Assembly: GCA_000997945.1 (NCBI GenBank) | Contig: LCCP01000002.1 | Location: 14,284 to 78,283, forward strand | Length of the DNA: 64,000 nucleotides | Source of the DNA: Parcubacteria group bacterium GW2011_GWC2_42_12 | Lineage (GTDB): Bacteria > Patescibacteriota > Patescibacteriia > Patescibacteriales > GWC2-42-12 | Reading direction: 5' to 3' | In this document: piece after piece, positions 1-64,000 of the stretch | Layout of the letters: the number at the start of each line of letters is the position of its first letter | Position numbering within the stretch: position 1 is the stretch's first letter | Notes under the pieces: generated by a model | Databases searched by the model: none | The model's input: the letters and a program-made list of their open reading frames with translations, nothing else | What the model was told of the DNA's origin: nothing | Translations under genes and position numbers: made by a program

Positions 1-93
1 CTCTATGGGAACTGCCTAGAAGATGTAAGTGCGGGAGTAAAAAATGCCGCAAAATTATAAAATCAATTCAGTTTTTGCCTAAAGAGGTGTTTA

Positions 94-312
94 ATGGCTA
101 TTTACCATATATATCAAAATATTTTCAGCAAGTTTATATTAAATATCATAAAAACAAAAACAATGGGAAATAAGTCAAAAAAATTCATAGTCATTTTTAT
201 TATTTTGGTATTTTTATCAATAGTTTTTTCGTATTATACTTTTGTGATTAAAGAAAATTTTGAAATTTTTACGGATGAAAAAGCATTTAATGAAGCCTTG
301 TTAGAAGAATAA
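94..312 (+). CDS. hypothetical small membrane protein
   Basis: 72-aa ORF with one hydrophobic segment; no recognisable motif. Confidence 0.25.
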   Translation: MAIYHIYQNIFSKFILNIIKTKTMGNKSKKFIVIFIILVFLSIVFSYYTFVIKENFEIFTDEKAFNEALLEE

Positions 313-316
313 TTAT

Positions 317-1923
317 ATGGAAACATCAATTCAAACATTCGTAGAGATGTGTCAATGGGATACTGCAAAATTTTTAATTATCTCTGATAATGTTTTTGCG
401 CCTCTTATATATTATTCTCACTTTTTTGCTTTGATACCCTCTTTTTTTATAGGTTTAATTATTTTTTTAAAAGATAGGAAGTCTTTAATAAGCCAAGTTT
501 TATTTTTTATTACCACAACTTTTTCATTATGGGTATTTGCTGATCTTGTCTTATGGGCAAATGAAAAACCTGGCCTTATAATGTTTTTTTGGTCATTACA
601 AGTCATTATTGAGCCGATAATTTATGCTGCCTGTGTTTATTTCATTTACATATTTATAACCAAAAACGACATAAGTCTTAAAAAAAAGTTAGGTATCACA
701 GTTTTTCTTATACCAACCATTCTTTTTGCATCAACGAAATTTGCACTCCTCGGATTTGATTTAAGTAATTGTTATCGAGAAACAACAGAAGGGCCACTTA
801 CTTTATATGGATATGGTATTGAGATTATTTACACATTATGGATACTATTTTTTACATTCCGTAAATCTTGGGATGCAACAAGAGGAGAAAAAAGGCAGAT
901 CATTTTTATTGCGACAGGTATAATATTATTTTTACTTAGTTTAACTTCTGGAAATATCATAGGGAGTTTGACTGAAAACTGGACCTTAGCGCAGGCTGGT
1001 CTTTTTGGCATGCCAATATTCGTAGCATTTTTAGCTTATATGATTGTGAAATTTAAAGTGTTTAACATAAAACTAATTGGAGCACAAGCGCTTGTGTTTG
1101 CCCTTGGATTTTTGGTACTTGCCATATTATTTATAAGAAAGATTGAAAATGTCCGGGTGGTGGTAATTTTAACTTTATTATTTTCCAGCAGAGAGAAGAA
1201 CTGGCCAAACTTAATGTTGATTTGCAAAATCTCTTAAAGCAAAGGGAAGCCCTGGTGCATTTAGTTACCCATAAAGTTAAGGGCTCATTTACCAGATCCA
1301 AATACATTTTCGCCGAATTGCTGGAAGGCGCTTTCGGCGTTATTTCGCCGGAAATGAAGGACATAGCGGAAAAAGGTTTACGCTCGGATAATGAAGGCAT
1401 TAAGACGGTTGACTTGGTTTTAAGCGCGGCCAACCTGCAAGGCGGCAAAGTTAAATATGACATGAAACCGATTGATTTTAAGAAGCTGACCGAGGAAATT
1501 GTTAATAGTAAAAAAGAACAGGCCAGTCAGAGAGGCCTGAAATTAAAGGTCGAAATTAAAGCTGGCAGTTATAATATTTTGGGCGATGCCCCTTGGCTTA
1601 AAGAGGCGGCGCAGAGTTTCGTGGACAATGCTTTAAAATACACTTTGCATGGCAGCGTGACCGTCGGCCTGGAGAAGCGAAACGATAAAGTTATTTATTC
1701 CGTTAAAGACACTGGAGTGGGGCTTACCGCTGATGACAAGCAGAATCTTTTTAAAGAAGGCGGCCGAGGCCAGGACTCGTTAAGGATTAATGTGGACTCA
1801 ACCGGCTATGGATTGTATTCGGCCAAAATGGTTATTGAAGCGCATCAGGGCAGATGCTGGGCCGAATCGGCAGGCCAGGACAAGGGCAGTACTTTTTTCT
1901 TGGAATTGCCGAGACGGGGTTAA
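317..1923 (+). pseudogene. sensor histidine kinase (7TM N-terminal domain, H-box, HATPase_c), interrupted by a 1-nt frameshift in a T-run near 1150-1190
   Basis: Track ORFs 317..1237 (multi-TM) and 1222..1923 (H-box LVHLVTHKVKGSFT, G-boxes, C-term EAHQGRCWAESAGQDKGSTFFLELP). Frame +1 upstream of 1222 reads QQREEELAKLNVDLQNLLKQREALVHL, so the two parts are one gene in two frames. Paralogous to the intact HK at 32889..34481. Confidence 0.55.
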
Positions 1924-2008
1924 ATAGCATCAAACACCAAAACAATCTCCCTAACCCTCCCGCATCAAGCGCGGGACAGGCTCTTTATCAGAGGGGAAAT
2001 AAAAAATA

Positions 2009-2037
2009 GGCGTCTTGAAAAGACGGCCTGTTTTTTT
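2009..2037 (+). terminator. rho-independent terminator hairpin AGGCGTCTTGAAAAGACGGCCT followed by a T-run
   Basis: GC stem with GAAA loop followed by TGTTTTTTT, downstream of the HK stop. Confidence 0.5.
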
Positions 2038-2128
2038 AAATTTGCCGATTATCCGATCCACGGCTAAAAAATTATTTTGACGATTACAAAAATTTGTATT
2101 ATTCGGCTGCTTTTAGTATAATATCAGT

Positions 2129-2545
2129 ATGAAAACAACCAATCCGCCGACTGGCAGGCAAAAATTTAAAATCGCTAAAATCGCTAAAAGATTTCAATTA
2201 AAATTGATTGTTATTTTTGGTTCTTTTGCTGATGGGAAAAATAGAAAGGATAGCGATTTGGACATTGCGGTTTTGGGATTTAAAGAAGTTTCTTTTAAAG
2301 AGCAAATCGGTTTAACAAATGAATTGTCCCATCTTTTTAGCAAAAATGTTGATTTATCGGTTTTAAATAAGGCCAATCCGCTATTGCTTTTCGAGGCCAG
2401 TAAGAAGCCGATTCTACTCTACGGCAGCCGGGAAGAATTTTTGAAATTTAAACTTTACGCTTTTAACGCCTATAACGATTACGCCCCGTATTTTGCCATG
2501 GAAAAAAATTTGAATAAAAAAATAATCAGCGCTTATGCCAATTGA
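2129..2545 (+). CDS. minimal nucleotidyltransferase (MNT-type, antitoxin-like)
   Basis: GSFADG...DSDLDIAV motif (GS-x9-13-DxD) typical of MNT/Pol-beta-superfamily nucleotidyltransferases. Confidence 0.6.
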   Translation: MKTTNPPTGRQKFKIAKIAKRFQLKLIVIFGSFADGKNRKDSDLDIAVLGFKEVSFKEQIGLTNELSHLFSKNVDLSVLNKANPLLLFEASKKPILLYGSREEFLKFKLYAFNAYNDYAPYFAMEKNLNKKIISAYAN

Positions 2546-2684
2546 TAAAAAACTTATCAGTCGAAAAATAACTTTGATAAATTACGATGAAATTGACGCC
2601 AAGAAAGTTTTCGCGGCCATGGTAGCTTGCCTAAAAGATGTTCCGAAATATCTAAAAAATATCGTTAAGTCCCTAGGTTTATAA
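2535..2684 (+). CDS. small ORF overlapping the MNT stop by 11 nt; possible truncated HEPN/HepT-like partner
   Basis: 49-aa ORF MPIDKKLISRKITLINYDEIDAKK..., arranged like a toxin-antitoxin overlap; no HEPN Rx4-6H motif within the retained length. Confidence 0.15.
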   Translation: MPIDKKLISRKITLINYDEIDAKKVFAAMVACLKDVPKYLKNIVKSLGL

Positions 2685-2689
2685 AAAAT

Positions 2690-2815
2690 ATGGACAGCAC
2701 CGATTATGGTTTTTCCACGACCAAGATAGTTGTGGAAGCGCATCAAGGCAAGGGCTGGGAAGATATGGAGGTGGGCCAGGGCAGTATTTTTTATGTGGAG
2801 CTGCCGCTGGCGTAA
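2690..2815 (+). pseudogene. C-terminal remnant (41 aa) of a histidine-kinase HATPase domain
   Basis: Encodes MDSTDYGFSTTKIVVEAHQGKGWEDMEVGQGSIFYVELPLA, alignable with the C-termini of both HKs in the window (…GYGLYSAKMVIEAHQGRCWAESAG..GSTFFLELP). Confidence 0.5.
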
Positions 2816-2831
2816 AAATAAGCAGTATAAT

Positions 2832-4127
2832 ATGAATTGCCAACATTTCAAAAACTTCTTTTTATTTACTGCGGCCGTTATTTTAATTTTGGGCCTATCC
2901 ATTTCTTTCCAATCGCTGCTGGCCGCCTGGACGGCGCCTTCAGTTAATCCGCCGACTTGCGCTAGCGGCAAGCTGGGCTGCGACGCGCCTTTAAATATCG
3001 GGCCGTTGGCGCAAACTAAATTAGGCGCGCTACGAATTGTCAATCAAAATTATCCGGCCAGCCCTTATGGCCTAATTGTTGAGAACGGTAACATCGGCAT
3101 CGGCACAGCCGGGCCTGACAACAAGCTTACCGTCAACGGCGGCGGCTTAACCGGCAGTGGAATTAATAATGTTTTTCGTCTTTCGGGCGGGACCATGACC
3201 AGCGTGAATGACGCTACCGGCTTGCTTTTTATTCAGCGAGATGCCAATGATGACTATGGAGCCGCTATCCGTTCAGTCAACACGCAATCAACTCCCAATT
3301 GGCTTAATCCGCGTTTGGATTTTTTTGTTCAGAACCCTGATACCAATACGCAGGCGAACATCGGAGTAAAAATGAGCATCTTAGGCAACGGCAATGTCGG
3401 TATCGGCACAACCAATCCGTCGTCTAAACTGGAAGTGGCCGGCCAAGTTAAAATCACCGGTCCCTTAGCTGGTTTAGCCATTTCTGGACAGATTTTTGAT
3501 CATCAGACAGATAACTTTTTTTACCTTAATTCATTTGACGGCCTGCAGCTGCGCGTTAACAGCAATGGCGGCGCCGCTAATTTTCAAATTAATAATAGCT
3601 CCAACAGCACGGTTTTTACGGTTACCAACGCCGGCAGAATCGGCATTGGCACGACCAGGCCCACGGACGTTACTAAGCTGGATGTGATCGGCAAGGTGCG
3701 GATCGCGGATGGGACCGAGGGCGCGAATAAGCTCTTTGTTTCCAGCCCGGAAGGGATCGGTTCGTGGCAGAAGGCCTTGCCGGAGATGTACTTTGATAAA
3801 TGGTGCAGCGCGGACGGCACGACTTGCCTAACGCTGTTTGAATTGATCAATCGGCTGAACAACCCGCCGCAGCCGACTACGATCATTAACACTTCTTATG
3901 CTTGGGTTTATGGCGCTTGGAGCGGCTGGATTAACGTTGACGACGAGGATTGCTACGGACGGCCGTGCGTCTGGCAGTACCGCACGCGGAGCGTTACCTG
4001 CGTCGGCGACCAGAGCGGAACAATTGTCGCTAATGCCTATTGTTCGGGCGTGCCAGATCCTGCCTATGAGCGGCGGAGCGGCTCGTTAATTGCCCATAGT
4101 ATAAACAGCGGAAGCCATAAAATTATT
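2832..4127 (+). CDS. secreted repeat protein with IGIGTTxPxxKLxVxG (tail-fibre-like) repeats; no stop codon, runs in frame into ruvA
   Basis: Signal anchor MNCQHFKNFFLFTAAVILILGLSISF; repeats GNIGIGTAGPDNKLTVNG, GNVGIGTTNPSSKLEVAG, GRIGIGTTRPTDVTKLDVIG. The track gives a single 658-aa ORF 2730..4706; the first 34 codons overlap the HK remnant and are probably not translated. Confidence 0.5.
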
Positions 4128-4706
4128 ATGATCTCATATTTAAAAGGGAAAATTAAGCATAAAGCCGCTGGCTTTGTAATTTTAGAAGTAAGTAATATCG
4201 GCTATCAAATTTTTGTTGCCTCTTTGCTTCACGCCGATTTGAATCTAGGCCAGGATTTTGAATTTTGGACCCACCAGCAGGTGCGCGAAGACGGTTTAAA
4301 TTTATACGGTTTCAGCCGGCTGGAAGAGCTGGAATTATTTGAAATGCTGATAGGTATTTCCGGCATTGGTCCGAAATCGGCCCTCGGCATTATGTCAATC
4401 GCCACGGCGGCTGATATTAAGGAATCAATCGTGCGGGGCGATCCGGCTCTCTTAACTAAAGTTTCCGGCATCGGCCGGAAGACCGCGGACCGAGTGGTTT
4501 TGGAATTAAGGGAAAAAATTAGCAAGTTAAGTTTCAAAGATAATAAATTAACCAGAGGCGGCTTGGGTTCAAGCGACGAAATAGACGCTTTAATGGCCTT
4601 GGGTTATTCTTTGTCGCAAGCCAGAGAGGCCTTAAACGGAGTAGAGGCGAAGATAAAAGACAGCGGGGAAAGAATCAGGCAGGCGCTTAAAAAAATGGGG
4701 AAATAA
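4128..4706 (+). CDS. ruvA: Holliday junction DNA helicase RuvA
   Basis: MISYLKGKI...ILEVSNIGYQIFV (OB domain), LFEMLIGISGIGPKSALGIMS and VSGIGRKTADRVVLEL (HhH pairs), C-terminal domain III. Confidence 0.8.
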   Translation: MISYLKGKIKHKAAGFVILEVSNIGYQIFVASLLHADLNLGQDFEFWTHQQVREDGLNLYGFSRLEELELFEMLIGISGIGPKSALGIMSIATAADIKESIVRGDPALLTKVSGIGRKTADRVVLELREKISKLSFKDNKLTRGGLGSSDEIDALMALGYSLSQAREALNGVEAKIKDSGERIRQALKKMGK

Positions 4707-4713
4707 AAAAATT

Positions 4714-5685
4714 ATGCAAATAATTGAAATTACGGATAAAAAACAATTAAATGATTTTGTCAGCTCGCAAAAGATGAGTCAGTTTTTGCAGTCCTGGCAA
4801 TGGGGCGAGTTCCAGAAAAAAGTCAGCGGCATAATTTGGCGGATTGGCGCGGTAGAGGACGGCGAACTTAAGGCCTCGGCTAAGTTGGTAAAAAAGCAAT
4901 TGCCCATGGGCAGAAGTTATTTTTATTGCGGCCGCGGGCCGGTTTTTAAAGATGGAGTTTGGCATGACGCGGCCGGTAATATGTTGCTTAACGAGATTAA
5001 GAGATTGGCCCAGGAAGAAAGTATTATGTTTTTGCGCTTTGATCCGACTTTTTCCGTTGCTAATTTTAAATATCCGCTAATTAAAACCATTGATGTTCAA
5101 CCGTCTAAAACCGTTATCTTAGATTTATCTTCGAGCGAAGAAGAAATTTTAAAGAAGATGCATCAAAAGACCCGCTATAATATTAGATTGGCGGAGAAAA
5201 AGGGCGTAAAAATCGTCGAGTCGGGCGCGGCCAGATTTGAAGAATTCTGGCAGCTTTTAGTTTCCACCGGCGACAGAGATGAATTTAATTTGCACGGCCG
5301 CAGCTACTATCAGGAAATGTTAAAATTTGACAGTAATTTTGTAAAATTATTTTTTGCCGAATCTGAAGGCAAGTTATTGGCCGTGAGTTTAGTTGTTTTC
5401 TTCGGCGATATGGCTACTTATATTCATGGCGGTTCAGCTAACGAAAATCGCGAGGTCATGGCGCCATACGCCCTGCAGTGGCAGATGATTAAGTTAGCCA
5501 AGCAAATGAATTATAAATATTATGATTTTCACGGCGTTGATGAGGTTAAATGGCCGGGAGTGACTCGTTTTAAATTTGGCTTTGGCGCAAAACAAGCAGA
5601 TTACCCGGGAACATTTGACTTAGTCTATGATCAGGGCTGGTATAATATTTATAAGATGGTGAGAAAAGTTAGGCGAACATTTTAG
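4714..5685 (+). CDS. FemAB-family peptidoglycan interpeptide-bridge peptidyltransferase (FemX-like)
   Basis: N-terminal FLQSWQWGEFQKK motif and overall FemAB architecture (~320 aa); adjacent to a Mur ligase gene. Confidence 0.7.
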   Translation: MQIIEITDKKQLNDFVSSQKMSQFLQSWQWGEFQKKVSGIIWRIGAVEDGELKASAKLVKKQLPMGRSYFYCGRGPVFKDGVWHDAAGNMLLNEIKRLAQEESIMFLRFDPTFSVANFKYPLIKTIDVQPSKTVILDLSSSEEEILKKMHQKTRYNIRLAEKKGVKIVESGAARFEEFWQLLVSTGDRDEFNLHGRSYYQEMLKFDSNFVKLFFAESEGKLLAVSLVVFFGDMATYIHGGSANENREVMAPYALQWQMIKLAKQMNYKYYDFHGVDEVKWPGVTRFKFGFGAKQADYPGTFDLVYDQGWYNIYKMVRKVRRTF

Positions 5686-5726
5686 AAAATTTAAAGTTTA
5701 AGATTATTTATAATGGCAAATAACTA

Positions 5727-5837
5727 ATGTCAAATCAAATCTAAATGTCAAATTTCAAATGTCAAAAAATTAATTAATTTGTCATTTAGTTATTTGACAT
5801 TGATTTGGCATTTGTCATTGGATATTTGTCATTTTTT
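5727..5837. promoter_or_regulatory. array of seven (A/T)TTGTCA(A/T)-type motifs in both orientations at ~15-bp spacing upstream of murE
   Basis: aatgtcaaat, aaatgtcaaat, aaatgtcaaaa, atttgtcattt, atttgacatt, atttgtcattg, atttgtcatttt; the same TTGTCATT core forms the termini of the large repeat family. Confidence 0.3.
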
Positions 5838-5860
5838 AACTTTTTATTTATACATTATTT

Positions 5861-7267
5861 ATGGAAAAATCGTTGCATATTATAAAGAAATACATCCCGG
5901 TTAAATTGTTTGTCGCCCTACAGCCGGCTTATCATTGGTTATTTAGCGCCTTAGCCGCCGCTTGGCACGGCTGGCCCAGCCGCAGGTTGATTGTGATCGG
6001 CGTCACCGGCACTACGGGGAAGACCGCCAGCGTTTATTTAATGGCTAAAATGCTGGCCGCGGCCGGATATAGGACCGGTTTTACTTCAACGGCGATGTTT
6101 AATGACGGCCGAAACGAATGGTTAAATGATAAAAAGATGACCATGGCCGGCCGGTTCTTTACCCAGGCAATGTTAAAGAAAATGGTCAAGAATAATTGTC
6201 AGTATGCCATAATTGAAACCACTTCCCAGGGCGTTCTGCAATATCGCCATCGTTTTATTAATTATGACATCTTGGTTTTCACCGGCCTTTATCCGGAGCA
6301 CATTGAAGCTCATGGCAGCTTTGCCAATTATAAGCAAGCTAAAGGCAAATTATTCGCGCATCTCAAAAACTGTAAAACCAAGTATGCCGACGATAAGAAG
6401 CAAGTAATAAAAGCGGAGAATGGTTTTAAAAAAATAGAAGCCAATCGCGTGAAGAAGACGATTATCGCTAACGGCGACGACGAGCAAGCTGATTATTTTT
6501 TGGATTTTTGGGCGGAGAATAAGTATGCGTACGCGCGGGGAAATAAACCAATCAAGAATTTAACAATTGATAGATTAGTATGGTATGGCGAGATTGCTTC
6601 TAGTGGCGATGGCGTGAGTTTTAAAATAGATCAGACGGAAATAAAATTAAATTTGTTGGGCGAATATAACGCGGCTAACGCCATGACCGCGGTTTGCCTC
6701 GGACTTAGCCAGGGGATAGAACCGGCAGAAATTAAAACCGGCTTGGCAAAAGTTAAATCAATTCCCGGCAGGATGGAATTAATAAGAAATGAGCAATCGT
6801 CTTTTACCGTGGTGATAGATTATGCCTTTGAGCCCGAAGCTCTAAAAAAGATCTACGAAACAATCTTAAAATTAGATCATCATAAAATAATTCATGTTCT
6901 CGGTTCGGCCGGCGGCGGCCGAGACGTGGCGCGCCGACCCAAGCTAGGTCAGTTAGCCGGAGAGAAAGCTGATTTGGTAATTGTAACTAACGAAGATCCT
7001 TACGACGACGACCCAAAAATAATTATTGATCAGGTAGCCATGGGCGCGGCCAACGCGGGCAAAATTCTGGACAAGAATTTATTTAAAATAGAGGATAGAA
7101 GAGAAGCCATTAAAAAATCCTTAACGCTGGCGCAAACCGGCGATATAGTTTTAATTACCGGCAAGGGCTGCGAGCAGGCGATTTGCGCGGCCGGTGGCGT
7201 CAAGATTCCCTGGGATGATAGAGAGGTGGTTAGAGAGGAGTTGAGGCGTTTAACTCATAACTCATAA
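5861..7267 (+). CDS. murE: Mur ligase family protein, most likely UDP-MurNAc-tripeptide synthetase MurE
   Basis: P-loop VIGVTGTTGKT; IETTSQGV...RFINYDILVFTGLYPEHIEAHGSFANYKQAKGKLF (Mur ligase central domain); C-terminal domain. Confidence 0.65.
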   Translation: MEKSLHIIKKYIPVKLFVALQPAYHWLFSALAAAWHGWPSRRLIVIGVTGTTGKTASVYLMAKMLAAAGYRTGFTSTAMFNDGRNEWLNDKKMTMAGRFFTQAMLKKMVKNNCQYAIIETTSQGVLQYRHRFINYDILVFTGLYPEHIEAHGSFANYKQAKGKLFAHLKNCKTKYADDKKQVIKAENGFKKIEANRVKKTIIANGDDEQADYFLDFWAENKYAYARGNKPIKNLTIDRLVWYGEIASSGDGVSFKIDQTEIKLNLLGEYNAANAMTAVCLGLSQGIEPAEIKTGLAKVKSIPGRMELIRNEQSSFTVVIDYAFEPEALKKIYETILKLDHHKIIHVLGSAGGGRDVARRPKLGQLAGEKADLVIVTNEDPYDDDPKIIIDQVAMGAANAGKILDKNLFKIEDRREAIKKSLTLAQTGDIVLITGKGCEQAICAAGGVKIPWDDREVVREELRRLTHNS

Positions 7268-7293
7268 CTCATAACTTTGAGTTACAGTTATGA
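7266..7293 (+). terminator. hairpin CTCATAACTttgagttacAGTTATGAG after murE, preceded by a 3x ACTCATA(A) direct repeat
   Basis: Inverted repeat immediately 3' of the murE stop. Confidence 0.35.
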
Positions 7294-7431
7294 GATGTGG
7301 GCTATGAGATTTTGGCTTGTGGATAATTTTCTATTAGAGAAAGTTAGATCGTGATAATAAGAGATATTATAGCTAAGATTAAGCAAAATTAATTACTCTT
7401 GAATAATTTCATAAAATTACTTTAAAAATCC

Positions 7432-7460
7432 TTGACAAGCCGGGCAATTGTTGTTAGTAT
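7432..7460 (+). promoter_or_regulatory. sigma70-like promoter (TTGACA-17 bp-TAGTAT) for the rpoBC operon
   Basis: Perfect -35 hexamer TTGACA, 17-bp spacer, -10 TAGTAT, ~350 bp upstream of rpoB. Confidence 0.5.
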
Positions 7461-7544
7461 TTAATAAGTTTTTAGCCGAATAACATTTGAATAGTTTTTC
7501 CCTCAAATGTCATTTAACTAAAATTTACGAGTGAAGAAAATCAA

Positions 7545-7604
7545 AACGGCTCCGCCAAGATTGAATAAAGCGGAAAAGGAAGGTTGTGTCTAGCCGTTTT
7601 TTTG
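7545..7604 (+). terminator. leader hairpin plus U-tract (putative attenuator) in the rpoB 5' leader
   Basis: AAAACGGCT...AGCCGTTTTTTT, 9-bp stem followed by a T7 run, between promoter and rpoB start. Confidence 0.4.
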
Positions 7605-7809
7605 TTATCTATTTTAAAAATCCCCTGCGACCATCTCAATATATTTTAAATCTAAAATAAGTGCGAATTTACTTCATCAATTAAATATTTCATTTTAATC
7701 AACGCCAACCGACAGTTTGAGATTTTTTGTTTTTTGCAAATATAACCCCTCCTAGCCTCTCTTGTCAGCCGTAGCAGCCTGGCAGGCCAGGGGAGCATAA
7801 TAAAAAAAT

Positions 7810-10800
7810 ATGACCACTAAACCTAAGTTAGAGTTAGCGGGCAGAAAATTTTTTAATGAAACAAAAGTGGCAATTGATTTGCCGGATTTAATTGAAATCC
7901 AAAAAGATTCTTACAATTGGTTTTTGCGCGAGGGACTGGCTGATTTGTTCCAGGAGATTTCTCCGGTGACTGATTTTATCGGCCGCAACCTCGAATTATC
8001 TTTGGAGGATTATTATTTGGATGAGCCGAAATTCGACGAAAGCGAAAGCAAGTCTAAAAACATTACTTATGAATCCTCGCTAAGAGTCAAGGCCCGCTTG
8101 ACCAACAAAAAAACCGGCCAGACGGTTGTGCAAGAAGTCTTCTTAGGTGATTTTCCTTTAATGACCAAGAACGGCACTTTTATCGTTAACGGTATTGAAA
8201 GAGTGGTGGTTTCCCAGCTGATTAGAAGCGCTGGCGTTATTTTTACCTCGGAATTTATTAAGGGCAAGAAATATTACGGCGCCAAAGTCATACCTAACCG
8301 CGGCGCTTGGCTGGAAATTGAAACTGACATGAATAATGTAGTCTGGGTGAGAATAGACAGAAAGAGAAAAGTGGCCATCACTTCTCTGTTCAGGGCTTTT
8401 GGCTATTCAACGGACGAGGAAATAAAAGAGCTTTTCAGCGGCCAAGCTAAAGATCTAAAAACGGCTTTGACAGAGGAGGGGAAAACCGAGTTGAGCTTTA
8501 TTGAAGCGACTCTAGCTAAGGACGCGGCTAAAAATGAAGCCGAGGGCCTGAAAGAAGTATATAAGAGGATCAGGCCTGGCGATTTGGCTACTACCGACAA
8601 TGCCCGGCAATTAATTCATTCCATGTTTTTTAGGTTTGACCGTTACGATTTTGATCGCGTCGGCCGCTATAAGATGAATAAAAAATTTGGCTTGGATGTT
8701 CCTAACGATAAAGCCAACCGAGTTTTAAGAAGAGAGGACTTGGTGGCGATTGTTAAAGAAGTCATTCGCCTGAATATCACCCAGGAGAAAGAAGATGACA
8801 TTGATCATTTAAGCAACCGCCGAGTTAGAGCGGTTGGCGAATTGATTCAAAATAAATTTAGGGTCGGCCTGGCTCGCATGGAAAGAATTATCAGAGACCG
8901 GATGAGTATTATGGATATAGATAGTTTAACGCCGAATAAACTAATTAACGCGCGGCCGGTCATCAGCGTGGTTAAGGAGTTTTTCATGTCAAGCCAGCTC
9001 TCCCAGTTTATGGATCAGACCAATCCTTTAGCCGAGCTGGAGCATAAGAGGCGTCTCTCTGCTATGGGACCGGGCGGATTAACTAGGGAACGGGCCGGTT
9101 TTGAAGTTCGCGATGTGCACGCGACCCATTACAGCCGCATTTGCCCGATTGCCACTCCGGAAGGCCCGAATATCGGGCTGGTCGGGCACTTAGCTAGTTT
9201 CGCCCGGCTGAATAGCTATGGTTTTATTGAAGCGTCGTATCGGGTAGTTCTCCATGATATTGATAATAAGCCGGAGATTAGCGAAGGTAAAACCGCGCGG
9301 GAAGATATTTATGAGATTAAGGGTTCTTCGGCAAGTTCAGGACAGGCGAAACAAGGCAAACTGATTATTAAGGCCGGAGAGGTAATTGATAAAAAGACAG
9401 CCCGCGAACTTAAAGAAAAGCTGCCTCATGTTACCATACCGATCGCGCCGGTTTTAACCGATGAAATTATTTATCTTGATGCTTTTGAAGAAGAAAAATA
9501 TATTACTACCGCCGCCACTACGCCGATTGACGCGGCCGGCCATTTTACGGTCCTAAAAGCTGAAGTCAGAAAATACGGCCGGCCGGCCATGGAAGTGGTG
9601 GAAAAAATAGATTTAATCGGCGTAGCGCCGAATCAAATAGTTTCCGTGGCTACTTCTCTAATTCCGTTTCTAGAACATAACGATGGTATTCGAGCTTTAA
9701 TGGGAACTAACATGCAACGGCAGGCCGTACCTTTGATTACCAGTGAAGCGCCAGTCGTTGGCACCGGCGTGGAAAGGCGGGCCGCGACCGATTCGGGCCA
9801 TATTATTTTGGCCGAAACTGACGGTGAGATTGTTAAGATGGATGGCGGCGCCATAGAAGTTAAAGACAAGACGGGTAAAATAAGCAAGTATGTTTTAAAT
9901 AAATTTCTCCGTTCCAACGCTTCAACTTGCATTAACCAAAGACCGATTGTTAATCGGGGAGATAGGATCAAGCCGGGAGACGTTTTAACCAACAGTTCGG
10001 CCGTTGATCACGGCGAATTGTCGCTCGGGCGCAATGTCCTGGTCGCTTTTATGAGCTGGGAAGGCTTTAACTATGAAGATGCCATAATTATTTCCGAACG
10101 GCTGATAAAAGAAGATGTTTATTCTTCTATTCACATAGAACATTATACGATTGATGTCCGCGACACCAAGCTTGGTCCGGAATTAATCACCAACGATATA
10201 CCCAATATTAGCGAGGAAAAATTGAAAGATTTGGATGAGCGCGGCATTATCCGCGTCGGCGCCGAAGTTTCTTCTGGCGATATTTTAGTCGGTAAGATTA
10301 CTCCCAAGGGCGAAACTGAATTATCGGCTGAAGAAAAACTCTTGCGGGCGATTTTCGGCGAGAAAGCCAAAGACGTTAGAGATTCATCGCTCTACTTAGA
10401 GCATGGCGAGCACGGCAAGGTGGTTGATATCAAGATTTTTTCTCGAGAAGACGGCGACAAGCTGTCCGCCGGAGTCATCCAGTCCATTCAGGTGACGGTG
10501 GCTAATTTGAGAAAAATCCAGATTGGCGATAAAATGGCCGGCCGGCACGGCAATAAAGGCGTTATTTCCAGAATTGTGCCGGTTGAAGACATGCCTTGCC
10601 AAGCCGACGGCACGTCGATTGATATAATTTTGTCGGCCTTGGGCGTAATTTCCAGAATGAACCTGGGCCAGCTCTTAGAGACGCATTTGGGTCTGGCCGC
10701 TAGAAAATTGAATTACCAAGTAGCCGTGCCGTCATTAAACGGCATCTCTGAAGAGCAAATTAAAGACGAGCTTCAGAAAGCCGGCCTGCCGACCGACGGT

Positions 10801-11295
10801 AAAGTTGCTCTTTTTGACGGCAAGTCCGGCGAGCCGTATGATAATAAGATTGTGATTGGCGTCCAATATATGCTGAAACTGAATCATATGGTGGAAGATA
10901 AGATGCACCAACGGTCAATCGGCCCGTATTCCTTGATCACCCAGCAGCCCTTAGGCGGCAAAGCCCAATTCGGCGGCCAGCGCTTTGGCGAAATGGAAGT
11001 TTGGGCTTTAGAAGCTTATGGAGCGGCGCATTGCCTGCAGGAGATTTTAACCATTAAATCGGATGATGTGCCGGGCCGGAGCAAGGCCTATGAATCGATT
11101 ATTAAGGGCGAACCGATCAGAAAGATAAACGTTCCGGAATCTTTTAATGTCTTAGTCAGGGAATTAAAGGGCCTGTGTTTGGATGTGGAGCTTATGCAGG
11201 GTGGCCAAGTAATAGATTTGGAACGGCAGGGGAATGATAAGCCCATGGCGGAAGGGGAGAGAAGAGAGGGCTTTGAGGCCAGAGAGCAGAAATAG
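7810..11295 (+). CDS. rpoB: DNA-directed RNA polymerase subunit beta
   Basis: 1161 aa; conserved RpoB blocks including the rifampicin-cluster region FMDQTNPLAELEHKRRLSAMGPGGL and the C-terminal catalytic region. Confidence 0.97.
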   Translation: MTTKPKLELAGRKFFNETKVAIDLPDLIEIQKDSYNWFLREGLADLFQEISPVTDFIGRNLELSLEDYYLDEPKFDESESKSKNITYESSLRVKARLTNKKTGQTVVQEVFLGDFPLMTKNGTFIVNGIERVVVSQLIRSAGVIFTSEFIKGKKYYGAKVIPNRGAWLEIETDMNNVVWVRIDRKRKVAITSLFRAFGYSTDEEIKELFSGQAKDLKTALTEEGKTELSFIEATLAKDAAKNEAEGLKEVYKRIRPGDLATTDNARQLIHSMFFRFDRYDFDRVGRYKMNKKFGLDVPNDKANRVLRREDLVAIVKEVIRLNITQEKEDDIDHLSNRRVRAVGELIQNKFRVGLARMERIIRDRMSIMDIDSLTPNKLINARPVISVVKEFFMSSQLSQFMDQTNPLAELEHKRRLSAMGPGGLTRERAGFEVRDVHATHYSRICPIATPEGPNIGLVGHLASFARLNSYGFIEASYRVVLHDIDNKPEISEGKTAREDIYEIKGSSASSGQAKQGKLIIKAGEVIDKKTARELKEKLPHVTIPIAPVLTDEIIYLDAFEEEKYITTAATTPIDAAGHFTVLKAEVRKYGRPAMEVVEKIDLIGVAPNQIVSVATSLIPFLEHNDGIRALMGTNMQRQAVPLITSEAPVVGTGVERRAATDSGHIILAETDGEIVKMDGGAIEVKDKTGKISKYVLNKFLRSNASTCINQRPIVNRGDRIKPGDVLTNSSAVDHGELSLGRNVLVAFMSWEGFNYEDAIIISERLIKEDVYSSIHIEHYTIDVRDTKLGPELITNDIPNISEEKLKDLDERGIIRVGAEVSSGDILVGKITPKGETELSAEEKLLRAIFGEKAKDVRDSSLYLEHGEHGKVVDIKIFSREDGDKLSAGVIQSIQVTVANLRKIQIGDKMAGRHGNKGVISRIVPVEDMPCQADGTSIDIILSALGVISRMNLGQLLETHLGLAARKLNYQVAVPSLNGISEEQIKDELQKAGLPTDGKVALFDGKSGEPYDNKIVIGVQYMLKLNHMVEDKMHQRSIGPYSLITQQPLGGKAQFGGQRFGEMEVWALEAYGAAHCLQEILTIKSDDVPGRSKAYESIIKGEPIRKINVPESFNVLVRELKGLCLDVELMQGGQVIDLERQGNDKPMAEGERREGFEAREQK

Positions 11296-11317
11296 CAATA
11301 ATTTTTAAATTTTGTAT

Positions 11318-11508
11318 TGTCATTGCGAGCGACCGAAGGGAGCGTGGTCGTCGCTACGCGAGATCTGGCGTAGTCATGACAATCTCACGAACGGCAATGT
11401 GTCTAATATAAATAGTGGCGAGATTTAATGAAATATAGACATTCGTGAGATTGCGAAGCTTGTCCCGAGCGATAGCGAGGGATCTGTGTTCGCTCCTCGC
11501 AACGACAA
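11318..11508. repeat. MITE-like nested-palindromic repeat, subtype 2, copy A, in the rpoB-rpoC spacer
   Basis: TIRs TGTCATTGCGAGCGACCGAAGGGAGCG ... CGCTCCTCGCAACGACA; inner modules CTACGCGAGATCTGGCGTAG and AATCTCACGAACGGCAA...CATTCGTGAGATTGC. Confidence 0.75.
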
Positions 11509-11517
11509 TAATATATT

Positions 11518-14500
11518 ATGCTTAATCCAATTAAAACTTCCGATTTTGACGCCATTAAATTAAAATTAGCTTCGCCTGAAGTAATTTTAAATTGGTCGCA
11601 TGGCGAAGTCACCAGGCCGGAAACCATAAATTACCGAACGCAGAAACCGGAGAAAGACGGCTTGTTCTGCGAGCGCATTTTCGGGCCGTCCAAGGATTGG
11701 GAATGTTGTTGCGGCAAATACAAGAAAATTCGCTATAAAGGCATAATTTGCGATAAATGCGGGGTGGAGATTACGAGAAGCTTGGTTAGGCGCGAACGGA
11801 TGGGCCATATCAAGTTGGAAGCGCCGGTAACTCATATTTGGTTTTTAAGAGGAACATCTTCAAAAATCGGCTTAATCATGGATCTATCCATGCAGGCACT
11901 GGAGAAAGTGGTTTATTTCGCCAGTTTTATAATTTCTGATGTTAACGAGGAGCTACGGCTGGCTACCATTGAGCAAATTAAGCAAGAATATAAAAATAAA
12001 AGAAAGACCATTGAGCAAGATGGGCAGAAACAGATTAATGAGATCAAAAATAAAAAAGGCAAATTACTCACTCAAGGCAAGAGTGAATTTGAGATTGAAG
12101 ATATCCTAAGCGCGGAAATTGAGGTTTTAGAAAAGATCAGGAATGACAAATATAATGATTTAGAGCAAGCCTTTGACCAAGCGCAGAAGGAACTTAAGGA
12201 CTTAAAGCCGTTAACCATTATTTCCGAAAGCGTTTATCAAAATTTAAGCTTGAAATACGGCCATATCTTTACGGCCGATATTGGCGCCGATGCCGTCAGG
12301 AAGCTATTGGCCAAAGTTGATTTTGCTAAATTAATTCCCATGCTAGAAAAAGAATTAGCCGTGGCGATTGATTCAAAAAAAGATAAATTGATTAGACGTT
12401 TAAAGCTTTTAAAGAGCTTGCAGCAAAATAATTTAAGGCCCGAATGGATGATTTTGACCGTGGTGCCGGTAATACCGCCGGATCTCCGTCCTATGGTGCC
12501 GCTGGACGGCGGCCGGTTCGCCACCTCCGACTTAAATGATTTGTATCGCCGGATTATTAACCGCAATAATCGCTTAAGGCAGCTCTTAGATCTTAACGCG
12601 CCCGAGGTTATTTGCCGCAATGAAAAAAGAATGCTGCAGGAGGCGGTGGACGCGCTGGTAGATAATTCCATCAGGCACGGCAAGACCGTGGTGGCTTCAA
12701 CCGGGCAAAAAAGAATGCTTAAGTCGTTGGCTGATTCGCTTAAAGGCAAGCAAGGCCGGTTCAGGCAGAATTTATTAGGCAAGAGAGTGGATTATTCCGG
12801 CCGCAGCGTCATCGTGGTTAATCCTAATTTAAAATTGGACCAATGCGGTTTGCCCAAGCGCATGGCTTTAGAGTTATTTAAGCCCTTTATTATTTCCCAG
12901 CTCATCAATAAAGAGATTGTTCATAATGTTAGAAGCGCTTCTCGTTTTATTGAATCCGGGAAAGAGGAAGTTTGGGATATTCTGGAAGACATTGTTAAGA
13001 ACGCTTATGTCTTCCTCAATCGCGCGCCGACCCTGCATCGCTTAGGCATCCAGGCCTTTAAGCCGATCTTAATTGAAGGTTTGGCTTTGCAGATTCATCC
13101 GCTCGTTTGTACGGCTTTTAACGCCGACTTTGACGGCGATCAAATGGCCGTTCATGTGCCTTTGACCGAGGAAGCTATCGCCGAAGCTCGCGACATTATG
13201 CTTTCTAGCCACAATCTGCTTAAGCCGGCTACTGGCGACCCGGTAGTAACACCCAACCAAGATATTGTCTGGGGAGCTTTTTATATTACCAATATCGGTC
13301 CAGATTACGCGGCCGTTGATGGAACCAAATTAAAGAATTTTTACGCGCCCGAAGACGCCATGCTGTCCTATAACCTGGAAAATATAAAATTGCAGCAAAA
13401 GATCAGGGTGATGATTAACGGCAAGTTTATCATCACTTCGGTCGGCCGGATTATTTTTAACGAAGCTCTGCCGGTTAAGCTTAGGTTTGTCAACGAAGTC
13501 GTGGGCAAGAGCCGGTTAAGGAATCTAATCAAGGAATGTTTAAGGCACTTTGGCGAGCAAGCGACCATTGATTTATTGGATAAGATTAAAAATACCAGCT
13601 TTAAATATATTACTAAGAGCGGATTATCTTGGGGCATGGATGATATACCTCATCTTTATGAAAAGGATCAGATGATTGTTAATGCTACGGCTCAAGCCGA
13701 AGAAATCGGCGAACAATATCGCGACGGGCTCTTAACCGATAGCGAGCGCTATTCTAAAATTATTGAGCTTTGGACCACGGTTAAAGAGAAGGTTACGGAA
13801 ATTTGCCGTAATCATTTGCCTAAGGACGGACCGGTTTTTTCCATGATTGAATCAGGCGCGCGCGGTTCCTGGGCGCAGTTAACGCAGATTTTGGGCATGA
13901 AGGGCTTGGTAACCTCTCCTTCGGGCGATATTATTGAATTGCCGGTGACGGGTAATTTTAAAAAAGGTTTTAGCGTTTTGGAATATTTTATCGCCACGCA
14001 CGGCGTCCGCAAGGGTTTATCCGATACGGCTTTGAGAACCTCTAACGCCGGTTATTTAACCAGGCGTTTAGTCGATGTTTCCCAGGATATTATCGTGGTG
14101 AATGACGATTGCGGCGACAAAGAAGGGTTATTGATTGTTAAGAAAGAAAGCGAAGAAATGGGCGAGAATTTAGTTAAGCGCATGACCGGCAGATTTTTGG
14201 CGGCTGATTTAAAGAATAAGGCCGGTAAAGTTTTGTTAAAGACCGGCGAGCTCGTAACCGAGGATATCGCGGATAAAATTGCTAAAGAAGATATCAGAGA
14301 AGTGAAAGTTAGGTCAGTCCTGACCTGTAAAATACATCGCGGTATTTGCTCAAAATGCTATGGTTACGATTTGGCCTATAACAAACCGGTGAAAATCGGC
14401 ACGGCCGTAGGTATCATCGCCGCCCAATCCATCGGCGAACCGGGTACGCAGCTTACCATGAGAACTTTCCATACCGGCGGTGTGGCCGGCCAGGAAGATA

Positions 14501-15519
14501 TTACCCAGGGTCTGCCGCGCGTAGAAGAAATATTTGAAGCCAGGCCGCCGAAGAAGAAGGCCTTTATCGCTGATGTTGCCGGTACGGTTAAGATTGAAAC
14601 CGGTCAAAGAACCATTACCAATGAAACCGGCGAGATGATTATCTCTAATCCCCAGGCCAAGATTTTAAAAGTCTATTATCAAGGTTTGGAGACCGAAAAA
14701 TACCATTTTGCCGAAGCGATTCGCGAGGCCGTGCTGGAGAGCAAGACCAATAAGAAACAAGAAGTTCACCCCGTTAAATCCCGCAAGGCGGGAATTCTGC
14801 CGAAAGCAGAATTATTTAACGGGGTAGAAATCTTAGTTAAAGATGGCGTTACGGTTAATAAAAATAGCGAGTTATTTTCCATCGGCAAGAAAGTTTTTAA
14901 AGCTAGGCAATCAGGCATCGTAAAAATAGAAGATAAATTAATTAAAGTCATGAGCCAAGCGGAAAAGACTAAAGAATATGTCGTGCCTAAGGGCTTTGGC
15001 ATTTGGGTTAAGGACGGCGAAGAGATTAAGATCGGCGATCAGCTGACCGACGGCTCGCTGGATCTGCATCAATTGTATAATTTGCGCGACAAGTTGGAAG
15101 TGCAAAAGTATATTATTAAAGAGATTCAATATGTTTATTCTTCCCAGGGCCAGCCTTTGAATGACAAGCATATAGAGATTATCGCGCGCCAGATGTTCGC
15201 CCGGGTTTATGTTAATGATGCCGGCACGACTGAATTATTGCCCGGCGAAATCGTGGAAAAAGCGATTTTTGACCGCGTCAACGATGAAGCAAATCTCGCC
15301 GGAAAGAAAGAAGCCAAAGGCGAAGAACTATTATTAGGTATTACCAAGTCATCGTTAACCACTAATAGCTTTTTATCGGCCGCTTCATTTCAAGAGACGG
15401 CCAGAGTTTTGATTGACGCGGCCGTCACCGGTAAGATTGATTATCTTGAAGGCCTAAAAGAGAATGTCATAATCGGCCGGCCGATTCCGGCCGGAACCGG
15501 GTATCGGGCGCAAGTATAA
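11518..15519 (+). CDS. rpoC: DNA-directed RNA polymerase subunit beta'
   Basis: 1333 aa; Zn-finger CCGKYKKIRYKGIICDKCG, catalytic NADFDGD motif, trigger loop and bridge helix regions. Confidence 0.97.
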   Translation: MLNPIKTSDFDAIKLKLASPEVILNWSHGEVTRPETINYRTQKPEKDGLFCERIFGPSKDWECCCGKYKKIRYKGIICDKCGVEITRSLVRRERMGHIKLEAPVTHIWFLRGTSSKIGLIMDLSMQALEKVVYFASFIISDVNEELRLATIEQIKQEYKNKRKTIEQDGQKQINEIKNKKGKLLTQGKSEFEIEDILSAEIEVLEKIRNDKYNDLEQAFDQAQKELKDLKPLTIISESVYQNLSLKYGHIFTADIGADAVRKLLAKVDFAKLIPMLEKELAVAIDSKKDKLIRRLKLLKSLQQNNLRPEWMILTVVPVIPPDLRPMVPLDGGRFATSDLNDLYRRIINRNNRLRQLLDLNAPEVICRNEKRMLQEAVDALVDNSIRHGKTVVASTGQKRMLKSLADSLKGKQGRFRQNLLGKRVDYSGRSVIVVNPNLKLDQCGLPKRMALELFKPFIISQLINKEIVHNVRSASRFIESGKEEVWDILEDIVKNAYVFLNRAPTLHRLGIQAFKPILIEGLALQIHPLVCTAFNADFDGDQMAVHVPLTEEAIAEARDIMLSSHNLLKPATGDPVVTPNQDIVWGAFYITNIGPDYAAVDGTKLKNFYAPEDAMLSYNLENIKLQQKIRVMINGKFIITSVGRIIFNEALPVKLRFVNEVVGKSRLRNLIKECLRHFGEQATIDLLDKIKNTSFKYITKSGLSWGMDDIPHLYEKDQMIVNATAQAEEIGEQYRDGLLTDSERYSKIIELWTTVKEKVTEICRNHLPKDGPVFSMIESGARGSWAQLTQILGMKGLVTSPSGDIIELPVTGNFKKGFSVLEYFIATHGVRKGLSDTALRTSNAGYLTRRLVDVSQDIIVVNDDCGDKEGLLIVKKESEEMGENLVKRMTGRFLAADLKNKAGKVLLKTGELVTEDIADKIAKEDIREVKVRSVLTCKIHRGICSKCYGYDLAYNKPVKIGTAVGIIAAQSIGEPGTQLTMRTFHTGGVAGQEDITQGLPRVEEIFEARPPKKKAFIADVAGTVKIETGQRTITNETGEMIISNPQAKILKVYYQGLETEKYHFAEAIREAVLESKTNKKQEVHPVKSRKAGILPKAELFNGVEILVKDGVTVNKNSELFSIGKKVFKARQSGIVKIEDKLIKVMSQAEKTKEYVVPKGFGIWVKDGEEIKIGDQLTDGSLDLHQLYNLRDKLEVQKYIIKEIQYVYSSQGQPLNDKHIEIIARQMFARVYVNDAGTTELLPGEIVEKAIFDRVNDEANLAGKKEAKGEELLLGITKSSLTTNSFLSAASFQETARVLIDAAVTGKIDYLEGLKENVIIGRPIPAGTGYRAQV

Positions 15520-15524
15520 TATTA

Positions 15525-15707
15525 TGTCATTGCGAGGAGCTCCGCCAGCGGGCGGAGCGACGCGGCAATCTCTGGTTAGAAAGAAAGACGAGAATAAGAA
15601 AATGCGTTATTAACAAGATAAGATTTTGCTTAGAAGTATTTACAAATGATGTTTGCATGCGCTTTTGACCAGAGATTGCTTCGTCGCTGACGCTCCTCGC
15701 AATGACA
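15525..15707. repeat. MITE-like nested-palindromic repeat, subtype 1, copy B
   Basis: TGTCATTGCGAGGAGC...GGCAATCTCTGGTTAGAAAG...GACCAGAGATTGCTTCGTCGC...CGCTCCTCGCAATGACA, directly after the rpoC stop. Confidence 0.75.
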
Positions 15708-15806
15708 ATTCACATTATTTATTTGTTCTTTTAGATATCAAAAACAAAAAAGGCATTGTGGTTAAACCCGATGCCTTTTTTGTTTAGACAATAGACAAAA
15801 CTATTT

Positions 15807-16628
15807 TTATAATTGACGGATTCTTTCCGAATAGGCAGTAAGAGGCATCTTATGAATAGAGTCTCTCAAGTCCTCCTTAGAAACATTAAACGCGTCAAGA
15901 GTTCCTCTTAGGGCGGATACGGCTACTGCCCAGGCGTCTCGCTCTTCCTTTAAAACATTTTTTCCGGCAAACTCGTTAAGTTTTTGGGGTAAGAAAAAGT
16001 GGAGGTATGGTGAATTATAAATTTTTCTGGCCGTCGATTGTTTCACTGCCGTCCCTAGACCTTTTAGGGCTCCCCCGAGAGTGTCAGAATCAGAAATAAT
16101 TTTTTGCACAACTGTTGTATGACCTATCTCATGCAAAAGAGTCATTATACCCAGGAAGCTGTTAGGAGAAAAATAACAAAACACTTTATTTTTAGCTAAA
16201 CTGCTATGGAAATTTTTATTATCTATGGCAAAAAATATATCACGAACTTCAAAATCTTTCATTAAATCCAGTTCATTACCCGACGGATTATCAATCGAAA
16301 GACCTACCAATCGTCGGAATTTACCGGCTTCAATATCTTGTTTAAGCGATTCGGGGATTTCGTTTGAGGTTGAATAGGAATTAATCTCCTGCTCGCTTAA
16401 TGTTTCGTAAGTATACTCTAGCGTCCAGCCGTCTTTTAATTCAACTTTTTCTTTACCACTTTTTCCGTATTCAATATTGGGGTTAAATAAGCGGCGTACA
16501 CTTTCCGGATGCTGTTCAAAATGTTCCTGTTTGGTTTTGTGTTTTTCCTTGTCTGGCAAGGGAGGCTCAAGACGTCTTTCAAGGTAATTTTTTTTTGGAG
16601 CTTCAAATTTTGGCATTTCAATTCCCAT
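15807..16628 (-). CDS. putative zinc metallopeptidase (HExxH)
   Basis: The track lists this ORF as '+', but only the reverse complement encodes it: 16626..16628 is CAT (ATG), and revcomp of 16100-16125 gives LLHEIGHTT. HEIGH motif; 273 aa. Confidence 0.5.
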   Translation of the reverse strand: MGIEMPKFEAPKKNYLERRLEPPLPDKEKHKTKQEHFEQHPESVRRLFNPNIEYGKSGKEKVELKDGWTLEYTYETLSEQEINSYSTSNEIPESLKQDIEAGKFRRLVGLSIDNPSGNELDLMKDFEVRDIFFAIDNKNFHSSLAKNKVFCYFSPNSFLGIMTLLHEIGHTTVVQKIISDSDTLGGALKGLGTAVKQSTARKIYNSPYLHFFLPQKLNEFAGKNVLKEERDAWAVAVSALRGTLDAFNVSKEDLRDSIHKMPLTAYSERIRQL

Positions 16629-16641
16629 AGCATTGATTTCA

Positions 16642-17577
16642 TTACAAATTATATTTTTTCGCGTTTTCGTCGGCCAGATGCTGGATATAAGCGATTTGCT
16701 CTTTGCCGCGTTGGTCTTTGAATAAATGTTTAAATCGGCCTTGGGGCTTTAAATAATCTTCAACGCGCGGCGGCTGGGCTGGCCGTTTCATAACCTCGCC
16801 CAGTTGGCCGTTAATATATTCCACTACCGGGTAGATGCCGGTTAGGGCGGCTAATTTAGCCAGCTCGATTGTGTCCTTAGGTTCGGTTTTCCAACCCGGA
16901 ATGCAAGGCACGAGAATCTGTAAGTAAGACGGGCCGGCCGCGGCCGCGGCCCTTTTAACTTTTTTTATAATATCCAGGGGGTAGGCGACCGTGGTTTGCG
17001 CCACATATTTTAGGCCATGAGCCAAAGCCACGGCCAGCATGTCTTTTTTCATAAAATGCGAGCCTATGCCGACGAGATCTGGCGATTTGCCGGCCGGCGT
17101 GGTTGTAGTATTGGCCGCCCAAGGCGTGGCCGCGGATGCCTGGGCGCCGGTGTTCATATAGCCCTCATTGTCATAGCAAACATATAAAATATTTTCGCCC
17201 CGTTCCCACAGGCCGCTAATCAGGCCGAAACCAATATCAAAAGTGCCGCCGTCGCCGCCTTGGGCAACCACAAAAATTTTCGAATTACGATTTTCGATTT
17301 TCGATTTGTAGTCCAGCGCCGCTCTAATTCCGCTGGCGACAGGCGCCGCGTTTTCAAATAGCGAATGTATCCAGGGCAGACCCCAGGAGCTTTCCGGATA
17401 GGCGGTGGTGACGACTTCTAAGCAGCCGGTGGCGTTAGCGATAATCGTCTTCGGGCCTAAAGCGTCGGCAACTAAGCGGGCCGCGATCATCTGGCCGCAG
17501 CCGGCGCAGGCGCGGTGGCCGGGAGAGAGCAGAGTTTTTGGCGGTGTTAGTGTAATTTTATTTATAGTGATTGGCAT
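16642..17577 (-). CDS. porB: 2-oxoacid (pyruvate):ferredoxin oxidoreductase beta subunit (TPP-binding)
   Basis: GHRACAGCG cysteine motif and GGDGGTFDIGFG...YDNEGYMNTG TPP-binding motif. Confidence 0.85.
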   Translation of the reverse strand: MPITINKITLTPPKTLLSPGHRACAGCGQMIAARLVADALGPKTIIANATGCLEVVTTAYPESSWGLPWIHSLFENAAPVASGIRAALDYKSKIENRNSKIFVVAQGGDGGTFDIGFGLISGLWERGENILYVCYDNEGYMNTGAQASAATPWAANTTTTPAGKSPDLVGIGSHFMKKDMLAVALAHGLKYVAQTTVAYPLDIIKKVKRAAAAAGPSYLQILVPCIPGWKTEPKDTIELAKLAALTGIYPVVEYINGQLGEVMKRPAQPPRVEDYLKPQGRFKHLFKDQRGKEQIAYIQHLADENAKKYNL

Positions 17578-17654
17578 AATTTTTATTAGTTTAAAATGTA
17601 AAAATTAAAGTTGAAAATGACAGTTAAAAATGTAAAGTGAAAATTTCGCTTGAT

Positions 17655-17755
17655 TGTCATTGCGAGCGATTGAAAGGAGCGAAGCAATCCCTGGTTCGAA
17701 GGGATTTACCAGAGATTGCTTCGTCGCCCTGAGTACAGGGCTCCTCGCAATGACA
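17655..17755. repeat. MITE-like nested-palindromic repeat, short subtype-1 copy C, embedded in a larger AT-rich inverted repeat (about 17585..17818) built from AAAATGTAAAAT motifs
   Basis: TGTCATTGCGAGCGATTGAAAGGAGCGAAGCAATCCCTGGTT...ACCAGAGATTGCTTCGTCGCC...GCTCCTCGCAATGACA; flanking TTTACATTTT/AAAATGTAAA arms are mutually inverted. Confidence 0.7.
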
Positions 17756-17814
17756 AAAGAATTTTAAATTTTACACTGTCATTTTACATTTTGAGATTTC
17801 AATTTTACATTTTT

Positions 17815-18024
17815 TTAATTCGTTTCCATTATTTGTTTTTTTATACTCTCAAGTTTTATTTTATTTTTTTGCTCCACAAATTTAGAGGCATTGAGGATTT
17901 CAATTAGCACCGGTTTTTTACCTTTGGAAAGGTGAATTATAAAATTTCCGAGTTCCAAACAATGGTCAATCGGATCTTTGGCTATTTCCCAACTTAAGAT
18001 ATTGGTTTCAATATCGTATTGCAT
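17815..18024 (-). CDS. DUF2283-family small protein (antitoxin-like partner of DUF4258)
   Basis: MQYDIETNILSWEIAKD...GNFIIHLSKGKKPVLIEILNASKF matches the DUF2283 pattern (YD.E.D.L.I......G.ivGiEIL.AS). Track ORF 17815..18066 starts inside repeat D, so the start is trimmed to the Met outside the repeat. Confidence 0.5.
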   Translation of the reverse strand: MQYDIETNILSWEIAKDPIDHCLELGNFIIHLSKGKKPVLIEILNASKFVEQKNKIKLESIKKQIMETN

Positions 18025-18033
18025 ATCTTTGTT

Positions 18034-18214
18034 TGTCATTGCGAGCTTCTGAAAGAAGCGAAGCAATCTCTGGTTAGAAATGTTTTATTAGTTTAAAGTT
18101 AAATTTCCCCAAACAAAATTTAATTTGTTAATCAGGGCTATTTCCTTTTTTCCATTTTTCTTTCTTACCAGAGATTGCTTCGTCTCCGCCGGCTGGCGGA
18201 TCCTCGCAATGACA
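18034..18214. repeat. MITE-like nested-palindromic repeat, subtype 1, copy D, inserted between the DUF4258 and DUF2283 genes
   Basis: TGTCATTGCGAGCTTCTGAAAGAAGCGAAGCAATCTCTGGTTAGAAA...TTTCTTACCAGAGATTGCTTCGTC...GATCCTCGCAATGACA. Confidence 0.75.
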
Positions 18215-18222
18215 AATAGGAG

Positions 18223-18438
18223 CTATTTCACCGGAAAGAAAGTCATGATTTTTAAAATATCTCCGTCTTTTTTATAAATAACTTTTATGCCTTCCTTTTG
18301 CGCCGCCATTAGCTTGCCCTTGCGATTTTGTTTTTCCGGCGCGGCCACGGCGTCTTCAACCTGTTCGCGCGTAAAAAAAACCTTATGTCTATTTAAAATA
18401 TCAAATTTTTGTTCGGCGTATTTTGTGAAATAAAACAT
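18223..18438 (-). CDS. DUF4258-like small protein (putative toxin of a DUF4258/DUF2283 pair)
   Basis: MFYFTKYAEQKFDILNRHKVFFTREQVEDAV...GIKVIYKKDGDILKIMTFFPVK follows the DUF4258 pattern (FTKHA..K...R...........V.VVY...gd..ViTvy). Confidence 0.45.
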   Translation of the reverse strand: MFYFTKYAEQKFDILNRHKVFFTREQVEDAVAAPEKQNRKGKLMAAQKEGIKVIYKKDGDILKIMTFFPVK

Positions 18439-18442
18439 AAAT

Positions 18443-18844
18443 TTAAATTAACTTAACTCTTTTATATAAATATACATCGGCTATGGCAAAGATTTTCTTC
18501 GTCCAGGAGAGAAATTCATCGGCCTCTTTCTTAGAAATAAGCGCGCCACCGCCATAAAGATCCCAGTTTCGCTTGGCGCGCATTTCTTGGCCGATAATTA
18601 TTATATCTTGCTCTTTTATGATTTCTGACAGCTTGTTTATCAGCTCGGCCTGGTGCCCTTGGCGCGATTTCACCCGCAGATTATTTTTAGCGCAAACGGC
18701 GATAGCCAATTTCAGCAAAGCGTCATAGGAGAATTTAAAAATAACTTCCGGAATGTCCGAAGTTTGGGCGATCTTTAGATCGCGCGCTGCGGATTTATAG
18801 TATTGATCAATTTGCCTTGAGGTAAAAGCGAATTTTTCAAACAT
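18443..18844 (-). CDS. HEPN-domain protein (toxin-like partner of the upstream MNT)
   Basis: 133 aa, all-helical, contains RVKSRQGH (Rx6H HEPN-like motif); overlaps the MNT gene stop by 1 nt. Confidence 0.45.
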   Translation of the reverse strand: MFEKFAFTSRQIDQYYKSAARDLKIAQTSDIPEVIFKFSYDALLKLAIAVCAKNNLRVKSRQGHQAELINKLSEIIKEQDIIIIGQEMRAKRNWDLYGGGALISKKEADEFLSWTKKIFAIADVYLYKRVKLI

Positions 18845-19389
18845 TAGATTAGTTTTATGGTTTTATGGCCGAAAATATTGGCTATTAATTCGTCTTTTTG
18901 TTTTTTCCTTTTTTTAAGATCCGCCGCGGTTAGGTCAATGATATTAAACTCTCTCTTGAATTCCTTTTCCGTTTTAATCAGCAATCTTTTAGCTTCGATT
19001 GAAGAATGGCTGCCGATGAGGAGGATATCAATATCGCTGGCCGGCCCGAATTTATTATTGGCGTAGGAACCGAAAATATAAGCGTTGGTTAATTCGGGCA
19101 GATCTTTAAGCAGAGCCGTCAGCCGATTTTCCAGGCCATATTTTAAATGATAGAGTTTTTTTAATTCGTTTAACAGGGGATAGCGCCGATTTAGAGAATA
19201 ATGCCTTTGGTTGCCGATTGGCTTGGAGATTAAAACATTTTCCTTTTCCAGTTCTTTTAATTTTCTGTCTAAGTTGCCCGGGTCAAGAGAGAGCGCTCTA
19301 GCCAGTTCGTTGATGTAGTGTTCGGCGCCGGTATTGACGAAGTAATAGCCAAGCAATTTTTCGGTAATTTTTGATTTGAAATCAAGCAT
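18844..19389 (-). CDS. nucleotidyltransferase (MNT-type) with N-terminal winged-helix DNA-binding domain
   Basis: N-terminal HTH (INELARALSLDPGNLDRKLKELEKENVL); C-terminal YIFGSYANNKFGPASDIDILLIG (GS...DxD). Track start 19419 lies inside the operator palindromes, so the start is taken at the downstream Met (19389). Confidence 0.55.
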   Translation of the reverse strand: MLDFKSKITEKLLGYYFVNTGAEHYINELARALSLDPGNLDRKLKELEKENVLISKPIGNQRHYSLNRRYPLLNELKKLYHLKYGLENRLTALLKDLPELTNAYIFGSYANNKFGPASDIDILLIGSHSSIEAKRLLIKTEKEFKREFNIIDLTAADLKKRKKQKDELIANIFGHKTIKLI

Positions 19390-19396
19390 ATTTTTA

Positions 19397-19434
19397 TTGT
19401 AAATATTTACAATAATCATTGTATATTATTACAA
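19397..19434. promoter_or_regulatory. tandem TTGTA-N6-TACAA palindromes (putative TA-operon operators)
   Basis: TTGTAAATATTTACAA at 19397..19412 and TTGTATATTATTACAA at 19419..19434; the first is repeated exactly at 20244..20259. Confidence 0.45.
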
Positions 19435-19442
19435 TAGAATTA

Positions 19443-19526
19443 TCAAGTCTGTCCGCGCGTCAGAAATATTTTATGTTTATTTAAAATATCAAATTTTTGC
19501 TCGGCGTATTTAGTAAAATAGATCAT
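19443..19526 (-). pseudogene. truncated duplicate of the DUF4258 gene 5' end (27 codons)
   Basis: revcomp encodes MIYFTKYAEQKFDILNKHKIFLTRGQT*; ~85% nt identity to the 5' end of 18223..18438. Confidence 0.5.
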
Positions 19527-19813
19527 ATATCAATTTGATATGTTATAACCGCGACAGCACCTCTTTAATATCAATTCCGCCTTTTTTTATTTTGGTAAAA
19601 TCAATGACTTTTTTCCATGGCTTGCCGGCCGTCTTTTTGTTTCTTCTCATAGTTATTCTCTAATTTTAGGTATTTTTTTAGCTATTGACATCATATTAAA
19701 TTGTGCTATACTAATCATAGGTATCAATCAGTGGAACTCTAGTGTCCGAAGCATCTTTAATAACAATTTCAAATTTTTGGGGTTGTTATTTTTTTTGTGC
19801 TAAAATAATAATC

Positions 19814-19913
19814 GTGGTAGGTGGTAGGTATTTCCCGGTGGCCCGGGACACTGATTGATACCCAGCTGATGCTCTTACGGGCATGGGGTTCGATTCCTCT
19901 GCCTACCGCGCCA
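19814..19913 (+). tRNA. tRNA-like element, non-canonical (possible tRNA pseudogene or integration-site remnant)
   Basis: T-loop GGGGTTCGATTCC, D-arm TCCC-GGTGGCCC-GGGA with a GG pair, 7-bp acceptor pairing GGTAGGT/GCCTACC (or the outer GTGGTAG/CTACCGC followed by G-CCA); 5' acceptor strand is tandemly duplicated (GTGGTAGGTGGTAGGT). Possible anticodon loop TTGATAC (GAU) closed by mismatched pairs. Class-II-like length with a CTTACGG variable arm; no clean cloverleaf. Confidence 0.3.
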
Positions 19914-19960
19914 AAGCCATCTCAATCCGAGGTGGTTTTTGGTTTGCCAAAATTTTAAAA

Positions 19961-20122
19961 TTACATTAAATCGGCTAACGATTTTAATTTATAAACTTTT
20001 CCTTCTTTATAATCCCTTTCCGCTCTTTTTATCATTTTCAATAGATCTTCAGCCGAAATTAATTCATCATTCGCCTCTGATAATGGCAGAGAATTATTTT
20101 TTTTTAATTTTTTCTTTGTCAT
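19961..20122 (-). CDS. small hypothetical protein (53 aa), antitoxin-like by context
   Basis: revcomp encodes MTKKKLKKNNSLPLSEANDELISAEDLLKMIKRAERDYKEGKVYKLKSLADLM; own promoter and palindromic operator upstream. Confidence 0.25.
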   Translation of the reverse strand: MTKKKLKKNNSLPLSEANDELISAEDLLKMIKRAERDYKEGKVYKLKSLADLM

Positions 20123-20162
20123 TTTTGTGGTCGATGAGGGACATAATAATCCCTTATATAAT

Positions 20163-20196
20163 AGTAATATTGTATACAGCTGTATTACAATGTCAA
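20163..20196 (-). promoter_or_regulatory. sigma70-like promoter on the minus strand (TTGACA-16 bp-TACAAT) overlapping a near-palindrome TTGTAATACAGCTGTATACAA
   Basis: revcomp of 20163..20196 reads TTGACATTGTAATACAGCTGTATACAAT, upstream of the 19961..20122 ORF. Confidence 0.4.
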
Positions 20197-20243
20197 GGTG
20201 GTGAAGAAGAGCGGGTTATTTTCGCATATATTTACAATGATTA

Positions 20244-20259
20244 TTGTAAATATTTACAA
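20244..20259. promoter_or_regulatory. TTGTAAATATTTACAA palindrome (second copy of the TA operator)
   Basis: Identical 16-bp palindrome to 19397..19412. Confidence 0.45.
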
Positions 20260-20304
20260 TAAAATATTAAGCCCGCTCGCGCGCCAGAAAAACTTTATGT
20301 TTAT

Positions 20305-20388
20305 TTAAAATATCAAATTTTTGCCTTGCCTCGCTGTAGCTTCGGCGAAGCGGGTCGTAGCTTCGGCGTATTTGATAAAGTAGAACAT
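20305..20388 (-). pseudogene. second truncated duplicate of the DUF4258 5' end, with an internal 18-bp tandem duplication
   Basis: revcomp MFYFIKYAEATTRFAEATARQGKNLIF*; shares CGCGCG(T/C)CAGAAA..TTATGTTTATTTAAAATATCAAATTTTTGC with the 19443..19526 copy; internal tandem repeat GCCGAAGCTAC(G/A). Confidence 0.45.
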
Positions 20389-20389
20389 A

Positions 20390-21331
20390 TTATTTTGTTG
20401 CACATTTATAACCAGAACCAATGCTTTGACATTCACCATTAGGCATATAGCTTGGAGTGACAGGAGAAGTGTTGAGTTTTTTGCAATCATCCAGAGACAA
20501 ATTTATTTTAGCAATACAATCTTTCCAATAATTGTTACTGAAACTCGTATAAAAATTATAAAGACAGCATGGCGTAGGATTAGGATCTGCTTTTACTTCG
20601 CAGAAATAGCCCCCGCTTAATTCCTGTTTACATATGCCATACTCTGTATATTTTCCATTAAGGGTTTTTTCACAATAAGTTGGTGAAAAATTTGCTTTAT
20701 CATCGCAAGACCTCCGACCGCTTCCAACATAATTCCAAGCACAGCATGACACCGCAGGACATACTCCTCCCTTTATAAAATTACCAGCCTTTTTATCACA
20801 AGCCTCTTCGCTAAGAACAATTTCGCAAATAGATGTTTCTGGCGAATTCCGGTATGTGCAGCTCCCGTTAACCTGTTCCGCCACCCCTGGTATTTTGGTA
20901 ATCTGTAAATTTACCAGCGCCGGATTAACCGTGCTTAAGATTAAATAAGAGGTTAGGGCCAGAACCAGGCCGGTCAGGGCGGCGCCGATATAGGCCTTGG
21001 CTTCGCCGATTTGCGTGGCGTTGCCGCCGGCCACGATCCAGAGCACGCCGCCGACCATTAAGACCACGGCGGCTAAGATACCGATAATGCCGATGGCGTA
21101 GTTGTAAATCGCCCTAATGTATTTAGCAATCGGCGCAGTAGAGTCGTTTGGATCGAATTTATAACTGCCGCCCGGCGCAAAGTCCTTTTCTGCGCCAGGT
21201 ATGCCGACTTGTGGTTTAAATTCAATCGCCTGACTGGCGACCGGCGCGGCTAATAAGAAAAAGACAAAGATCATTTGTAAAATAAATACGGTCAGAAAGA
21301 AGATGGTTAGAATTTTGGGGAAAGATTTCAT
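20390..21331 (-). CDS. secreted Cys-rich protein with VirB2/TrbC-like pilin N-terminal module
   Basis: Signal anchor, then two hydrophobic helices IYNYAIGIIGILAAVVLMVGGVLWIVAGGNATQIGEAKAYIGAALTGLVLALTSYLILS (VirB2/TrbC-like hairpin); C-terminal ~170 aa with 17 Cys. Paralogous N-terminal module to 50787.. and 53694.. Confidence 0.5.
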   Translation of the reverse strand: MKSFPKILTIFFLTVFILQMIFVFFLLAAPVASQAIEFKPQVGIPGAEKDFAPGGSYKFDPNDSTAPIAKYIRAIYNYAIGIIGILAAVVLMVGGVLWIVAGGNATQIGEAKAYIGAALTGLVLALTSYLILSTVNPALVNLQITKIPGVAEQVNGSCTYRNSPETSICEIVLSEEACDKKAGNFIKGGVCPAVSCCAWNYVGSGRRSCDDKANFSPTYCEKTLNGKYTEYGICKQELSGGYFCEVKADPNPTPCCLYNFYTSFSNNYWKDCIAKINLSLDDCKKLNTSPVTPSYMPNGECQSIGSGYKCATK

Positions 21332-21343
21332 AAAATTTTATAC

Positions 21344-21502
21344 TGTCATTGCGAACGACCGTTTATTTTTGTCATTCCCGCGAAGGCGGGAATCCAGATT
21401 AATTTTCGTTTTATCTTTCTGGATCCCCGGGTCTCGCTGGCGCTCGCCCGAGGATGACAGGAGAGGAGATTGCTTCGTCGCTGCTGCTCCTCGCAATGAC
21501 AA
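21344..21502. repeat. MITE-like nested-palindromic repeat, variant copy E (contains GTCATTCCCGCGAAGGCGGGAATCCAG sub-hairpin)
   Basis: TGTCATTGCGAACGACCG...TGTCATTCCCGCGAAGGCGGGAATCCAG...GAGATTGCTTCGTCGCTGCTGCTCCTCGCAATGACA. Confidence 0.7.
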
Positions 21503-21509
21503 GAGGTTA

Positions 21510-22826
21510 TTATTTTCCAACGAATGTAGCTTGGTCACTTTTTTTGCCGGTCTGTTTAATTATTTTTTTAATTATTTCTTTGGTAATATCGCGTCCGCCT
21601 AGGCCGACGATGAAACTGGAAATATTGGCATTGGTCTGGCCTTGAGCCACGGCTTTAATGTCCGAAGCTAACGGACCAATATGGCCTAGAGAAATGGATT
21701 TATCTATAACCGCGACATTTTTAGCTGGTTTGATAATTTTTAGAATTTGTTCGGCCGGGAAGGGGCGGAAACATTTGATTTTTAGGATGCCAACGCCACC
21801 GATCCTTCTATTAGAGAACAAACCCCCCTCGCTCCCCTTGTCAGGGGGGAAGTTGCTAACCGTGTCTTTAATAGTGCCGATGACCGAACCCATAGCCACT
21901 AGTATAGTGTCGGGATTTTTTGGACCGGTATATTCCAGCCAGCCGTTATCAACTGTTATCAAATCTTTACTAGAATTTTTAATTTTGTCCCCCTTCGCTA
22001 ACGCTGCGGAGGATAAATAATTTTTAATTTTTAATGAAGGAAAAATTTTATGAAAAGCTTTATATTCCTGGTCAATAGTTTTTAGGCTGGCGATTAAGTC
22101 TTCATGCAATTCTTGCCTGATTTCCATATAATGGGCGGGCGCGGCTAAGGGGCCCATGGTGATGGGATTAGCCGGATCAAGGAAGGTTCCGGGCGCAGGC
22201 GCGTAATCTGGCAGGTATTTTTTTATCTGTTCGGCCGAGGGGATAATCACCGGTTCATACGAATGGGTCATAATATAACCGTCAACATTCACCATGACCG
22301 GCAGCTTAAGTCGCTCGGCAATTTTAAAGGCCATGATATGCTGGCTAACCGCTTCCTGGTGGTTTTCCGCGAACAAGAGAATCCAGCCGGCGTCTCTTAC
22401 TGCCATCACATCTTGCTGATCATTCCAAATATTGATTGGAGCTGACACGGCGCGGTTAGCGCAAGTTATGACCACGGGTAGACGCAGGCCGGCGATATTA
22501 AAAATTACCTCAATCATAAGCAAGAGCCCTTGCGAGCTGGTGGCGCTATAGGTTCGCACGCCAGTGGCGCTGGCGCCCAAAATAATAGAAGCGGCCGCAA
22601 ATTCTGATTCAGCCCGAACATATTCGTAGTCGGCCTGACCCCGCCCACCTCGCGAGCGAAACGTCGCGGGCGCGGCGTCGGCTTTAAATTGGGCCAGGTC
22701 TTCAACAATATGCGTTTGCGGCGTAATCGGGTAAGCGGAAATAACCGCCGGGGCGATATTTTTTACGGTTAGAGCGATGGCCCGGGAACCTTCTAACATC
22801 TGTTGTTTATTATTTTTGTTATTCAT
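21510..22826 (-). CDS. porA: 2-oxoacid (pyruvate):ferredoxin oxidoreductase alpha subunit
   Basis: 438 aa; typical PorA/KorA N-terminal and central regions; carries an in-frame GC-hairpin element at 21823..21849. Confidence 0.88.
   Translation of the reverse strand: MNNKNNKQQMLEGSRAIALTVKNIAPAVISAYPITPQTHIVEDLAQFKADAAPATFRSRGGRGQADYEYVRAESEFAAASIILGASATGVRTYSATSSQGLLLMIEVIFNIAGLRLPVVITCANRAVSAPINIWNDQQDVMAVRDAGWILLFAENHQEAVSQHIMAFKIAERLKLPVMVNVDGYIMTHSYEPVIIPSAEQIKKYLPDYAPAPGTFLDPANPITMGPLAAPAHYMEIRQELHEDLIASLKTIDQEYKAFHKIFPSLKIKNYLSSAALAKGDKIKNSSKDLITVDNGWLEYTGPKNPDTILVAMGSVIGTIKDTVSNFPPDKGSEGGLFSNRRIGGVGILKIKCFRPFPAEQILKIIKPAKNVAVIDKSISLGHIGPLASDIKAVAQGQTNANISSFIVGLGGRDITKEIIKKIIKQTGKKSDQATFVGK
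21823..21849. repeat. GC-rich short palindromic element, in-frame within porA
   Basis: CCCCCCTCGCTCCCCTTGTCAGGGGGG, encoding ...FPPDKGSEGG... in PorA. Confidence 0.6.
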
Positions 22827-22836
22827 AAATATGATA

Positions 22837-23028
22837 TGTCATTGCGAGCGACCGAAGGGAGCGAAGTCATCGCTACGCGAGATCTGGCGTAGCCATGACA
22901 ATCTCACGAACAATGTGTATAGAAAATTATATTAAATGGTATGTTTAGTGGCTATTCGTCATGTCTGAGATTGCCTGCCTACCGGTAGGCAGGCTTCGTC
23001 GCTCGAGTACGAGCTCCTCGCAATGACA
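22837..23028. repeat. MITE-like nested-palindromic repeat, subtype 2, copy F (porD-porA spacer)
   Basis: TGTCATTGCGAGCGACCGAAGGGAGCGAAG...CTACGCGAGATCTGGCGTAGCCATGACAATCTCACGAAC...GAGATTGCCTGCCTACCGGTAGGCAGGCTTCGTCGCTCGAGTACGAGCTCCTCGCAATGACA. Confidence 0.75.
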
Positions 23029-23036
23029 GTAAGAAT

Positions 23037-23309
23037 TCACTTCTGATCTAATTCCATCACAATCGCCTTGAACGGGCAGACCTCGGCGCATAAACTGCAG
23101 CCCTTGCAGTAGTTAAAGTCGCAGTCATAAGGCAATTTGCCCAAGGAATTTATTTTGTCAATTTGCTTAATTATGCCTTCCGGGCAGACGCGCGGGCAGA
23201 TGCCGCAAGCCGTGCATTTATCATATAAAAATTTTGGCTTTAAAGTGCGCCAGGAGCCGGTTTTATTATTCATCGTCGTTTTAGGTTTTACGGTAATTGG
23301 TATTTTCAT
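23037..23309 (-). CDS. porD: 2-oxoacid:ferredoxin oxidoreductase delta subunit (2x[4Fe-4S] ferredoxin)
   Basis: Two CxxCxxCxxxCP motifs (CTACGICPRVCP, CKGCSLCAEVCP). Confidence 0.8.
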   Translation of the reverse strand: MKIPITVKPKTTMNNKTGSWRTLKPKFLYDKCTACGICPRVCPEGIIKQIDKINSLGKLPYDCDFNYCKGCSLCAEVCPFKAIVMELDQK

Positions 23310-23323
23310 AACTTATGCTTTTT

Positions 23324-23366
23324 TGTCATTGCGAGCTCCGACCAAGGCGTCGGAGCTCGCAATGAC
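23324..23366. repeat. minimal hairpin form of the TGTCATTGCGAG repeat (copy G, porG-porD spacer)
   Basis: TGTCATTGCGAGCTCCGAC-caaggc-GTCGGAGCTCGCAATGAC, perfect 19-bp stem. Confidence 0.7.
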
Positions 23367-23376
23367 GGTAAAAAAT

Positions 23377-23916
23377 TCAAATTTTATATGCTCGCTCTAT
23401 GGCCCTAATGTTTTTAGCTATTAATTCATTATGTCCGGCAAATTTTTCTTCAATCGCTTCGGTCAGTGATTTCAAGCTGATTAGTCCGGTAGCTTTGGCG
23501 AAACTGCCAAGGATAACCGTATTAACAATATTCTTGCCGATAATTTCCAAAGCGATCTTAGTCGCGTCAATGGTATGGATATTATTTAGCGGGAAATTTA
23601 TTTTTAGTTCAGCCTTGGTTTTGGCCGTGTTAATTATAATTATGGTTTTTTTATCTACGCCCTTAGCAACTTCCGGAGTTTCTAGCAAAGTGGGATCCTG
23701 AATAATTAAAATATCCGGCCGATAAATCTGCTGCCTCGTTATGATTGGTTGATCATCAATTCTGGCAAATGATTCTACCGGAGCGCCAGTCCTTTCCGCG
23801 CCGAAAGAAGGAAAGGCCTGGGCCTCTCTCCCGCCCTTAAAAGCGGCGGTGGCAATTAATTCCGCGGCGGTTACCACGCCTTGGCCGCCGCGGCCGTGAA
23901 TTCGTATTTCAATCAT
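23377..23916 (-). CDS. porG: 2-oxoacid:ferredoxin oxidoreductase gamma subunit
   Basis: MIEIRIHGRGGQGVVTAAELIATAAF N-terminal signature of PorG. Confidence 0.85.
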   Translation of the reverse strand: MIEIRIHGRGGQGVVTAAELIATAAFKGGREAQAFPSFGAERTGAPVESFARIDDQPIITRQQIYRPDILIIQDPTLLETPEVAKGVDKKTIIIINTAKTKAELKINFPLNNIHTIDATKIALEIIGKNIVNTVILGSFAKATGLISLKSLTEAIEEKFAGHNELIAKNIRAIERAYKI

Positions 23917-23974
23917 AAAAAATGTAAAATTAAAATCTCAAAATGTAAAATGACAATGCAAAATTATCTATTAT

Positions 23975-24156
23975 TGTCATTGCGAGCCGCCTTTGTACTC
24001 AAGGCGGCGAAGCAATCTCTGGTTAGAAGCGCTTTACCAGTCTAAGGATAAATCTCTCTGAGCAAAATTAATTTTGTTGATTAAGGCTATTTTGTTTTTG
24101 TTTATTTTTTCTTTCTTACCAGAGATTGCTTCGTCGCTGTCGCTCCTCGCAACGAC
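23975..24156. repeat. MITE-like nested-palindromic repeat, subtype 1, copy H, flanked upstream by AAAATGTAAAAT motifs
   Basis: TGTCATTGCGAGCCGCC...GCGAAGCAATCTCTGGTTAGAAG...TTTCTTACCAGAGATTGCTTCGTCGCTGTCGCTCCTCGCAACGAC. Confidence 0.75.
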
Positions 24157-24165
24157 CATCGTCGT

Positions 24166-24864
24166 TTATTTTCTAAGCTGTTCTATTATTTGTATAAAGA
24201 CATCAAGCGGAACATCGCCGGCTAGCTTATAGCCGTTAATAAAATAGGTCGGCGTGCCGGCGATGCCGAAATTTTGCCCGTCGGACAGATCCTTCTGAAT
24301 TTGGGGAAGATATTTTTTTTGGTTCAGACAATTTTTAAACTTAACTTGGTCGGCGCCGATTTGGTTGGCTAAAGCATTGAGCTCATCGGCCTGGACGGCC
24401 TTATTATCCGTCTGACCCACGCCTTGGTTTTGAAATAATTTGTCATGCATGGGCCAGAATAAGCCCTGCTCGCCCGCGCAGCGTCCGGCTAAAGCCAGAG
24501 TAGCTGAATAATCGGAAACTACCGGGTAATCTCGCCAGATGAATTTTATATCATTTTTGTATTTTAAGCTAATCTCCCTAACGGTAGGAAACGATTGCAA
24601 GCAAACCGGACAAGCAAAGTCGCCGAATTCCACGATGGTGATTTTGGCGTTAGTTGAACCAAGCCAATAACTATTGCTGGCCGCGGCCGGATATTGCTCA
24701 CCAGTTAATTCCCGTCCGGCCTGGCTAAGTTTAAGTTTAGCATTTCTTATTTCACCCAGAAAGTAAAAAGCGCTCGCCGCCAGGAAAAATAAAACTATGG
24801 CCAGGATTATGATTATTAAGACGCCCCACCATTTCCTATACCAAATTTTATTTGAATATTCCAT
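24166..24864 (-). CDS. membrane-anchored DsbA-like thiol:disulfide oxidoreductase
   Basis: N-terminal TM, thioredoxin fold with CPVC active site (FGDFACPVCLQ). Confidence 0.7.
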   Translation of the reverse strand: MEYSNKIWYRKWWGVLIIIILAIVLFFLAASAFYFLGEIRNAKLKLSQAGRELTGEQYPAAASNSYWLGSTNAKITIVEFGDFACPVCLQSFPTVREISLKYKNDIKFIWRDYPVVSDYSATLALAGRCAGEQGLFWPMHDKLFQNQGVGQTDNKAVQADELNALANQIGADQVKFKNCLNQKKYLPQIQKDLSDGQNFGIAGTPTYFINGYKLAGDVPLDVFIQIIEQLRK

Positions 24865-25085
24865 TGATATTTTCTTAAATTAGTTTTACTATATGAGAGT
24901 AAGCTAAATTCTTGGATATGAATATTATAACATTTATTTTATGAATAAACAAAATTTGGTTGATCTGGATCTGGAAATAGAAAAACGGCTTAAAAAGCGG
25001 GAAAAAAGAAAAAGACAACGGATGAAAGTTAGCGGCGCTATGGTTAAAGAATTGCAAAAGATGATAATGAGATAATTTTATTGTC

Positions 25086-25247
25086 TCGCTACGCGAGATC
25101 TGGCGTAGCCATGACAAAATAATCACAAAGTTGTATAATTAAATCACGCCTCAAGGCGCAAGCTAATTATTTAATTAATTTTTTCCGCTTAAAGAGCGGA
25201 TCCGCCTCGGGCGGAAATCAAACCTACCTGCCGGCAGGCAGGCCAGA
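25086..25247. repeat. degenerate/partial repeat copy I (CTACGCGAGATCTGGCGTAGCCATGACAA module followed by short GC hairpins)
   Basis: Shares the CTACGCGAGATCTGGCGTAGCCATGACAA module with subtype-2 copies, followed by hairpins CCGCTTAAAGAGCGG, CCGCCTCGGGCGG and CCTGCCGGCAGG. Confidence 0.5.
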
Positions 25248-25260
25248 AATCAAAAAAAGT

Positions 25261-25905
25261 ATGTTCACACCAAAGAAAATGTTCTTAACCAAAGGAGTCG
25301 GCGTTCATAAAGACCGGCTGGCGTCTTTTGAGCTGGCTCTTAGGGACGCTGGCATTGAGAAACATAATTTAGTGACCGTTTCCAGCATCATGCCGCCTAA
25401 TTGCCATATTACTTCTAAGGAAAAAGGCGAAAAAATGCTCTATCCCGGACAAATTGTTTTTTGCGTTCTGGCCAGAAGCGAGACTAACGAGCCCAACCGG
25501 TTAATTTCCGCCGCCATCGGCTTAGCCAGGCCGAGCGATCATAATAATTATGGCTATTTGTCCGAGCATCATGCTTTCGGCGAGGTGGCGAAAAAAAGCG
25601 GCGAGTACGCCGAGGACCTGGCCGCCACTATGTTGGCCACGACCTTAGGCATTGAATTTGATTCAGCCAAGGCCTGGGAAGAAAGAGAGCAGATTTATAA
25701 AGCTAGCGGCAACATTATTAATACTTGCAATATTTGCCAATCGGCCGAAGGCAATAAAGACGGCCTGTGGACTTCGGTAATCGCGGTGGCGGTTTTTTGC
25801 GAGTACAGCATGCATAAAGACGTGATCGCGCCGATTATAAAAGACGAGATGCAAAATAAGGATAGCGGCGACGATAAATCTGATGGTCCGGCCGGCAAAA
25901 TATAA
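25261..25905 (+). CDS. pdaD: pyruvoyl-dependent arginine decarboxylase
   Basis: [39 protein letters not shown] matches the PdaD signature (ser-ser self-cleavage site region). Confidence 0.75.
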
Positions 25906-25947
25906 TAATTTATTAGCGTGATTAGAACGGGCTTAGTTCTTTAGGAG

Positions 25948-26106
25948 CCTATCTTAAAAATAATCTCTGGTTCATTTTCGGTCTTTTTTGGCTGCAAAGT
26001 TAAAAAATTTCGTCGGTATAATTTATTATGCCTCCTCAATTTTTTAACTTTTCGCTCAAAAAATCTTCGAAAATGACCTAGAGCTATTTTTAAGATAGAC
26101 TCTAGG
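25948..26106. repeat. 15-bp inverted repeat pair (CCTATCTTAAAAATA / TATTTTTAAGATAG) spanning ~160 bp
   Basis: Arms at 25948..25962 and 26085..26099; interior contains AATCTCTGGTT, the motif of the subtype-1 inner module. Confidence 0.35.
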
Positions 26107-26130
26107 ATTAAGTCCGTTTTAAAAAGATAT

Positions 26131-26574
26131 ATGGCTTTAGAAAAATATCAGGCCAAAAGAAAATTTGATAAAACCTCCGAGCCCAAGGGCGAAGTTAAGA
26201 AAAAAAGCTTGTCGCGTTTTGTGGTGCAGAAACATCAGGCCAGCCACCTGCATTATGATTTTCGGCTGGAGCATGAAGGCGTGTTAAAATCCTGGGCCGT
26301 GCCTAAGGGTGTGCCAGAGCAGCCGGGAATTAAACGATTGGCCGTGGAAGTGGAAGATCATCCGGTGGAGTATATAAATTTTTCCGGCCGTATACCAGAA
26401 GGCGAATATGGCGCCGGCACCGTGGAAATTTGGGACAAAGGCAAGTGGCAAAAGTTAGGCGGCATCCTGGAACGAGGCAGTATGAAATTTAATTTAATTG
26501 GCAAGAAATTGAATGGAGATTATGTTTTAGTTAGGATGAAAGACAAAAAGAATTGGTTGATTTATAAAAAATAG
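26131..26574 (+). CDS. stand-alone DNA ligase D 3'-phosphoesterase (LigD-PE) domain protein
   Basis: VVQKHQASHLHYDFRLEHEGVLKSWAVPKGVP...GTVEIWDKGKW matches the LigD phosphoesterase signature. Confidence 0.7.
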   Translation: MALEKYQAKRKFDKTSEPKGEVKKKSLSRFVVQKHQASHLHYDFRLEHEGVLKSWAVPKGVPEQPGIKRLAVEVEDHPVEYINFSGRIPEGEYGAGTVEIWDKGKWQKLGGILERGSMKFNLIGKKLNGDYVLVRMKDKKNWLIYKK

Positions 26575-26576
26575 TT

Positions 26577-26606
26577 TTCCCCCTGACAAGGGGGAGCTAG
26601 AGGGGG
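26577..26606. repeat. GC-rich short palindromic element (intergenic copy)
   Basis: CCCCCTGACAAGGGGGAG-CTAGAGGGGG. Confidence 0.5.
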
Positions 26607-26610
26607 TTTT

Positions 26611-27018
26611 GTGAAAAGAAGCAAAAATTTAAAATATTTGCCTTATAATTCTGAACTAAAAGAAAAAGCTCGAGATTTGAGAAAAAATATGACTATTGCA
26701 GAAAAGAAACTTTGGCGAGAGTTTTTAAAAAGTCATAAATATAAGTTTACTCGCCAGAAGCCGATTGATAATTATATTGTTGATTTCTATTGCTCAGAAT
26801 TAGGTTTAATTGTTGAAGTTGATGGTACGACTCATTTGGATGATAAAGATATTTTATATGACAAGAAACGGACCATTAATTTAGCAAAATATGGATTAAA
26901 GATTTTACGTTTTTGGAATGATGATATATTAAGCGGGATGTATGTTGTGGGAGAAATAATTAATTGCGAAATAAATAAGATAACCCACCCCAACCCTCCC
27001 TTGTCAGGGAGGGGGTAA
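26611..27018 (+). CDS. DUF559 (Vsr-like endonuclease fold) protein with GC-hairpin-encoded C-terminus
   Basis: GTG start; LW.EFLK...F.RQKPIDNYIVDFYC....LIVEVDG..H....D..R...L...G..ILRFWN pattern of DUF559. The last 11 residues (THPNPPLSGRG) are encoded by the element CCCTCCCTTGTCAGGGAGGGGG. Confidence 0.6.
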   Translation: MKRSKNLKYLPYNSELKEKARDLRKNMTIAEKKLWREFLKSHKYKFTRQKPIDNYIVDFYCSELGLIVEVDGTTHLDDKDILYDKKRTINLAKYGLKILRFWNDDILSGMYVVGEIINCEINKITHPNPPLSGRG

Positions 27019-27059
27019 TAGTTGCCTTTTCGCCAATTTTAGGATAAAATAGGTTTATT

Positions 27060-30000
27060 ATGGAGAAGTATAATCATCAGAAAATCGAAGCCAAATGGCA
27101 GAAAAAGTGGAATAAAGAAAAGCTTTATAAGACTTCGGGTAATAAAGATAAGCCAAAATATTATGTTCTGGATATGTTTCCTTATCCTTCCGGATCAGGC
27201 CTGCATGTCGGCCACCCCAAGGGCTATATTGCCACGGATATCTTCGCGCGCGCCAAGATGATGCAAGGGTATAATGTGCTCCACCCTATGGGCTGGGACG
27301 CTTTCGGCTTGCCCACGGAAAATTATGCCATGCAAAATAAAATTCATCCGTGCGCGGCCACGGAAAAAAATATTGCCACTTTTAAAAGGCAATTAGGCCT
27401 CTTGGGTTTTACTTACGATTGGGATAGAGAGATAAATACTACTGATCCGGAGTATTATAAATGGACGCAATGGACATTTTTGAAAATGTTTGAACGCGGC
27501 CTAGCTTACGAATCTTATGAGCCAATTAACTGGTGCCCGAAATGCCAGACCGGTTTGTCTAACGAAGATCTGGAAGATGGCAAGTGCGAGCGCTGCGATT
27601 CGGTCGTGGAAAAGAAGCCCATGCGCCAATGGCTGCTGAAAATTACCGATTACGCCGACCGCCTGCTTAGTGACCTTGAGAAATTGCCGGCCTGGGAAGA
27701 GTCCATTAAAGAAATGCAGAGAAATTGGATCGGGCGGAAAGAAGGCATAAACATAGATTATAAAATTGAAGGGCTGGACAGTAAATTATCGGTTTTTACC
27801 ACTCGGCCGGACACTAATTTCGGCGCGACTTTTATCGTGGCGGCGCCGGACAGCGTTTTTACGGCCGAAAAAATCGGCAGTTTTCCCAACCAGGCGGAAG
27901 TTAAGAAATATGTAGAGGCGGCCAGGCATAAAACCGAATTGGAGCGCATTAGCGAAGGTCGGAAAAAAACCGGCGTTTTCACCGGCCTTAACGCCATTAA
28001 TAATCTGACCGGCCGGAAAATGCCGATTTATATCAGCGATTTTATTCTAGCTTCGGTCGGCACTGGCGTGGTCGTCGGCGTGCCCGGCCATGACTTAAGG
28101 GATTTTGAATTCGCCCAGGCCATGGGGCTGGAAATTATTAGGGTTGTCGTCGGAGCGGACGGCGATACTTCGCCCATAACTAAAAAAGAGCAGGTTCAGG
28201 AAGAAGCCGGCACCATGATAAACAGCGGTTTGCTTGATGGCATGAATATTCATGACGCCACCAGAAAAATAATGGACCATATTGAAACCAAGGACTGGGG
28301 CAAGAAAATCGTAAGTTATAAAATAAAAGACTGGGTGTTTAGTCGGCAAAGATATTGGGGCGAACCGATCCCGATTATCCATTGCCAGGCCTGTAAAAAT
28401 AAGAAATACAATTTTATTTTTATTCATGGTTATGGCAGCAGTGGCAAAGAAGGCTGGAGGCCATGGCTTAAAAGAGAATTAGAAGGCCGAGGACATAAGG
28501 CATATTCGCCCGATTTGCCCAACAGCTTAAAACCTAATGTTGATGAACAGGCTGATTTTATAATTAAGAATGTTGAACTTGGGGAAGATACAATTTTAAT
28601 AGGCGGCAGTTTAGGGGGAGTGGTTATTATGAGGATTTTAGAGAAAATTAAAATTAAGATTGCAAAAGCCGTATTTATTGATTCAGTATTTAAACCAGAG
28701 TTTGCCGATCATGATAGGCCGGATGTGGCCGCGGCATGTGATTGGAAATTTAATTTTAAAAAAATTAGTCAAGCGAGCAGTAGTTTTGTAGTATTGGCGG
28801 ATAGTGATTTTCCAGTGATAAAGAAAGAACATTCCGAAGAGTTAGCGAAAAAATTTAATACTAGCGTTACTTATGTTAAACCAAACGGCCAGCATTTCTC
28901 TAAATCCGCCACTGAACCGGAGATTTTGAAGATTTTTGGAAATTTAGGAATAGTTATCGTGCCGTACGAAGATTTACCCCTGAAACTGCCGGAAGTGAAA
29001 AATTACCAGCCCACTGGCACGGGCGAGTCGCCGCTGGCGAATATTAAGGAGTGGGTTAATACCAAGTGTCCGCAGTGCGGCGGGAGGGCTTTGCGCGAGA
29101 CCAATACTATGCCGCAATGGGCTGGGTCAAGTTGGTATTATTTAAGATATATTGATCCAAAAAATAAGACAGCGTTGGTTGATAAAGATAAAGAAAAATA
29201 TTGGTCGCCGGTGGATTTTTATGTCGGCGGCGCCGAACATGCTACGCGGCATTTAATTTACGCGCGTTTCTGGCATAAGTTTCTATTTGACATTGGCGCG
29301 GTAAATTATGATGAACCGTTTACGCGGCTGCAGCATGTGGGTTTAATACTGGCCGAGGACGGGCGCAAGATGAGCAAGCGCTGGAACAATGTTATTAACC
29401 CAGATGAAATCGTGGAAAAATACGGTGCTGACGCCATGCGTATTTATGAAATGTTCATGGGGCCGTTTAGCCAACCTTGCGCTTGGAGTACAAAGAGTTT
29501 AATCGGTGGCAGGAGATTTCTAGAAAAGATTTGGCATTTTTATCACCAAGTAAAGCTATTTGATTGCGGCGGCGTCGGTTGCGATAAAGCGCCGACAGGC
29601 CTGCCGCAGCTAATGCATAAGACCATAAAGAAAGTTACCGAGGATATTGAAAATTTTCATTATAATACGGCAATCAGCCAAATGATGATTTTCATGAATT
29701 TTGCCAGCCAGCTTGACTCTGTGCCGCGCGGGGCTTTAGAAAATTTTCTAAAGATCTTAGCGCCGTTCGCGCCGCATCTTACGGAAGAACTTTGGTCAGG
29801 GCTGGGGCATCCCTCCGCGAAGCTCGGGACAAGTAAGCAAAGCATCTTTAAAGAAGAATGGCCAAAATATAATCCGGAATTAGTTAAAGATGAAACCATA
29901 AATTTGGTGATTCAAATAAATGGCAAGGTGCGTGATACCGTTGAAGTTTTTGCTGATATTAGCGAAAAAGAAGCGAGAGAGTTTGCTCTGGATAGTGAGA

Positions 30001-30080
30001 AAATAAAGAAGTGGTTGGATGGGAAAGAAATAAAGAAAGTAATTTTCGTTAAGGGAAAGTTAGTTAATGTAGTTATCTAA
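27060..30080 (+). CDS. leuS: leucine--tRNA ligase with an inserted alpha/beta-hydrolase (RBBP9/YdeN-like) domain
   Basis: HVGH (HIGH) motif, CP1 editing domain, KMSKR (KMSKS). About 190 extra residues (nt ~28410..28960) sit between the zinc-knuckle halves HCQAC and CPQCGG: IFIHGYGSSGKEGWRPWLKREL...ILIGGSLGG (GxSxG). Confidence 0.93.
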   Translation: MEKYNHQKIEAKWQKKWNKEKLYKTSGNKDKPKYYVLDMFPYPSGSGLHVGHPKGYIATDIFARAKMMQGYNVLHPMGWDAFGLPTENYAMQNKIHPCAATEKNIATFKRQLGLLGFTYDWDREINTTDPEYYKWTQWTFLKMFERGLAYESYEPINWCPKCQTGLSNEDLEDGKCERCDSVVEKKPMRQWLLKITDYADRLLSDLEKLPAWEESIKEMQRNWIGRKEGINIDYKIEGLDSKLSVFTTRPDTNFGATFIVAAPDSVFTAEKIGSFPNQAEVKKYVEAARHKTELERISEGRKKTGVFTGLNAINNLTGRKMPIYISDFILASVGTGVVVGVPGHDLRDFEFAQAMGLEIIRVVVGADGDTSPITKKEQVQEEAGTMINSGLLDGMNIHDATRKIMDHIETKDWGKKIVSYKIKDWVFSRQRYWGEPIPIIHCQACKNKKYNFIFIHGYGSSGKEGWRPWLKRELEGRGHKAYSPDLPNSLKPNVDEQADFIIKNVELGEDTILIGGSLGGVVIMRILEKIKIKIAKAVFIDSVFKPEFADHDRPDVAAACDWKFNFKKISQASSSFVVLADSDFPVIKKEHSEELAKKFNTSVTYVKPNGQHFSKSATEPEILKIFGNLGIVIVPYEDLPLKLPEVKNYQPTGTGESPLANIKEWVNTKCPQCGGRALRETNTMPQWAGSSWYYLRYIDPKNKTALVDKDKEKYWSPVDFYVGGAEHATRHLIYARFWHKFLFDIGAVNYDEPFTRLQHVGLILAEDGRKMSKRWNNVINPDEIVEKYGADAMRIYEMFMGPFSQPCAWSTKSLIGGRRFLEKIWHFYHQVKLFDCGGVGCDKAPTGLPQLMHKTIKKVTEDIENFHYNTAISQMMIFMNFASQLDSVPRGALENFLKILAPFAPHLTEELWSGLGHPSAKLGTSKQSIFKEEWPKYNPELVKDETINLVIQINGKVRDTVEVFADISEKEAREFALDSEKIKKWLDGKEIKKVIFVKGKLVNVVI

Positions 30081-30179
30081 AAAAGGATTGAATCGCAGCG
30101 CTCGCCACAAAAAATTCAGTGAATAGCGCAATCGTGTTTGATAAAAAGGCTTTTAGTTATATTGTTCGCCACAAAAAAA

Positions 30180-30270
30180 TTAGGGATTTAGTCTGAAATT
30201 TTAACAAAATTTCTATGAGAAAAGGAGAAAGAAATGTTTGTAAGAAATTTCAGACTAAATCTAATCCTAA
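30180..30270. repeat. 21-25-bp perfect inverted repeat (TTAGGGATTTAGTCTGAAATT / AATTTCAGACTAAATCTAATCCTAA) with 45-bp loop between the convergent leuS and 30350..31336 genes
   Basis: Long hairpin; the loop contains GGAGAAAGAAATG and a tiny ORF. Confidence 0.4.
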
Positions 30271-30349
30271 ATTTTTCTATACTCACAATATAACTAAAAG
30301 CTTTTTTATTTTCTAATTTTTTTAGGCTCGCAATGTAATTAAGGGTTTT

Positions 30350-31336
30350 TTAAAGATTTGTCATCAGCCACTCTTCGTCCGGTTGTTTTTCCACATGAAA
30401 ACGCACGGTGTGCTTTTCGCCCTGGAAATAGACTTCATTGGCATAAGTTTTTTTAGTTGCCGTAGAAGATTTTAGCGTACTGCCGGAAAGTATGTTAGCG
30501 AGTATTAGCAAACTTTCTTTTGACATATGTTCCATGGAATATTCAATAGGTTTGTGCATATTCGGCGTGAAATATGATACGGCGCTGGCCGCGCTGGCCG
30601 CTCTGATGGCCGCGGCCGCCAGGGACAGCGTATTCTCTGCCGGAGTAATTATCGGATCAGTTAGCGGCGGGATAATAATAGCAACCGGCGGCTGGTCGGC
30701 CGGTATTTTTTCCAAATCAGCATTAGTAATGCCCAGACCGAAAGTTCGCATTACTTGAAAAGCGTCGCTCGGGCGACCTAGGAAATATCGTTTTTGTGTT
30801 ATCGGTTCTAGATACCAGGCTTCGCCGTTTTTTTTCACCTGTAAAAATATTTTGCCGGCATTATTTTGAGTAAATCTGGCATCAATAGCTTGTTTACCCG
30901 CGCCCAGCGGATTATAGCCGCTGGTCAATTCTATCTTATCATCATAGCCGTCCGCGTCCGTATCCTTTTTATTTTTATCCGTGCCTATAGCGATTTCCAA
31001 ATTATCATCAAGCCAGTCAGCGTCGCTATCCAAATTATTGTTAGTCGAAAAACCAACGGGTATTTTGGCTAAGTCCTCATTACTAATACCAACACCTAAT
31101 TGGCGCATTAAAATAAAGGCATCGTCCGGCTTGCCTAGCCCATATTTTTTTTCATCACCAGGGGAGATATACCAGGCCTGACCATTATCTTCAACTTGCA
31201 ACAATATCCTGCCCGAGAGCGCGGTTTCACTTCTAGCGATATTGGGTAATATTATGCAAAAAATTAAGCTAATTAAGAGGATTTTTTTTACCCCGTTAGA
31301 AATTTGATTCATCATAATATATTTTTTCCACCCCAT
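30350..31336 (-). CDS. secreted protein with duplicated ~55-aa domain and thrombospondin-type-3-like Ca-binding motifs
   Basis: Signal peptide; repeats GRILLQVEDNGQAWYISP...DAFILMRQLGVGISNEDLAKIP and GKIFLQVKKNGEAWYLEP...DAFQVMRTFGLGITNADLEKIP; DSDADWLDDN...DTDADGYDD (DxDxDG). Confidence 0.5.
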   Translation of the reverse strand: MGWKKYIMMNQISNGVKKILLISLIFCIILPNIARSETALSGRILLQVEDNGQAWYISPGDEKKYGLGKPDDAFILMRQLGVGISNEDLAKIPVGFSTNNNLDSDADWLDDNLEIAIGTDKNKKDTDADGYDDKIELTSGYNPLGAGKQAIDARFTQNNAGKIFLQVKKNGEAWYLEPITQKRYFLGRPSDAFQVMRTFGLGITNADLEKIPADQPPVAIIIPPLTDPIITPAENTLSLAAAAIRAASAASAVSYFTPNMHKPIEYSMEHMSKESLLILANILSGSTLKSSTATKKTYANEVYFQGEKHTVRFHVEKQPDEEWLMTNL

Positions 31337-31395
31337 TTAGCCCAATGAATTTCTAACGGGGTGAATATTTTATAAAGAAATGGTATAATATTACT

Positions 31396-31911
31396 ATGAG
31401 AAAATTACTTATATTTTTAACTTTCATCGCCATTATCTTAATCGGCGGGTATTATTATTACTTACCCGAAGTCCGTTGGCATAAAGCTGCGCAAGCGGCC
31501 GGCGGCTATCCATATCAGATTGGTTTGACTAATGTTACTATTACTCAATGTGTAACAATTGGGACGCCACCAGTTTGTGTTGGCGCTGGTTCTGATCCGA
31601 TAGCAACACCCCTATGCAACACCAAGGGTCCGGCAGTTTGTACCGCCTATTCGGTTGCTAGCGGCATGCCAGCCGGGGGAATGGGAAATATTGCGTTATT
31701 TTTAACTACCGCTATCGGTCAAGCCGGATTGACACCTGGCGGACAATTAATTGCTGGCGGTATATCGCCGGTTTTAATGGACAGCGGAGTTTTGGCTTCG
31801 GCCGGCGGTTGCGCCGGTTGCGGCCTGGGTAAAGCCGATTCCAGTATCATTGACAGAATCGCCAAGGTTGCTAATTATATTATAGCAGGGTTTAAAGATA
31901 AAATTAAATAA
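31396..31911 (+). CDS. hypothetical secreted Cys-containing protein
   Basis: N-terminal TM/signal anchor, Gly/Ala/Cys-rich 171 aa. Confidence 0.3.
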   Translation: MRKLLIFLTFIAIILIGGYYYYLPEVRWHKAAQAAGGYPYQIGLTNVTITQCVTIGTPPVCVGAGSDPIATPLCNTKGPAVCTAYSVASGMPAGGMGNIALFLTTAIGQAGLTPGGQLIAGGISPVLMDSGVLASAGGCAGCGLGKADSSIIDRIAKVANYIIAGFKDKIK

Positions 31912-31913
31912 TT

Positions 31914-32819
31914 ATGGATTTATTGGAACAAACAAAAAAGTTATGTAAACTCTATCATATAATTCCTGCCCGCTCTAAGGGGCAGAATTTTTTAATTAAG
32001 GAAGAGATTTATGATGAAATGGTGGCCGCGGCAGATTTAAAGCCGGACGAGACGGTTTTGGAGGTCGGTTCGGGTTTGGGGTTTTTAACGGCTAAGTTGG
32101 CGGCTTGCGCCGGGCGAGTAATCGCCGTGGAGCTGGACGATAAATTGGCGGGGGTTTTAAAAACCGGGTTGATAGCGAAGAAAGTTAAAAATGTGGAGGT
32201 GGTGAATGAAAATGTGCTTGATATAAAAATACAACCCCCCTTATTCCCCCCTTATCAGGGGGGGCACTATAAAATTGTTGCCAATTTGCCGTACAACATA
32301 ACCTCTATATTTTTAAGAAAATTTCTGGAGGCGGAGACTAAACCGGAGTTAATGGCGCTAATGCTGCAAAAGGAAGTGGCGGAAAGAATTACGGCTTCAC
32401 CCCGTGAAATCCCGACAATAAGTCGGGGCGCAAAGCGCATTTCACGGGGTAAACCCGGTAAAATGAGTTTATTGGCCGTATCGGTGCAATTTTATGCTAA
32501 CGCGGAGATAATAAAATTCGTGTCTAAAGAATTTTTTTGGCCCAAGCCGGAAGTTGATTCGGCGATAGTGAGAATAAAGTTAAATCCACCTTCATCCCCC
32601 TTTGTTAAAGGGGGCATTAAGGAGAAAGAATTTTTTCAATTGGTAAAATTCGGTTTTAGCGCCAAGAGAAAAATGTTAAAAAATAATTTAGCCGCCGGTT
32701 TTAAAATAGATCAAGGCGAGGCGGGGAGTAGAATAATTAAGGCCGGATTTAACGGTAAAATTAGAGCGCAAGAATTATCGGTTGATGACTGGCTTAAGTT
32801 ATTTACGGTTTTTCAGTAG
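31914..32819 (+). CDS. rsmA: 16S rRNA (adenine1518/1519-N6)-dimethyltransferase
   Basis: GQNFLIKEEI, VLEVGSGLGFLT (SAM motif I), NLPYNITS; carries three in-frame GC palindromic elements. Confidence 0.85.
   Translation: MDLLEQTKKLCKLYHIIPARSKGQNFLIKEEIYDEMVAAADLKPDETVLEVGSGLGFLTAKLAACAGRVIAVELDDKLAGVLKTGLIAKKVKNVEVVNENVLDIKIQPPLFPPYQGGHYKIVANLPYNITSIFLRKFLEAETKPELMALMLQKEVAERITASPREIPTISRGAKRISRGKPGKMSLLAVSVQFYANAEIIKFVSKEFFWPKPEVDSAIVRIKLNPPSSPFVKGGIKEKEFFQLVKFGFSAKRKMLKNNLAAGFKIDQGEAGSRIIKAGFNGKIRAQELSVDDWLKLFTVFQ
32234..32264. repeat. GC-rich short palindromic element, in-frame within rsmA (copy 1)
   Basis: CCCCCCCTTATTCCCCCCTTATCAGGGGGGG, encoding QPPLFPPYQGGH. Confidence 0.6.
32400..32449. 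repeat. 50-bp cloverleaf-like GC palindrome, in-frame within rsmA (copy 2)
   Basis: CCCCGTGAAAT-CCCGACaataaGTCGGG-GCGCaaaGCGC-ATTTCACGGGG, encoding SPREIPTISRGAKRISRG; ~16 aa extra relative to E. coli KsgA (recalled alignment). Confidence 0.6.
32596..32614. repeat. GC-rich short palindromic element, in-frame within rsmA (copy 3)
   Basis: CCCCCTTTGTTAAAGGGGG, encoding SPFVKGG. Confidence 0.55.
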
Positions 32820-32888
32820 ATGTGGTATAATAAAAAGGCAGTTTACTTATTTTTTCCAACAAAAAGGCATTAGTTTGGTTGTTAAATT

Positions 32889-34481
32889 ATGAATGTACAT
32901 TTGATTATACACAACCTCACCTCCATTGTCTCTTCAATAATTTTACTGGGCCTGGCTCTCTTTACTTTTTTGAACGGTAAAAGGAAAATAGCAAATATTT
33001 CGTTTGCCCTATTAATGCTGTCGGCAGCCGTTTTTACCATATCCCATGTTATCGGAGCTAATCTTGCCGATCCCAACATATCCAGGGCGGTATTTATGTT
33101 TAATCTGGCAAATTTTTTTATTGCCTGTTTTAATGTTCATGCGGTTATATCTCTAATCAACAAGAATCAAGAAAAGAAATGGATTATTCGGCTATTTTAC
33201 TCCGCCACCATATTGATAACGGCCTTCTTTTTAATTTTTCCTGATTTACTTTTGTTGCCGTCAGCGCCGAAAATGTATTTTTTAAATTACTATGAACCGG
33301 GGATTTTAAACTGGATGCGCCTGGCATTTCTTTATGTAATTTCCATACCTTACATGATTTACTTGCTGCTGGCGGCGTATAAAAAAAGTAATTTAGCCCT
33401 TGAAAAAAACCAATATAAGTATTTTATAGTTACTATTATTATTGGCTACCTACCGGCGTTTTTTCCCAATTTTCTTGTTTATGACATACAGATAGACCCC
33501 GCCCTGGGCATGATCTTCCCTTTGCTTTTTATATTTCCCTTTATGTATGGAGCGGTAAAATATGAATTATTTAATGTTAAGATAATCGCCAAACAAGCCT
33601 TTTTTTACTCTTTAGGAATTGCCGTGGTCGGAGGAATCATCACCCTATTGAATTATTCAAATAATTTAATAATAAACACTTATCCGGATTATCCGCCTTG
33701 GATTACCGCGATCATTTCATCTATCCTCGCCGTGACGATCAGCGTAATAGTCTGGAGATATTTACGAGAAGGAGATTTGCTAAAATACGAATTTATCACC
33801 ACCGTCACCCATAAATTTCGTACCCCGCTTACCGCTATAAGATGGGCGGCCGAAGATTTAGCAGAATCGGCCCTTTCCCCAAGCGACCAAGAACAAATTG
33901 AATATATCAAGAAAGCAAATTCTAAACTAGTTGAATTAACTAACTTATTAGTAGCGACATCAGAAAAAAAAATGGGTTATTATCAGTATAAGTTTTCCTC
34001 AAATGATCTGGCAACGGCGGTCAACGATATAATAATGTCATTTGACAGCCAGATAAAGAAAAAACAATTAACTATTGAAAAAAAAATTCAGTCCGGGATG
34101 TTAGCTTCGTCTGATTTGGCAAAAATAAAATTTGTGATCCAAACCATCATTGAAAACGCGATTAATTACACGGATAAAAAAGGAACAATTTCTATTTCCA
34201 TTGAAAAAATCAATAATGATATAGTATTTTCTGTTCGTGACATGGGAATTGGTTTTTCTCAAGAAGAAACTAAACATCTGTTCTCAAAATTTTTTAGAGC
34301 GCCGAGGGCCAGAACGATTGATACGGAGGGCCTGGGCATAGGACTTTATGTAGCAAAAAAAATTATTTTAAATCATAAGGGCAAAATCTGGGCCGAGTCG
34401 GCCGGCAGTAATAAAGGCAGCACTTTTAGTTTTTCTTTACCGGCGGTGAAAATAAGCCAGAGTGCCAAAGCTATTAAATAG
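32889..34481 (+). CDS. sensor histidine kinase with N-terminal 7TM sensor domain
   Basis: About seven TM helices; H-box TVTHKFRTPLTAIRWAAEDL; HATPase_c N/G1/G2 boxes (DMGIGF, GLGIGLYVAKKII). Confidence 0.8.
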   Translation: MNVHLIIHNLTSIVSSIILLGLALFTFLNGKRKIANISFALLMLSAAVFTISHVIGANLADPNISRAVFMFNLANFFIACFNVHAVISLINKNQEKKWIIRLFYSATILITAFFLIFPDLLLLPSAPKMYFLNYYEPGILNWMRLAFLYVISIPYMIYLLLAAYKKSNLALEKNQYKYFIVTIIIGYLPAFFPNFLVYDIQIDPALGMIFPLLFIFPFMYGAVKYELFNVKIIAKQAFFYSLGIAVVGGIITLLNYSNNLIINTYPDYPPWITAIISSILAVTISVIVWRYLREGDLLKYEFITTVTHKFRTPLTAIRWAAEDLAESALSPSDQEQIEYIKKANSKLVELTNLLVATSEKKMGYYQYKFSSNDLATAVNDIIMSFDSQIKKKQLTIEKKIQSGMLASSDLAKIKFVIQTIIENAINYTDKKGTISISIEKINNDIVFSVRDMGIGFSQEETKHLFSKFFRAPRARTIDTEGLGIGLYVAKKIILNHKGKIWAESAGSNKGSTFSFSLPAVKISQSAKAIK

Positions 34482-34558
34482 AAATATTTAACCATAATTA
34501 TAAATTTAGGCATTAAATAATTATTAACTAAAAACATATAGCTAACAACAAAATAAAA

Positions 34559-34924
34559 ATTTTATTAGTAGAAGATGATTCTTTTTTAAGAGATATCTGC
34601 ATCAAGAAATTAGCCAAAGCAGGCTTTTTGGTTTTTGAAACCGCCGATGGCGACCAAGTCTTAAAAAATTTAGAAAAGATAGAACCGGATATAATATTGT
34701 TGGACATACTTTTGCCAACGGTTAACGGTTTTGAAGTTTTAGAAAAAATTCGATCTGACAAAAACAGCAAAATAAGACAGACGCCGGTTATCGTGTTGTC
34801 TAATTTGGGGCAAGACGAGGATATAAAAAAAGCCATTAGTTTGGGAGCTAATGACTATTTAATCAAAGCGCATTTTACGATTGAGGAAATAGTCGGAAAA
34901 ATTAAAAACCGATTGGGATTATAA
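34559..34924 (+). CDS. single-domain response regulator (CheY-like receiver); start codon uncertain
   Basis: KILLVEDDSF...D(54)ILLP...SNLGQDEDIKKAISLGANDYLIK. There is no ATG/GTG between the upstream stop (34529) and the conserved KILLVEDD; the start may be ATT/ATA near 34553..34559 (the track begins at the internal TTG 34628). Confidence 0.65.
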   Translation: MLLVEDDSFLRDICIKKLAKAGFLVFETADGDQVLKNLEKIEPDIILLDILLPTVNGFEVLEKIRSDKNSKIRQTPVIVLSNLGQDEDIKKAISLGANDYLIKAHFTIEEIVGKIKNRLGL

Positions 34925-34994
34925 AAATATTCACCTCGTTAAATATTAGGTAATCACAAAAAACCAAGGCCAAGCATCTGACGAGGTAATAAAT

Positions 34995-35390
34995 ATGAAT
35001 ATGCCAGAATTACAAAGGACATCTAACGGAGTGAAAGAAATAAAAAATATTAATAAAAAGTCGCTGGCGAGAATAACCGCCTTAATTTACGGTTTAGTTG
35101 GATTTTTTATTGCTTTGGCCGTGGCCATCTCAACTATGGCCAATATTATGATGCAAAAGGATTTTCAGGGTTCGGTTATTTTAGTGACTTTATTTAATGT
35201 CGGGGCTGGTTTATTGATCGGGGTTTTAACCGCTTTGCTGACCGCTGCCTTGGGCTGGATAATGGGTTATCTAGAGGCAATAATATATAATTGGTTTGCC
35301 GGTAAAGTGGGCGGAGTGAAAGTGGAGTTCCTCGAGGCCGGTGAAATAGCAAAAGAGGAAACTAAAATTCAACATTATTTTAAATTTTAA
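34995..35390 (+). CDS. hypothetical membrane protein
   Basis: 131 aa, 2-3 TM helices. Confidence 0.3.
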   Translation: MNMPELQRTSNGVKEIKNINKKSLARITALIYGLVGFFIALAVAISTMANIMMQKDFQGSVILVTLFNVGAGLLIGVLTALLTAALGWIMGYLEAIIYNWFAGKVGGVKVEFLEAGEIAKEETKIQHYFKF

Positions 35391-35399
35391 ATTAAATAT

Positions 35400-35699
35400 A
35401 TGCCGCCAATCAATGAAAGCAAGGATCTATTATACATGGCCATTTCGCTGGCCGTTTTACTGTTAACGGTTTTTTCCTGCTGGGCGATTTATTATTTAGC
35501 CAGAATTTTGCAGCAGTCTTTTCAAATCGTAAAAGAAATGCGCGATCGATTGCATAAAGTTGATACCGTGATTGACGCGGTTAAGGAAAAAATAGAGCAT
35601 AGCGCGTCCTATCTCTTGCTTATCGGCGAGGGCATAAAGACTTTGGTCGGGATTATGAAGAGTAGGGGAGAGAAGAAGAGGAAAGCTAAGAAAGAGTAA
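35400..35699 (+). CDS. DUF948-like membrane-anchored coiled-coil protein
   Basis: Single N-terminal TM then coiled coil, ~100 aa, Lys-rich tail. Confidence 0.3.
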   Translation: MPPINESKDLLYMAISLAVLLLTVFSCWAIYYLARILQQSFQIVKEMRDRLHKVDTVIDAVKEKIEHSASYLLLIGEGIKTLVGIMKSRGEKKRKAKKE

Positions 35700-35728
35700 T
35701 AGAATCTATATTTAAATTTTTAATCACT

Positions 35729-36217
35729 ATGAATAATGATAAAAAAAAGAGCAGCTTTGTTTGGTTTATTATTATGCTTGTAATATTAGAAATTTTTGTG
35801 CAGTTTATAAAGTTAATTGGAGGATTTTTTGGAGCATTAGCTCTCTCTGCTAGTTTAGCGCGAGGTACGAATTTGAATATGGCAGTTACGACCACAGGAT
35901 CATCGTTAATGTTAATAATATTGTTATTGAGCATGATTGAGTTAATTGTCGCCATAGTCTATTTAGTAAAACTATTCAAATTAAGCAATGGTTTATTATT
36001 GTGGACAAATATTATTTTTGGTTTCACTCTTTTTACTTATTTATTGCTTAATTTAATAGAAATCATAGGTTCTGGTTTTTATGGTTTTCTCGTTGTAAGC
36101 GGAACAGGTTTTAACTTTAATGATATTATTTATATTTTCCTGCTAATCATAATTTGGTTATGGTTCTTCCATCATCTTAAGAAGAGGTATTTTTTTAGTT
36201 CCAATATTCAATCATAG
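35729..36217 (+). CDS. hypothetical polytopic membrane protein
   Basis: 162 aa, 4-5 TM helices. Confidence 0.3.
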   Translation: MNNDKKKSSFVWFIIMLVILEIFVQFIKLIGGFFGALALSASLARGTNLNMAVTTTGSSLMLIILLLSMIELIVAIVYLVKLFKLSNGLLLWTNIIFGFTLFTYLLLNLIEIIGSGFYGFLVVSGTGFNFNDIIYIFLLIIIWLWFFHHLKKRYFFSSNIQS

Positions 36218-36289
36218 AATTTCTAAAACGATAAACGGCGTCTTTGTGACAGGACGCCGTTTTTAAGTACATTACATTTTTTGCTTCGC

Positions 36290-38539
36290 TTATTTTATAT
36301 ACCCGCATTCTTTATTAGAGCATTTAACTTCGCCTTTTTTCGCGTCTTCGATCAATAAGCTATCGCAATCCGGGCATTTTTCTCCGGTGGGTTTGCCCCA
36401 GAAAGCGGTTTTACAGTCCGGATATTGGTTGCAGGCGTAGAAGATGCCGCGGCGGCTGCGTTTTTGCACGATTTCGCCTTTCTGACAAACCGGGCAAGTA
36501 AGGCCGGTCGATTGACCTACGCCGTTAAGCCCTTTAATGTTTTTGCATTTAGGGTAAGCGGAGCAGGCCAGAAAGGGGCCGAACTTACCGATTTTTACGA
36601 TCATGGGCGCGCCGCATTTACCGCAAATCTCGGCTTTATATTTATCTTTAAGCCCAGCAATTTCTTTATTGTCTGGCTGGCCGTTTTTATCTCGATCAGT
36701 TCCGGGCAGGGACTTGATATTTTTACATTCGGGAAAAGCGCTGCAAGCCAAAAATTTACCGAAGCGGCCGGTTTTGATAATCATGGGCGCGCCGCATTTA
36801 TCGCAGATCTCGCTTGATTTTTCTTCCGGCACAATATCATTTTTATTAATGGATTCATATTTACTTTCCAGGTTGGCGTGGAATGGCTCATAAAATTCTT
36901 TAACGATTGGCTGCCACTTGACCGAACCCTCGGCGATAGCGTCCAGATCGTTTTCCATTTTAGCGGTGAATTCGTAATCCACGATTTTCGGGAAGTGCTC
37001 AACCAACAAGTCAATCACCACAAAAGCGATATCGGTCGGAGCCAGCCGTTTGTTTTCATCTCGTTCGACGTAATTTCGGTCAATAATCGTGTTGATGGTC
37101 GGCGCGTAAGTAGATGGGCGTCCGATGCCGTGCTTTTCCAGCTCTTTAACTAAGCCGGCGTCACTAAATCTCGCCGGCGGCTTGGTAAAATGCTGTTCGG
37201 GTTTTATTGCCAAAAGTTCCAGCTCTTCTTTTATTTTCATTTCCGGCAAGACGATTTCCTGGCTGGCCTCCGGGTAAATTTTCAGATAACCGTCAAATTC
37301 TATAATTTGGCCGTTGGCGCGGAATTGGTAATTAATTCCCCTAACCCCTTTTATCAAGGGGGAAGTGGCGACAGCGTCAATATCAACCACGGTGGCGTCT
37401 ATTATGGCCTCGGTCATTTGTGAGCCAATGGCTCTCTGCCAAATTAATTTATACAGTTTATTTTGGTTGGAGTTTAAATCGCCAGCAATGGAGTCTGGAG
37501 TGCGCGAGACTTCGCTTGGTCTGATAGCTTCATGCGCTTCTTGCGCGCCTTTAGCTTTAGTTTTAAAGCGGCGCGTTAAACTGTATTTCTCACCCAAATT
37601 AGTTTTTAAATATTCGGCCGCCTCGTTTAAAAATTTATCAGCCAGGTTGAGCGAGTCGGTTCTCATGTAAGTAATAAAGCCCATTTCGTAAAGCTGCTGC
37701 GCCACCAGCATAGTTTGTTTGGCCGAGAAGCCGAGCCAGCGGTTGGCGGTTTGCTGTAAACTGGAAGTGGTGAAGGGGTTGGGCGGCTGTTTTTTGGTTT
37801 GTTTTTTTTCTAAATCGGCTACCAAATATTTCGCGCCCTTAAGTTCAGTTAAAATTTTCTCCGCCTGCTCTTGGTTTTTAATTTCTAACTTAGCAATGGT
37901 CTGGCCATTAATTTTATTCAGTCGGGCTAAAAAGGGTAGCTTCTGGCCGTTTTGCAGATTGGCCTGAACCGACCAATACTCTTCTATATTAAATTTTTTA
38001 ATTTCTCGTTCTCGTTCAATAATTAAGCGCACCGCTACCGACTGCACGCGGCCGGCCGATAAGCCCTTAGCTACTTTTTTCCAGAGGAAAGGGGAGAGTT
38101 CGTAGCCAACCAAGCGGTCAAGAATTCTTCTGGCTTGCTGGGCGTCAACCAATTTCATGTCAATTTTTCTTGGCTGTTCTAGGGCTTCGGCAATCGCCGT
38201 TTTGGTTATTTCATGGAAAACAATGCGATTGGTATCTTTGGTCTTAACTTTTAGCGCTTCGGCCAGATGCCAGGCGATAGCTTCACCCTCTCGGTCTTGG
38301 TCGGTCGCCAGAATTATCTGGTCTGATTTTTTAGCCAAGTCCTGGAGTTTTTTTAAATTAACTTTAGCTTTTTTCGGCACCACATATTTCGGCTCAAAAT
38401 CATGTTTAATATCAATGCCCATTTTACTGACCGGCAGGTCGCGGACATGCCCGAAAGATGATTCAACTATAAAATCAGAACCTAAGAACTTAGTAATAGT
38501 TTTGGCTTTGGTTGGAGATTCGACGATAACGAGTTTCAT
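36290..38539 (-). CDS. topA: DNA topoisomerase I with three C-terminal C4 zinc ribbons
   Basis: Toprim N-terminus (KLVIVESPTKAKTI), catalytic Tyr region, 3x CxxC...CxxC ribbons; an in-frame GC hairpin element at 37337..37363 encodes SPLIKGVRG. Confidence 0.95.
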   Translation of the reverse strand: MKLVIVESPTKAKTITKFLGSDFIVESSFGHVRDLPVSKMGIDIKHDFEPKYVVPKKAKVNLKKLQDLAKKSDQIILATDQDREGEAIAWHLAEALKVKTKDTNRIVFHEITKTAIAEALEQPRKIDMKLVDAQQARRILDRLVGYELSPFLWKKVAKGLSAGRVQSVAVRLIIEREREIKKFNIEEYWSVQANLQNGQKLPFLARLNKINGQTIAKLEIKNQEQAEKILTELKGAKYLVADLEKKQTKKQPPNPFTTSSLQQTANRWLGFSAKQTMLVAQQLYEMGFITYMRTDSLNLADKFLNEAAEYLKTNLGEKYSLTRRFKTKAKGAQEAHEAIRPSEVSRTPDSIAGDLNSNQNKLYKLIWQRAIGSQMTEAIIDATVVDIDAVATSPLIKGVRGINYQFRANGQIIEFDGYLKIYPEASQEIVLPEMKIKEELELLAIKPEQHFTKPPARFSDAGLVKELEKHGIGRPSTYAPTINTIIDRNYVERDENKRLAPTDIAFVVIDLLVEHFPKIVDYEFTAKMENDLDAIAEGSVKWQPIVKEFYEPFHANLESKYESINKNDIVPEEKSSEICDKCGAPMIIKTGRFGKFLACSAFPECKNIKSLPGTDRDKNGQPDNKEIAGLKDKYKAEICGKCGAPMIVKIGKFGPFLACSAYPKCKNIKGLNGVGQSTGLTCPVCQKGEIVQKRSRRGIFYACNQYPDCKTAFWGKPTGEKCPDCDSLLIEDAKKGEVKCSNKECGYIK
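37337..37363. repeat. GC-rich short palindromic element, in-frame within topA
   Basis: TCCCCTAACCCCTTTTATCAAGGGGGA. Confidence 0.55.
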
Positions 38540-38547
38540 ATAGAAAA

Positions 38548-38645
38548 GTCATTGCGAGCGACCGTAGGGAGCGAAGCAATCTCACGCACGTCTTATATAA
38601 TTATTCGTGGGATTGCTTCGTCGCCGAAGCTCCTCGCAATGACAA
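38548..38645. repeat. MITE-like nested-palindromic repeat, short subtype-2 copy J (AGTCATTGCGAG variant terminus)
   Basis: GTCATTGCGAGCGACCGTAGGGAGCGAAGCAATCTCACGCACG...TTCGTGGGATTGCTTCGTCGCCGAAGCTCCTCGCAATGACAA. Confidence 0.7.
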
Positions 38646-38652
38646 TAATAAT

Positions 38653-39744
38653 TTATCTTGCCAGCACATACTGCATGCCGCCCAGATTTTTTACTTGGCC
38701 TTTCATTTCCATAATAGTAAGTGTACTATTTATAATTGAAGCGTCAAGTTTTGTCAAACGAACCAGTTCGTCAACATGAACCGGTTCGTAATTTAATTTG
38801 TCTAAAATTAATCCTTCCTCGGCCGATTCAGGAATGATTTTTTTGTTTTCAGTATAGGCGACGGCATCGGTTAAATTGAGTGATTCAATTATGTCTTTGG
38901 CGCCGGAGACGAGTTTGGCGCCCAGTTTAATTAAACTGTTGGTGCCGGCCGAATAATCCGAATAAATATTGCCCGGGATAGCGAAAACATCGCGGTTTTG
39001 TTCTAAGGCGTGCATAGCGGTAATGATGGAGCCGGATTTTTCTCCGGCCTCGATTACCAGAGTGCCAAGCGATAAGCCGGAAATTAAACGATTGCGTTGG
39101 GGGAAGTGATGCCGGAGCGGCATGGTGCCAAGCGGATATTCGGATATGATGATGCCGCCATGAGCTTGAATTTTATCCGCCAGATAGCGGTTCTGCGACG
39201 GGTAAATGCTTTGTTGATCAAGTCCGCAGCCAAGAACCGCGATGGTGTTTCCGCCCGCGTCTACGGCCGCCAGATGCGCCAGAGTATCTATGCCTAAGGC
39301 CAGGCCGCTAACAATAGTTAAACCATTGGCGATTAATTCTCTAATTATTTTTTCCGTAACCTGCTGGCCGTAATGAGTAAATTTTCTTGTGCCGACGATG
39401 GCTAGCGCGAAGTCGCTAAAAGCTTCTAAATCGCCGCGATAGTAGATTAATAGGGGAGGATCATAAATTTGTTTTAAGAGTTTCGGATAAGCGGCATCAT
39501 CAATGGTTAAAATTTTAATTTTTTCTTTGTTTAAATTTTCCAGTAGCCGGTCTGGCTCAACTTGATGTTTAAAAATTGTAAATTCTTCAGCCGTCTTTTC
39601 ATCAATGCCGGCGCGGAGATATTCTTTAAACGGGGCTTTAAAAGCCGCGGCCATGTTCGGAAAATGCTTTTTTATTTTTTTTAACTTTACCGGGCCAAAT
39701 TTATAAAATTGGCTTAGGGCCAGCCAATATTTTAAATCCTCCAT
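38653..39744 (-). CDS. dprA: DNA processing protein A (Smf)
   Basis: Rossmann-like DprA core (GIDTLAHLAAVDAGGNTIAVLGCGLD) with N-terminal SAM-like and C-terminal winged-helix regions. Confidence 0.85.
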   Translation of the reverse strand: MEDLKYWLALSQFYKFGPVKLKKIKKHFPNMAAAFKAPFKEYLRAGIDEKTAEEFTIFKHQVEPDRLLENLNKEKIKILTIDDAAYPKLLKQIYDPPLLIYYRGDLEAFSDFALAIVGTRKFTHYGQQVTEKIIRELIANGLTIVSGLALGIDTLAHLAAVDAGGNTIAVLGCGLDQQSIYPSQNRYLADKIQAHGGIIISEYPLGTMPLRHHFPQRNRLISGLSLGTLVIEAGEKSGSIITAMHALEQNRDVFAIPGNIYSDYSAGTNSLIKLGAKLVSGAKDIIESLNLTDAVAYTENKKIIPESAEEGLILDKLNYEPVHVDELVRLTKLDASIINSTLTIMEMKGQVKNLGGMQYVLAR

Positions 39745-39794
39745 AAATTTTTTTAGCTAATTTACTGAATTACTAGCTAGTTTTAGCGCGCGTT

Positions 39795-39829
39795 CGCCCT
39801 TGACAGAGAAAATTGGTTATGATAATATA
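39795..39829 (+). promoter_or_regulatory. sigma70-like promoter (TTGACA-17 bp-TAATAT) driving a ~340-nt non-coding region
   Basis: CCTTGACAGAGAAAATTGGTTATGATAATATACT. Confidence 0.4.
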
Positions 39830-39835
39830 CTATGA

Positions 39836-40180
39836 CATTTAATTTTTTCCACTCTTAAGGGCGTGGGAACAAATAACGTTTAGCCCGCTACTTGCTTAAG
39901 GGCATAATTTAAAAATAGTTTTCCTCCTTAATTATTTTTTAAATTATCACATCCCTTCTAAGCAAGCAGCAGATTGCACGTCATTTTTCATAATAACATA
40001 TTTTAAGTTCGTAGAATAGTATTTTTGAGATAGTCTCCAGAATTCTGCCTAGGAGTGGCGAAGGTTAAACCTCCCTCCTGGTTTGGCCGACGTCTTAAAT
40101 CGGGTTCATCCCTGGCTTCTAGGCAGAATTTTGGATATTATAAAACGCCTCGCCGTTTTTAGGCCGCTGGCGTTTTTATT
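39836..40180 (+). ncRNA. candidate structured non-coding RNA (unknown family) bounded by a promoter and an intrinsic terminator
   Basis: No ORF >40 aa. Long-range stem AATTCTGCCTAG / CTAGGCAGAATT (about 40042..40053 pairing with ~40121..40132) enclosing GGCGAAGGTTAAACCTCCC and CGGGTTCATCCCTGG sub-hairpins. Terminator AAAACGCC...GGCGTTTTT at 40143..40178. Confidence 0.3.
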
Positions 40181-40250
40181 ATTAACTTTATTATAGATTA
40201 TAGCTAAAAAGAGCCCAAGGATTTATCATGCCCCGCGGACAAGCTGAAAC

Positions 40251-40278
40251 TTGCCATAATATATGATTGGAGTATAAT
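40251..40278 (+). promoter_or_regulatory. promoter-like TTGCCA-16 bp-TATAAT upstream of the response regulator gene
   Basis: CTTGCCATAATATATGATTGGAGTATAATAG. Confidence 0.35.
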
Positions 40279-40371
40279 AGTAATAGAGATTTTTAAGATA
40301 AGTGTTTTAAATTAAAAATTAAATAGTCTAAGTCGCGGTTTTTTAGCCGGCGGGAAAACCGACATTTTTAT

Positions 40372-40761
40372 ATGAATAAATCATTTGGTAAAATTAAAAT
40401 TTTATGCGTTGAAGATGATATGCTTTTAAGCAGTCTAATCGGTAAAAAATTAGGCGAGCTGGGCGCGGCTCTTTTTAGCGCCGATAACGGAGAAAGCGCC
40501 ATTGAAATCGCTCAACGCGAAAAGCCTGATGTTATGCTTTTAGATATTTTACTGCCGGGCATGGACGGCTTCGAAATCCTTAAAAAAATTAAAGCGGATG
40601 AAAGAACTAAGCGGATTAAAGTAATTGCGCTTTCTAATTTAAATCGAGATAGCGACATTGAAAAGGGTAAAAAGCTCGGCGCCGTTAGATTTCTTACTAA
40701 AGTATCGGTTGGTTTAAATGAAATTGTTAAAGAAATTAAGGCCGTTTTGGCGGAAAAATAA
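40372..40761 (+). CDS. single-domain response regulator (CheY-like receiver)
   Basis: KILCVEDDML...D(54)ILLPGMDGFEIL...ALSNL...KLGAVRFLTK. Confidence 0.75.
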   Translation: MNKSFGKIKILCVEDDMLLSSLIGKKLGELGAALFSADNGESAIEIAQREKPDVMLLDILLPGMDGFEILKKIKADERTKRIKVIALSNLNRDSDIEKGKKLGAVRFLTKVSVGLNEIVKEIKAVLAEK

Positions 40762-40819
40762 ATTAAGAAGTTTAGAAAATAACAGATAACAAGAAAGGTT
40801 TCAAAGTAAGCCTTTTTTG

Positions 40820-41080
40820 TTATTCTTGAATTTTTTTGTTCGCGTCAGCAATAAGCTCAAAGTCTCCCAAATTAATTTGACACGCTTTAACTTTTTTTTG
40901 GAAGTCGTCGTAAGTTAATAATTTTTGGGATTCTGCCTCATTTCCCCAGCTCATATAACGATAAACATTTTTGCCCAATAATTCATGATATAATCTGCAC
41001 CATTGTTCGGCCGTTTTTGGCGCCTTAAGATCAACTTTAATTTGTTCTATGTCTGGTTGGAACCCTTGTCCTTCTGGCAT
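40820..41080 (-). CDS. hypothetical protein
   Basis: 86-aa ORF, no recognisable motif. Confidence 0.3.
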   Translation of the reverse strand: MPEGQGFQPDIEQIKVDLKAPKTAEQWCRLYHELLGKNVYRYMSWGNEAESQKLLTYDDFQKKVKACQINLGDFELIADANKKIQE

Positions 41081-41109
41081 ATTTTTTGAATAATTATAAT
41101 TTGTATTGA

Positions 41110-41661
41110 TTAATTTTTAATTTCATTTAACGCAGTAGGCACGATAGTATCAATCATTTTTAATTCTTCATCATTGAATTTAATTAAAACGAATTTGTCC
41201 GCCGGAATATTTTCTAGCGTTGGCGTCTTGATGCCGATTCTAATACGTTTAAAGTTTTTGGTTTTGAGGTGGCTGATGATAGATTCAACGCCTCTGTGGC
41301 CGGCGCTCCTGGAGTCAATCGAAACTTTGAATTTGCCGAGTTCAATATCTAAATCATCATGGATAACCGTTAGAATTTCCGATAAGTCAGCGTTAGCGGT
41401 TTTAATTAGGCCAAGTTTTTTTGGCAATAATTTGTAATACGAAAGAACCGAGGCAACGGCCTGACCCGAGTTGTTCATGAAATCTTGTGGCTTAACTAAA
41501 ATGACCGAGTCATTTTTTGCTAGCTCGGCTTTGAATTTTTTATTATTCTCCCAATTTAAACCGAGCTTAATAGTTAAAGCATCAACCGCCATGAAGCCAA
41601 GATTGTGGCGAGTGTTTTTATATTGTTCGCCCGGGTTGCCCAGGCCGATGATAATGCGCAT
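41110..41661 (-). CDS. pth: peptidyl-tRNA hydrolase
   Basis: MRIIIGLGNPGEQYKNTRHNLGFMAVDAL Pth signature (catalytic His20). Confidence 0.9.
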   Translation of the reverse strand: MRIIIGLGNPGEQYKNTRHNLGFMAVDALTIKLGLNWENNKKFKAELAKNDSVILVKPQDFMNNSGQAVASVLSYYKLLPKKLGLIKTANADLSEILTVIHDDLDIELGKFKVSIDSRSAGHRGVESIISHLKTKNFKRIRIGIKTPTLENIPADKFVLIKFNDEELKMIDTIVPTALNEIKN

Positions 41662-41671
41662 AAAGTTTTAT

Positions 41672-41862
41672 TGTCATTGCGAGCGACCGCAGGGAGCGCG
41701 GTCGTCGCTACGCGAGATCTGGCGTAGCCATGACAATCTCACGAATGGCAAAGAATAGTTATAATGTAATGGTAGCAGGATTTAGTGGAATATAGACATT
41801 CGTGAGATTGCTTCGTCTCCAGCCCCAGTTTAAGAAACTGGAGCTGGATCCTCGCAATGACA
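41672..41862. repeat. MITE-like nested-palindromic repeat, subtype 2, copy K
   Basis: TGTCATTGCGAGCGACCGCAGGGAGCGCGG...CTACGCGAGATCTGGCGTAGCCATGACAATCTCACGAATGGCAAAGAATAGTTATAATG...CATTCGTGAGATTGC...CCAGCCCCAGTTTAAGAAACTGGAGCTGG...CTCGCAATGACA. Confidence 0.75.
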
Positions 41863-41868
41863 TGTGAA

Positions 41869-43302
41869 TTAATCTTGATGCAGTCCAGGCGTGCTTTTGT
41901 ATTTCGCGGTTTGCACGGTTAGGGGTGTACCGAGAAAACCGTAAGTTTCCCGTAGGCGGTTTTCAATAAAGCGCACATAAGAAGGATGCAGATCTTCTTG
42001 GGCGCCGATTTTTATTTCGAATTTGGGCGGGTTGATGCTCAATTGGGTAAAATCGCGGATGCGAGGATGCTTAACGCCCTTGCCTCTTATTGGACGGTGC
42101 ACTTTAACAATGCGCGAGAGGAAGTGGGCCAGCGTGGAGTCGCTTAAGGTTATTTTTTTCTGCTGATCAATTTGCAAAATTAAATCAAAGATTTTTTTTA
42201 CTTTTTCGCCGGTCTTGGCGGAAATAAATTGAATGGGCGCGAAGCGGGCGAAAGGCATTTTGCCATAAATGTAGTCAATATATTTTTTTGTGTCCCGTTC
42301 GGCGACTAAGTCCCATTTGTTGGCGATGAAGATAAAACTTTTTTTATGGTCAACGACTTCTGAAACTAGTCGAGCGTCTTGGTGGGTGAGCTCTTGGCTG
42401 ATGTCCATAACTAACAAAGCGATGTCGCTTTTTGATAAGGCGGACAAAGATTTGGCAATGCCGAATTTTTCCAGGCCGTAAGTTTTCGCGCCTTTGTGGC
42501 TGATGCCGGCAGTGTCAATTAATAATATGGGTTGGCCCGCATAAGTAATTTTTGTGTGCTGCGGTTCGCGGGTGGTGTGCGGCGTCGGGCTGACGATTAC
42601 CCGTTCATAGCCCAAGAGGGAATTAAGCAAACTGGATTTGCCGACATTCGGCTGGCCGATAATGCAAACTTTAATTAAGTTATCTACGACCGGTGGCGGC
42701 ATCTCTTGGTTTAAGTATTTTTTATTTTTGTCGCTTTTAATTTTTTTGAATTTAAGTTTTTTGGCGATTAGATCCAGTAAGTCGCCGGTGCCGGAGCCGT
42801 TGGCGGCCGAAACTAAAGCGGGCTCGCCAAAGGCCAATTTATAGAATTCGGAAATTTTTAGCCGATCCTTGGGCGCGTCAACTTTATTAACCGTTAAGAT
42901 AACTTTTTTCTGGTCAATATTTTTTTTAATTAAGAGCGCCAACTCTTTATCTTGGGGCATGAGTCCTGATTTATTATCCATTAAAAACAAAACTAAATCA
43001 GCTTGATTTAAATATTTAAAGGCTTGTTTTTGCACCTGGATTCCGACCGTGTCCGTTGGCTTGGCTTTATCGGCCAGATATTTAATATTAAGCATGCCGC
43101 CGGTGTCCACCAGGGTAAATTTACGGCCCAGCCAGGAAATTTCGCCGATATTACTATCCCGGGTGGTTTCTTCAATATCCGAAACCAGGGCCTGGCGCTT
43201 TTCAATTAGGCAATTAAATAAAGTAGATTTGCCGACATTAGTGCGGCCGAAGATAACGACGAGGGGGAGGGGTTTATTCTTTTTTTCGTTTGCATCTGCC
43301 AT
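41869..43302 (-). CDS. der: ribosome-biogenesis GTPase Der (EngA)
   Basis: Two G domains (GRTNVGKSTLFN, GQPNVGKSSLLN) plus C-terminal KH-like domain. Confidence 0.92.
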   Translation of the reverse strand: MADANEKKNKPLPLVVIFGRTNVGKSTLFNCLIEKRQALVSDIEETTRDSNIGEISWLGRKFTLVDTGGMLNIKYLADKAKPTDTVGIQVQKQAFKYLNQADLVLFLMDNKSGLMPQDKELALLIKKNIDQKKVILTVNKVDAPKDRLKISEFYKLAFGEPALVSAANGSGTGDLLDLIAKKLKFKKIKSDKNKKYLNQEMPPPVVDNLIKVCIIGQPNVGKSSLLNSLLGYERVIVSPTPHTTREPQHTKITYAGQPILLIDTAGISHKGAKTYGLEKFGIAKSLSALSKSDIALLVMDISQELTHQDARLVSEVVDHKKSFIFIANKWDLVAERDTKKYIDYIYGKMPFARFAPIQFISAKTGEKVKKIFDLILQIDQQKKITLSDSTLAHFLSRIVKVHRPIRGKGVKHPRIRDFTQLSINPPKFEIKIGAQEDLHPSYVRFIENRLRETYGFLGTPLTVQTAKYKSTPGLHQD

Positions 43303-43319
43303 AAAACATAAAGGCTATT

Positions 43320-43495
43320 TGTCATTGCGAGCGACCGAAGGGAGCGCGGCAATCTCTGGTAAAAAAGTAATACTAATATTTAAGAAAAGGTGTTAATTAA
43401 TAAGATTAAATTTTGCTTTAAGAGTATTTGCCTTAATTTTGGCATAGTCTTTCTAACCAGAGATTGCTTCGTCGCTAGCGCTCCTCGCAATGACA
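43320..43495. repeat. MITE-like nested-palindromic repeat, subtype 1, copy L
   Basis: TGTCATTGCGAGCGACCGAAGGGAGCGCGGCAATCTCTGGTAAAA...CTAACCAGAGATTGCTTCGTCGCTAGCGCTCCTCGCAATGACA. Confidence 0.75.
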
Positions 43496-43501
43496 TTAAA
43501 T

Positions 43502-45019
43502 TTATTGTGCCGTGTTTTCTATTCCTGATTGCGTCTGATCAGCGTCCCGGCCGAGAATCAAGATGAAATCCGGTTGAATCGGTTTAGAGGTTGGTTCTTT
43601 GGCCATTTCTTTGGCCAAGTCATTAATCAGCCATTCGGGCATGCCCAAGGCGACATTGGCGTTGGTTTTATTTTTTAAAATCGTTAAGGCCTGAATCTTT
43701 TCGCCGTAAGTTAAATCGTAGATAACTGATTTTTGAAAATTTTGCTGGCCGGAATTGCCGATACGGATAATATTAAAGCCGTATTTTTCCAAATCCAAAG
43801 CCATTCTGTTGGCCAAGCCGTTTATCCAAGTGCCATTTCTGATTTCAATCGCGGCCGGTTCCTGCTTAACTTTTTCTCGATCGGTTAAGGGCGCGTCAGC
43901 GAAAATATTATTAACCAGATATTGTATTTCCGAAAAATCGCCGCTGGTTGGCGATAAGAGATAGGCGCCATCAGGTCCGACAGTATCAATTAAGAGCCCG
44001 CTTGGATTATTATCAAGCACGCGGCTCGTGATATTTTCGCTGGTTATATCTTTAGCCAGCCCCCATAATTTAACTATCTCCCAAATTTTTAAATTGGTGC
44101 TGTGATTGGCGTTAATATCGGAAATTATTTTGGCAATGGCGCTGGGTTTAAATAAAATATTAAGCGACATGACTTTGGCTTTAATTGCTTCCAAAACTTT
44201 TTGCTGCCGGTGCGAACGGGCGAAATCGGAGCCCTCTAATCCCGCGGCATGCCTGGAACGGACATATTTTAAAGCTAGGGCGCCATTCATAGTTTGTTCT
44301 CCTTTGTCAATATGCAAATACTCCCATCTTTGTTCCCAGGGAGCGTTTTCGCTGCCTAATACGGGGTATTTGTAATCGTCAAAAGTATTTTCCACCTTGA
44401 TTTTTATGCCGCCCAAGTCATCAATAATTTTTTCAAAACCGGCAAAATCCACGGTTAAATAGTAGTCAATCGGGATTTGAAAAATGTCGCTCACGGTTTG
44501 GCTGACCGCTAATCCGCCCGAACCAGGCAGTTTAGTTTCGGCGTAAGCGTTGACGCTATTAATCCTTTGCCAGCCCATATTTTCGATTGGTACGGCCAAA
44601 TCGCGGGGGATGGAGAGTAAAGATAATTTTTTTTCGCTTGGTTTCAGCCCGGCTAAAATTATAGTATCGGTTAAGAGGCCGCCGTCATGGTTTCTCCCGC
44701 CAATGCCTAAGAGCAGGATGTTTATTCGATCATTATTTTCGCCTTTTAATTTACTGTCGGCGCTTTCAACCAGGTGTTTAATTTGGCTGATAATCGGCAA
44801 ATTATAAAACCAGTTGGCTGATTTTTCGCCTGACGGCTTACCGAGGCCGAAGATTATATAAATTACCAAGAGAGAAATTAAAACAGAAGCCACTCGCTTA
44901 AATGGTTTGTTGGTTTTCCGCCGAGCCGGCCTGATTAACTCCTCTGGTTTAGCTTCAGGTCGATTAAGGTTGGGATTTAATAAATTAATTTCTTTATCCA
45001 CCCCGTTAGATATTTTCAT
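43502..45019 (-). CDS. LCP-family (LytR-CpsA-Psr) cell-envelope phosphotransferase
   Basis: N-terminal cytoplasmic tail + TM; LCP core (NILLLGIGGRNHDGGLLTDTIILAGL, SIPRDL, FAGFEKIIDDLGGI) and C-terminal LytR_C-like region. Confidence 0.8.
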   Translation of the reverse strand: MKISNGVDKEINLLNPNLNRPEAKPEELIRPARRKTNKPFKRVASVLISLLVIYIIFGLGKPSGEKSANWFYNLPIISQIKHLVESADSKLKGENNDRINILLLGIGGRNHDGGLLTDTIILAGLKPSEKKLSLLSIPRDLAVPIENMGWQRINSVNAYAETKLPGSGGLAVSQTVSDIFQIPIDYYLTVDFAGFEKIIDDLGGIKIKVENTFDDYKYPVLGSENAPWEQRWEYLHIDKGEQTMNGALALKYVRSRHAAGLEGSDFARSHRQQKVLEAIKAKVMSLNILFKPSAIAKIISDINANHSTNLKIWEIVKLWGLAKDITSENITSRVLDNNPSGLLIDTVGPDGAYLLSPTSGDFSEIQYLVNNIFADAPLTDREKVKQEPAAIEIRNGTWINGLANRMALDLEKYGFNIIRIGNSGQQNFQKSVIYDLTYGEKIQALTILKNKTNANVALGMPEWLINDLAKEMAKEPTSKPIQPDFILILGRDADQTQSGIENTAQ

Positions 45020-45121
45020 GACTTTAATGATATTTATTTATCCCCGTCAGATAAATATCTAACGGGATCCATATTTACAATCTACAGCTTATTTTAAAAT
45101 TAGTCTAATTTTATATTAAAT

Positions 45122-45150
45122 TTTGACATAAGTCAAGCTTTGTGGTATAT
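45122..45150 (+). promoter_or_regulatory. promoter-like TTGACA-17 bp-TATATA upstream of 45284..45826
   Basis: TTGACATAAGTCAAGCTTTGTGGTATATA. Confidence 0.35.
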
Positions 45151-45283
45151 AGAAATTAATATTGCTCTTTAAATTTTGGTCGAATTATCGCGGCTTTTAG
45201 GGAATTTAAAGTTAGTTCTCTGTAAATCCCGATAATTCAATCAATAAAACTCAAAAATAACAAAACCGGAAGGAGGAAGATCA

Positions 45284-45826
45284 ATGAATACACTGACAGC
45301 AACGAATGTTTTTCGACTTAGGTCGCCAGAGGAACCAGACATGCCTGGTTTAATCTTGCGTCGGCGGGTAGAGGGCATTAATCGAAGATGCCAACCCCAG
45401 AAAATCATCACCAGCAGGTTTAAGGCCGTGGCTGGCTATTTGTCGCTGGTTGACACCCTGCCTTTAAGTCGGGGAGCCGAAGCGGTGGAGCTACACTATT
45501 TTCATCCTCATGAACAGCTCTCCGATCTCGAACTTCAGCTTGCGTTATCGTCTGGCGGATTATCGTCTGATCCGCTAGCTCAACTCTGGGACAATATCAA
45601 TCACCCGGAGTTCTCTAAAGCCCACCCCAACGGCTTCCATTGGCCAGATAGCCGCGGGTGGCGTTTCATGGCTTTTTATTGGTCTGAAGAAAAGCCATGT
45701 GTGACGGTAGACCAGCATAATAATGACCAGGATTGGCTTAAATCGTTCTGGTTCGCTGGTGTTCTTCAACCAGTCTCATTGTTTCGGCCGTCATTGCTTT
45801 ACCGATTACTTCTTTTGCGCCACTAG
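45284..45826 (+). CDS. hypothetical protein with atypical composition (GC ~50%, Trp-rich) and a strong AAGGAGGA ribosome-binding site
   Basis: 180-aa ORF; AAGGAGGAAGATCA-ATG is unlike most genes in the window, which lack an SD. Confidence 0.3.
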   Translation: MNTLTATNVFRLRSPEEPDMPGLILRRRVEGINRRCQPQKIITSRFKAVAGYLSLVDTLPLSRGAEAVELHYFHPHEQLSDLELQLALSSGGLSSDPLAQLWDNINHPEFSKAHPNGFHWPDSRGWRFMAFYWSEEKPCVTVDQHNNDQDWLKSFWFAGVLQPVSLFRPSLLYRLLLLRH

Positions 45827-45851
45827 GGCGCTCTTCATCTTCACGCCTCGC

Positions 45852-45884
45852 GGACATTTCGCGGGGCTTCTTTTTATATAAAAT
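45852..45884 (+). terminator. intrinsic terminator CCTCGCGgacatttCGCGGGG + CTTCTTTTT
   Basis: 7-bp GC stem followed by a T-rich tract after 45284..45826. Confidence 0.4.
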
Positions 45885-45980
45885 CAGGCAAATTGTTTTT
45901 TTATATATAACTTGTTATAATATGAGTGGACAAAAGTCGGGCAATGTTCTAAGCTTATCAGATAATCAATAGTAATTTTT

Positions 45981-46544
45981 ATGGTAAAAAACTTTTTTGC
46001 TTATGTTTTTGAATTAGTTAAGGTAGTAGTGATTTCTTTAGCCATTATTATTCCGATAAGATATTATTTGATTCAGCCCTTTTACGTCAAAGGCGCTTCC
46101 ATGGAACCGAATTTCTATGATAAGGAGTATTTAATTATTGACGAAATTAGCTATCGTTTTCATGAGCCGGCTAGAGGGGATATCGTAGTTTTTCGCTATC
46201 CCAGAAATCCGGAAGAATTTTTTATAAAAAGAGTCATCGGTTTGCCCGGAGAGAGAATTCAGGTTAAAGACGGGTTTATTTATATTTATAATCAAGAGCA
46301 TCAAGACGGCGCTCAGCTGGCAGAGAAATATTTGCCGGCAGATTTAAGGACTTATGCTTTGAATGATGAAATTACAACCTTAAACGATGGCGAGTATTAT
46401 GTTTTAGGCGATAACCGCAACTCGTCAAAAGATTCCCGGAGTTTCGGCGCGGTCGATAAAAAATTTATTACCGGCAAGGCGCTATTGCGCGGTTGGCCGT
46501 TTAATCGGATAGATGTTTTTTCCGCGCCGCAGTATAGCTACTAA
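45981..46544 (+). CDS. lepB: signal peptidase I
   Basis: N-terminal TM; VKGASMEPNF (catalytic Ser box), RGDIVVF, FIKRVIGLPGE (Lys box), VLGDNRNSSKDSR. Confidence 0.85.
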   Translation: MVKNFFAYVFELVKVVVISLAIIIPIRYYLIQPFYVKGASMEPNFYDKEYLIIDEISYRFHEPARGDIVVFRYPRNPEEFFIKRVIGLPGERIQVKDGFIYIYNQEHQDGAQLAEKYLPADLRTYALNDEITTLNDGEYYVLGDNRNSSKDSRSFGAVDKKFITGKALLRGWPFNRIDVFSAPQYSY

Positions 46545-46558
46545 AAAATTATAATAGC

Positions 46559-46687
46559 TTGCCATTGCGAGCTTCTGTAAGAAGCGAAGTAATCTCACGA
46601 ACGAATAGTATAAATCAAAATGGCGATTTTTAATTAATATTTGTTGTCTGTGAGATTGCTTCGTCGCGAACGCTCCTCGCAATGACA
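46559..46687. repeat. MITE-like nested-palindromic repeat, short subtype-2 copy M
   Basis: GCCATTGCGAGCTTCTGTAAGAAGCGAAGTAATCTCACGAACGAATAG...GTCTGTGAGATTGCTTCGTCGCGAACGCTCCTCGCAATGACA. Confidence 0.7.
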
Positions 46688-46696
46688 TAATATGTT

Positions 46697-48085
46697 ATGC
46701 CAAAAATGTTTAAGAAAAAAGAAGAAGAAAAAGTTTTTAAGGTTAGGCGCGGTAAGTTTGTTTCTCGCCTGCGGGGGATGAAAGATATTCTGCCGGATGA
46801 GTATAAATATTGGAATTTAGTCATTAAAAAAGCTTCGGAATTATCCAAGGCCTATGGCTTTAGGCGCGTTGATACGCCGGTTTTAGAGAGCTGGGAATTA
46901 TTTGAACGTTCCAGCGGCCGCAGTTCGGATGTTGTGACTAAGGAGATGTTTTCTTTTATTGATAAAAATAATGATAAGATCGCGCTCCGGCCGGAAGCGA
47001 CTCCGGGAATTGTCCGGGCCTACATTGAACATGGCATGTTTAACCTGCCGCAGCCGGTAAAATTGTTTTGGCTCGGTCCGGTCTTTAGGCATGATAAGCC
47101 GCAAGCCGGGCGTTTCCGGCAATTCAGCCAATTTAATTTAGAAAATATCGGCGAGCCCAGCCCGGTGGCCGATGCCGAATTGATCGCCGTCACTTATTAT
47201 TTTTTCCGCGAGCTGCAGATTGACGTCACTATTCAGATTAACAGCATCGGCTGCCCTTTATGCCGCAAGGATTATTTAGTAAAATTGGAAAATTTCTATA
47301 AAGAGCGCGGACGCCGAGTTAAATTATGCCATGATTGCAAAAAGAGGTTGATTAAAAATCCTTTGCGTTTGCTTGATTGCAAAGAAAAGCTTTGCGTGGA
47401 AATGGCTTCTGAGGCGCCGCAAATTGTTGACGGGCTGTGCGATGATTGCCGCAACCATTTTATAAAAGTTTTGGAATATTTGGATGAGCTGGATATGCCA
47501 TATAATTTACATTCAACCCTGGTCAGGGGTTTGGATTATTATAACCGCACGGTCTTTGAAATTTGGCCGACGCCGGCGGAAAGCCAAGCGACTAAGTCAG
47601 CCGATGCGGCAGCGCCTAAGAAGGATGAACTGCCCAGGCAAGCCGCTTTGGGCGGTGGCGGCCGCTATGACGGTTTGGTAGAATACATGGGCGGACGGCC
47701 AACCCCGGCTTGCGGTTTCGCTATCGGCTTAGAAAGAGTGATTTTAAAAATCAAAGAAAAAAATATTCCTTTGCAAGACGAGGAAAAAGGCGATATCTTT
47801 TTAGCCCAGCTAGGCGATCAGGCCAGAAGGAAGATTATGAAGTTATTTGAAGTTTTGCGCAAAGCCGGCTTTAACACGCGCCAAGCGTTTACTAAGGACA
47901 GCTTAAAGAGCCAATTGGAAATAGCCAATAAAATGGGAGTAAAATACACTTTGATTTTAGGCCAGAAAGAAATTATGGACGGCACCATTTTAATTCGCGA
48001 TATGGAATCCGGCATTCAGGAGATAATTGATTATAAGAAGATTGTGGCGGAAATTGAAAAAAGATTAGGCAATCCAGCCAAGTAA
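46697..48085 (+). CDS. hisS: histidine--tRNA ligase
   Basis: MKDILPDE motif 1 region, RPEATPGIVRAY, GGGGRYDGL motif 3, C-terminal anticodon-binding domain; Cys-rich insertion (CPLC...CHDC...CDDC). Confidence 0.85.
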   Translation: MPKMFKKKEEEKVFKVRRGKFVSRLRGMKDILPDEYKYWNLVIKKASELSKAYGFRRVDTPVLESWELFERSSGRSSDVVTKEMFSFIDKNNDKIALRPEATPGIVRAYIEHGMFNLPQPVKLFWLGPVFRHDKPQAGRFRQFSQFNLENIGEPSPVADAELIAVTYYFFRELQIDVTIQINSIGCPLCRKDYLVKLENFYKERGRRVKLCHDCKKRLIKNPLRLLDCKEKLCVEMASEAPQIVDGLCDDCRNHFIKVLEYLDELDMPYNLHSTLVRGLDYYNRTVFEIWPTPAESQATKSADAAAPKKDELPRQAALGGGGRYDGLVEYMGGRPTPACGFAIGLERVILKIKEKNIPLQDEEKGDIFLAQLGDQARRKIMKLFEVLRKAGFNTRQAFTKDSLKSQLEIANKMGVKYTLILGQKEIMDGTILIRDMESGIQEIIDYKKIVAEIEKRLGNPAK

Positions 48086-48095
48086 TATTTTCGCT

Positions 48096-48229
48096 TGTCA
48101 TTGCGAGCGACTGTAAGGAGCGAAGCAATCTCGCGAACGGCAAAGAATAGCTATAATTAGTGTGGCGAGATTAATGAAATATAATCATACGTGAGATTGC
48201 TTCGTCGCAGAAGCTCCTCGCAATGACAA
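48096..48229. repeat. MITE-like nested-palindromic repeat, subtype 2, copy N
   Basis: TGTCATTGCGAGCGACTGTAAGGAGCGAAGCAATCTCGCGAACGGCAAAGAATAGCTATAATTAG...CATACGTGAGATTGCTTCGTCGCAGAAGCTCCTCGCAATGACA. Confidence 0.75.
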
Positions 48230-48259
48230 ATACTATAATCTAGGAAGGTAGGTGGATTT

Positions 48260-48496
48260 ATGGCAGAATTTAAAAGGAAAAAGGGTGAAAGTTTTGAAAG
48301 CTTCTTGAGAAGATTCAACAAGAAAATGCAACAAAGCGGTAAGTTATACTTGGCCCGCCAGATTCAGCATGTTCAGCCAAAAATCAATAAAACGCAGCAG
48401 CAAAAGCGCGCTTTAGTGGGGATGAAGCTAAAATCAAACCGGGAATATTTAAAGAAAATCGGCAAACTAAAAGAAGAGCCCAGGAAGCATTGGTAA
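48260..48496 (+). CDS. rpsU: 30S ribosomal protein S21
   Basis: ESFESFLRRFNKKMQQSGKLYLARQ resembles the bS21 signature (E.F..ALRRFKR...G.L.E.R). Confidence 0.65.
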   Translation: MAEFKRKKGESFESFLRRFNKKMQQSGKLYLARQIQHVQPKINKTQQQKRALVGMKLKSNREYLKKIGKLKEEPRKHW

Positions 48497-48507
48497 ATAT
48501 TTTTAAT

Positions 48508-48688
48508 TGTCATTGCGAGTCCCGACGCTTTGGTTGGGACGAAGCAATTTCACGAACGGCCAAGAATAATCATAATTATATTATAGCGAAGTTTAATGGA
48601 ATGTAGATATGCGTGAGATTGTCATGGCTACGCCAGATCTCGCGTAGCGATGACCGCGTCGGACGAGTACGGCCTCCTCGCAATGACA
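48508..48688. repeat. MITE-like nested-palindromic repeat, subtype 2, copy O (inner modules in inverted order)
   Basis: TGTCATTGCGAGTCCCGACGCTTTGGTTGGGACGAAGCAATTTCACGAACGGCCAAGAATAATCATAATTAT...CGTGAGATTGTCATGGCTACGCCAGATCTCGCGTAGCGATGACC...CCTCCTCGCAATGACA. Confidence 0.75.
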
Positions 48689-48699
48689 GCGTAAAATAT

Positions 48700-49149
48700 A
48701 TGGCTAAATTATTAGAACAAATTAGTCAAGATTTAAAGCAAGCCATGAAAGCGAGAGAAGCCGAGACCATGTCCGTTTTAAGAATGTTGATCGCAGCCGC
48801 GCGCAATAAAGAAATAACTTTACGGAAAAATGGCAAAGCCGAATTGTCGGACGAGCAGGCTGTTGAAGTTATCGCCAGCGAAATTAAGAAGCGCCGAGAC
48901 TCCGTCGCAGCTTATACTCATGGCAACCGACCCGAGCTAGCCGATAAGGAAAGCGCGGAAATAAAGATTATAGAAAAATACTTGCCCGAACAACTAGGCG
49001 ATGAAGATCTGGAAAAGGTGATTAAAGAAGTAATTGCCACTGGCGCTACGGATTACGGCAGGGTCATGGGCCAAACCATGGCTAAGGTCAAGGGCAAGGC
49101 CTCGGGCGTGAAAGTCGGGGAGTTAGTGAAAAAATTATTGGCGAAATAA
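48700..49149 (+). CDS. yqeY: GatB/YqeY domain protein
   Basis: Start trimmed to Met outside the repeat (track ORF begins inside copy O); MAKLLEQISQDLKQAMKAREAETMSVLRMLIAA typical YqeY N-terminus. Confidence 0.75.
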   Translation: MAKLLEQISQDLKQAMKAREAETMSVLRMLIAAARNKEITLRKNGKAELSDEQAVEVIASEIKKRRDSVAAYTHGNRPELADKESAEIKIIEKYLPEQLGDEDLEKVIKEVIATGATDYGRVMGQTMAKVKGKASGVKVGELVKKLLAK

Positions 49150-49161
49150 ATCGTGATATAT

Positions 49162-49211
49162 AAAAAAACAATCCAGCCCCAGTTTAAAAAACTGGAGCTG
49201 GATTGTTTTTT
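49162..49211. terminator. bidirectional intrinsic terminator (CAATCCAGCCCCAGTTT-aaaaa-ACTGGAGCTGGATTG flanked by A7/T7)
   Basis: Near-perfect 16-bp stem between convergent yqeY and rel; the same CCAGC(C/T)CCAGTTT hairpin occurs inside repeat copy K. Confidence 0.7.
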
Positions 49212-49219
49212 TATATTTT

Positions 49220-50689
49220 CTATTTTATATTCGGCAACAACCTCTTGATGTTATCTATCATGGTATTTTTTAAATTTTGCTTGATTTTATCTCGGGCCGT
49301 GGAGGTTTTAACGAATTTAAGCCAGTCGCGGTTCGGTCCCTGACGTTTCTTTTCCGTAATTATTTCTACTAAATCGCCGTTTTTTAGCTCGGCATCCAGG
49401 GGCATAATTTTATCATTAACCATGGCGCCAACCGCTTGATTGCCGATGGCCGTGTGCACGGTGTAAGCGAAATCAATCGGCGTGGCGCCCTCGGGCAGAT
49501 CAAAGACATCGCCCTTGGGCGAAAAAACAAAAATTCGGTCATGGAAAATATTGAATTTTATTTGTTTGATGAAGTCGTGCGCGTCTTCGGTTTCTTTTTG
49601 GATTTTTAAAACTTCTTTGATCCAGGCCGGCTGGGTTCTTAGACTATTGTCGCCCTTGGTTTTCATTTTGTAATACCAATGGGCGGCGATGCCGTACTTG
49701 GCCCCTTCGTCCATCTCCTTAGTCCGGATTTGAAATTCGGTGGGTTTGCCTTCGGGCCCGAAAACCGTGGTATGAAGTGAGCGGTAACCGTTTGGCTTAG
49801 GCACGGCGATGTAATCTTTAAAACGATCTGGGTTCGGGCGCCAGAGCGAATGGATCAGCCCTAAGACTTTATAGCAATTAGCGATATCGGGGACAATAAC
49901 TCTTAAAGCGAAGACATCATAGATCTCGTCAAATTTCCGATTCTTTTTTTGCATTTTTTGGTGAATGCTGTAAAGCGGTTTAAAGCGGCTATCTAACTCA
50001 TAAGGAGTGCCGGCTTCGCGGAGCTTAGCGCTTAGGATATTTTTAACTTTTTGAATATATTGATTATTGGCAAACTTTTTTTTCACTTCATAGATATATT
50101 CAAGCTTCTTGTACTCTTCCGGGGAAAGATGCTGAAAGCAGAGATCTTCCATTTGCCATTTTAACCGCCAGATACCAAGGAGGCCGGCGATAGGAGCATA
50201 AATCTCCAAAGTTTCTTTGGCGATGCGCTGCCGTTTTTCCAGCGGCAGAGATTTTAAAGTTTTAAGATTGTGCAAGCGATCGGCAAATTTAATTAAGATT
50301 ACTCGGAGGTCGCGAGCCATGGCCAGAAACATCTTGCGCAAACTCTCGCGATAGCGTTCAACGCCGCGGTATTTGATTTTACTTAATTTGGTAATACCCT
50401 CTACCAATGTGGCTACTTCGGAACCGAAATTTTTTTTAATGTCCGCCAAGCCGTACTCGGTGTCCTCGGGGATGTCATGTAATAGACCGGCCATGACGGT
50501 TGCCAGGTCGGCTTTAATTTGCGCTAAAACAAAGGCCGTGTGCAAGCAGTGCTGGATATAGGGTTCGCCATTTTTTCTTTTTTGTCCGCCATGAGCTTTA
50601 AGCGCGAATTCAAACGCCAACTCCAGCATGGTAGTATCCGCTTTAGGGTGATTTTCTTTAAATTTATTAATGATTTGATTTATGGTCAT
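49220..50689 (-). CDS. rel: (p)ppGpp synthetase/hydrolase, RelA/SpoT family (HD + synthetase + TGS; no ACT domain)
   Basis: HD motif (HCLHTAFVLA...LLHDIPEDT), RelA_SpoT synthetase block (YRSLHTTVFGP), TGS (IFVFSPKGDVFDLPEGATPIDFAYTVHTAIG). Confidence 0.85.
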   Translation of the reverse strand: MTINQIINKFKENHPKADTTMLELAFEFALKAHGGQKRKNGEPYIQHCLHTAFVLAQIKADLATVMAGLLHDIPEDTEYGLADIKKNFGSEVATLVEGITKLSKIKYRGVERYRESLRKMFLAMARDLRVILIKFADRLHNLKTLKSLPLEKRQRIAKETLEIYAPIAGLLGIWRLKWQMEDLCFQHLSPEEYKKLEYIYEVKKKFANNQYIQKVKNILSAKLREAGTPYELDSRFKPLYSIHQKMQKKNRKFDEIYDVFALRVIVPDIANCYKVLGLIHSLWRPNPDRFKDYIAVPKPNGYRSLHTTVFGPEGKPTEFQIRTKEMDEGAKYGIAAHWYYKMKTKGDNSLRTQPAWIKEVLKIQKETEDAHDFIKQIKFNIFHDRIFVFSPKGDVFDLPEGATPIDFAYTVHTAIGNQAVGAMVNDKIMPLDAELKNGDLVEIITEKKRQGPNRDWLKFVKTSTARDKIKQNLKNTMIDNIKRLLPNIK

Positions 50690-50786
50690 GGTTATTTGCT
50701 TTTGTTAGGTTGTTGATGTTATAATATTATTACAAAACTGTGGAGAAGTCAAAGAGAATGATAAGGATAAAATTATTATTTTTCCC

Positions 50787-53618
50787 ATGCTTACTCGGCC
50801 AAAATATCCTAGAATTTTGCAGCTAGCTGTCTATTTGTTTATCGCGACAACAGCTATTTTTTTATTGGTCCCGCTAAGCGGGATTTTAGCCGCTAATCTG
50901 GATGTTGGCTTAGAGTACGCGGCCGGCACCGGTTTAAGCAATGCTTTAGACATTAGAATAATAATCGCTCGGATTATTAGGATTGCTCTGGGCTTTTTAG
51001 GCATCATCGCGGTGGGCCTAGTTATGTATGCCGGCTTCCTGTGGATGACCAGCGGCGGCAATGAAGAAAAGATTGAGCAGGCGAAAAAGATATTGCAAAA
51101 CGCGGTTATCGGCTTAATTATCATTCTCATCTCTTTCGCGATCGTCAGTTTTATTTTAAATCTACTGATCGGCGCGACCACTGGCGGCCAGAACGGTCCG
51201 GGTAGCGGGCCACCAAGTCGTTACGGCTTATCGGCTTTAGGCAATGGCATTATTCAATCGCATTACCCGGCTCGTGATCAGAAAGAAGTGCCGCGGAATA
51301 CCAGCATTATTATTTCGTTTAGGGAACCGATGAAAGCCGATACTTTATGCGTTAATCCTATCTCTCAAGGGACAGGCAATCCAGATAAATGTGAAGGGGA
51401 TAAAAATACAACCAAGGGCGATATTAATACAAGTGTAATTGGGATTTTTAAGAAAAGCGACGAAGATAAGTGTATCGATAATAATTTGCCTTTAGCTAGC
51501 TGTCCTTCTTTTGTCAGCGCTGAAGTTTATTCGACTCCTGACGGCAAAACTTTTGTTTTCGTGCCGAATAACTATTTAGGTTCGCCCTCGGAATACATTA
51601 ATTATACGGTTTATTTAGGCAAGGGCTTATTAAGACAGACAGGAGATTTGGCTTTTCCCAGCGGATTTGCAAAAGATTATGGCTGGAGTTTTGAAGTAAG
51701 CAATAAAATTGATTTGACGCCGCCGCAAGTTAACCCGAACGGCGTGTTTCCTCCGCCGGATAATCTAAAAGACATAACGGTGCCGGGAGTCGGCGCGCAA
51801 GCAAGAGGCACGATTATGGTTAATTCGCCGCGGTTTTATAGCGGCGCTTCGGTGTCTGGCATAACTCCGGCAGCCAGCGTGAGTATTAGTGAAAATTGCC
51901 AACAAGATGGAGATTTTAGCATAAATATTGCCAGTATTGCCAATGGTTTGGTTGCCACTCTATACCAAGGCACTTTTGATCCTAATAATCCGATTAATTT
52001 CATTAAGCTTGGTCAAGGAGTAATTAATGGTCAAACTGTTACTTTTTCTTCATGCAATCTAAGATTAACGATTGGCTCCGGTAATTTTGGCGCAGGAAAT
52101 TTATGGACATTTACTATAAATCCGATGATCACCGCCGATACCATAACCGTTGGCAATATAACTTATACTGCCAGCGACGCATCAGGGATCAATAATTTTG
52201 TAGTCGGATCAACAAATTTGACTACCGCTCAGAACATAAGGAATGTTTTAGGAGCCAATCCGGAGGTGGACATAGTGGTCGGAACGGATGATGTCGTTAC
52301 CATTAAAGCTAAACTCGCCGGCGCGGCCGGTAATAGCATCAATTTATCAAGCAGTAATGCCACGAGACTGCCGGTCGTTGCTATGGACGGCGGAGCCGAC
52401 AAAGTAGATAGGGTGACGGTTAACGGCAAAAAAGATCAACCCATGAACTCGGCTCTGCAGATTAATTTCAATGAAGCCATCATGCCGTTAACGGTTTCCG
52501 GCACCAGCGCCGAAGTTAAAGATTTTATTAGAGTGGTTAATGAAGGAGGGACTAAAATCGCCGGAGTAGTATGTACGGAAAATTATGAGTGCTTGTCTTA
52601 TAGATGCGAAGGATCGTCTGGCAATAAAGCATGTGTTACTAGCGATGCTCTAAAATCGGATGGCGATTCCTGTCAGTCTGACGGACAATGTTTATCGTAT
52701 AAATGTGAAAGTAGTAAATGCGTTGGTGATTCTTTGGCTGGCAAATTCGCGGTTTCCAATCAATATCAGACGGTGGAATTTTTATCCGATAAAGAGTGCG
52801 GTTTTAATTCCTGCGGCGAGAAGATTTATTGTTTGCCGGCCAATAGCCATTTAAGGGTTGAATTAAAAGCAGCCAAACTGGTTGACTGCGGCACTGACAA
52901 TTGCGCCAGCAAGAGCCCTTTTAATACTTGCGATTCGGGCAAACCGGCCTGTAAAGATGCCAATGATAAATATTATCCTCAGGCAGATCCGGCCAAGCTT
53001 ACGACGGTTGACGGCGGTATAACCGACGCGGCTTTTAATTCTCTGGATGGCAATCGTGACGGTTCGGCTTATGGTCCGGCGAGTTTTTATAATGAAAATA
53101 TACCGCCAACGGTACCGCCAGCGACTGACGGAGATAATTTTAAATGGTCATTTTTCATCAGTGATGTGCTTGATTTAATTCCGCCGAAGATCAAAGACAC
53201 GATACCAATATTAAAGGATCCGTTGCCGGTTAATTTAACTGACAGGATTACTATCAGCTTTGATAAAGTTATGTTGTCGTCACGCCTAACTACCGGAAGT
53301 TTAATGATTAAAAATGGCCAGCAGAATATACAACATTATTTGCTTAATTTAAGAAACCTTGCTGATCAACCCGTGGGCTATTGGGCGACCAATCTCGGGC
53401 AACTTAACGGAACCGGAGAGATAATTTCCACTGACGCCTATATCAATCATTCCTCATTTAACGCCAGTTCAACTTATAAAGCGCAAGCCGGCTCGGGCTT
53501 AAAGGATATTTATCAAAATTGTTTCTTGCCTTGCGCCAGCGAGTCTGGTGTTTGCGCCGGAGTTGATAGCCAAGAGCCATGCTGTTGCAATGGCACTCCG
53601 GCCGCGAGCTGTCCATAG
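50787..53618 (+). CDS. large secreted Cys-rich surface protein (943 aa) with VirB2/TrbC-like N-terminal membrane module
   Basis: N-terminal signal anchor + hairpin IIRIALGFLGIIAVGLVMYAGFLWMTSGGNEEKIEQAKKILQNAVIGLIIILISFAIVSFIL; extracellular region with paired Cys motifs (CLSYRCEGSSGNKACV, CLSYKCESSKCV). Confidence 0.6.
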   Translation: MLTRPKYPRILQLAVYLFIATTAIFLLVPLSGILAANLDVGLEYAAGTGLSNALDIRIIIARIIRIALGFLGIIAVGLVMYAGFLWMTSGGNEEKIEQAKKILQNAVIGLIIILISFAIVSFILNLLIGATTGGQNGPGSGPPSRYGLSALGNGIIQSHYPARDQKEVPRNTSIIISFREPMKADTLCVNPISQGTGNPDKCEGDKNTTKGDINTSVIGIFKKSDEDKCIDNNLPLASCPSFVSAEVYSTPDGKTFVFVPNNYLGSPSEYINYTVYLGKGLLRQTGDLAFPSGFAKDYGWSFEVSNKIDLTPPQVNPNGVFPPPDNLKDITVPGVGAQARGTIMVNSPRFYSGASVSGITPAASVSISENCQQDGDFSINIASIANGLVATLYQGTFDPNNPINFIKLGQGVINGQTVTFSSCNLRLTIGSGNFGAGNLWTFTINPMITADTITVGNITYTASDASGINNFVVGSTNLTTAQNIRNVLGANPEVDIVVGTDDVVTIKAKLAGAAGNSINLSSSNATRLPVVAMDGGADKVDRVTVNGKKDQPMNSALQINFNEAIMPLTVSGTSAEVKDFIRVVNEGGTKIAGVVCTENYECLSYRCEGSSGNKACVTSDALKSDGDSCQSDGQCLSYKCESSKCVGDSLAGKFAVSNQYQTVEFLSDKECGFNSCGEKIYCLPANSHLRVELKAAKLVDCGTDNCASKSPFNTCDSGKPACKDANDKYYPQADPAKLTTVDGGITDAAFNSLDGNRDGSAYGPASFYNENIPPTVPPATDGDNFKWSFFISDVLDLIPPKIKDTIPILKDPLPVNLTDRITISFDKVMLSSRLTTGSLMIKNGQQNIQHYLLNLRNLADQPVGYWATNLGQLNGTGEIISTDAYINHSSFNASSTYKAQAGSGLKDIYQNCFLPCASESGVCAGVDSQEPCCCNGTPAASCP

Positions 53619-53657
53619 AAATTAATTCAAAGTGGCAGGATTTAAGCAAAATTTTAT

Positions 53658-53699
53658 GTTCGTGAGATTGCTTCGTCGCTGCCGCTCCTCGCAATGACA
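53658..53699. repeat. partial repeat (right half) overlapping the start codon of the giant gene
   Basis: GTTCGTGAGATTGCTTCGTCGCTGCCGCTCCTCGCAATGACAAA; the ATG of 53694.. lies within CAATGACA. Confidence 0.55.
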
Positions 53700-56600
53700 A
53701 AAATCATTAAAAAAATTCTGTTGATTGTTTGCTTGCTGATAGCGGTTTTCACCGTGGCTCATTTTGCTTTGGCGCTTGATGTGGGTCTAGATGAAGTATC
53801 TTCGGAAATTGGTTTAGCAGTGGTTGATCCGAGAATCATCGTGGCTCGAGTTATAAATATTATATTGGGGTTTTTAGGTATTATCGCGGTTGGTTTAATT
53901 ATTTACGCCGGCTGGTTGTGGATGACGGCGGCCGGTAATGAAGAAAGAATCCAGCAGGCCAAGAAAATTTTAATTAACGCGGTTATTGGTTTAGTAATTA
54001 TTCTCTCCAGTTTCGCCATCGCCAGTTTTATTCTTTCTAGGTTAATAGCGGCGACTAGCGGCGGATCAGGTGGCGGCGCCTGTGGCGGCGGTTCAACCTG
54101 CGCTCCTGATCAGCACTGTTGCTGGGATGTTTGCGTGCCTATCACTACTCCTTGCGGATCAATACCGCCCCCCGATTCCAACTCTTTTAGAATTATTTCA
54201 ACTATACCGAGGAATTTAGACGCTGGCGCGATAAGAAATGTGGTGATTAAAGCTTTCTTTAATAAAGCCGCGGATACGGTTAATTTAGATACCAATTTCA
54301 GAGTGGAAAAAATCGCTGATATTGATCCGGTAACAGGAGAGCCAACAGATCCGGCAGATCCAGGCTTACCGGCAATAATTACTAACGCCAGCAGGGCATT
54401 TGCCAATGGCGGCCGGGTGGTTACTTTTAAAGATACCACTGCTTGCGGCGACGAAAAAAATACACCCAATTGCTTTGCCGCCTGGAGCAAATTCAAGGTA
54501 ACGATTAACGGTAGCGCTAATCCCCTTAACGGCGCTAACGGTTTATTCTCAATTGATAATAAACCTCTAAGTTGCAGCGCCGGCTCAATCTGCCAATTTG
54601 TCTTTTCCACTAATAATTTAATTGATGCCAGCGGGCCGCAGGCCGGCATAGTGCCGACGCAGATCTGTAAAACTGAAGTTGGAGTTCCCATGAAGTCAGA
54701 TGCTAATACTGTTACGGGCTGGGGCCGTGATGATGTAGGTATTTCAGGGCTAAGTTTTTATCAGCAAAAGTTAATTCCGCTTCCGGCCGGAACCGAAATT
54801 CAAGCGCTAGTTGTACCGGGTAACGAAGAAAAATATCAGTCAGTTGAACATACTTATCTTACTACCGGCATGACCGTGGGCGATACTTATAAATTGAGAG
54901 TGGAAGCCGTTGATCTGGCCGATCAATTGGCTTCTAGTGATTTTTCTACCACGATCAGACCAGGCCATTGTTGTAATGGCATAAAAGACGGTACGGAAAC
55001 TGACATAGATTGCGGCGGTGTTGGTTTAGATAGATGCGGCGCCTGCGATGGCGCGGCTTGCGCGACCGATATCTCTATACCGACTAATAACAATAACTGT
55101 AGTGCCAATAATAATTTATGCGCTTCGCAATTTTGCACCTCGCAAAATTCTGGTGTGACATCGTGCCAAGATGCTGGCTATGCGGCTGGCACTACCAATT
55201 GCTGTCTCTGCCAGCGCCCGCCGGTTATCACCGGAGTTTTTCCGGTCGGCGGTTTTTGTTCAAACGATAATAATAAGACATGTTTAATTAATGGTGATTG
55301 TGGTACAGGTAATACCTGTAATACGAATACGCCTAACGGCGCGGTTGGCAATTTTGTCACTATCGTGGGCAGGAATTTTGGCGCTAAGCCATCATCAGCT
55401 GGTTCGGGCGTATTTTTTAGCGGCACGACGGCGGGAACTTGGGTGAAAGCTACGCTGGCCGATGATGATAGTCTGGGTAATAGTCATTGTACGGATAATG
55501 TTTGGAGCGACGGACAAATTATTGCTATTGTACCGGCGGGGACGGCGGGTAATCCGATTAAGAATAATAGTCCGATTAATTTTTTCGTCAATACTATTTC
55601 TCGGCCCGGCATCTGCGAGCTTACTCCGAATAGTGGAAAGACGAATGATCTAATTACTTATTATGGCATTGAACTAACTGGTAATAAAGCTTACTTTGGC
55701 AATTGGACAGCCAGCACTTCAGCTCTAAGTTCAATATTCACAGACGCAAGCGGTAAGCAGGGAACCGCCCAAGTTTCCAATATTCAAACCGGCCGAACTA
55801 CCAGCTTTGTCGCTAAGGGATTGGTTTTTAGCAATTATTTAAGTTTTACCAAAGAGCCGGAGCCATATAGCGGACCGGTAATTTCTTCTTTTGATCCAAA
55901 GCAGGGTTCGGCCGGGCAATATGTAACTATAAGTGGCCGAGGTTTTGGTAATACTAAGGGAGCGAGTGAGGTTTATTTTGGCACCGTTGCTGAAGATAAA
56001 AAAGCTGGTTACAATTTTCCGGCAATTTGCGCTGATTCAATTTGGAGCGATAAGCAGGTAATAGTTAAGGTACCGGCGAAGCTAAGCGATCCGGAAGTTA
56101 GAGGAAGTTATAAAATATCCATGAAGATTGCTAAGGGTGGTGGCCAATACTGGGAGATTGATACCAACTCTTTAAATCCATCACAATTTGATTTTAATCC
56201 AGCTCTGCCACTCGCGCCGAGTTTATGTAAGATTGAACCGATCATGGGACAGACCAATAGTCCTATAAGTTTGTGGGGCGAGTATTTTGGAGTAAATAGC
56301 GAAGATTATAGCAAGGTTAGATTTCAACTTAATCATGATCAGGTCGGCGCGGCTGTTACTTCTTGGGGCGTGGATCCGGAAGCAGTGCCAGCAGGCACTA
56401 GAAAACCGGACAAAGCCGTGACTACGGTTCATCAGGATACCGTAACCGGACCGGTTAAGGCGGTTAAGACCGAGGTAATTCAGGGCACTGCCAAGGAGTT
56501 AATAGGCAATGGTTTGAATTTTACGGTTGGCGTTTGCCAGAATACGGCAGAATGCGGTTCAGAAAGTTTATGTTGTTCGATCGGTACGCCTTACGCCGGA

Positions 56601-59600
56601 CAATGCAAAGCTGGTGCTGACGCGCAAACAGTTTGTTTCCCGGAAATAAAATCTTGCGTTTATGAGTGGAATTTTAGTACTTTGGGCAAGACACAATGTT
56701 TAGCAACTCAGACTGTGTGCGGACGTTCTTGCTGTGCTCCAGGCGATGTCTGCGTTGATCCGAACGGCAATAACGGTAACGGCAGGTGTGATAGCATAAA
56801 TTGTCCAAATGGTGTCACCTGCGGTAATAATTGTTGTACAGTCAGGGCTATTTGTAGCGATGGGTTATGTTCATCTCCTCAAGTTTGCGCAGCTGGTCAG
56901 GTATCCTGTAACATTCCAGGCGCGCCAGCCGGCACCCCGCCGAATTGTTGCAATAACGGTCAATGCAATCAGTATACCGGCCAGTGCGATAGTTGCCCGC
57001 CGAACCAACCCGATCAATGCGGCGACGGCAGTTGCTGTAGTGATACGGCTAATTGTCGAGATATTGATAACAATCCAGCCACCACACTAACTGTTTGCGC
57101 TGATCCAGAATCCTGTTCCGGCTATGGCGGCGCGACCCAGGGTTGCTATGGCCAACTGTGCCCGAACTCGCCGGGTAGTTGTTCAACCAGGCCGGCGCAG
57201 ACAAACGTTGATACTGGTGTAAGTTGCGGTAATGATGCTTGCTTAGCCATAAGCCAATGCCGAGGCGCGGCTGTTGGGCAAAATTTGTGTTCCTATAATG
57301 CAAGCTTTAATAAGTGTCAGAAAATTTCTGACATTTGCAGTTTATCAAGGCCATTATCAGGGAACGCAAGTGTCACAGAAAAATGCGGTACGGTTGATAA
57401 TAAAAATGTTTGGTATTATGACAGCAATCAAACCTGCGTTAGCGGTTATACCAAAAGTATTGATAGAAGCAAATGTTTGGGCGCGGCTTGCAATATTTGC
57501 TCAACCGGTTTTAGTTGCCAGTCAGACGGTGGAGCCGGAATTTGCGTTACTAATGCAAATATTTGTCCGGTTAGTTCAATTTGCAATGCCAGTGGTAGAT
57601 GTATTAAAACCGACAACGCCGCTTGCGAATGCTGTTGTGATATAACACAAAACGATAGTACCAACGGTAATAATCCCGGCTGTTGTACCGGTCTTAGCTG
57701 TGGTGGCACTTGCGGCGCAGATACTAGTTTAACTGACGGTCCTGGCGGTAGTAGTAATATAGGGTTGGGCCAATGCACCGGCTGTACTAATGCGGGTTCG
57801 GATCAAGCCGCTCGTAACGCGGCTTGCAACTGTTTGGGTACCAGCGGAAAATTTTGCGATACGGCCGGCGCGGGCGGTAAGGGAGTTTGTAAAGATTGCG
57901 CGCAACTATCAACCGCTGGTTTATGTTCAGGTTTAGGCGCAGGCACCTGCTGTGTTGATGCCAAAAACAGTAATGCTTGCCGCAAAAATACGGCATACAA
58001 TGCCTCTGGAGGGCCGGTTTATGCTACCGGCGCGACAGGAGATGCAAATAATTATTGCGCTTATTATAATTGCGGTACCGGCAGTTCGGCCAATCAGTGC
58101 CAAGCCGCGCCGTTAAAAAACGGTAATTATAAAACAACCACTTGTGATAACAAATGCGCTTTTCCGCCGCGATTCGGCCAGGAGTGCGTCAAGATTTTGC
58201 CAGCGCCAGCCGCGCCGCAATGCGATAATAGCATCTGCGCCGGTTTTTCTTGCTTAAACGATACATATCCAACCGTCTTGACGCCACCCAATAATTGCGG
58301 TATTTGCTGTTGCGATCCGAATGCCGTGACCGATCAATGTAGCGCTATTAATGATAAATTGTCTTGTATAAAAAATAAAGGGTTATGCGCGGGCGCTAAC
58401 CGCGGTTTGTGTTGCGGCTGTTCTAAAGATAGCGAGTGCGGCGATGCGGCCACGGCCGGTTGCGGATCTGACACTTGCTGCCAGGCCAGGCCAAGTGTTA
58501 TTTCTACCGTACCGGCTAATGGAGCGACTAATATTTGCCGCAACACCATGATTAAAGCTACTTTTAATCAGGCCATGCAGATAGGTACTTTGGCCGGCAA
58601 TGTTATCGTGGCCGGTGATTATGGCGCCAGCCAATGCCCGGCCGGCACCGAGTATTTAACCGCTGTTTATAAACCTACTATTCTAGCTAGGGTAAAATCA
58701 TTTTTATCTAAACTGCCGTTGGTTAATAAATTATTCGCTTCTGACGCCTGGGCGCTGCCGGGAAATTTCTGTACTGTTTTGGGCTCGGCCAGCGGCTATA
58801 TTAGAACCGGCGCAAGCGGAGTCGAAACAACCATTATGGAATTTAAATTACAAAAAGCGCTAGAGCCGAATCAGAAATATTATGTTATAATAAAAGGAGA
58901 TTCTGATTTAACCGACGCGGTAAATAACGGAGTTTTAAGCCAAGCTGGCGTTGGCATGAACGGGCAAGGTTATAATTCTGTGAATCCGGCCATCTTCAAC
59001 GGCTTATCTTTTGTTAATGCTAAAATTTGGTCATTTACAACTAAAGCCAGCGCCAGTTCTGACAGCGGCATTTGCCAAGTGGATTCAGTTTCAATCATTC
59101 CGTCAAGTTATTTATTTAAGACGGCGGCAAGCGAAAAGATTTTTCAAGCCACAGCTTATTCGGCGGACGGGCAACCGATCACGCGGCTTCCGGCCGTATA
59201 TAACTGGCGATGGGACTGGACGGTTGATAATCAAGCAGTAGTAAAATTTAAGGAGGGAGTAGCAGCGGCTGATAATTCCGAACAAACCTTAGTGGCCCAG
59301 AACATTAAAGATGCCAATACTTTACTTCATGCCAAAACTACTATTACTCAAGACGCAATTGGTTCAACTATGGGCGCGACCGAAGAAGCCGCGGCGCAGA
59401 TTTATGTATTTTTATGCGCTAATCCTTGGCCGCTTTTTAAAGATGACGGTTCTTGGGAGCCGTGGCGCGACTCGTCTAACTGCAACGTTCCTGGCACCGC
59501 TGGCACCGGTTGTCCAGATACTGGTTTTGAATTATATTATTGCCGCGATGCCGGCGGCGAAGGAACGGCTGATGATTTGCCGGCGATTTTAAGCAATACG

Positions 59601-60989
59601 ACGGTTATTAGAGGCACAAATTTAAAATGCAGGAGTAATAATTTAAATTGTGATGATGGGGCTGGCAGTTGCGCAAGCAAGGTTAAGGGCGATACTTGTG
59701 GTGACGGTAGCGGCAAATGCGATTATAATGTAATTGGTAGCTGTTCAGTAGACGCGGCCGTCGATAGCGCTTGTGGCAGTGGTACCTGCCAAGTTGATCT
59801 TTTAAAAGAATTATATTTTTTCCGAGAGAGCTTGCCTAATGTAACCGGTATAACTTTAGCCACTACGACTAATGATGAGATTAAAAAGGGCGGCAAGGCG
59901 GGACTGACTTGGTCGGCAATTATACTACCTACTGTACCGCCAATACCAGTTTTAGATAAATATAAAGTTTACTATGGCACGGCTAGCGGTAATTATACTG
60001 ATTCAATTGACGCTGGTACGGCTACCAGCAAAGAAATAAGCGGTTTAACCAATGGCAGAAAATATTATTTTGCGGTTACGGCTAAATATAAAAGTGGAGC
60101 TGAAAGCGCTTATTCAAATGAAACCACGGCGATTCCGGCCGATACTACCGCGCCGGCCGTGCCAAGCATTTTATGGGTTTTACCCACGACCGATTCCACG
60201 GCGACTATTGGCTGGCGGTCCAATAGCGACGACACGGTCAATTATAAAGCATATTATGGCGCGTCTAAAGATTCAGCCGGCGCAATCATATATGGCGCGT
60301 CTATAAATGTGAATAAAAGTAAATGCTTTGGCCCCGGCTGCATGGCAACTATTACTAATTTAAATCCAGGCACAACTTATTATTTCGCGGTTGCCGCTTT
60401 AGACGCGGCAGCCAATAAAAGCGCCACATCCATAGAAAAAAGTTTGAAGATGGTTTTGGCGTCCAGGGCCAAAGATTTGGCCCAGCTGGCAGCGGGCTTC
60501 TACCGTTATGCCGGCGAGCATGGCGGCGCGTTTCCTAACTATGGAGCCTCTTGCCTCGGAGTTCCCACAGAACAAAGATGTTGGAATGGCTATGTAACAA
60601 ATTTAAGATGCAGCGACAATAGCGGCAACTGCGTAGACATAGTTAAAGGTCAACCCTGTAGCGATGGCAACGGCATATGTACTAACATCGCTGGCATATC
60701 TGGCAACACAGCCCTTAATAACGCGCTTGCTCCCTATATCTCTAAAATTCCCTTTGATCCTAAAAAACCCAGAAGCGTCGGCGATGCCTATATATATTTT
60801 CAAGGGAATGCTGATATTAACTGTTATGAGGCAACCAGGGAATCTGGAGCTTGGATCGTCTGGGAGCCGGATAGATTATTTTATACAAATGATCGAGACG
60901 ATTCTTTTTGCGGATTAAATAGCCGGACAGCGTGTTGCAGCGCGCTTGGTTGTAGCGCTAACTCGTTTTGCGTTTTTAAAATGAATTAA
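53694..60989 (+). CDS. giant secreted Cys-rich surface protein (2431 aa): VirB2/TrbC-like N-terminal module, Cys-knot-like repeats, IPT/TIG domains, two Fn3 domains, C-terminal type-IV-pilin-like globular domain
   Basis: N-term VINIILGFLGIIAVGLIIYAGWLWMTAAGNEERIQQAKKILINAVIGLVIILSSFAIASFIL; IPT/TIG-like PVITGVFPVGG...GNFVTIVGRNFG and PVISSFDPKQGSAGQYVTISGRGFG; Fn3-like KYKVYYGTASGNYT...NGRKYYFAVTAKY; C-term SRAKDLAQLAAGFYRYAGEHGGAFPN (pilin-like R..DL..L...Y...G.YP) followed by Cys pairs; >200 Cys. Confidence 0.6.
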   Translation: MTKIIKKILLIVCLLIAVFTVAHFALALDVGLDEVSSEIGLAVVDPRIIVARVINIILGFLGIIAVGLIIYAGWLWMTAAGNEERIQQAKKILINAVIGLVIILSSFAIASFILSRLIAATSGGSGGGACGGGSTCAPDQHCCWDVCVPITTPCGSIPPPDSNSFRIISTIPRNLDAGAIRNVVIKAFFNKAADTVNLDTNFRVEKIADIDPVTGEPTDPADPGLPAIITNASRAFANGGRVVTFKDTTACGDEKNTPNCFAAWSKFKVTINGSANPLNGANGLFSIDNKPLSCSAGSICQFVFSTNNLIDASGPQAGIVPTQICKTEVGVPMKSDANTVTGWGRDDVGISGLSFYQQKLIPLPAGTEIQALVVPGNEEKYQSVEHTYLTTGMTVGDTYKLRVEAVDLADQLASSDFSTTIRPGHCCNGIKDGTETDIDCGGVGLDRCGACDGAACATDISIPTNNNNCSANNNLCASQFCTSQNSGVTSCQDAGYAAGTTNCCLCQRPPVITGVFPVGGFCSNDNNKTCLINGDCGTGNTCNTNTPNGAVGNFVTIVGRNFGAKPSSAGSGVFFSGTTAGTWVKATLADDDSLGNSHCTDNVWSDGQIIAIVPAGTAGNPIKNNSPINFFVNTISRPGICELTPNSGKTNDLITYYGIELTGNKAYFGNWTASTSALSSIFTDASGKQGTAQVSNIQTGRTTSFVAKGLVFSNYLSFTKEPEPYSGPVISSFDPKQGSAGQYVTISGRGFGNTKGASEVYFGTVAEDKKAGYNFPAICADSIWSDKQVIVKVPAKLSDPEVRGSYKISMKIAKGGGQYWEIDTNSLNPSQFDFNPALPLAPSLCKIEPIMGQTNSPISLWGEYFGVNSEDYSKVRFQLNHDQVGAAVTSWGVDPEAVPAGTRKPDKAVTTVHQDTVTGPVKAVKTEVIQGTAKELIGNGLNFTVGVCQNTAECGSESLCCSIGTPYAGQCKAGADAQTVCFPEIKSCVYEWNFSTLGKTQCLATQTVCGRSCCAPGDVCVDPNGNNGNGRCDSINCPNGVTCGNNCCTVRAICSDGLCSSPQVCAAGQVSCNIPGAPAGTPPNCCNNGQCNQYTGQCDSCPPNQPDQCGDGSCCSDTANCRDIDNNPATTLTVCADPESCSGYGGATQGCYGQLCPNSPGSCSTRPAQTNVDTGVSCGNDACLAISQCRGAAVGQNLCSYNASFNKCQKISDICSLSRPLSGNASVTEKCGTVDNKNVWYYDSNQTCVSGYTKSIDRSKCLGAACNICSTGFSCQSDGGAGICVTNANICPVSSICNASGRCIKTDNAACECCCDITQNDSTNGNNPGCCTGLSCGGTCGADTSLTDGPGGSSNIGLGQCTGCTNAGSDQAARNAACNCLGTSGKFCDTAGAGGKGVCKDCAQLSTAGLCSGLGAGTCCVDAKNSNACRKNTAYNASGGPVYATGATGDANNYCAYYNCGTGSSANQCQAAPLKNGNYKTTTCDNKCAFPPRFGQECVKILPAPAAPQCDNSICAGFSCLNDTYPTVLTPPNNCGICCCDPNAVTDQCSAINDKLSCIKNKGLCAGANRGLCCGCSKDSECGDAATAGCGSDTCCQARPSVISTVPANGATNICRNTMIKATFNQAMQIGTLAGNVIVAGDYGASQCPAGTEYLTAVYKPTILARVKSFLSKLPLVNKLFASDAWALPGNFCTVLGSASGYIRTGASGVETTIMEFKLQKALEPNQKYYVIIKGDSDLTDAVNNGVLSQAGVGMNGQGYNSVNPAIFNGLSFVNAKIWSFTTKASASSDSGICQVDSVSIIPSSYLFKTAASEKIFQATAYSADGQPITRLPAVYNWRWDWTVDNQAVVKFKEGVAAADNSEQTLVAQNIKDANTLLHAKTTITQDAIGSTMGATEEAAAQIYVFLCANPWPLFKDDGSWEPWRDSSNCNVPGTAGTGCPDTGFELYYCRDAGGEGTADDLPAILSNTTVIRGTNLKCRSNNLNCDDGAGSCASKVKGDTCGDGSGKCDYNVIGSCSVDAAVDSACGSGTCQVDLLKELYFFRESLPNVTGITLATTTNDEIKKGGKAGLTWSAIILPTVPPIPVLDKYKVYYGTASGNYTDSIDAGTATSKEISGLTNGRKYYFAVTAKYKSGAESAYSNETTAIPADTTAPAVPSILWVLPTTDSTATIGWRSNSDDTVNYKAYYGASKDSAGAIIYGASINVNKSKCFGPGCMATITNLNPGTTYYFAVAALDAAANKSATSIEKSLKMVLASRAKDLAQLAAGFYRYAGEHGGAFPNYGASCLGVPTEQRCWNGYVTNLRCSDNSGNCVDIVKGQPCSDGNGICTNIAGISGNTALNNALAPYISKIPFDPKKPRSVGDAYIYFQGNADINCYEATRESGAWIVWEPDRLFYTNDRDDSFCGLNSRTACCSALGCSANSFCVFKMN

Positions 60990-61055
60990 CTTTAATAGTT
61001 TGATCATTGGCGGAATAATAAGATTATTAAAATTATTATTAATAAAATAAATTTT

Positions 61056-61721
61056 ATGTTTGACGAACTAAAGAATAACCAAGCCGTACCGCCGGTTAAT
61101 CAGAGACCCTTAAGCGCGCCGCTAGCTCCGGCCGCGCCGGTCAGGGCTGAAGATATTTTCGCAGAAGTTGATAAGACCGCTAAACCGGAAGTTTTTAGGC
61201 CGAATTCGAGCGATCCTAACTCGCCCCGCGGCACCGTCATACCGCCGGAAACCGGTTGGAAAAAAAATAAGATGGCAGTCCTTGGTTTGTTGTTTGGCGG
61301 TTTGATAGTGGTCGTGGGCGGAGGCTATCTCGGCTTAAAATTAGCGACTACGAGGCCGGAGATTGATAACTCAACTATTATTCAGGAGCAACCTGGAAAC
61401 ACCGAAGTGGAAACGGCGACGCCAGCGCCGGCCGCCGAAGTTGATAATACGGCTGCTCCGATAATTCAGCAACCGGCCGCCGCCGTGGTTTTGGACAGCG
61501 ACCTTGATGGCTTGGCTGACGCGGAAGAAGCAACCTTTGGCACCGATATCAATAATTCCGATACTGATCAGGACGGCTTAACGGACCGGGAAGAGGCCAG
61601 AGTTTATCGGACTGATCCGTTAAATCCGGATACTGACGGCGATGGCTTTAAGGATGGCGACGAAATTAATAATGGCTATAATCCTAAGGGCGCGGGGAAA
61701 CTGTTGGAGATAAATAAATAA
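61056..61721 (+). CDS. membrane-anchored protein with thrombospondin-type-3-like calcium-binding repeats
   Basis: Pro/Ala-rich N-terminus, one TM, DSDLDGLADAEE, DTDQDGLTDREE, DTDGDGFKDGDE (DxDxDGxxDxxE). Confidence 0.5.
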   Translation: MFDELKNNQAVPPVNQRPLSAPLAPAAPVRAEDIFAEVDKTAKPEVFRPNSSDPNSPRGTVIPPETGWKKNKMAVLGLLFGGLIVVVGGGYLGLKLATTRPEIDNSTIIQEQPGNTEVETATPAPAAEVDNTAAPIIQQPAAAVVLDSDLDGLADAEEATFGTDINNSDTDQDGLTDREEARVYRTDPLNPDTDGDGFKDGDEINNGYNPKGAGKLLEINK

Positions 61722-61822
61722 AGCCCCTTTAATAAAGGGGCGGCTCCGACCGCAAGGGAGGAGCGGGGATTTAAAAATGTGAAAAAGCATAAATCCTCCT
61801 AACCCCCTTTGTTAAAGGGGAC
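61722..61822. repeat. intergenic cluster of GC-rich short palindromic elements
   Basis: GCCCCTTTAATAAAGGGGC (61722..61744), GGGAGGAGCGGGG, and TCCTCCTAACCCCCTTTGTTAAAGGGGAC (61794..61822). Confidence 0.55.
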
Positions 61823-61832
61823 ATTATAGAAT

Positions 61833-62855
61833 ATGTTTAATCCTTTAAATTTTTTTAAGAAAAAATTAGCCGAATCGCCGGATTCTCTAAACAAACCAGC
61901 TGAGCCGGTCGTAGAAAAGCAAGTTCAAATTGATGATATTGCCATTCATACTATGCCGGAACGTTTCCGCCATCAGCCAAAAAAGGCGGATAGCGCCAAA
62001 ATCACCGGTTTATTGATTATTGGCGGCGGCGTAGTCATTTTAATTTTAGTTTCAACGGGGTTATATTTTTATTTATTTAAGACGCCAACCGTTACCGTTA
62101 AAGAGGAGCCGTCGACAGCCACGGTCACTCCGGCCAGCGAAAATCAAGTCCAGTCGGAAATTGATCAAAATACGGCCAGTTTAGGGACTTTAACCGCCAC
62201 GACAACTGAACCGACCGTGTTGCCGACTGACGATGATTTAGCCGCGGGAACCGCCAGCAGCGCTCCGGAGACGATTGAACAAGAATTAACCGTTGGTTTA
62301 ACGCCCGGATTGGATAGTGATAACGACGGTTTGACTGACGCGGCAGAAATTATTTTAAGCGCCAGCACTTCGACTCCGGATACTGACGGCGATGGTTATC
62401 TTGATGGCGCCGAATTGTTAAATCTGTATGATCCGGCCGGTTTGGGTAGATTAGCAACTAATCCTAATATCGCGCTTTATGATAATAAAACTTTTAATTA
62501 TACCGCGCTTTATCCGAGCGCTTGGCAAATATCCGTTAACGGCGGCGATGATTCAATCATGTTTAAAGCCGCCGGCAATCAGCTTTTGCAAATTATCGTT
62601 CAAGCCAATACGAGCCAACAGTCGCTTGACCAATGGTATATGGATCAGCTTGGCGCGATTACCATAAATGAGCCGGACAGAGTTTTCGGCGCCAATTGGC
62701 AAGGCATAAAAAGTTTAGACGGCCTGACTTTGTATTTAATGGACCCAAATCAAAAATACATTTTCACTCTGGCCTATAATCCGGGAGAAAATAATATTTT
62801 AGAATACATTAATATTTTTAACATGATGATTAAGTCTTTTAGCTTGAAAGAGTAG
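61833..62855 (+). CDS. membrane-anchored protein with thrombospondin-type-3-like calcium-binding repeats
   Basis: One TM (LLIIGGGVVILILVSTGLYFYLF), DSDNDGLTDAAE, DTDGDGYLDGAE motifs, C-terminal ~150-aa domain. Confidence 0.5.
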   Translation: MFNPLNFFKKKLAESPDSLNKPAEPVVEKQVQIDDIAIHTMPERFRHQPKKADSAKITGLLIIGGGVVILILVSTGLYFYLFKTPTVTVKEEPSTATVTPASENQVQSEIDQNTASLGTLTATTTEPTVLPTDDDLAAGTASSAPETIEQELTVGLTPGLDSDNDGLTDAAEIILSASTSTPDTDGDGYLDGAELLNLYDPAGLGRLATNPNIALYDNKTFNYTALYPSAWQISVNGGDDSIMFKAAGNQLLQIIVQANTSQQSLDQWYMDQLGAITINEPDRVFGANWQGIKSLDGLTLYLMDPNQKYIFTLAYNPGENNILEYINIFNMMIKSFSLKE

Positions 62856-62861
62856 CCATCT

Positions 62862-63302
62862 ATGGGAAAGATTGAAATCAACAACCGGTTAAACCGCAAA
62901 ATAGATTTAAAGCTGGTTAAACGGGTGGCGGTTGAATTCGCGCGCGTTTATAAAATAGAAGATAAAGAAATTTCCCTGGCTTTTGTCGGCGATGCCGAAA
63001 TTAAAAAAATCAATCAAGCTTATCGCGGACTGAAGGAGCCGACCGATGTTTTATCTTTCGCTGGAGCAGGGGATTATTTTGGGGAGATTATTATTGATTA
63101 TAGTCAAATCAAACGGCAGGCCGGTAAATTTAACCATAGCGCTAAACAAGAAATGATTTTTATTTTAGTCCATGGCTTACTGCATCTCTTGGGGCATGAT
63201 GATAAGACGGAAGCGGACCGATTAAAGATGATAGAGCTGGGCCAGAAATTTATATGTCATTGCGAGCGTAAGCGAAGCAATCTCACGAACGGCAAAGAAT
63301 AG
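62862..63302 (+). CDS. ybeY: endoribonuclease YbeY; the last ~17 codons are supplied by repeat copy Q
   Basis: HGLLHLLGHDD (H-x-x-x-H-x-x-x-x-x-H zinc motif); C-terminus ...KFICHCERKRSNLTNGKE reads through TGTCATTGCGAGCG. Confidence 0.85.
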   Translation: MGKIEINNRLNRKIDLKLVKRVAVEFARVYKIEDKEISLAFVGDAEIKKINQAYRGLKEPTDVLSFAGAGDYFGEIIIDYSQIKRQAGKFNHSAKQEMIFILVHGLLHLLGHDDKTEADRLKMIELGQKFICHCERKRSNLTNGKE

Positions 63303-63409
63303 TTATAATATAATAGTAGCGAGATTTAATGAAATATAGTCATGCGTGAGATTGCCTGCCTACCGGTAGGCAGGCTTCGTCGCTCGAGTACGAGCTCCTC
63401 GCAATGACA
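63255..63409. repeat. MITE-like nested-palindromic repeat, subtype 2, copy Q
   Basis: TGTCATTGCGAGCGTAAGCGAAGCAATCTCACGAACGGCAAAGAATAGTTATAATATAATAGTAGCGAGATTTAATGAAATATAGTCATGCGTGAGATTGCCTGCCTACCGGTAGGCAGGCTTCGTCGCTCGAGTACGAGCTCCTCGCAATGACA. Confidence 0.75.
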
Positions 63410-63420
63410 ATCAGAGTTTT

Positions 63421-63795
63421 ATGATACGACTTCATAGGTTATTTAAAAGTTTCAGTTACGCTTTTAAGGGTTTAATCAAGACTTTCCGTGAAGAGCAAAA
63501 TTTACGAGTTCAGCTTAGCGCCAGTTTAATAATTGTAATTTTGGGGATCTATTTTAGAATCAGCCGCGGGGAATGGGGTTTGCTTACCCTGGCTATCGCT
63601 TTAGTTTTAATCGTGGAAGTTACCAACAGCGCGGTGGAAAGAATTACCGATGTTTTAAGGCCCAGGATCAATAGTTATGTTAAAGAAATAAAAGACATTA
63701 TGGCGGCGGCGGTTCTCTTATCGTCAATCGCGGCCATGGTTATCGGCTTATTTATCTTTAGCCCCTATGCGTATAAATTATTTGGACAGTTTTAA
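63421..63795 (+). CDS. dgkA: diacylglycerol kinase / undecaprenol kinase (DgkA family)
   Basis: Three TM helices, EVTNSAVERITD motif typical of prokaryotic DAGK. Confidence 0.75.
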   Translation: MIRLHRLFKSFSYAFKGLIKTFREEQNLRVQLSASLIIVILGIYFRISRGEWGLLTLAIALVLIVEVTNSAVERITDVLRPRINSYVKEIKDIMAAAVLLSSIAAMVIGLFIFSPYAYKLFGQF

Positions 63796-63836
63796 ATTAT
63801 TTTAGTATAATTACCATACAAACATAATCGCAACTT

Positions 63837-64000
63837 ATGAAAGGAAACATTATTGCCGGTCTAGACATCGGCTCAACGGCCGTTCGGCTGGTGGTTGGCC
63901 AGAAAACGGCGAATGAAGCTGGAGAACAATTGCAAATTTTAGGCGCGGTTACCGTGCCGGCCGAAGGCATAAATCGCGGCGTGGTTAATAGCATTGAAGA
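63837..64000 (+). CDS. ftsA: cell division protein FtsA (N-terminal fragment, continues beyond window)
   Basis: MKGNIIAGLDIGSTAVRLVVGQ (actin-like phosphate-1 motif). Confidence 0.6.
   Translation, partial: MKGNIIAGLDIGSTAVRLVVGQKTANEAGEQLQILGAVTVPAEGINRGVVNSIE

Follow-up and report, generated by a model that had tools for sequence, protein, structure and literature searches.

The 64,000-nt window analyzed here comes from Candidatus Falkowbacteria, an uncultured bacterium of groundwater, and it is dense in nested hairpin-forming repeats that lie between genes such as rpoB, rpoC, porG, porD, and porA and in places extend into an ORF. When the window was searched on both strands for TGTCATTGCGAG with at most one mismatch, 30 matches were found against 0.19 expected, a count that was reached in 0 of 100 shuffles. 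These matches resolve into 15 complete elements, together with a half element and a module that stands alone:

11318 to 11507, plus strand: subtype-2 element filling the rpoB-rpoC spacer, from 22 nt past the rpoB stop to 10 nt before the rpoC ATG; besides a left arm and an elaborated right arm, it has a nested CTACGCGAGATCTGGCGTAG palindrome and a conserved core (11383-11454).
15525 to 15707, plus strand: subtype-1 element with two long-type arms, lying 5 nt from the rpoC stop and followed by a convergent gene.
17655 to 17755, plus strand: short subtype-1 element of 101 nt.
18034 to 18214, plus strand: subtype-1 element with its center inverted relative to the centers of 15525 and 43320.
21344 to 21501, plus strand: composite element with shell arms around a nested doublet (21370-21458); the left unit of the doublet, TGTCATTCCCGCGAAGGCGGGAATCCAG, is of the published CGTC-1 type, with the translation VIPAKAGIQ.
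22837 to 23028, plus strand: subtype-2 element in the spacer between porD and porA; its core is degenerate, and it carries the CTACGC module and an extra CTGCCTACCGGTAGGCAGG hairpin.
23324 to 23367, plus strand: minimal 44-nt member in the porG-porD spacer, consisting of the outer boxes and a single hairpin.
23975 to 24158, plus strand: subtype-1 element upstream of porG.
25083 to 25126, plus strand: stand-alone CTACGCGAGATCTGGCGTAG palindrome with its own TGTC...GACA bounds.
38547 to 38644, plus strand: short element of 98 nt between topA and dprA, with a CTCACG inner stem and a 19-nt loop.
41672 to 41862, plus strand: subtype-2 element between pth and der, both of which are on the minus strand; CTACGC module and core (41737-41811).
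43320 to 43495, plus strand: subtype-1 element between der and a LytR-family gene.
46560 to 46687, plus strand: subtype-2 element lying between lepB and hisS; its core has diverged, and it ends 9 nt before the hisS ATG.
48096 to 48228, plus strand: subtype-2 element (core 48129-48200) that begins 10 nt past the hisS stop.
48508 to 48688, plus strand: subtype-2 element (core 48549-48621) upstream of yqeY, with the CTACGC module inverted and on the right arm.
53623 to 53699, plus strand: half element, comprising the right portion of a core and the right arm; the upstream ORF terminates within it.
63255 to 63409, plus strand: subtype-2 element (core 63281-63355) that ends 11 nt before the dagK ATG; its first 48 nt code for the final 15 YbeY residues plus the stop codon.

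The elements measure 44 to 192 nt, which corrects the 43 to 195 bp given in the initial annotation, and they occur about once per 3.5 kb, making up approximately 27% of the intergenic DNA and 3.8% of the window. The statement that nearly every intergenic spacer holds a copy was too strong: a copy lies in 15 of the 42 spacers and in 13 of the 26 that are at least 100 nt long, and a scan with arm profiles detected no extra copies within 1-11.3 kb or 25.2-38.5 kb. All of the elements fold into long branched hairpins that are far more stable than shuffled sequence (for example, -85 versus -44 kcal/mol). The proposed dispersed, nested-palindromic, noncoding family is real, as are its two subtypes: a CTGGTTAGAA...TTCTAACCAG center is present in five copies (subtype 1), and the subtype-2 core is well conserved in five others (nhmmer E < 1e-17) and diverged or short in a further three.

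The effect of these elements on neighboring ORFs was also largely as first described. The identities of rpoB and rpoC, which flank the 11318 copy, and of porG, porD, and porA, which have elements in all their spacers, were confirmed. The first ATG (53694) of the 2431-aa ORF lies within CTCGCAATGACA, the terminal box of the 53623 half element. YbeY does have an element-encoded C terminus that reaches past the Pfam domain; however, the gain is 15 residues (CHCERKRSNLTNGKE) rather than 17.

We consider it vanishingly unlikely that the repeats are an artefact of assembly or contamination limited to one contig. The window sequence is 99.9 to 100% identical in six independent assemblies (JGI, ENA, and NCBI) that derive from different pipelines and samples, and strain-level comparison by exact-protein look-ups returned nothing but identical copies. 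Since the six assemblies agree, and since related copies occur on hundreds of other contigs, this explanation has already been refuted.

Comparison of the copies suggests a common grammar. Each arm can be read as a YGTC tag, a 5-bp stem (ATTGC...GCAAT) around a purine-rich internal loop and a freely variable hairpin, and a short tail; a short arm (GAG-hairpin-CGAAGC) is always partnered by a long one (which reads GAGGA-hairpin-GACGAAGC on its own strand), and the doublets enclose further YGTCAT...ATGACR palindromes and a nonpalindromic center. The tag is TGTC at nearly all 30 ends in the window, with exceptions that include CGTC at 23367 and AGTC at 38547. In other genomes the tag begins with either C or T, and this base covaries with the last one: among 217 distinct copies, the terminal pair is T..A in 115, C..G in 77, and mismatched in 25. 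The stem begins with A-T pairs in every arm, and ATCGC...GCGAT variants compensate within the arm, with ATCGC being paired with GCGAT in 6 of 11 variant arms compared to 3 of about 440 canonical arms; in the arms with the compensatory change, the partner arm is canonical. What had been described as terminal inverted repeats are the halves of two self-folding REP-type units. The tail is CTC in the window copies and CCAG in most other phyla. All of the doublets in the window are head-to-head; elsewhere, tail-to-tail doublets are found in phage portal genes, and a single arm is present in one locus (L227).

Between the boxes, we recorded 221 distinct hairpin sequences. Of those at least 12 nt long (n = 113), 87% fold better than their own shuffles, with means of -7.0 and -2.5 kcal/mol, respectively. 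These hairpins are equally stable on both strands and have G-T pair counts of 21 versus 31, so that they behave as DNA palindromes; a strand-asymmetry test for RNA-level selection was negative.

The family extends well beyond the window. Among the matches listed, the box pair TTGCTTCGTC-N6-30-CTCGCAAYGAC was present at more than 120 genome loci in approximately 15 phyla and, again among the matches listed, on more than 120 viral contigs (IMG/VR). It is also present, unannotated, on Methylosinus, Novosphingobium, Methylocystis, and Legionella plasmids. Bradyrhizobium is likewise among the carriers of the main repeat family of the window. Literature searches with the sequence strings returned only chance primer matches, and a search on repeats in candidate phyla radiation (CPR) genomes returned nothing specific.

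The closest published relatives are the CGTC-tagged REP superfamily, which includes the Rickettsia palindromic elements (Di Nocera, De Gregorio and Rocco 2013, PMC3733652). As characterized in that paper, these units have an unpaired terminal CGTC (variants TGTC and CCTC), a stem of 8 to 9 bp with A-T first at positions 1 and 2, a loop of 4 to 5 nt, and a short 3' tail with the consensus CCA; they occur mostly as head-to-head doublets, often of two different units, with tail-to-tail pairs being rare and single units also existing, and they were reported from five phyla without an associated transposase (PMC3733652). Judged against that description, the window family shares the C/TGTC tag, the A-T-first stem, probably the short tail, the head-to-head doublets, the nesting within other palindromes, the intergenic position after genes, the in-frame intragenic copies, and the absence of a transposase, which in our data extends over approximately 3 Mb of flanking sequence; furthermore, the nested 21370 unit is letter-for-letter CGTC-1 (VIPAKAGI). 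The in-frame copies, in YbeY and in phage portal genes, keep the ORF open, which is behavior like that of the Rickettsia elements. The two groups differ in that, in the main family, the 8- to 9-bp stem and 4- to 5-nt loop give way to 5 bp of stem, an internal loop, and a hairpin that varies from 2 to 14 bp; only the nested unit at 21370 (ATTCCCGC GAAG GCGGGAAT) has the published form. In addition, the intragenic peptides listed in PMC3733652 do not include the translation of the window family (VIAS...KQS); neither Patescibacteria/CPR, the host phylum, nor most of the approximately 15 phyla belong to the published five; and the window family is far denser and has a conserved nonpalindromic core. 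Superfamily membership, as judged from sequence, is imperfect with respect to stem and loop.

Other systems offer partial parallels. Like REPINs, the elements consist of two inverted REP units with a spacer conserved within a population, fold as one long or two short hairpins, lack target duplications, and have single units that represent decay; unlike REPINs, their tag is YGTC and not GTAG, no RAYT gene in the window or the sampled loci is flanked by window-family repeats, and the boxes are common to many phyla, whereas REPIN sequences are lineage specific. REPINs are reportedly mobilized by RAYT transposases, a finding that is ascribed to work by Bertels and Rainey in 2011. The E. coli BIMEs (mosaics of Y and Z REPs) similarly combine a few palindromic modules into an unequal inverted pair with extra motifs in between, but the sequences are unrelated, and the partners of BIMEs are IHF, gyrase, and Pol I. 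Correia elements and ERICs (enterobacterial repetitive intergenic consensus) are also short inverted repeats that are cotranscribed, form hairpins in mRNA, and have possible promoter boxes; however, in Correia elements the inverted repeats are 26 bp long, there is an IHF site, and a TA target is duplicated, a duplication that is not seen in the window family.

Copies have been gained and lost between related genomes, in line with the initial interpretation. In a related species that is about 82% identical (L360), the rpoB-rpoC copy is kept at the orthologous site, but those of 15525, 17655, and 18034 are absent, with the 18034 site holding a different repeat. Loci L257 and L336 are filled at sites that are empty in L295 and L333, intergenic sites on phage contigs are found both filled and empty, and the portal genes of SPP1-type phages have in-frame insertions of +57 and +186 nt that add 19 and 62 codons without a stop. 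Comparison with L144 revealed in L227 a deletion resulting from arm-to-arm recombination. The filled and empty pairs all come from genomes that are 75 to 90% identical, and none among them provided a recent, clean insertion junction of the main family.

Such variation among relatives, together with perfect 12-bp inverted termini starting TG...CA, a length of 44 to 192 nt, and an intergenic location, is what would be expected of a classical MITE, that is, a deletion derivative of an insertion sequence whose DDE transposase binds the 12-bp termini and pastes the element into AT-rich targets. Nevertheless, this reading, to which the term MITE-like in the initial annotation points, is very unlikely. 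Target-site duplications of 2 to 8 nt were no more frequent in the 217 distinct copies than in shuffled flank pairs. Neither a transposase gene nor a full-length insertion sequence with the same termini was seen in the scanned window ORFs or in approximately 3 Mb of loci beside copies, and clustering of the ORFs in these flanks identified no RAYT or other recurrent gene. A tblastn search with seven RAYT/TIRYT (TIR-associated tyrosine transposase) queries against the window and 356 loci gave one unrelated match. This match, the only Y1 transposase seen (L320 4108-4773, PF01797, E = 1.3e-4), is not flanked by the window family; the hairpin that follows it is GTAG-type and belongs to a different family. 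UvrA was considered as a recurrent neighbor and rejected as an ABC-ATPase linkage artefact, with uvrA being present in two loci only. Lone arms exist, the compensatory changes are intra-arm, and the occurrence of the same boxes in some 15 phyla would require one extremely conserved transposase. The classical MITE is unsupported in view of the lack of duplication, the absence of a partner insertion sequence from the scanned window ORFs and loci, and the intra-arm compensation.

We consider it likely, instead, that the elements are selfish, head-to-head doublets of a short and a long REP unit that belong to the (C/T)GTC superfamily and resemble REPINs and BIMEs. As nonautonomous DNA, they would insert without target duplication into AT-rich gaps of 15 to 30 nt between genes, or in frame within genes, would be lost or reshuffled through recombination between arms, and could be carried by phages. 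We infer that they move as single-stranded hairpin DNA at the replication fork with the help of a trans-acting enzyme, presumably one that is not encoded beside them. Movement of this kind would explain the uniform orientation of the family on the G-rich strand. All 16 shells in the window have a long-type arm on the right (15 run from short to long, and 15525 is long-type at both ends), although the flanking genes occupy both strands, and GC skew is positive throughout. The shell at 48508 was considered as flipped and rejected, since its arm profiles have the common orientation and only the CTACGC module is on the other arm. Outside the window, the link with GC skew is modest and confounded with gene-strand bias: orientation matches the sign of the skew in 20 of 27 dereplicated loci (p = 0.02), and the viral and metagenome sets give a modest signal, while the genome set gives none (58:69).

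Copies inserted into operons such as rpoBC and porGDA would necessarily be cotranscribed, and their mRNA hairpins would probably affect processing or stability rather than act as terminators. This raises the alternative that the elements are cis-regulatory RNA hairpins, selected by the host for mRNA processing, stability, or translational coupling between cistrons, for which E. coli REPs, Neisseria Correia elements, and Yersinia ERICs are precedents. Liang, Rudd and Deutscher are said to have found in 2015 that REPs no more than 15 nt from a stop codon lower expression via ribosome stalling. Consistent with such a role, copies lie 5 to 22 nt past stops and 7 to 17 nt before starts in essential operons (rpoBC and porGDA), the rpoB-rpoC copy has been kept in a species about 18% diverged, and the predicted stems are long enough to serve as RNase III substrates. 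However, the orientation of the elements is independent of the direction of transcription, their hairpins show neither strand asymmetry nor G-U enrichment, most copies are not conserved between relatives, T-tails are absent after the copies in the 38- to 54-kb region, and no Rfam family is represented. We therefore regard host selection as an unlikely explanation for the family; it accounts for tolerance or exaptation, not for origin and spread.

The subtype-2 core poses a separate problem. A small RNA, a mobile promoter or terminator, and a protein-binding site had all been suggested for it, and two of these suggestions did not hold up. With respect to a structured RNA, Rfam gave no match for the whole window at the gathering threshold and, at E <= 10, nothing relevant and nothing on the elements in 41.6-48.75 kb; RNAalifold found no helix and no covariation within the core across 34 copies. 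With respect to termination, no element in the 38- to 54-kb region is followed by a T-run or called as a terminator, although the same analysis did pick up a canonical terminator there (49164-49210).

We think it fairly unlikely that the hairpin shell delivers the core as a mobile promoter or as a module for protein binding; in the promoter case, the downstream gene would be driven from a conserved -10 box, in a genome without Shine-Dalgarno leaders. An ATAAT box is at least 90% conserved in the core (T/CATAAT in 24 of 34 copies), and the core is restricted to metagenome contigs, mostly from groundwater. Of 31 informative copies, 24 have the core pointing the same way as the gene that follows, although this is confounded with the leading-strand bias of genes, and, in the window, the ratio of plus-strand gene contexts is 6:1 for intact cores and 0:5 for subtype-1 centers. 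Orthologous cores are 61 to 74% alike, compared to a mean of 73% for random copies; being no closer than random pairs, they fit constraint or concerted evolution better than pure neutral cargo. On the other hand, there is no acceptable -35 box (CTCACG fits 3 of 6 positions), promoter-like matches in the region (45) are not above those in shuffles (35 +/- 5.7), and the best-conserved stretch is the 30 nt downstream of the ATAAT box, which a promoter does not need. We also rejected a hybrid promoter in which the element ends would supply an outward-facing -35 box (ATGACA), because start codons lie only 7 to 17 nt beyond these ends. As part of the REP-doublet explanation, we think that the core is probably lineage-specific cargo of one sublineage.

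A more far-reaching proposal is that the YGTCAT...ATGACR shell is a single domain-wide mobile DNA, borne from phylum to phylum by phages and moved by a universal host activity on single-stranded hairpins at the fork, with no element-encoded enzyme. One CPR sublineage would then have acquired a 58-nt cargo as a portable promoter or leader for genes that lack a Shine-Dalgarno sequence. This scenario would explain the boxes in approximately 15 phyla, the lack of duplication and transposase, and the strand-biased orientation; nonetheless, it is distinctly unlikely.

In practical terms, these repeats break MAG assemblies, yield spurious small ORFs, and shift called gene ends, as at YbeY and the 2431-aa ORF. 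Few bacterial repeats are as widespread as CGTC-type palindromes, which are not known to have an assigned enzyme or function. With one orientation across a single replichore and copies inside rpoBC and porGDA, the present CPR genome offers a dense natural laboratory for studying them. Its modules nested in modules, and the gain, loss, and in-frame insertion seen in its relatives and phages, make testable the questions raised in 2013 about movement as single-stranded DNA, transport by phages, and exaptation as RNA or promoter elements.

The repeat family in this window is genuine and very dense. The DNA belongs to Candidatus Falkowbacteria, a bacterium of the candidate phyla radiation (CPR), and its matching records are Parcubacteria GW2011_GWC2_42_12 and GCA_001780215.1. 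The 12-mer TGTCATTGCGAG, searched on both strands with at most one mismatch, gave 30 matches against 0.19 expected; these assemble into 15 full elements of 44 to 192 nt and two further forms:

53623-53699, half element
25083-25126, stand-alone module

Every element folds as a long branched hairpin, far more stable than its shuffled versions. Six independent assemblies carry the same elements at 99.9 to 100% identity, and an assembly artefact as the source of the repeats is therefore ruled out. Elements make up ~27% of the intergenic DNA. The statement in the initial annotation that nearly every spacer holds a copy was overstated, since 15 of 42 spacers have one. Its gene contexts were largely borne out: rpoB and rpoC flank one copy, each spacer of porG, porD and porA contains one, and the 2431-aa ORF has its first ATG inside a terminal box. 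The element at the end of YbeY does extend the protein beyond its Pfam domain, but by 15 residues rather than 17. Copies start 5 to 22 nt past stop codons and end 7 to 17 nt ahead of start codons; transcription must therefore run through the elements in rpoB-rpoC and porG-D-A. Many start codons of the window lie 7 to 17 nt from a large hairpin. Throughout the window, the 30 nt that precede a start codon almost never contain a Shine-Dalgarno motif, and leaders are A/T-rich.

An element does not simply end in a terminal inverted repeat. From the outside inward, each arm has YGTC, ATTGC and a purine-rich segment, then a hairpin whose sequence is arbitrary, another purine-rich segment, GCAAT and a short tail. 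On the left the arm takes a short form, GAG-hairpin-CGAAGC; the right arm, on its own strand, takes a long form, GAGGA-hairpin-GACGAAGC. The element is thus a doublet in which two unequal units stand head to head. Additional palindromes are nested within it at fixed joints; GTCATCGCTACGCGAGATCTGGCGTAGCCATGAC, for example, shares its GTCAT...ATGAC ends with the shell and also occurs alone, and the element at 21344 encloses a nested doublet of a different family. The centres are of two kinds: an AT-rich segment bounded by CTGGTTAGAA/TTCTAACCAG, which lies in either orientation relative to the shell, and the nonpalindromic 58-nt subtype-2 core.

Among 221 distinct sequences between the two right-arm boxes, 113 are at least 12 nt long, and 87% of these out-fold their own shuffles (mean, -7.0 versus -2.5 kcal/mol), and the stems have no sequence relation to one another. 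Folding is equal on both strands, and G-T pairs (21 versus 31) are enriched on neither; these hairpins are therefore DNA palindromes rather than strand-specific RNA helices. Of 11 arms with ATCGC, a variant of ATTGC, 6 have a compensating GCGAT, compared with 3 of ~440 canonical arms. The partner arm is canonical, so it is pairing within the arm, not between arms, that is preserved, which is how REP units behave.

Di Nocera et al. 2013 (PMC3733652) defined a REP superfamily tagged by CGTC, with TGTC and CCTC variants, whose units have stems with A-T pairs first and a CCA-like tail. Head-to-head doublets predominate there, often of two different units; copies are often nested in other palindromes, some are intragenic, including the Rickettsia palindromic elements, and no transposase is associated. 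The nested window unit at 21370 (TGTCATTCCCGCGAAGGCGGGAATCCAG, translated as VIPAKAGIQ) is identical in translation to CGTC-1 entries in that paper. The main family shares the superfamily's grammar but differs in stem-loop geometry, and its translation is not among the intragenic peptides listed there; it may overlap with the "Bradyrhizobium CGTC-1 with long loops" of that paper. The description that fits the family best is a new architecture within the CGTC-tagged superfamily, with head-to-head short/long doublets, nested hairpin modules and lineage-specific cargo.

That cargo is the subtype-2 core, for which the initial annotation had proposed a small RNA, a promoter or terminator module, or a protein-binding site. 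With the inner stems as its only fixed part, a metagenome scan yielded 116 stretches, most of them apparently from groundwater, and a profile built from the window cores found 38 cores within them and none in 240 reference-genome and viral loci; the same shell also houses other centre types. The data do not support a structured small RNA: RNAalifold on 34 distinct copies recovered the invariant inner stem only, with no helix or covariation inside the core. Nor is the terminator reading supported: a T-tail follows no element, and a search of 38-54 kb called none of them as a terminator while it detected a canonical one nearby (49164-49210). Promoter-like matches were no more numerous than in shuffles. 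Core columns, ATAAT among them, are mostly 80 to 99% conserved across the 34 copies; of 31 informative copies, 24 have the core codirectional with the downstream gene, and 32 of 36 cores run along the G-rich strand. Orthologous cores from species ~83% identical share 61 to 74% identity, no more than random pairs (mean, 73%), a pattern suggesting that selection or concerted evolution keeps some positions constant while the remainder is saturated. Such constrained positions make a role as a promoter or protein-binding site possible but unproven.

The family is widespread. The right-arm boxes (TTGCTTCGTC-N6-30-CTCGCAAYGAC) occur, among the matches listed, in >120 reference-genome stretches, whose hosts include Bradyrhizobium and many other Alphaproteobacteria, Gammaproteobacteria, Desulfobacterota, Myxococcota, Bacteroidota, Ignavibacteriota, Chloroflexota, Planctomycetota, Verrucomicrobiota, Zixibacteria, Latescibacterota, Armatimonadota, Fibrobacter, Binatia and several Patescibacteria, and in >120 IMG/VR viral contigs. 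The usual form outside the window is CGTCATTGCGAGCGAAGCGAAGCAATCCAG, ~20 nt and CTGGATTGCTTCGTCGCTTCGCTCCTCGCAATGACG, with the short/long asymmetry kept. Plasmids of Methylosinus, Novosphingobium, Methylocystis and Legionella also carry it, with no annotation under the matches; a single Novosphingobium replicon has at least 40 places.

Related genomes, whose comparison had been proposed in the initial annotation, did provide occupied and empty orthologous sites. L360, a locus orthologous to 11380-18442 (~82% nucleotide identity), also has a subtype-2 element in the rpoB-rpoC spacer, identically placed but with different modules, and lacks the copies at 15525, 17655 and 18034; other repeat families occupy two of these three sites. 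Elsewhere, L257 and L336 have elements at sites that are empty in L295 and L333. Among alphaproteobacterial-type phage contigs, L153, L157, L167 and L229 have an element after a stop codon and ahead of the next gene, and L190 has none there. L227 has a deletion relative to L144 that arose by recombination of two direct arms. In portal genes of SPP1-type phages, insertions are in frame and the ORFs remain open, relative to related L172, L128 and L149, which lack the insert; the related phages L188 and L222 likewise have no portal-gene copies:

L141 4697-4786, tail-to-tail or complex copy, +57 nt (19 codons)
L228 1060-1149, tail-to-tail or complex copy, +57 nt (19 codons)
L150 8769-8987, tail-to-tail or complex copy, +186 nt (62 codons)

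Intergenic spacers appear to be hot spots where several repeat families turn over. A second palindromic family, AACCCCCCT...CCCCTTGTCAGGGGGG, lies in frame within two genes (peptides FPPDKGSEGG and QPPLFPPYQGG), with CCCCTNNNNAGGGG occurring 3 times against 0.03 expected; a third, of short ACGAAT/TTCGATTTTCG units, fills spacers where the sister genome has TGTC elements (rc, reverse complement):

21815-21855, second family, inside porA
32235-32265, second family, inside the 31914-32819 gene
26578-26610, second family, intergenic
L360rc 5685-5775, second family
17272-17296, third family; also L360rc 6060-6125 and 6340-6440, L333 1630-1725, L295 1975-2070

In L362 (333-521), an unrelated 188-nt element with CCGAGGGGCAGAGCCCCTCGG hairpins interrupts the terminal box of a TGTC element between CTCGCAA and TGACA, a strain-level polymorphism relative to L250 (7331), L270, L280, L287 and L325, with flanks 99.7 to 100% identical. 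Another widespread palindrome, CCCCTCTCCTTGCTAAGGAGAGGG...GGGGTGAGG, replaces 27 nt between contigs otherwise 98 to 99.8% identical (L264 and L354 versus L256 11012-11039). An 82-nt segment occurs three times in the window (18361-18442, 19449-19530 and 20273-20354; 61 to 84% identity); read on the minus strand, it codes for a conserved N terminus, MFYFTKYAEQKFDILNRHK, and adjoins a nucleotidyltransferase gene (18844-19419), and its copies may be toxin-antitoxin paralogues or remnants thereof. The coding-region direct repeats at 36534-36632/36714-36812 (zinc-ribbon repeats of topA) and 61625-61684/62375-62434 (TSP3, bacterial thrombospondin type-3, repeats of two adjacent surface-protein genes) are ordinary domain repeats.

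The TGTC family behaves as nonautonomous selfish DNA that duplicates no target and has no transposase linked to it. Among 217 distinct copies, no flanking direct repeat of 2 to 8 nt exceeded chance, contrary to the target-site duplications envisaged earlier; the outermost base pair covaries (T..A, 115; C..G, 77), and the flanks favor a pyrimidine at -1 (79%) and a purine at +1 (80%). Seven queries from RAYT/TIRYT tyrosine transposases gave a single match, 3.8 kb from the nearest copy, and clustering of 6170 flanking ORFs gave no specific recurrent neighbor. The match is an IS200-like Y1 transposase gene (L320 4108-4773; PF01797, E = 1.3e-4), followed by a GTAG-type REP hairpin (GTAGAGGTTGAGGTTGAACCTCC...; 4775-4830), which points to a distinct RAYT-like system in this community, one with no link to the TGTC family.

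All 16 window shells have the long arm at the right on the plus strand, even though nine lie among minus-strand genes; the 15525 element has a long-type arm at either end. The chance that 15 further copies match the first under random orientation is ~3e-5, and GC skew is positive over the entire window. In dereplicated metagenome loci, the majority orientation followed the skew sign in 20 of 27 (p = 0.02) and gene-balanced skew in 8 of 10; multicopy loci were 10:6 concordant, an earlier regex-based count over all sets was 38:14 concordant, and the reference-genome set was unbiased (58:69). We read the strand bias as real but partial; it is the signature expected of elements that insert as single strands at the replication fork, an indirect argument that is confounded with gene-strand bias.

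The family is phage-borne, is tolerated in essential operons and can sit in frame within genes. Its elements would be mobilized as single-stranded hairpin DNA by a trans-acting activity, and putative effects on the mRNAs that carry them are plausible.

Follow-up and report, generated by a model that had tools for sequence, protein, structure and literature searches.

The kinds of component that make up the locus described here, toxin-antitoxin (TA) cassettes and an allo-tRNA-like gene, are already known. The tRNA-like gene was compared with published allo-tRNAs (PMC5389517, PMC7609411), among which allo-tRNA(UAU) sequences carrying stem-destabilising mutations were inactive in translation (PMC5389517). 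The cluster that harbors these components here encodes a 2-oxoacid:ferredoxin oxidoreductase, and porA directly precedes porB in about 60 loci from outside the CPR.

The window, that is, the whole stretch of 64,000 nucleotides that was analyzed, comes from a groundwater Parcubacteria genome and shows a different arrangement. Specifically, 3.9 kb lie between porA and porB, with DsbA, porG, porD and porA ahead and porB and an HExxH gene behind, all on the minus strand. ORF coordinates and Pfam matches thereby confirm the predicted order porG-porD-porA, non-por DNA, porB-HExxH.

23377-23916, minus strand: porG
23037-23309, minus strand: porD
21510..22826, minus strand: porA, alpha subunit of 2-oxoacid:ferredoxin oxidoreductase (POR_N E 8e-68, PFOR_II E 6e-21)
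16642..17577, minus strand: porB, beta subunit, TPP-binding, intact (TPP_enzyme_C E 5e-19)
15807..16628, minus strand: 273-aa HEIGH-motif (HExxH) protein, downstream of porB

This structure is no assembly artefact, because it recurs at 99-100% identity in nine more contigs (L081-L089) that were assembled independently. The HEIGH-motif protein, which matched nothing in Pfam and NCBIfam searches, is a lineage-specific addition whose gene is missing between porB and rpoC in L091, L097 and L122-L125.

The comparison with relatives most probably reflects a two-layer history of the gap, in which an ancestral core was joined by a lineage-specific slot for cassettes. The first layer would be a one-strand cluster, DsbA-porG-porD-porA-pilin-like-71-aa-DUF2283-like-porB, ancestral in this clade of Patescibacteria, with three fixed residents that probably share transcripts with the por genes.

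20390..21331, minus strand: 313-aa pilin-like membrane protein with a T4SS_pilin/VirB2-like module (PF18895)
18223..18438, minus strand: 71-aa RelE-superfamily-fold protein, DUF4258-like (AF2 model and Foldseek)
17815..18024, minus strand: DUF2283-like protein, 69 aa from the ATG at 18024 (PF10049)

The VirB2-like, Cys-rich protein that had been predicted is indeed pilin-like, with a weak match to T4SS_pilin (23.9 bits, E 4.5e-5, slightly below the gathering score) that is likewise weak in orthologues at the equivalent position, and with 16 Cys in a variable C-terminal region. The DUF2283-like protein and its orthologues match PF10049 equally weakly (20.2 bits here, gathering score 23). The 71-aa protein has no direct Pfam match; its AlphaFold (AF2) model (pLDDT 95) is matched by Foldseek to YafQ/RelE/YoeB/ParE with probability ~1 and TM ~0.6, and 10 of 42 orthologues match DUF4258 weakly. 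It has 195 homologues, and the 120 listed measure 70-116 aa, mostly 71-73; among the matches listed, every attached organism name is a Patescibacteria/CPR or unclassified-bacterium label, and none carries a Pfam assignment.

The age of this core was assessed by tblastn of the window proteins against 80 GTDB loci. The three genes lie between porA and porB in L003, L007, L009, L010 and L011, and in identical order in L091, L097, L123, L124 and L125; they were found in 10 of 10 related Patescibacteria contigs spanning porA to porB, and the partial contigs L002, L004, L005 and L008 agree. Deeper relatives (L012-L014) show porA-pilin-porB, and the core position persists down to a PorB divergence level of ~59%, with PorB of close relatives at 81-90% identity over 100% coverage. 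The pilin-like gene is thus probably an ancestral, conserved resident, because it is syntenic and, in L014, packed between porA and porB with gaps of 5 and 9 nt. The 71-aa gene appears to be a conserved single-copy resident and the anchor of an insertion hotspot, and in relatives the DUF2283-like gene immediately precedes porB. This includes the rearranged L006, in which porB and the DUF2283-like gene stand without porGDA, the pilin-like or the 71-aa gene upstream; the cluster is therefore breakable.

The original prediction of a degraded island splitting porGDAB consequently stands in part. Non-por genes do separate porA from porB, nearly all of the proposed family assignments hold up, and some of this DNA is decayed addiction-module material, but about half of the interval is ancestral, as the ten spanning contigs attest. 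That the whole 3.9 kb arrived as one degraded integrative or addiction-module island in a contiguous porGDAB is now very improbable, even though GC content (0.29-0.41 over 17600-20800) falls below that of the por genes (0.44-0.54), TA-type genes occur in the interval together with truncated duplicates and a tRNA-like sequence, and porA adjoins porB in non-CPR genomes. This reading is largely refuted by synteny of the three core genes, with the pilin-like gene also present in the three deeper contigs. Additionally, Pfam revealed no integrase or recombinase in the interval or among ten flanking ORFs (2.7-31.3 kb of the window), no direct repeats were found flanking the interval as a whole, and the tRNA-like sequence is a complete cloverleaf with promoter and terminator rather than a 3'-half attachment-site remnant.

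The persistence of the core also raises the question whether the pilin-like gene and the 71-aa/DUF2283-like pair are functionally tied to the oxidoreductase, for instance through membrane anchoring or redox-linked regulation, rather than neutral passengers. Such a partnership would fit the conserved position across PorB divergence, the 5-9 nt gaps in L014 and L124 that imply a single transcript, the DsbA-like gene conserved at the cluster head alongside a pilin-like protein whose Cys-rich domain is extracytoplasmic, the persistence of the DUF2283-like gene next to porB even in L006, and a 71-aa family that, among the matches listed, is narrow, CPR-restricted and uniform in length, unlike typical promiscuous toxins. 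It nevertheless seems rather unlikely: these families are not known to have any biochemical link to 2-oxoacid:ferredoxin oxidoreductases, close relatives differ in a hypervariable pilin C-terminal domain, non-CPR por operons lack all three genes, and conserved order in small, slowly rearranging genomes is no proof of function.

The second layer of the two-layer history would be the short stretch of a few bases from the pilin stop to the 71-aa start, which appears to serve as a recurrent slot for small TA cassettes. This slot is empty in L124, where the intact 71-aa gene follows 5 nt past the pilin gene, and the closest relative, L091 (PorB 89%), has no cassettes. It holds a 143-aa gene in L123, Phd70-ParE79 in L003, L005 and L125, orf76-RelE90 plus Phd70-RelE80 in L097, and RelB87-126aa plus MNT-HEPN in L122. 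The sequence comparison thus points to a TA insertion hotspot just upstream of the 71-aa gene, and only about 18443-20272 (~2 kb) of the window, comprising MNT-HEPN, orf53, orf35, the tRNA-like gene and the duplicated 5' ends, appears to be lineage-specific. The window slot would contain one intact cassette and an older, decayed region.

18443..18844, minus strand: HEPN-fold protein, 133 aa, putative HepT-like toxin (AF2 model and Foldseek)
18844..19389, minus strand: wHTH-MNT, 181 aa, winged-helix and MntA-like nucleotidyltransferase antitoxin (Pfam)
19392..19446, minus strand: wHTH-MNT promoter TTGATA-17-TACAAT and operator, overlapping two tandem 16-18-bp palindromes
19449..19530, minus strand: H2, truncated copy of the 71-aa 5' end, 26 codons and a stop, 84% identity to 18361-18442
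19543..19650, minus strand: orf35, C-terminal remnant of a 70-aa Phd/YefM-like antitoxin (from Phd-like gene 3' ends)
19961..20122, minus strand: orf53, N-terminally truncated remnant of a 76-aa antitoxin-like protein (from comparison with L097 orf76)
20196-20169, minus strand: orf53 promoter TTGACA-16-TACAAT with its own palindrome
20222-20265, minus strand: degenerate copy of the MNT-type double palindrome, ahead of the orf53 promoter
20273..20388, minus strand: H3, truncated copy of the 71-aa 5' end, its ATG 1 nt past the pilin stop

The predicted HTH-MNT and HEPN pair is an intact, self-regulated, type VII-like module. wHTH-MNT exceeds the gathering scores of Polbeta (43.6 bits) and NTP_transf_2 (38.1 bits), shows weak N-terminal MarR/ArsR matches, matches NCBIfam MntA_antitoxin under the cut-off (E 4.9e-8) and, on direct reading, contains a GSx10DxD motif. 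The 133-aa protein has no direct Pfam match; its AF2 model (pLDDT 93) is closest in Foldseek to AF_0298, the sacsin HEPN domain, ST0689 and MntA-HepT 7bxo, 9 of 43 homologues match PF05168, and R57 is invariant and H64 nearly so among homologues, giving Rx6H. The same double palindrome, with co-varying half-sites, precedes homologous modules in the unrelated contexts of L126 and L128, which suggests a mobile module that travels with its own operator. The window shares this cassette with L122 (PorB 81%), and the closer L091 and L097 lack it; vertical inheritance with loss and horizontal replacement are inseparable here.

The remaining cassette DNA appears to be a decayed region that has lost its toxins. 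The 53-aa antitoxin-like ORF has its own promoter and operator, as originally proposed, and is 81% identical in DNA to the 3' part of L097 orf76, which is full-length, has the orthologous promoter and is followed by a 90-aa YafQ/RelE-family toxin; in the window, orf53 stands without a RelE/YafQ-like partner. In turn, orf35 corresponds to the 3' end of Phd-like genes that L097, L003 and L005 carry ahead of a gene for a ~80-aa ParE/RelE-like toxin, and L122 also carries a 35-aa version.

In the window, a ~80-nt truncated copy of the 71-aa gene 5' end, here called H, stands ahead of each cassette. Both predicted duplicates exist, and the number of such copies expected by chance is 0. H2, with the translated match MIYFTKYAEQKFDILNKHKIFLTRGQ, precedes the MNT module in L122 as well. 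H3, interrupted by a small GC-rich repeat insert, is the oldest copy; L097 and L091 have homologous copies that are likewise interrupted, and in L124 the intact 71-aa gene takes its place. H copies are found in the window, L122, L097 and L091 and are most similar within one genome (80/80 in L097). The window, L122 and L097 have in common the junction ...ACGCGCG-N7-TTGA, the exception being L091, whose short remnant ends ~40 nt earlier. The breakpoint TTGA coincides with the -35 box of the cassette promoter, and TTGA is present both in the 71-aa gene (GTTGAAGA) and in the cassettes' own -35 boxes. Each insertion would thus leave ~80 nt (26 codons) of the 71-aa 5' end, truncated at the TTGA of the cassette -35 box, with an intact 71-aa gene downstream. 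We infer that recombination with DNA of related genomes, assisted by microhomology (TTGA) or homology (the 80-nt H), is the likeliest route, rather than an integrase.

H could instead be a dedicated recombination site at which a site-specific recombinase encoded elsewhere captures and stacks cassettes in an integron-like array, with H acting as the cassette-associated site. MNT-HEPN, orf76-RelE90 and Phd70-RelE80 are all joined directly before TTGA, the window, L097 and L122 all show H-cassette-H-cassette-gene arrays, and H3 is kept at the original gene position. This reading is improbable, given that the ten flanking ORFs include no recombinase by Pfam, that H on direct reading lacks the internal palindrome of an integron attC, that Phd-ParE (L003, L005, L125) and MNT-HEPN (L126, L128) occur without H, that H copies are limited to three or four genomes, and that the TTGA common to gene and -35 boxes makes microhomology sufficient. 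As a separate observation, that three unrelated cassettes have an identical junction is more in keeping with a site-specific process than with joining at random microhomologies; no recombinase was found in the interval or its flanking ORFs.

An independently transcribed 8/4 allo-tRNA-like gene (anticodon GAU) would have been placed into the decayed region, on the opposite strand.

19685..19940, plus strand: allo-tRNA-like transcription unit (promoter, leader, body, terminator)
19685-19712, plus strand: promoter TTGACA-16-(TG)TATACT
19821-19913, plus strand: tRNA-like body (ARAGORN bounds 19823-19909)
19917-19940, plus strand: terminator, hairpin and T5

The description of this element as non-canonical proved apt: default ARAGORN calls no tRNA, relaxed ARAGORN calls tRNA-Ile(GAU), and Rfam tRNA-Sec scores 36.8 bits (E 9e-5; gathering score 47). 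The acceptor has 8 bp, the T stem 4 bp, the D stem 6 bp with a tetraloop and the variable arm 6 bp, and the anticodon loop reads UUGAUAC on a mismatched stem. A leader of ~100 nt includes a segment (19720-19733) perfectly complementary to 19849-19862. Searches for further copies yielded no homologue or second copy in any sequence searched, and the structure has no covariation support.

It is possible, though less likely than not, that the element is a functionless, decaying pseudo-tRNA, such as a dead allo-tRNA or tRNA paralogue brought in by a cassette. The failed default call and low Rfam score, two A-C mismatches that leave the anticodon stem at -0.9 kcal/mol, the missing homologues, the surrounding decayed TA genes and the inactivity of stem-destabilised allo-tRNA(UAU) (PMC5389517) all point that way. 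Against it speak a promoter that matches 11 of 12 consensus positions with a TG-extended -10, the hairpin-T5 terminator, acceptor, D, variable and T arms that pair perfectly except for three G-U pairs, fold z-scores of -4.1 (body) and -5.4 (whole transcript), and 100% conservation in comparable assemblies of the same population.

Palindromic repeats would have been added later to almost all intergenic gaps, and they now occupy nearly all of those in the region, including the porG/porD/porA gaps.

21345..21500, no strand: palindromic REP/MITE-like element, GTCATTGCGAG ... CTCGCAATGAC, between porA and the pilin-like gene
18035..18213, no strand: palindromic REP/MITE-like element between the 71-aa and DUF2283-like genes (fold z = -11)
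17593..17813, no strand: DUF2283-like/porB intergenic region with a REP-like palindrome at 17650-17760 (z = -9.5) and AT-rich TGTAAAAT arms

The motif has 31 matches in the window against 0.8 expected, the element at 21345-21500 is one of 15 paired copies, and fold z-scores across the family run from -7 to -11. As had been predicted, a repeat splits the DUF4258-like and DUF2283-like pair; in L002, L003 and L009 these genes adjoin or overlap each other, and the element at 18035-18213 is probably an insertion between them.

The expression of porB, which had seemed puzzling, is most likely explained by read-through, as judged from spacing and consensus scans. Read-through is the simplest explanation because this gene order is of old standing, leaves little space between genes in relatives and shows no predicted minus-strand terminators. 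Specifically, the scan from 20390 to 17578 found no minus-strand terminator-like site except a weak one inside the HEPN ORF, and no promoter-like site was detected just upstream of porB on its strand. Transcription would start at the por promoter, at cassette promoters or at both, and the REP hairpins between the genes (z -7 to -11) could attenuate or process the transcripts.

The por cluster is confirmed to be split in this genome. The por genes and the DsbA-like gene at the head of the cluster were placed by six-frame ORF calling and Pfam searches, and together with the neighbouring genes they are arranged as follows:

24166-24864, minus strand, DsbA-like gene
23377-23916, minus strand, porG
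23037-23309, minus strand, porD
21510-22826, minus strand, porA
16642-17577, minus strand, porB, 3.9 kb beyond porA
15807-16628, minus strand, 273-aa ORF with a HEIGH motif, after porB
11518-15519, rpoC, convergent with the por cluster

The same structure is present in nine further contigs (L081-L089) from independent NCBI, JGI and ENA assemblies at 99-100% identity and is therefore not an assembly artefact. To place it in a wider context, 80 loci from GTDB species representatives were fetched with PorB, and the window proteins were mapped onto them by tblastn. In about 60 loci from outside the CPR, porB follows directly on porA. All related Patescibacteria contigs among the 80 loci that extend across the interval (L003, L007, L009, L010 and L011, the last of which starts within porA; PorB 67-75%) have the order DsbA-porG-porD-porA-pilin-71aa-DUF2283-porB, with the pilin-like gene in one or two copies. 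The partial contigs L002, L004, L005 and L008 are consistent with this order, and the gene tables of L091 (PorB 89%), L097 (86%), L123, L124 and L125 give the same succession of porA-pilin-71aa-DUF2283-porB. Deeper relatives (PorB ~59%) show porA-pilin-porB, with gaps of 5 and 9 nt in L014. The sole exception to this synteny is L006, in which a DUF2283-like gene alone precedes porB: in the region 8636-10921 of that contig the two are immediate neighbours, and porGDA, the pilin-like gene and the 71-aa gene are all missing from the upstream side.

The synteny in relatives identifies the pilin-like gene and the 71-aa/DUF2283-like pair as fixed residents of the por cluster. As such, it bears directly on the original prediction, which had read the whole ~4-kb gap between porA and porB as a degraded integrative or addiction-module island inside the por operon. 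Its observation that non-por genes split porA from porB is confirmed, and its interpretation is partly supported: a single island inserted into the operon does not hold for the core, since related genomes keep the pilin-like, 71-aa and DUF2283-like genes between porA and porB, the very finding that the prediction had named as counting against an insertion. No integrase was found in the interval or in ten flanking ORFs tested by Pfam, a repeat search revealed no repeats bounding the whole porA-porB interval, and the presence of the core genes in all relatives argues against an island, which would be absent from them. In a CPR genome, the split of a metabolic operon need not be due to a recent island. 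Because the pilin-like and RelE-like/DUF2283-like genes have travelled with por through the whole clade, porB should not be regarded as an orphan in annotation or metabolic reconstruction.

Several relatives have a 23S_rRNA_IVP-family gene, which encodes a four-helix-bundle protein, in the porD-porA gap or right behind porA:

L097 3126-3485, 23S_rRNA_IVP-family gene
L124 3288-3656, 23S_rRNA_IVP-family gene
L125 3132-3509, 23S_rRNA_IVP-family gene

These genes mark a second site at which the por cluster tolerates interposed accessory genes. In the window, the porD-porA gap holds a REP element alone (22838-23027).

Direct searches of Pfam, NCBIfam and PDB sequences with the 71-aa protein (18223-18438) returned nothing, with no Pfam match even at E <= 5, and its assignment, like that of the 133-aa protein discussed below, was made by structure prediction and by scanning of homologues. 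Its AF2 model (pLDDT 95) has the RelE/YafQ/YoeB/ParE (BECR) fold, with a Foldseek probability of ~1.0 and TM values of 0.55-0.70. The only Pfam family matched repeatedly by its orthologues is DUF4258 (PF14076; 10/42, weakly, best E 0.008), the profile threshold of which is reached by no member of the 71-aa family; a published list of BECR-fold TA toxin families includes DUF4258 (PMC11980606). The protein thus shares the beta-alpha-alpha-beta4 fold of RelE/ParE (BECR-fold) toxins. Unlike patchily distributed mobile TA genes, however, the family (~195 homologues) is apparently narrow, CPR-restricted and fixed in its position next to porB, and unlike in RelE/ParE-DUF4258 systems, the toxin-like gene comes first in its pair and the DUF2283-like gene can persist alone, as in L006. 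This retention without the 71-aa gene argues, at the level of gene content, against the DUF2283-like protein being no more than an antitoxin to the 71-aa protein. The DUF2283-like protein itself (69 aa, 17815-18024) scores 20.2 bits against PF10049 (gathering score 23), and weak precomputed PF10049 matches are found on its orthologues. The 71-aa and DUF2283-like genes abut in L002, L003 and L009; the repeat that separates them in the window is a member of a palindromic family described below.

The 313-aa pilin-like protein matches T4SS_pilin (PF18895, VirB2/TrbC-like) over residues 67-133 with 23.9 bits (gathering score 26.6; E 4.5e-5). This match covers its two-helix core and recurs weakly on the orthologues, and the C-terminal region beyond it has 16 Cys. 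The earlier family guesses were thus right at fold or superfamily level, with DUF4258 and DUF2283 remaining under their family thresholds. Between close relatives, the DNA of the two-helix core (20876-21133) is 82-88% identical, and that of the Cys-rich C-terminal domain (20390-20875) has no detectable similarity. The conserved DsbA-like gene at the cluster head gives a hint that this domain is extracytoplasmic, disulfide-bonded and exposed at the surface, and that it is undergoing diversifying change. L091 has an additional, free-standing Cys-rich fragment at 6566-7127.

The variable part of the cluster is a short slot bounded by the pilin stop and the 71-aa gene start. Its contents differ between relatives:

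L124, empty slot (5 nt)
L123, one 143-aa gene
L003, L005 and L125, Phd-like gene of 70 aa (Phd70) and ParE/RelE-like gene of ~80 aa
L097, orf76 and YafQ/RelE-like gene of 90 aa (RelE90), then Phd70 and ParE/RelE-like gene of ~80 aa (RelE80)
L122, RelB-like gene of 87 aa and 126-aa gene, then wHTH-MNT and HEPN
L091, the closest relative without cassettes, extra Cys-rich fragment and short dead 5' copy

By tblastn, the MNT-HEPN module of the window and its two decayed antitoxin remnants, orf53 and orf35, have no counterpart at this position in the GTDB relatives. In the window, orf53 aligns to the C-terminal two-thirds of L097 orf76 and has lost its toxin partner, and orf35 consists of the last ~20 residues of a Phd-like antitoxin behind a new N-terminus. 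Seen empty, with one cassette, with two cassettes and with decayed cassettes, the slot offers a comparative series for the turnover of TA systems.

The 181-aa protein of the intact module (18844-19389) is a minimal nucleotidyltransferase: it matches Polbeta and NTP_transf_2 above the gathering score, carries a GSx10DxD motif (GSYANNKFGPASDID, read from the translation), reaches 32.8 bits against NCBIfam MntA_antitoxin (cut-off 60) and has weak MarR/ArsR matches at its N-terminus. Its 133-aa partner (18443-18844) had no match in direct Pfam, NCBIfam and PDB-sequence searches. The best Foldseek matches of its alignment-based AlphaFold model (pLDDT 93) are HEPN proteins (AF_0298, sacsin HEPN, ST0689 and MntA-HepT), and PF05168 is matched by nine of its 43 homologues, not by the window protein itself. 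Across these 43 homologues, R57 of an Rx6H motif is invariant and H64 nearly so, in keeping with the Rx4-6H pattern, and an invariant Tyr (Y97) lies near a conserved RNxDLY motif.

In several respects the pair resembles the HepT/MntA type VII TA system, in which AMPylation neutralises the RNase activity of the toxin: the nucleotidyltransferase gene overlaps a ~130-aa HEPN-fold gene by 1 nt, the GSx10DxD and Rx6H motifs are shared, and the two-gene module is mobile, being found in unrelated contexts. In contrast to HepT/MntA, the window MNT has a winged-helix domain at its N-terminus and an operator made of a double palindrome (19392-19434), of which a degenerate copy lies at 20222-20265. Both proteins stay below the curated MntA/HEPN cut-offs, which points to a divergent, mostly CPR subfamily. 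Homologous wHTH-MNT/HEPN pairs sit between unrelated genes in other CPR genomes, where two tandem palindromes also lie upstream, with half-sites that co-vary (TTGTAA...TTACAA vs TAGTAA...TTACTA). The unrelated contexts and the co-varying upstream palindromes mark the module as mobile and putatively self-regulated.

The boundaries of the cassettes are formed by a duplicated gene start. The 71-aa gene starts with a ~80-nt segment (H) that is present three times in the window, as the intact gene and as two truncated copies:

19449-19530, H2, 84% identical to the 5' end of the 71-aa gene
20273-20388, H3, interrupted by a small GC-rich repeat

The ATG of H3 lies 1 nt after the pilin stop, the position at which the intact gene starts in L124. 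Extra 5' copies are also found in L122 (one), L097 (two) and L091 (a short H3-type remnant), and all copies save this short remnant end in ...ACGCGCG-N7-TTGA. The terminal TTGA coincides with the -35 box of differing cassettes, namely MNT-HEPN, orf76-RelE90 or Phd70-RelE80. At the junction position the intact 71-aa gene reads CAG GTT GAA GA, and elsewhere the same cassettes have their own TTGAC -35 box and no H copy. The 5' copies are most alike within a genome (80/80 in L097, 66/80 in the window). An apparent 5' copy in L005 was discarded as an assembly-gap artefact (N run), and L004 contains an 8-aa match to the 71-aa 5' copy. At window position 20363, within H3, 31 nt of the small tandem GC-rich repeat are missing that are present in the nine same-population contigs (L083 4183-4215); either the strains are polymorphic here or the repeat has collapsed.

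On our reading, the cassettes probably came in at the 5' end of the 71-aa gene, or immediately before it, via target-duplicating recombination. The TTGA microhomology may have served for the join, or a circle bearing H may have integrated by a single crossover, and the survivors would be only those products that have an intact downstream 71-aa gene and a working cassette promoter. Alternatively, a site-specific process might lie behind the H-cassette junctions; against it, Pfam searches of the ten flanking ORFs, which span 2.7-31.3 kb of the window, gave no recombinase or IntI integrase. An integron cassette array, with H read as attC, was rejected: H has no attC-like palindrome, its repeats are direct copies of a gene 5' end, and no integrase was found. 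The slot shares with chromosomal TA/defence hotspots and integron arrays a fixed position, conserved flanks and different small two-gene modules per genome, which are stacked head to tail with their own promoter each. It differs from integron arrays in that neither an integrase nor an attC-like site was found, and from hotspots and integron arrays alike in that the repeated boundary is the truncated 5' end of a neighbouring gene, joined at a TTGA microhomology. The repeatable TTGA junction could reveal how TA systems are gained and lost in small genomes without obvious mobile-element enzymes.

The slot of the window furthermore contains a tRNA-like gene. Homology with relatives stops exactly at the edges of this unit (19684 and 19964), which occupies the place of the L097 RelE90 toxin, the H2 copy, the Phd70 promoter and the 5' part of Phd70. 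ARAGORN found no tRNA in the 64-kb window at default settings; at 80% stringency it called a tRNA-Ile(GAU) at 19823-19909 with an 8-bp acceptor and a 4-bp T stem, and Rfam tRNA-Sec (RF01852) matches 19822-19908 with 36.8 bits (gathering score 47, E 9e-5). A genuine tRNA or tRNA-Sec was rejected on the empty default ARAGORN run, the Rfam match under the gathering score and the anticodon, which is GAU and not the UCA expected of a tRNA-Sec along with an 8/5 or 9/4 branch. An attachment-site remnant was likewise rejected, since both tRNA halves are present, as are a predicted promoter (19685-19712, sigma-70-type, 11/12 consensus positions, extended -10 TG) and a predicted hairpin-T5 terminator (19917-19940).

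Allo-tRNAs were discovered as tRNA-Sec false positives and often lie next to TA systems; a large subgroup with an Ile anticodon (UAU) has stem-destabilising changes and was inactive in translation, and the hosts listed in these studies are Clostridia, Proteobacteria and Acidobacteria (PMC5389517; PMC7609411). Judged by its predicted fold, the tRNA-like gene has the defining traits of (8/4) allo-tRNAs as described by Mukai et al. 2017 (PMC5389517). It combines a sub-threshold tRNA-Sec match with a 12-bp acceptor branch (8/4 or 9/3 in allo-tRNAs, 8/4 here in relaxed ARAGORN), a tRNA-Sec-like D arm (6-bp stem, UGGC tetraloop), a long variable arm (6-bp stem, UUAC loop), a G discriminator after the 8-bp acceptor (G73/U73 in the definition of PMC5389517), a sense (Ile) anticodon and TA neighbours. 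The anticodon stem is not the elongated, well-paired one of that definition but has 3 to 5 pairs with two A-C mismatches or a bulge (-0.9 kcal/mol); in these destabilising mismatches it resembles the 'stem-destabilised' inactive allo-tRNA(UAU) group (PMC5389517). Unlike the allo-tRNAs of PMC5389517 and PMC7609411, it has a Parcubacteria (CPR) host, the anticodon GAU rather than the common UAU, two further potential acceptor pairs (up to 10 bp, 10/4), a leader complementary to the anticodon arm and no relatives found. Two viral-contig scans for relatives gave 0 matches, one metagenome scan gave 24 (1 from its own contig, 21 ordinary tRNA genes, mostly tRNA-Cys, and 2 unconvincing GC-rich ones), and a covariance model found none over 28 related loci plus the window, so that the fold stands without covariation support. 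An allo-tRNA-like gene that again lies beside TA genes, now in a CPR bacterium, would extend the range of hosts named in these studies (PMC5389517; PMC7609411).

All 14 nt of the leader segment 19720-19733 are complementary to the anticodon arm (19849-19862), and they include an AUC codon that matches the anticodon GAU. The duplex amounts to -19.7 kcal/mol, and the fold that uses it lies 3.5 kcal/mol above the MFE; this pairing could constitute a processing or activity switch. In L122 (1-140, reverse strand), unrelated sequence with a hairpin-T-run terminator in the same direction lies at the position of the tRNA-like promoter and leader, and the contig ends there; a different small RNA gene may be located at this site.

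A more far-reaching joint reading, which we consider improbable, would treat the 5' end of the 71-aa gene as a reusable docking site of a CPR capture array that is independent of an integrase (or uses an unknown recombinase), in which cassettes bring their promoter and have its -35 box completed at the junction, and in which the tRNA-like RNA is a working part of a conflict locus and not debris. If this were true, the RNA could act as a mistranslator that carries Ser and decodes Ile codons, or as a decoy for HEPN/RelE toxins that cleave tRNA, and the leader could gate its activity by masking the anticodon arm.

Palindromic repeats pervade the intergenic gaps. The GTCATTGCGAG motif has 31 matches in the window against 0.8 expected, and these form 15 inverted pairs, all intergenic, that span 11319-63408 (for example 17650-17760, 18035-18213, 23325-23366 and 38548-38643). 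Their stems are nested, with GTCATTGCGAG/CTCGCAATGAC outside and GAAGCAATCTCTGG/CCAGAGATTGCTTC inside, and their folding z-scores range from -7 to -11. Eight of the 15 pairs lie between rpoB and the DsbA-like gene, and every gap of the por cluster holds one. Like REP/MITE elements, the units (15 in 64 kb) are 50-190 nt long, consist of perfect stems nested in one another and occur only in intergenic gaps. They differ from enterobacterial REPs in their sequence family (GTCATTGCGAG...GAAGCAATCTCTGG), and their density within a metabolic operon is high, as every por junction carries a unit.

A minus-strand consensus scan predicted promoters for orf53 and MNT and none immediately before porB in the direction of that gene; the single terminator-like site that it gave is weak and lies within the HEPN ORF. 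The AT-rich TGTAAAAT arms upstream of porB are part of a repeat that is also found upstream of porG. From these scans and the tight spacing in relatives, we infer that read-through from por and cassette promoters would be the most economical account of porB expression, which the REP hairpins could modulate.

The components of the locus are of known kinds, comprising a type VII-like HEPN/MNT module, RelE-superfamily genes and Phd-type remnants, an allo-tRNA-like RNA, REP-like repeats and a PF18895-type pilin-like gene. Less expected are the long-term residence of the pilin-like gene and the RelE-like/DUF2283-like pair inside the por cluster, the reproducible junction of the stacked cassettes and the allo-tRNA-like gene in a CPR genome.

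The HEIGH-motif gene (273 aa, 15807-16628) is without a family match and is absent in relatives, in which porB lies directly before the convergent rpoC. In a strain-variant contig (L090 1923-3599) it is called as two pieces of 146 and 112 aa with ~80 extra bases, and the contig then continues into an IS256/MULE-type transposase in place of rpoC. In addition, the leucyl-tRNA synthetase of the window (27060-30080) contains an inserted alpha/beta-hydrolase (Ser_hydrolase) domain at residues ~453-610, a combination that is also found in the L091 orthologue.

Follow-up and report, generated by a model that had tools for sequence, protein, structure and literature searches.

Several housekeeping genes of an ultra-small, Falkowbacteria-like groundwater bacterium of the Candidate Phyla Radiation (CPR) contain short GC-rich palindromes that leave the reading frame intact. 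This raises the questions of what these segments are, whether they are additions to the encoded proteins, and how they reached unrelated genes. The analysed stretch of 64,000 nucleotides is referred to as the window. The evidence described below indicates, with a probability that we put at about 70%, that the host carries at least two families of structured palindromic repeats that are mobile-like in their distribution.

Repeat families and intergenic copies

The motif CCCCYTTRTYARGGGG with at most one mismatch has 7 matches in the 64-kb window versus 0.02 expected, and 0 of 100 shuffles gave 7, a frequency far above the prediction from base composition. CCCC-N3-12-GGGG occurs at 7 loci in the window, while the mirror motif GGGG-N-CCCC was found 0 times versus ~5.5 in simulations. 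The repeat density is ~9 per 64 kb. Family 1 is a hairpin unit of ~30 nt consisting of C5, an A/T loop (for example TTGATAAA or TGACAA), G5, NTAG, G5 and ATT. Family 2 is a three-way-junction element of 54 or 60 nt with two inner hairpins and an outer stem of 11-12 bp (CACCCCGTKAAAT / ATTTMACGGGGT). Its copies adopt one common junction fold (z = -5 to -10), and pairing in the outer stem reaches 97.9%, one pair being fully compensated. The element at 32397-32450, designated earlier as a "cloverleaf" and grouped with the hairpins, belongs to this separate family. An Rfam search of the units matched no known RNA family.

The intergenic family-1 units at 26579-26606 and 61723-61822 listed previously are present. 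The latter is a gene-less doublet of ~100 nt, in which a unit with a 23-nt hairpin nested between its two G runs (61723-61770, plus strand) is followed by an inverted unit (61794-61822, minus strand). The copy at 1935-1990 (minus strand; AATCTCCCTAACCCTCCC...CTTTATCAGAGGGG), by contrast, is only degenerate or composite, and its resemblance to family 1 was judged by eye.

In-gene copies as additional loop segments

Pfam confirmed the host genes as PorA (21510-22826, minus strand; POR_N and PFOR_II), RsmA (31914-32819) and TopA (36290-38539, minus strand), and all peptides quoted before for their in-frame copies (porA, three in rsmA, and topA) are correct. When RsmA, TopA and PorA are set against 115-120 close orthologues, every copy within a gene proves to be additional sequence at a loop, and the corresponding sites in most relatives are empty or occupied by another repeat. 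Specifically, proteins lacking the palindrome have fewer residues at the TopA site, at RsmA site 2 and at PorA site C.

In RsmA, site 1 (32235-32264, minus strand; QPPLFPPYQGG; plus strand C6-TTATT-C6-TTATCA-G7) is of the family-1 type and adds 10 aa relative to the syntenic relative. Its loop varies from 7 to 39 residues across 120 orthologues; the segment is equal in length to that of B. subtilis KsgA and is an insertion only with respect to close orthologues. Site 2 (32397-32450, plus strand; SPREIPTISRGAKRISRG) is a 54-nt family 2 element (MFE -34, z = -7.6). The site is empty in 115 of 120 orthologues, and the element forms a clean 54-nt indel versus L004. It appears as a 16-aa gap against B. 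subtilis KsgA. Site 3 (32586-32614, minus strand; PPSSPFVKGG) is a family 1 unit in a loop of 8 to 39 residues among orthologues. All three sites are low-confidence coil in the AlphaFold model of RsmA (mean pLDDT 85.7), with pLDDT <50 at residues 113-115 in site 1 and 169-177 in site 2, consistent with the surface-loop location that had been suggested.

The topA unit (37334-37363, minus strand; SPLIKGVRGI; coding strand TCCCCCTTGATAAAAGGGGTTAGGGGAATT) is of family 1, differs from the metagenome consensus by 2 substitutions and corresponds to a gap of 12 aa in the comparison with E. coli TopA (4rul). The protein has 749 aa, compared with the usual 741 aa among orthologues, and across 120 orthologues the loop mostly keeps to its basal 5 residues. 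The palindrome is absent from the DNA of the closest empty-loop orthologue (L002, 89% identical). In the syntenic annotation of the window, dprA adjoins topA.

PorA carries the family-1 hairpin unit at site C (21823-21849, minus strand; FPPDKGSEGG; coding strand CCCCCCTGACAAGGGGAGCGAGGGGGG), which adds 12 aa relative to PDB 9bt4 (chain 9bt4_B), strongly resembles the intergenic copy at 26579-26606 and lies at a hot spot among 115 orthologues. Two further low-occupancy segments were found in addition to this site. Site B (21981-22025, minus strand; residues 268-282, KNYLSSAALAKGDKI) is an imperfect GC hairpin with an occupancy of 2-19% among 114 orthologues, which have diverse repeat-type peptides there. 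Site A (22641-22676, minus strand) is a 36-nt imperfect palindrome (GC 79%, MFE -25.6) encoding AAPATFRSRGGR, with an occupancy of 1-2%; it is unique to the source genome and a clean indel versus L006 and L005. No second copy of it was found in the 1.7 Mb of DNA searched, and it is a singleton outside both families. A second in-frame family 2 copy in the window, missed in the preliminary description, is the 60-nt element of rpoC (14766-14825, plus strand; HPVKSRKAGILPKAELFNGV; MFE -32.8, z = -7.5). It is part of an insertion that is specific to the lineage and located in the trigger-loop region, and it provides ~15 residues extra versus the RpoC of L003.

Indels between the window and a syntenic relative were also listed without bias. 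The GC-rich palindromic ones include QPPLFPPYQG of rsmA and the site A segment of porA on the window side, and LIKGV of porA, i.e. TCCCCCTTGATAAAGGGGGTTAGGGGG, and SPYERSGVAR of topA on the side of the relative. Within one genome, that of the relative GCA_030650415.1, the copy in PorA and the copy in TopA agree at 28/30 positions. The presence of differing units at one loop across lineages could result from selection alone, targeting or gene conversion.

The exact 25-mer of family 1 was found at >119 metagenome loci representing 103 distinct contexts, with sharp boundaries and A/T-rich immediate flanks in coding and non-coding copies alike. Approximately half of the copies are in long ORFs (49 contexts in open frames of 150 codons or more). 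The hosts include TsaD, PPDK, UvrC, PorA, YchF, a Mur ligase, MnmA, GlmS and glycosyltransferases, as well as enolase (two loci) and TrmD (three loci, one gene with two copies); the inserts in the last two were confirmed as insertions by comparison with PDB structures. Family 2 is in frame in RpoC, RsmA, DinB, LysRS, PyrG and LepA. The repeats are thus dispersed, in frame, located in loops and variable in presence among relatives. Since a single family 1 DNA unit occurs both between and within genes, in both orientations and in several frames that give differing peptides, the conserved unit is the DNA and not the peptide.

This distribution bears on an explanation without mobile DNA, in which slippage and selection produce Pro/Gly loops and the CCC and GGG codons yield palindromes as a by-product. 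Pro/Gly-rich loops are widespread, and those affected here vary in length anyway, but slippage is contradicted by the reading of the unit in three phases and both orientations to give unrelated peptides, by non-coding copies whose boundaries are just as sharp and whose flanks have the same composition, by the absence of GGGG-N-CCCC despite the enrichment of CCCC-N-GGGG, and by the near-identity of copies that a single genome carries in unrelated genes. We regard it as scarcely credible.

The phases also concern the fate of the inserts. Counted per copy, the long-ORF copies of family 1 are read as PPNPLYQGG (38), xPLIKGxRGI (13) and PLxPFIKG (9), so that 60 of 60 are in stop-free phases although six phases are possible. 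From this frame and stop-codon logic, the inserts are probably translated into protein. Alternatively, they may be absent from the mature protein, being cut from the mRNA or bypassed like the byp elements of Magnusiomyces mitochondria or the gap of T4 gene 60. The ribosome skips byp elements, which need no frame preservation. The strong hairpins of the units (z = -5 to -10), which at 27-60 nt are similar in size to byp elements, would suit such a process. Unlike byp elements, however, all in-gene copies preserve the frame without stop codons, and the unit lengths are multiples of three (54 or 60 nt in family 2). These constraints are unexpected for excised or bypassed segments, which makes this alternative very improbable.

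Endonuclease cassettes with palindromic termini

The family-1 unit at 26579-26606 (plus strand; CCCCCTGACAAGGGGGAGCTAGAGGGGG) fills the spacer between LigD_N and DUF559 and forms the left terminus of a 443-nt DUF559 endonuclease cassette (26579-27021, plus strand) located between two inverted family-1 units. The gene (26611-27018, plus strand) encodes 135 aa (Pfam DUF559, 8e-30), and its PDB match is 3hrl, an "endonuclease-like protein"; DUF559 has a Vsr-like fold. The right terminus (26984-27015, minus strand; plus strand CCCACCCCAACCCTCCCTTGTCAGGGAGGGGG) is in the opposite orientation and contains the last ~10 codons (HPNPPLSGRG) and the stop codon of the gene. The element noted earlier at this C-terminus is present, but the tail represents read-through into a downstream element; in the orthologue of L183, the stop codon is just ahead of the equivalent element.

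In the syntenic relative L006, which does not have this cassette, the flanks are contiguous with 1 nt between them. L006 has a 288-nt GIY-YIG cassette, bounded by the family 2 outer stem, at a site that is empty in the window (26120/26121). Inverted TTGATAAA-type units also flank another DUF559 gene, which is 52% identical, so that the type of loop changes with the gene. A GIY-YIG gene of L042 (69% identical) has compensated ends. The leuS 5' region of L183 contains a polymorphic solo unit. The link to cassettes is based on 3 independent loci for DUF559, of which all but that of the window were fetched for containing an element and thus form a biased sample, and on 2 for GIY-YIG.

The solo units and the ends of the cassettes match each other. 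The segment that is present or absent extends exactly to the outer end of each palindromic terminus, which means that the gene and its termini moved as one unit. Since complete copies of each family form cassette ends, the solo units are most likely non-autonomous relatives of the cassettes, by analogy with REP sequences and RAYT transposases. We infer that the endonucleases are the mobilisers of the units. Family 1 would originate from the DUF559 cassette and family 2 from the small GIY-YIG cassette, and the units would insert at A/T-rich sites without target duplication. Within genes, the survivors would be those that keep the frame in a stop-free phase and lie in a tolerant surface loop or domain linker. 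Their translation would extend loops with Pro and Gly, because CCN encodes Pro and GGN encodes Gly, and repeated hits with unit-for-unit replacement may generate length-hypervariable hot-spot loops.

It is possible, but rather unlikely, that the endonucleases are not the mobilisers. They could be selfish homing-type genes that land on existing units, or the units could accumulate at gene borders, with the solo units spreading by an unseen HUH/RAYT-type enzyme, hairpin template switching or gene conversion. GIY-YIG and PD-(D/E)XK are classic folds of homing endonucleases, and to our knowledge neither DUF559 nor small GIY-YIG proteins have been described as transposases. In L183, DUF559 is preceded by one more copy of the unit in direct orientation, which also points in this direction. 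The identical DUF559 protein was found at one locus only across 18 contigs, giving no sign of recent multi-copy spread, and no target-site duplication was found, as would fit single-strand "peel and paste" enzymes. On the other hand, the boundaries of both cassettes exactly match the outer ends of the termini, gene and terminal subtype vary together in two DUF559 and two GIY-YIG cases, and no RAYT/IS200 gene or known transposase was detected in Pfam scans of ~30 ORFs from the initial 38.5 kb of the window.

The cassettes bear as well on the explanation that the units are selected cis-elements of the host, acting as RNA hairpins (termination, mRNA stability, ribosome pausing) or as DNA uptake signals that accumulate by biased uptake and recombination in competent CPR cells. 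The conservation of exact 25-mers at >100 loci in many samples, the copies directly at gene ends (26579-26606 and 61723-61822), and the proximity of dprA to topA would be in agreement with this, and the uptake sequences of Haemophilus and Neisseria likewise occur within genes in tolerated frames. Nevertheless, uptake sequences arise mainly by substitution while the in-gene copies add length, several unrelated families act alike, the density is low, Rfam gave no match, and the units bound cassettes of variable presence among relatives. A cis-element origin is accordingly improbable.

Comparison with known repeat systems

The preliminary description drew an analogy with the Rickettsia palindromic elements (RPEs), which were reportedly described by Ogata et al. 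in 2000 and 2002 and for which we know of no mobilising gene. The analogy is supported functionally, but the CPR units are not members of those families. As summarised in later papers, RPEs are dispersed palindromic repeats inserted in frame and compatibly with the fold in many unrelated, often essential genes, with non-coding copies as well, in a host-dependent bacterium with a reduced genome (PMC10969869, PMC6649704). The CPR units share the dispersed, in-frame position in unrelated, often essential genes, the compatibility with the protein fold, the non-coding copies and this type of host. They differ in phylum and sequence, in a length of 30-60 nt (3-5 times shorter than the ~100-150 bp of RPEs), in having at least two structural types (hairpin and three-way junction), in the repeated hits on the same loops in different lineages and in the link to DUF559 and GIY-YIG cassettes.

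REP/REPIN sequences are similarly imperfect palindromes of 20-40 nt with many copies and no target-site duplication, and REP/RAYT systems have a single-copy gene between inverted cognate repeats, whose subtype co-varies with the gene. However, REPs are extragenic by definition whereas about half of the CPR copies are in ORFs, the CPR units have no consistent GTAG or CGTC head, and the flanked genes encode DUF559 and GIY-YIG endonucleases instead of the IS200/IS605-like HUH Y1 enzyme RAYT. MITEs such as QMITE of Coxiella, ERIC and Correia have occasional intragenic copies (PMC5896051). The CPR units resemble them in being short and non-autonomous with inverted ends and some in-frame fusions, but are much shorter, lack target-site duplications and a parental DDE-transposase insertion sequence, and have in-frame copies as the rule rather than the exception. 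Tolerance of strong hairpins in coding sequence is shared with the mitochondrial coding palindromes of Nematomorpha and the GC clusters of yeast; the Nematomorpha repeats encode conserved residues (PMC6649704), whereas the CPR units are insertions. Finally, the cassettes resemble free-standing homing endonuclease genes in being tiny, endonuclease-only and variable at syntenic intergenic sites, and depart from classical homing in their structured inverted termini, which are also abundant as solo copies at non-homologous sites.

In the literature, we found no report of such in-gene repeats in CPR bacteria, and the occurrence of the repeat units as the inverted ends of DUF559 and GIY-YIG cassettes is new here.

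Insertions in conserved genes

The window has a G+C content of ~42%, and the closest named homologues are from Patescibacteria, often 'Candidatus Falkowbacteria'. Pfam searches gave the same gene identities as the preliminary description for PorA (21510-22826, minus strand), the DUF559 protein (26611-27018), RsmA (31914-32819) and TopA (36290-38539, minus strand), and the peptides quoted there from in-frame palindromes are all correct. A motif frequency as predicted by base composition would have spoken against the preliminary description, and the observed frequency is far above it: CCCCYTTRTYARGGGG with at most one mismatch occurs 7 times in the window against 0.02 expected. The pattern CCCC-N3-12-GGGG is present at 7 loci, and its mirror GGGG-N-CCCC is absent from the window. 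The specific motif test and the absence of the mirror pattern are the valid controls for this excess; a first-order Markov control for CCCC..GGGG (12 observed, 5.5 simulated) was set aside because overlapping counts make it uninformative. Rfam covariance models at the gathering threshold gave no match in the window.

Alignments with orthologues indicated that the in-gene elements are extra segments in RsmA, TopA and PorA. At the second rsmA site (32397-32450), 115 of 120 orthologues (59-80% identity) are empty, three carry the junction element (a three-way junction, previously termed a cloverleaf) and two a different 66-nt hairpin. In the empty allele GCT is directly followed by AAG, and the filled allele has exactly 54 bases more. 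This site corresponds to a 16-residue gap in B. subtilis KsgA (the preliminary description gave ~16 extra residues relative to E. coli KsgA), and site 1 (32235-32264) is equal in length to the B. subtilis protein. The loop lengths among the 120 orthologues range from 7 to 39 residues at site 1 and from 8 to 39 at site 3 (32586-32614); at both sites, peptides of several repeat families occur, varying by orthologue. In the rsmA genes of L005 (a relative's locus, 10001-10954) and of orthologue P0107, a 66-nt perfect hairpin, CCCCGCACCTTTGGGGCAG...CTGCCCCAAAGGTGCGGGG, occupies the exact codon position of the window's junction element. The shared position may be due to targeting of the insertion, to selection, or to one unit having replaced another.

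Most of the 120 TopA orthologues have a 5-residue turn (DAKNT) ahead of YQFR, and the window protein has DAVATSPLIKGVRGIN at this turn. Extra residues are found there in approximately one quarter of the orthologues, at least nine of them of the P-L-x-K-G type and some in tandem. The closest TopA with an empty loop (L002, 89% identical) is encoded by DNA without the palindrome, and the syntenic relative's locus L001 has the orthologous unit. PorA has three low-occupancy segments among 114 orthologues (sites A, B and C at 22641-22676, 21981-22025 and 21823-21849). The segment at site A, a palindrome of 36 nt inserted cleanly, is present only in this genome; no other copies of this palindrome or of the HPSAKLGT segment of leuS were found. 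Site C is a hot spot at which the window and the relatives L006 (syntenic) and L005 each have a different family-1 subtype (see below), and some orthologues carry 4-6 tandem copies of ITPLIKGDRG. In the alignment with PDB 9bt4, site A is a gap of 11 residues and site C one of 12. A separate class of selfish insertion in porA, a LAGLIDADG intein (PF14890, PF14528, PF05203), was observed in the CPR orthologues P0307, P0325, P0335, P0338, P0339 and P0349, whose length is thereby roughly doubled (710-715 aa).

A second junction element, overlooked in the preliminary description, lies in frame in rpoC (14766-14825). It adds ~15 residues relative to the RpoC of L003, another relative, and falls inside an insertion of the trigger-loop region that is lineage-specific. 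The whole insertion (~110 residues, approximately aa 1030-1140 of the RpoC encoded at 11518-15519) separates the two halves of this region and is absent from PDB 8i23_D; its position recalls that of the E. coli SI3 insertion. In an unbiased tally of every indel of 3 aa or more over 22 orthologous pairs of the window and the syntenic relative, palindromic repeat units were among the conserved-gene indels of both genomes. Two further anomalies were noted in the window. LeuRS (27060-30080) has an inserted alpha/beta-hydrolase domain (Ser_hydrolase / Abhydrolase_6) at aa 453-610; the relatives have a NUDIX domain (L003), a length of 930 aa (L001) or no insert (L005, 871 aa), and such whole-domain insertions are lineage-specific. 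An ORF of 658 aa with a TTG start (2730-4706) has RuvA domains only at aa 467-656 and no Pfam match in its N-terminal 466 residues, which may reflect a miscalled start, a fusion, or a separate gene.

Two families of units and their probable translation

The hairpins and the cloverleaf had been described as one family. This was rejected, as their structures and termini differ, and two families are recognized here. Read in its own orientation, family 1 has a C run and, after a short loop of A/T (TGACAA, TTGATAAA, TTATCA or TTTGTTAAA), two G runs separated by a spacer of 2-7 nt. Its boundaries are sharp (T-N-C5-TTGATAAA-G5-N-TAG-G5-ATT), with a 30-nt core; the N of the NTAG spacer is mostly T or C. 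The sequence immediately next to the unit is rich in A/T, whether the copy is coding or non-coding. Its density is a modest ~9 copies per 64 kb in the window. Copies are located within porA, rsmA (sites 1 and 3) and topA, at both ends of the DUF559 gene, and at 61723-61770 and 61794-61822, where inverted units bound a doublet (61723-61822); the copy at 1935-1990 is degenerate.

In metagenomes, the family-1 25-mer CCCCCTTGATAAARGGGGNTAGGGG occurs at more than 119 loci, with 103 distinct contexts among the matches listed. Of these contexts, 49 are within open frames of at least 150 codons, and all 60 in-ORF copies among the matches listed are in a stop-free phase, encoding PPNPLYQGG (38 copies), xPLIKGxRGI (13) or PLxPFIKG (9). 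The hosts include TsaD, PPDK, UvrC, PorA, YchF, a Mur ligase, MnmA, GlmS, enolase (two loci), glycosyltransferases, giant surface proteins and TrmD (three loci, with two copies in one gene). The enolase and TrmD inserts were verified as insertions by comparison with PDB structures. The CPR enolase at locus L175 has two separate repeat-filled insertions, one of ~40 aa in the linker between the N- and C-domains (aa 139-182), which contains PPNPLYQGG, and one at approximately aa 206-231, which is an 18-aa gap relative to PDB 4mks and whose sequence, PLTPFSKGGKNPPNPPLSKGG, resembles tandem units. The conserved and dispersed entity is the DNA unit, not the peptide.

Family 2 is a three-way junction of 54 or 60 nt, built from two inner hairpins and an outer stem of 11-12 bp. 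A genome scan with a 17-mer gave 111 matches, mostly by chance in non-CPR genomes, and only those with a complete junction were kept; the element is present at 11 CPR loci. All 13 copies collected have the same junction fold (z = -5 to -10). Over 12 copies, pairing in the outer stem reaches 97.9%, and one of its pairs is fully compensated (UA in 7, GC in 5); the inner hairpins keep their pairing with varying sequence. In-frame hosts are RpoC, RsmA, a DinB-like polymerase, LysRS, PyrG and LepA, and most copies share the phase HPVKSR...FNGV. Because scans of viral contigs gave one match for each unit, neither family is phage-borne.

No in-gene copy breaks the frame or carries a stop codon. In the AlphaFold2 model of RsmA (mean pLDDT 85.7), the three elements are predicted as low-confidence coil, with pLDDT below 50 at residues 113-115 and 169-177 and ~75 at 224-234. 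The TopA insert is a gap in alignments to E. coli TopA (PDB 4rul) and orthologues, and its insertion point was read as the probable tip of a beta-hairpin. The units of PyrG, LepA and enolase lie in inter-domain linkers. The expectation of surface loops was thus upheld as predicted coil for RsmA, as an alignment gap for TopA, and as linker positions for these three proteins. CCN and GGN are the codons of Pro and Gly, and a hairpin of a C run and a G run therefore yields a turn-forming peptide whichever open phase is read, which plausibly explains the tolerance of the inserts. The reading frames predict peptides that join flank and insert (...ATSPLIKGVRGINYQFR, ...ITASPREIPTISR and ...EVHPVKSR), and the inserts are probably translated as part of the host protein. 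A segment that is excised or bypassed would be under no frame or stop constraint, which favors translation; in ribosomal bypass of the byp or gene 60 type, the insert breaks the frame or has stops, unlike the segments found here.

A composite palindromic unit of 90-190 nt, with inverted ends TTGTCATTGCGAGC... and ...GCTCCTCGCAATGACAA and inner modules including GCTACGCGAGATCTGGCGTAGC, GCCTGCCTACCGGTAGGCAGGC and GAGATTGCTTCGTCGC, was observed in many intergenic spacers of the window and is far more abundant than families 1 and 2. Left ends are at 11307, 17650, 18023, 21333, 22826, 23964, 38536, 41661, 43309, 46555, 48085 and 48497, and right ends at 11491, 15691, 17739, 18198, 21485, 23012, 38628, 41846, 43479, 46671, 48212, 48672, 53683 and 63393. 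In topA of L001 (10001-12286), the inner module CTACGAGAGATCTGGCGTAG is in frame as SPYERSGVAR, which is absent from the window TopA; a third repeat family therefore enters coding sequence.

Endonuclease genes flanked by the units

The flanks of a 443-nt block of the window (26579-27021) are contiguous in L006. The block consists of the DUF559 gene and two inverted family-1 units, the outer ends of which are its boundaries. A second DUF559 gene (52% identical; L124, L210 and L177) is likewise flanked, by TTGATAAA-type units, and therefore the terminal subtype changes with the gene. The last codons of both genes extend into the right terminus. As the orthologue at L183 has its stop codon immediately before the unit, the C-terminal HPNPPLSGRG of the window protein arose by read-through. 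The identical protein is found in GCA_001780215.1 and in assemblies of Rifle groundwater, the samples with this genome being those of PRJNA268031 and PRJNA292723; an exact-protein look-up gave no second site, with the same locus in 18 of 18 contigs. L006 in turn has a 288-nt block, TACCCCGTGAAAT...GIY-YIG ORF...ATTTCACGGGGTG, at a site where the window is contiguous between 26120 and 26121. The MAFFT alignment misplaced the left flank of this site, and flank matching was used instead. The ends of the block are the family-2 outer stem, and those of a 69% identical GIY-YIG gene (L042) have a compensated change. The leuS leader of L183 holds a solo unit that is absent from the window and L006. 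At L160 (Ga0247610_10000042, ~180-1700), an array repeated in tandem every ~117 nt, in which two different family-1-type units alternate (…CCCCCCAGCCCCCTCTTTAACAAGAGGGGGAG… and …CCCCCTTGAYAAAGGGGGTAGGGGGATT…), surrounds a DUF559 pseudogene with stop codons.

The termini of the cassettes match the solo units, and we infer that the endonucleases mobilize the units; the link comes from three DUF559 and two GIY-YIG independent loci, sampled with bias. To our knowledge, neither DUF559 nor GIY-YIG proteins are known as transposases. Pfam scans, which covered ~30 ORFs of the window's first 38.5 kb, gave no RAYT, Y1 or other transposase. Clean filled/empty sites had no target-site duplication, and a search of the 103 contexts (k = 2-5, all offsets) gave a weak excess, none clearly above the permutation expectation. 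We give roughly one chance in three that CPR bacteria have two unrecognized minimal mobile elements, namely cassettes of ~440 nt with a DUF559 (Vsr-like) endonuclease gene only and of ~290 nt with a small GIY-YIG gene only, whose structured palindromic termini are recognized by the encoded enzyme. The solo termini all have lengths divisible by three (30, 54 or 60 nt); roughly half of their reading phases lack stop codons, and the peptides encoded are turns rich in Pro and Gly. If the cassettes are such elements, the solo termini would be adapted to survival within coding sequence and would be a main source of length-hypervariable loops in CPR housekeeping proteins. We found no literature tying DUF559 to repeats, and the cassette reading could be categorically new.

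Relation to known repeats and significance

The likeness to Rickettsia palindromic elements (RPEs) drawn in the preliminary description is borne out. As with RPEs, the repeats are multi-copy and dispersed (103 contexts for the 25-mer and 11 CPR junction loci), they are inserted in frame into unrelated genes, essential ones included, and the insertion points are in loops judged fold-compatible from the RsmA model and alignments. The presence of the repeats varies between relatives. RPE-1 to RPE-10 differ in length (~100-150 bp) and host, and presumably in sequence. Like REP/REPIN sequences, family 1 is an imperfect palindrome within the 20-40 nt range and is highly repeated, whereas REPs are extragenic and almost half of the family-1 contexts listed are in long open frames. 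The conserved GTAG or CGTC of the REP head (PMC3733652) is lacking in family 1, which has its NTAG in the spacer. A gene with inverted repeats also recalls the RAYT/REP arrangement, but the flanked genes here are DUF559 and GIY-YIG, not HUH Y1. Terminal inverted repeats, namely the family-2 outer stem, the family-1-bounded cassettes and the doublet, are shared with MITEs, from which the present units differ in that target-site duplication was not found. The units have ends in common with the gene-bearing cassettes (three and two independent loci), which may be autonomous elements of the kind from which MITEs derive. DNA uptake signal sequences have one consensus, at approximately one per kb, and arise by substitution; the present units belong to several families, occur at low density and lengthen the sequence.

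In-frame selfish palindromes have so far been viewed as almost peculiar to Rickettsia (PMC6649704, PMC10969869), and for CPR bacteria we found neither coding palindromes nor REPs or MITEs described. The same behavior in CPR suggests recurrence in reduced-genome, host-dependent lineages, with shorter units of several families that affect RNA polymerase, topoisomerase, tRNA synthetases and glycolytic enzymes. Much of the difference in length between CPR orthologues is explained by the palindromic units, which also account for many 'hypothetical protein' peptides of repeat origin (for example, PLIKGVRG, PPNPLYQGG and HPVKSR...FNGV). The affected loops are non-homologous insertions, and masking them in alignments is advisable for annotation and phylogeny. 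The link to cassettes, if true, would give a function to DUF559 and tiny GIY-YIG proteins and would offer a tractable case of mobile DNA making new protein segments.
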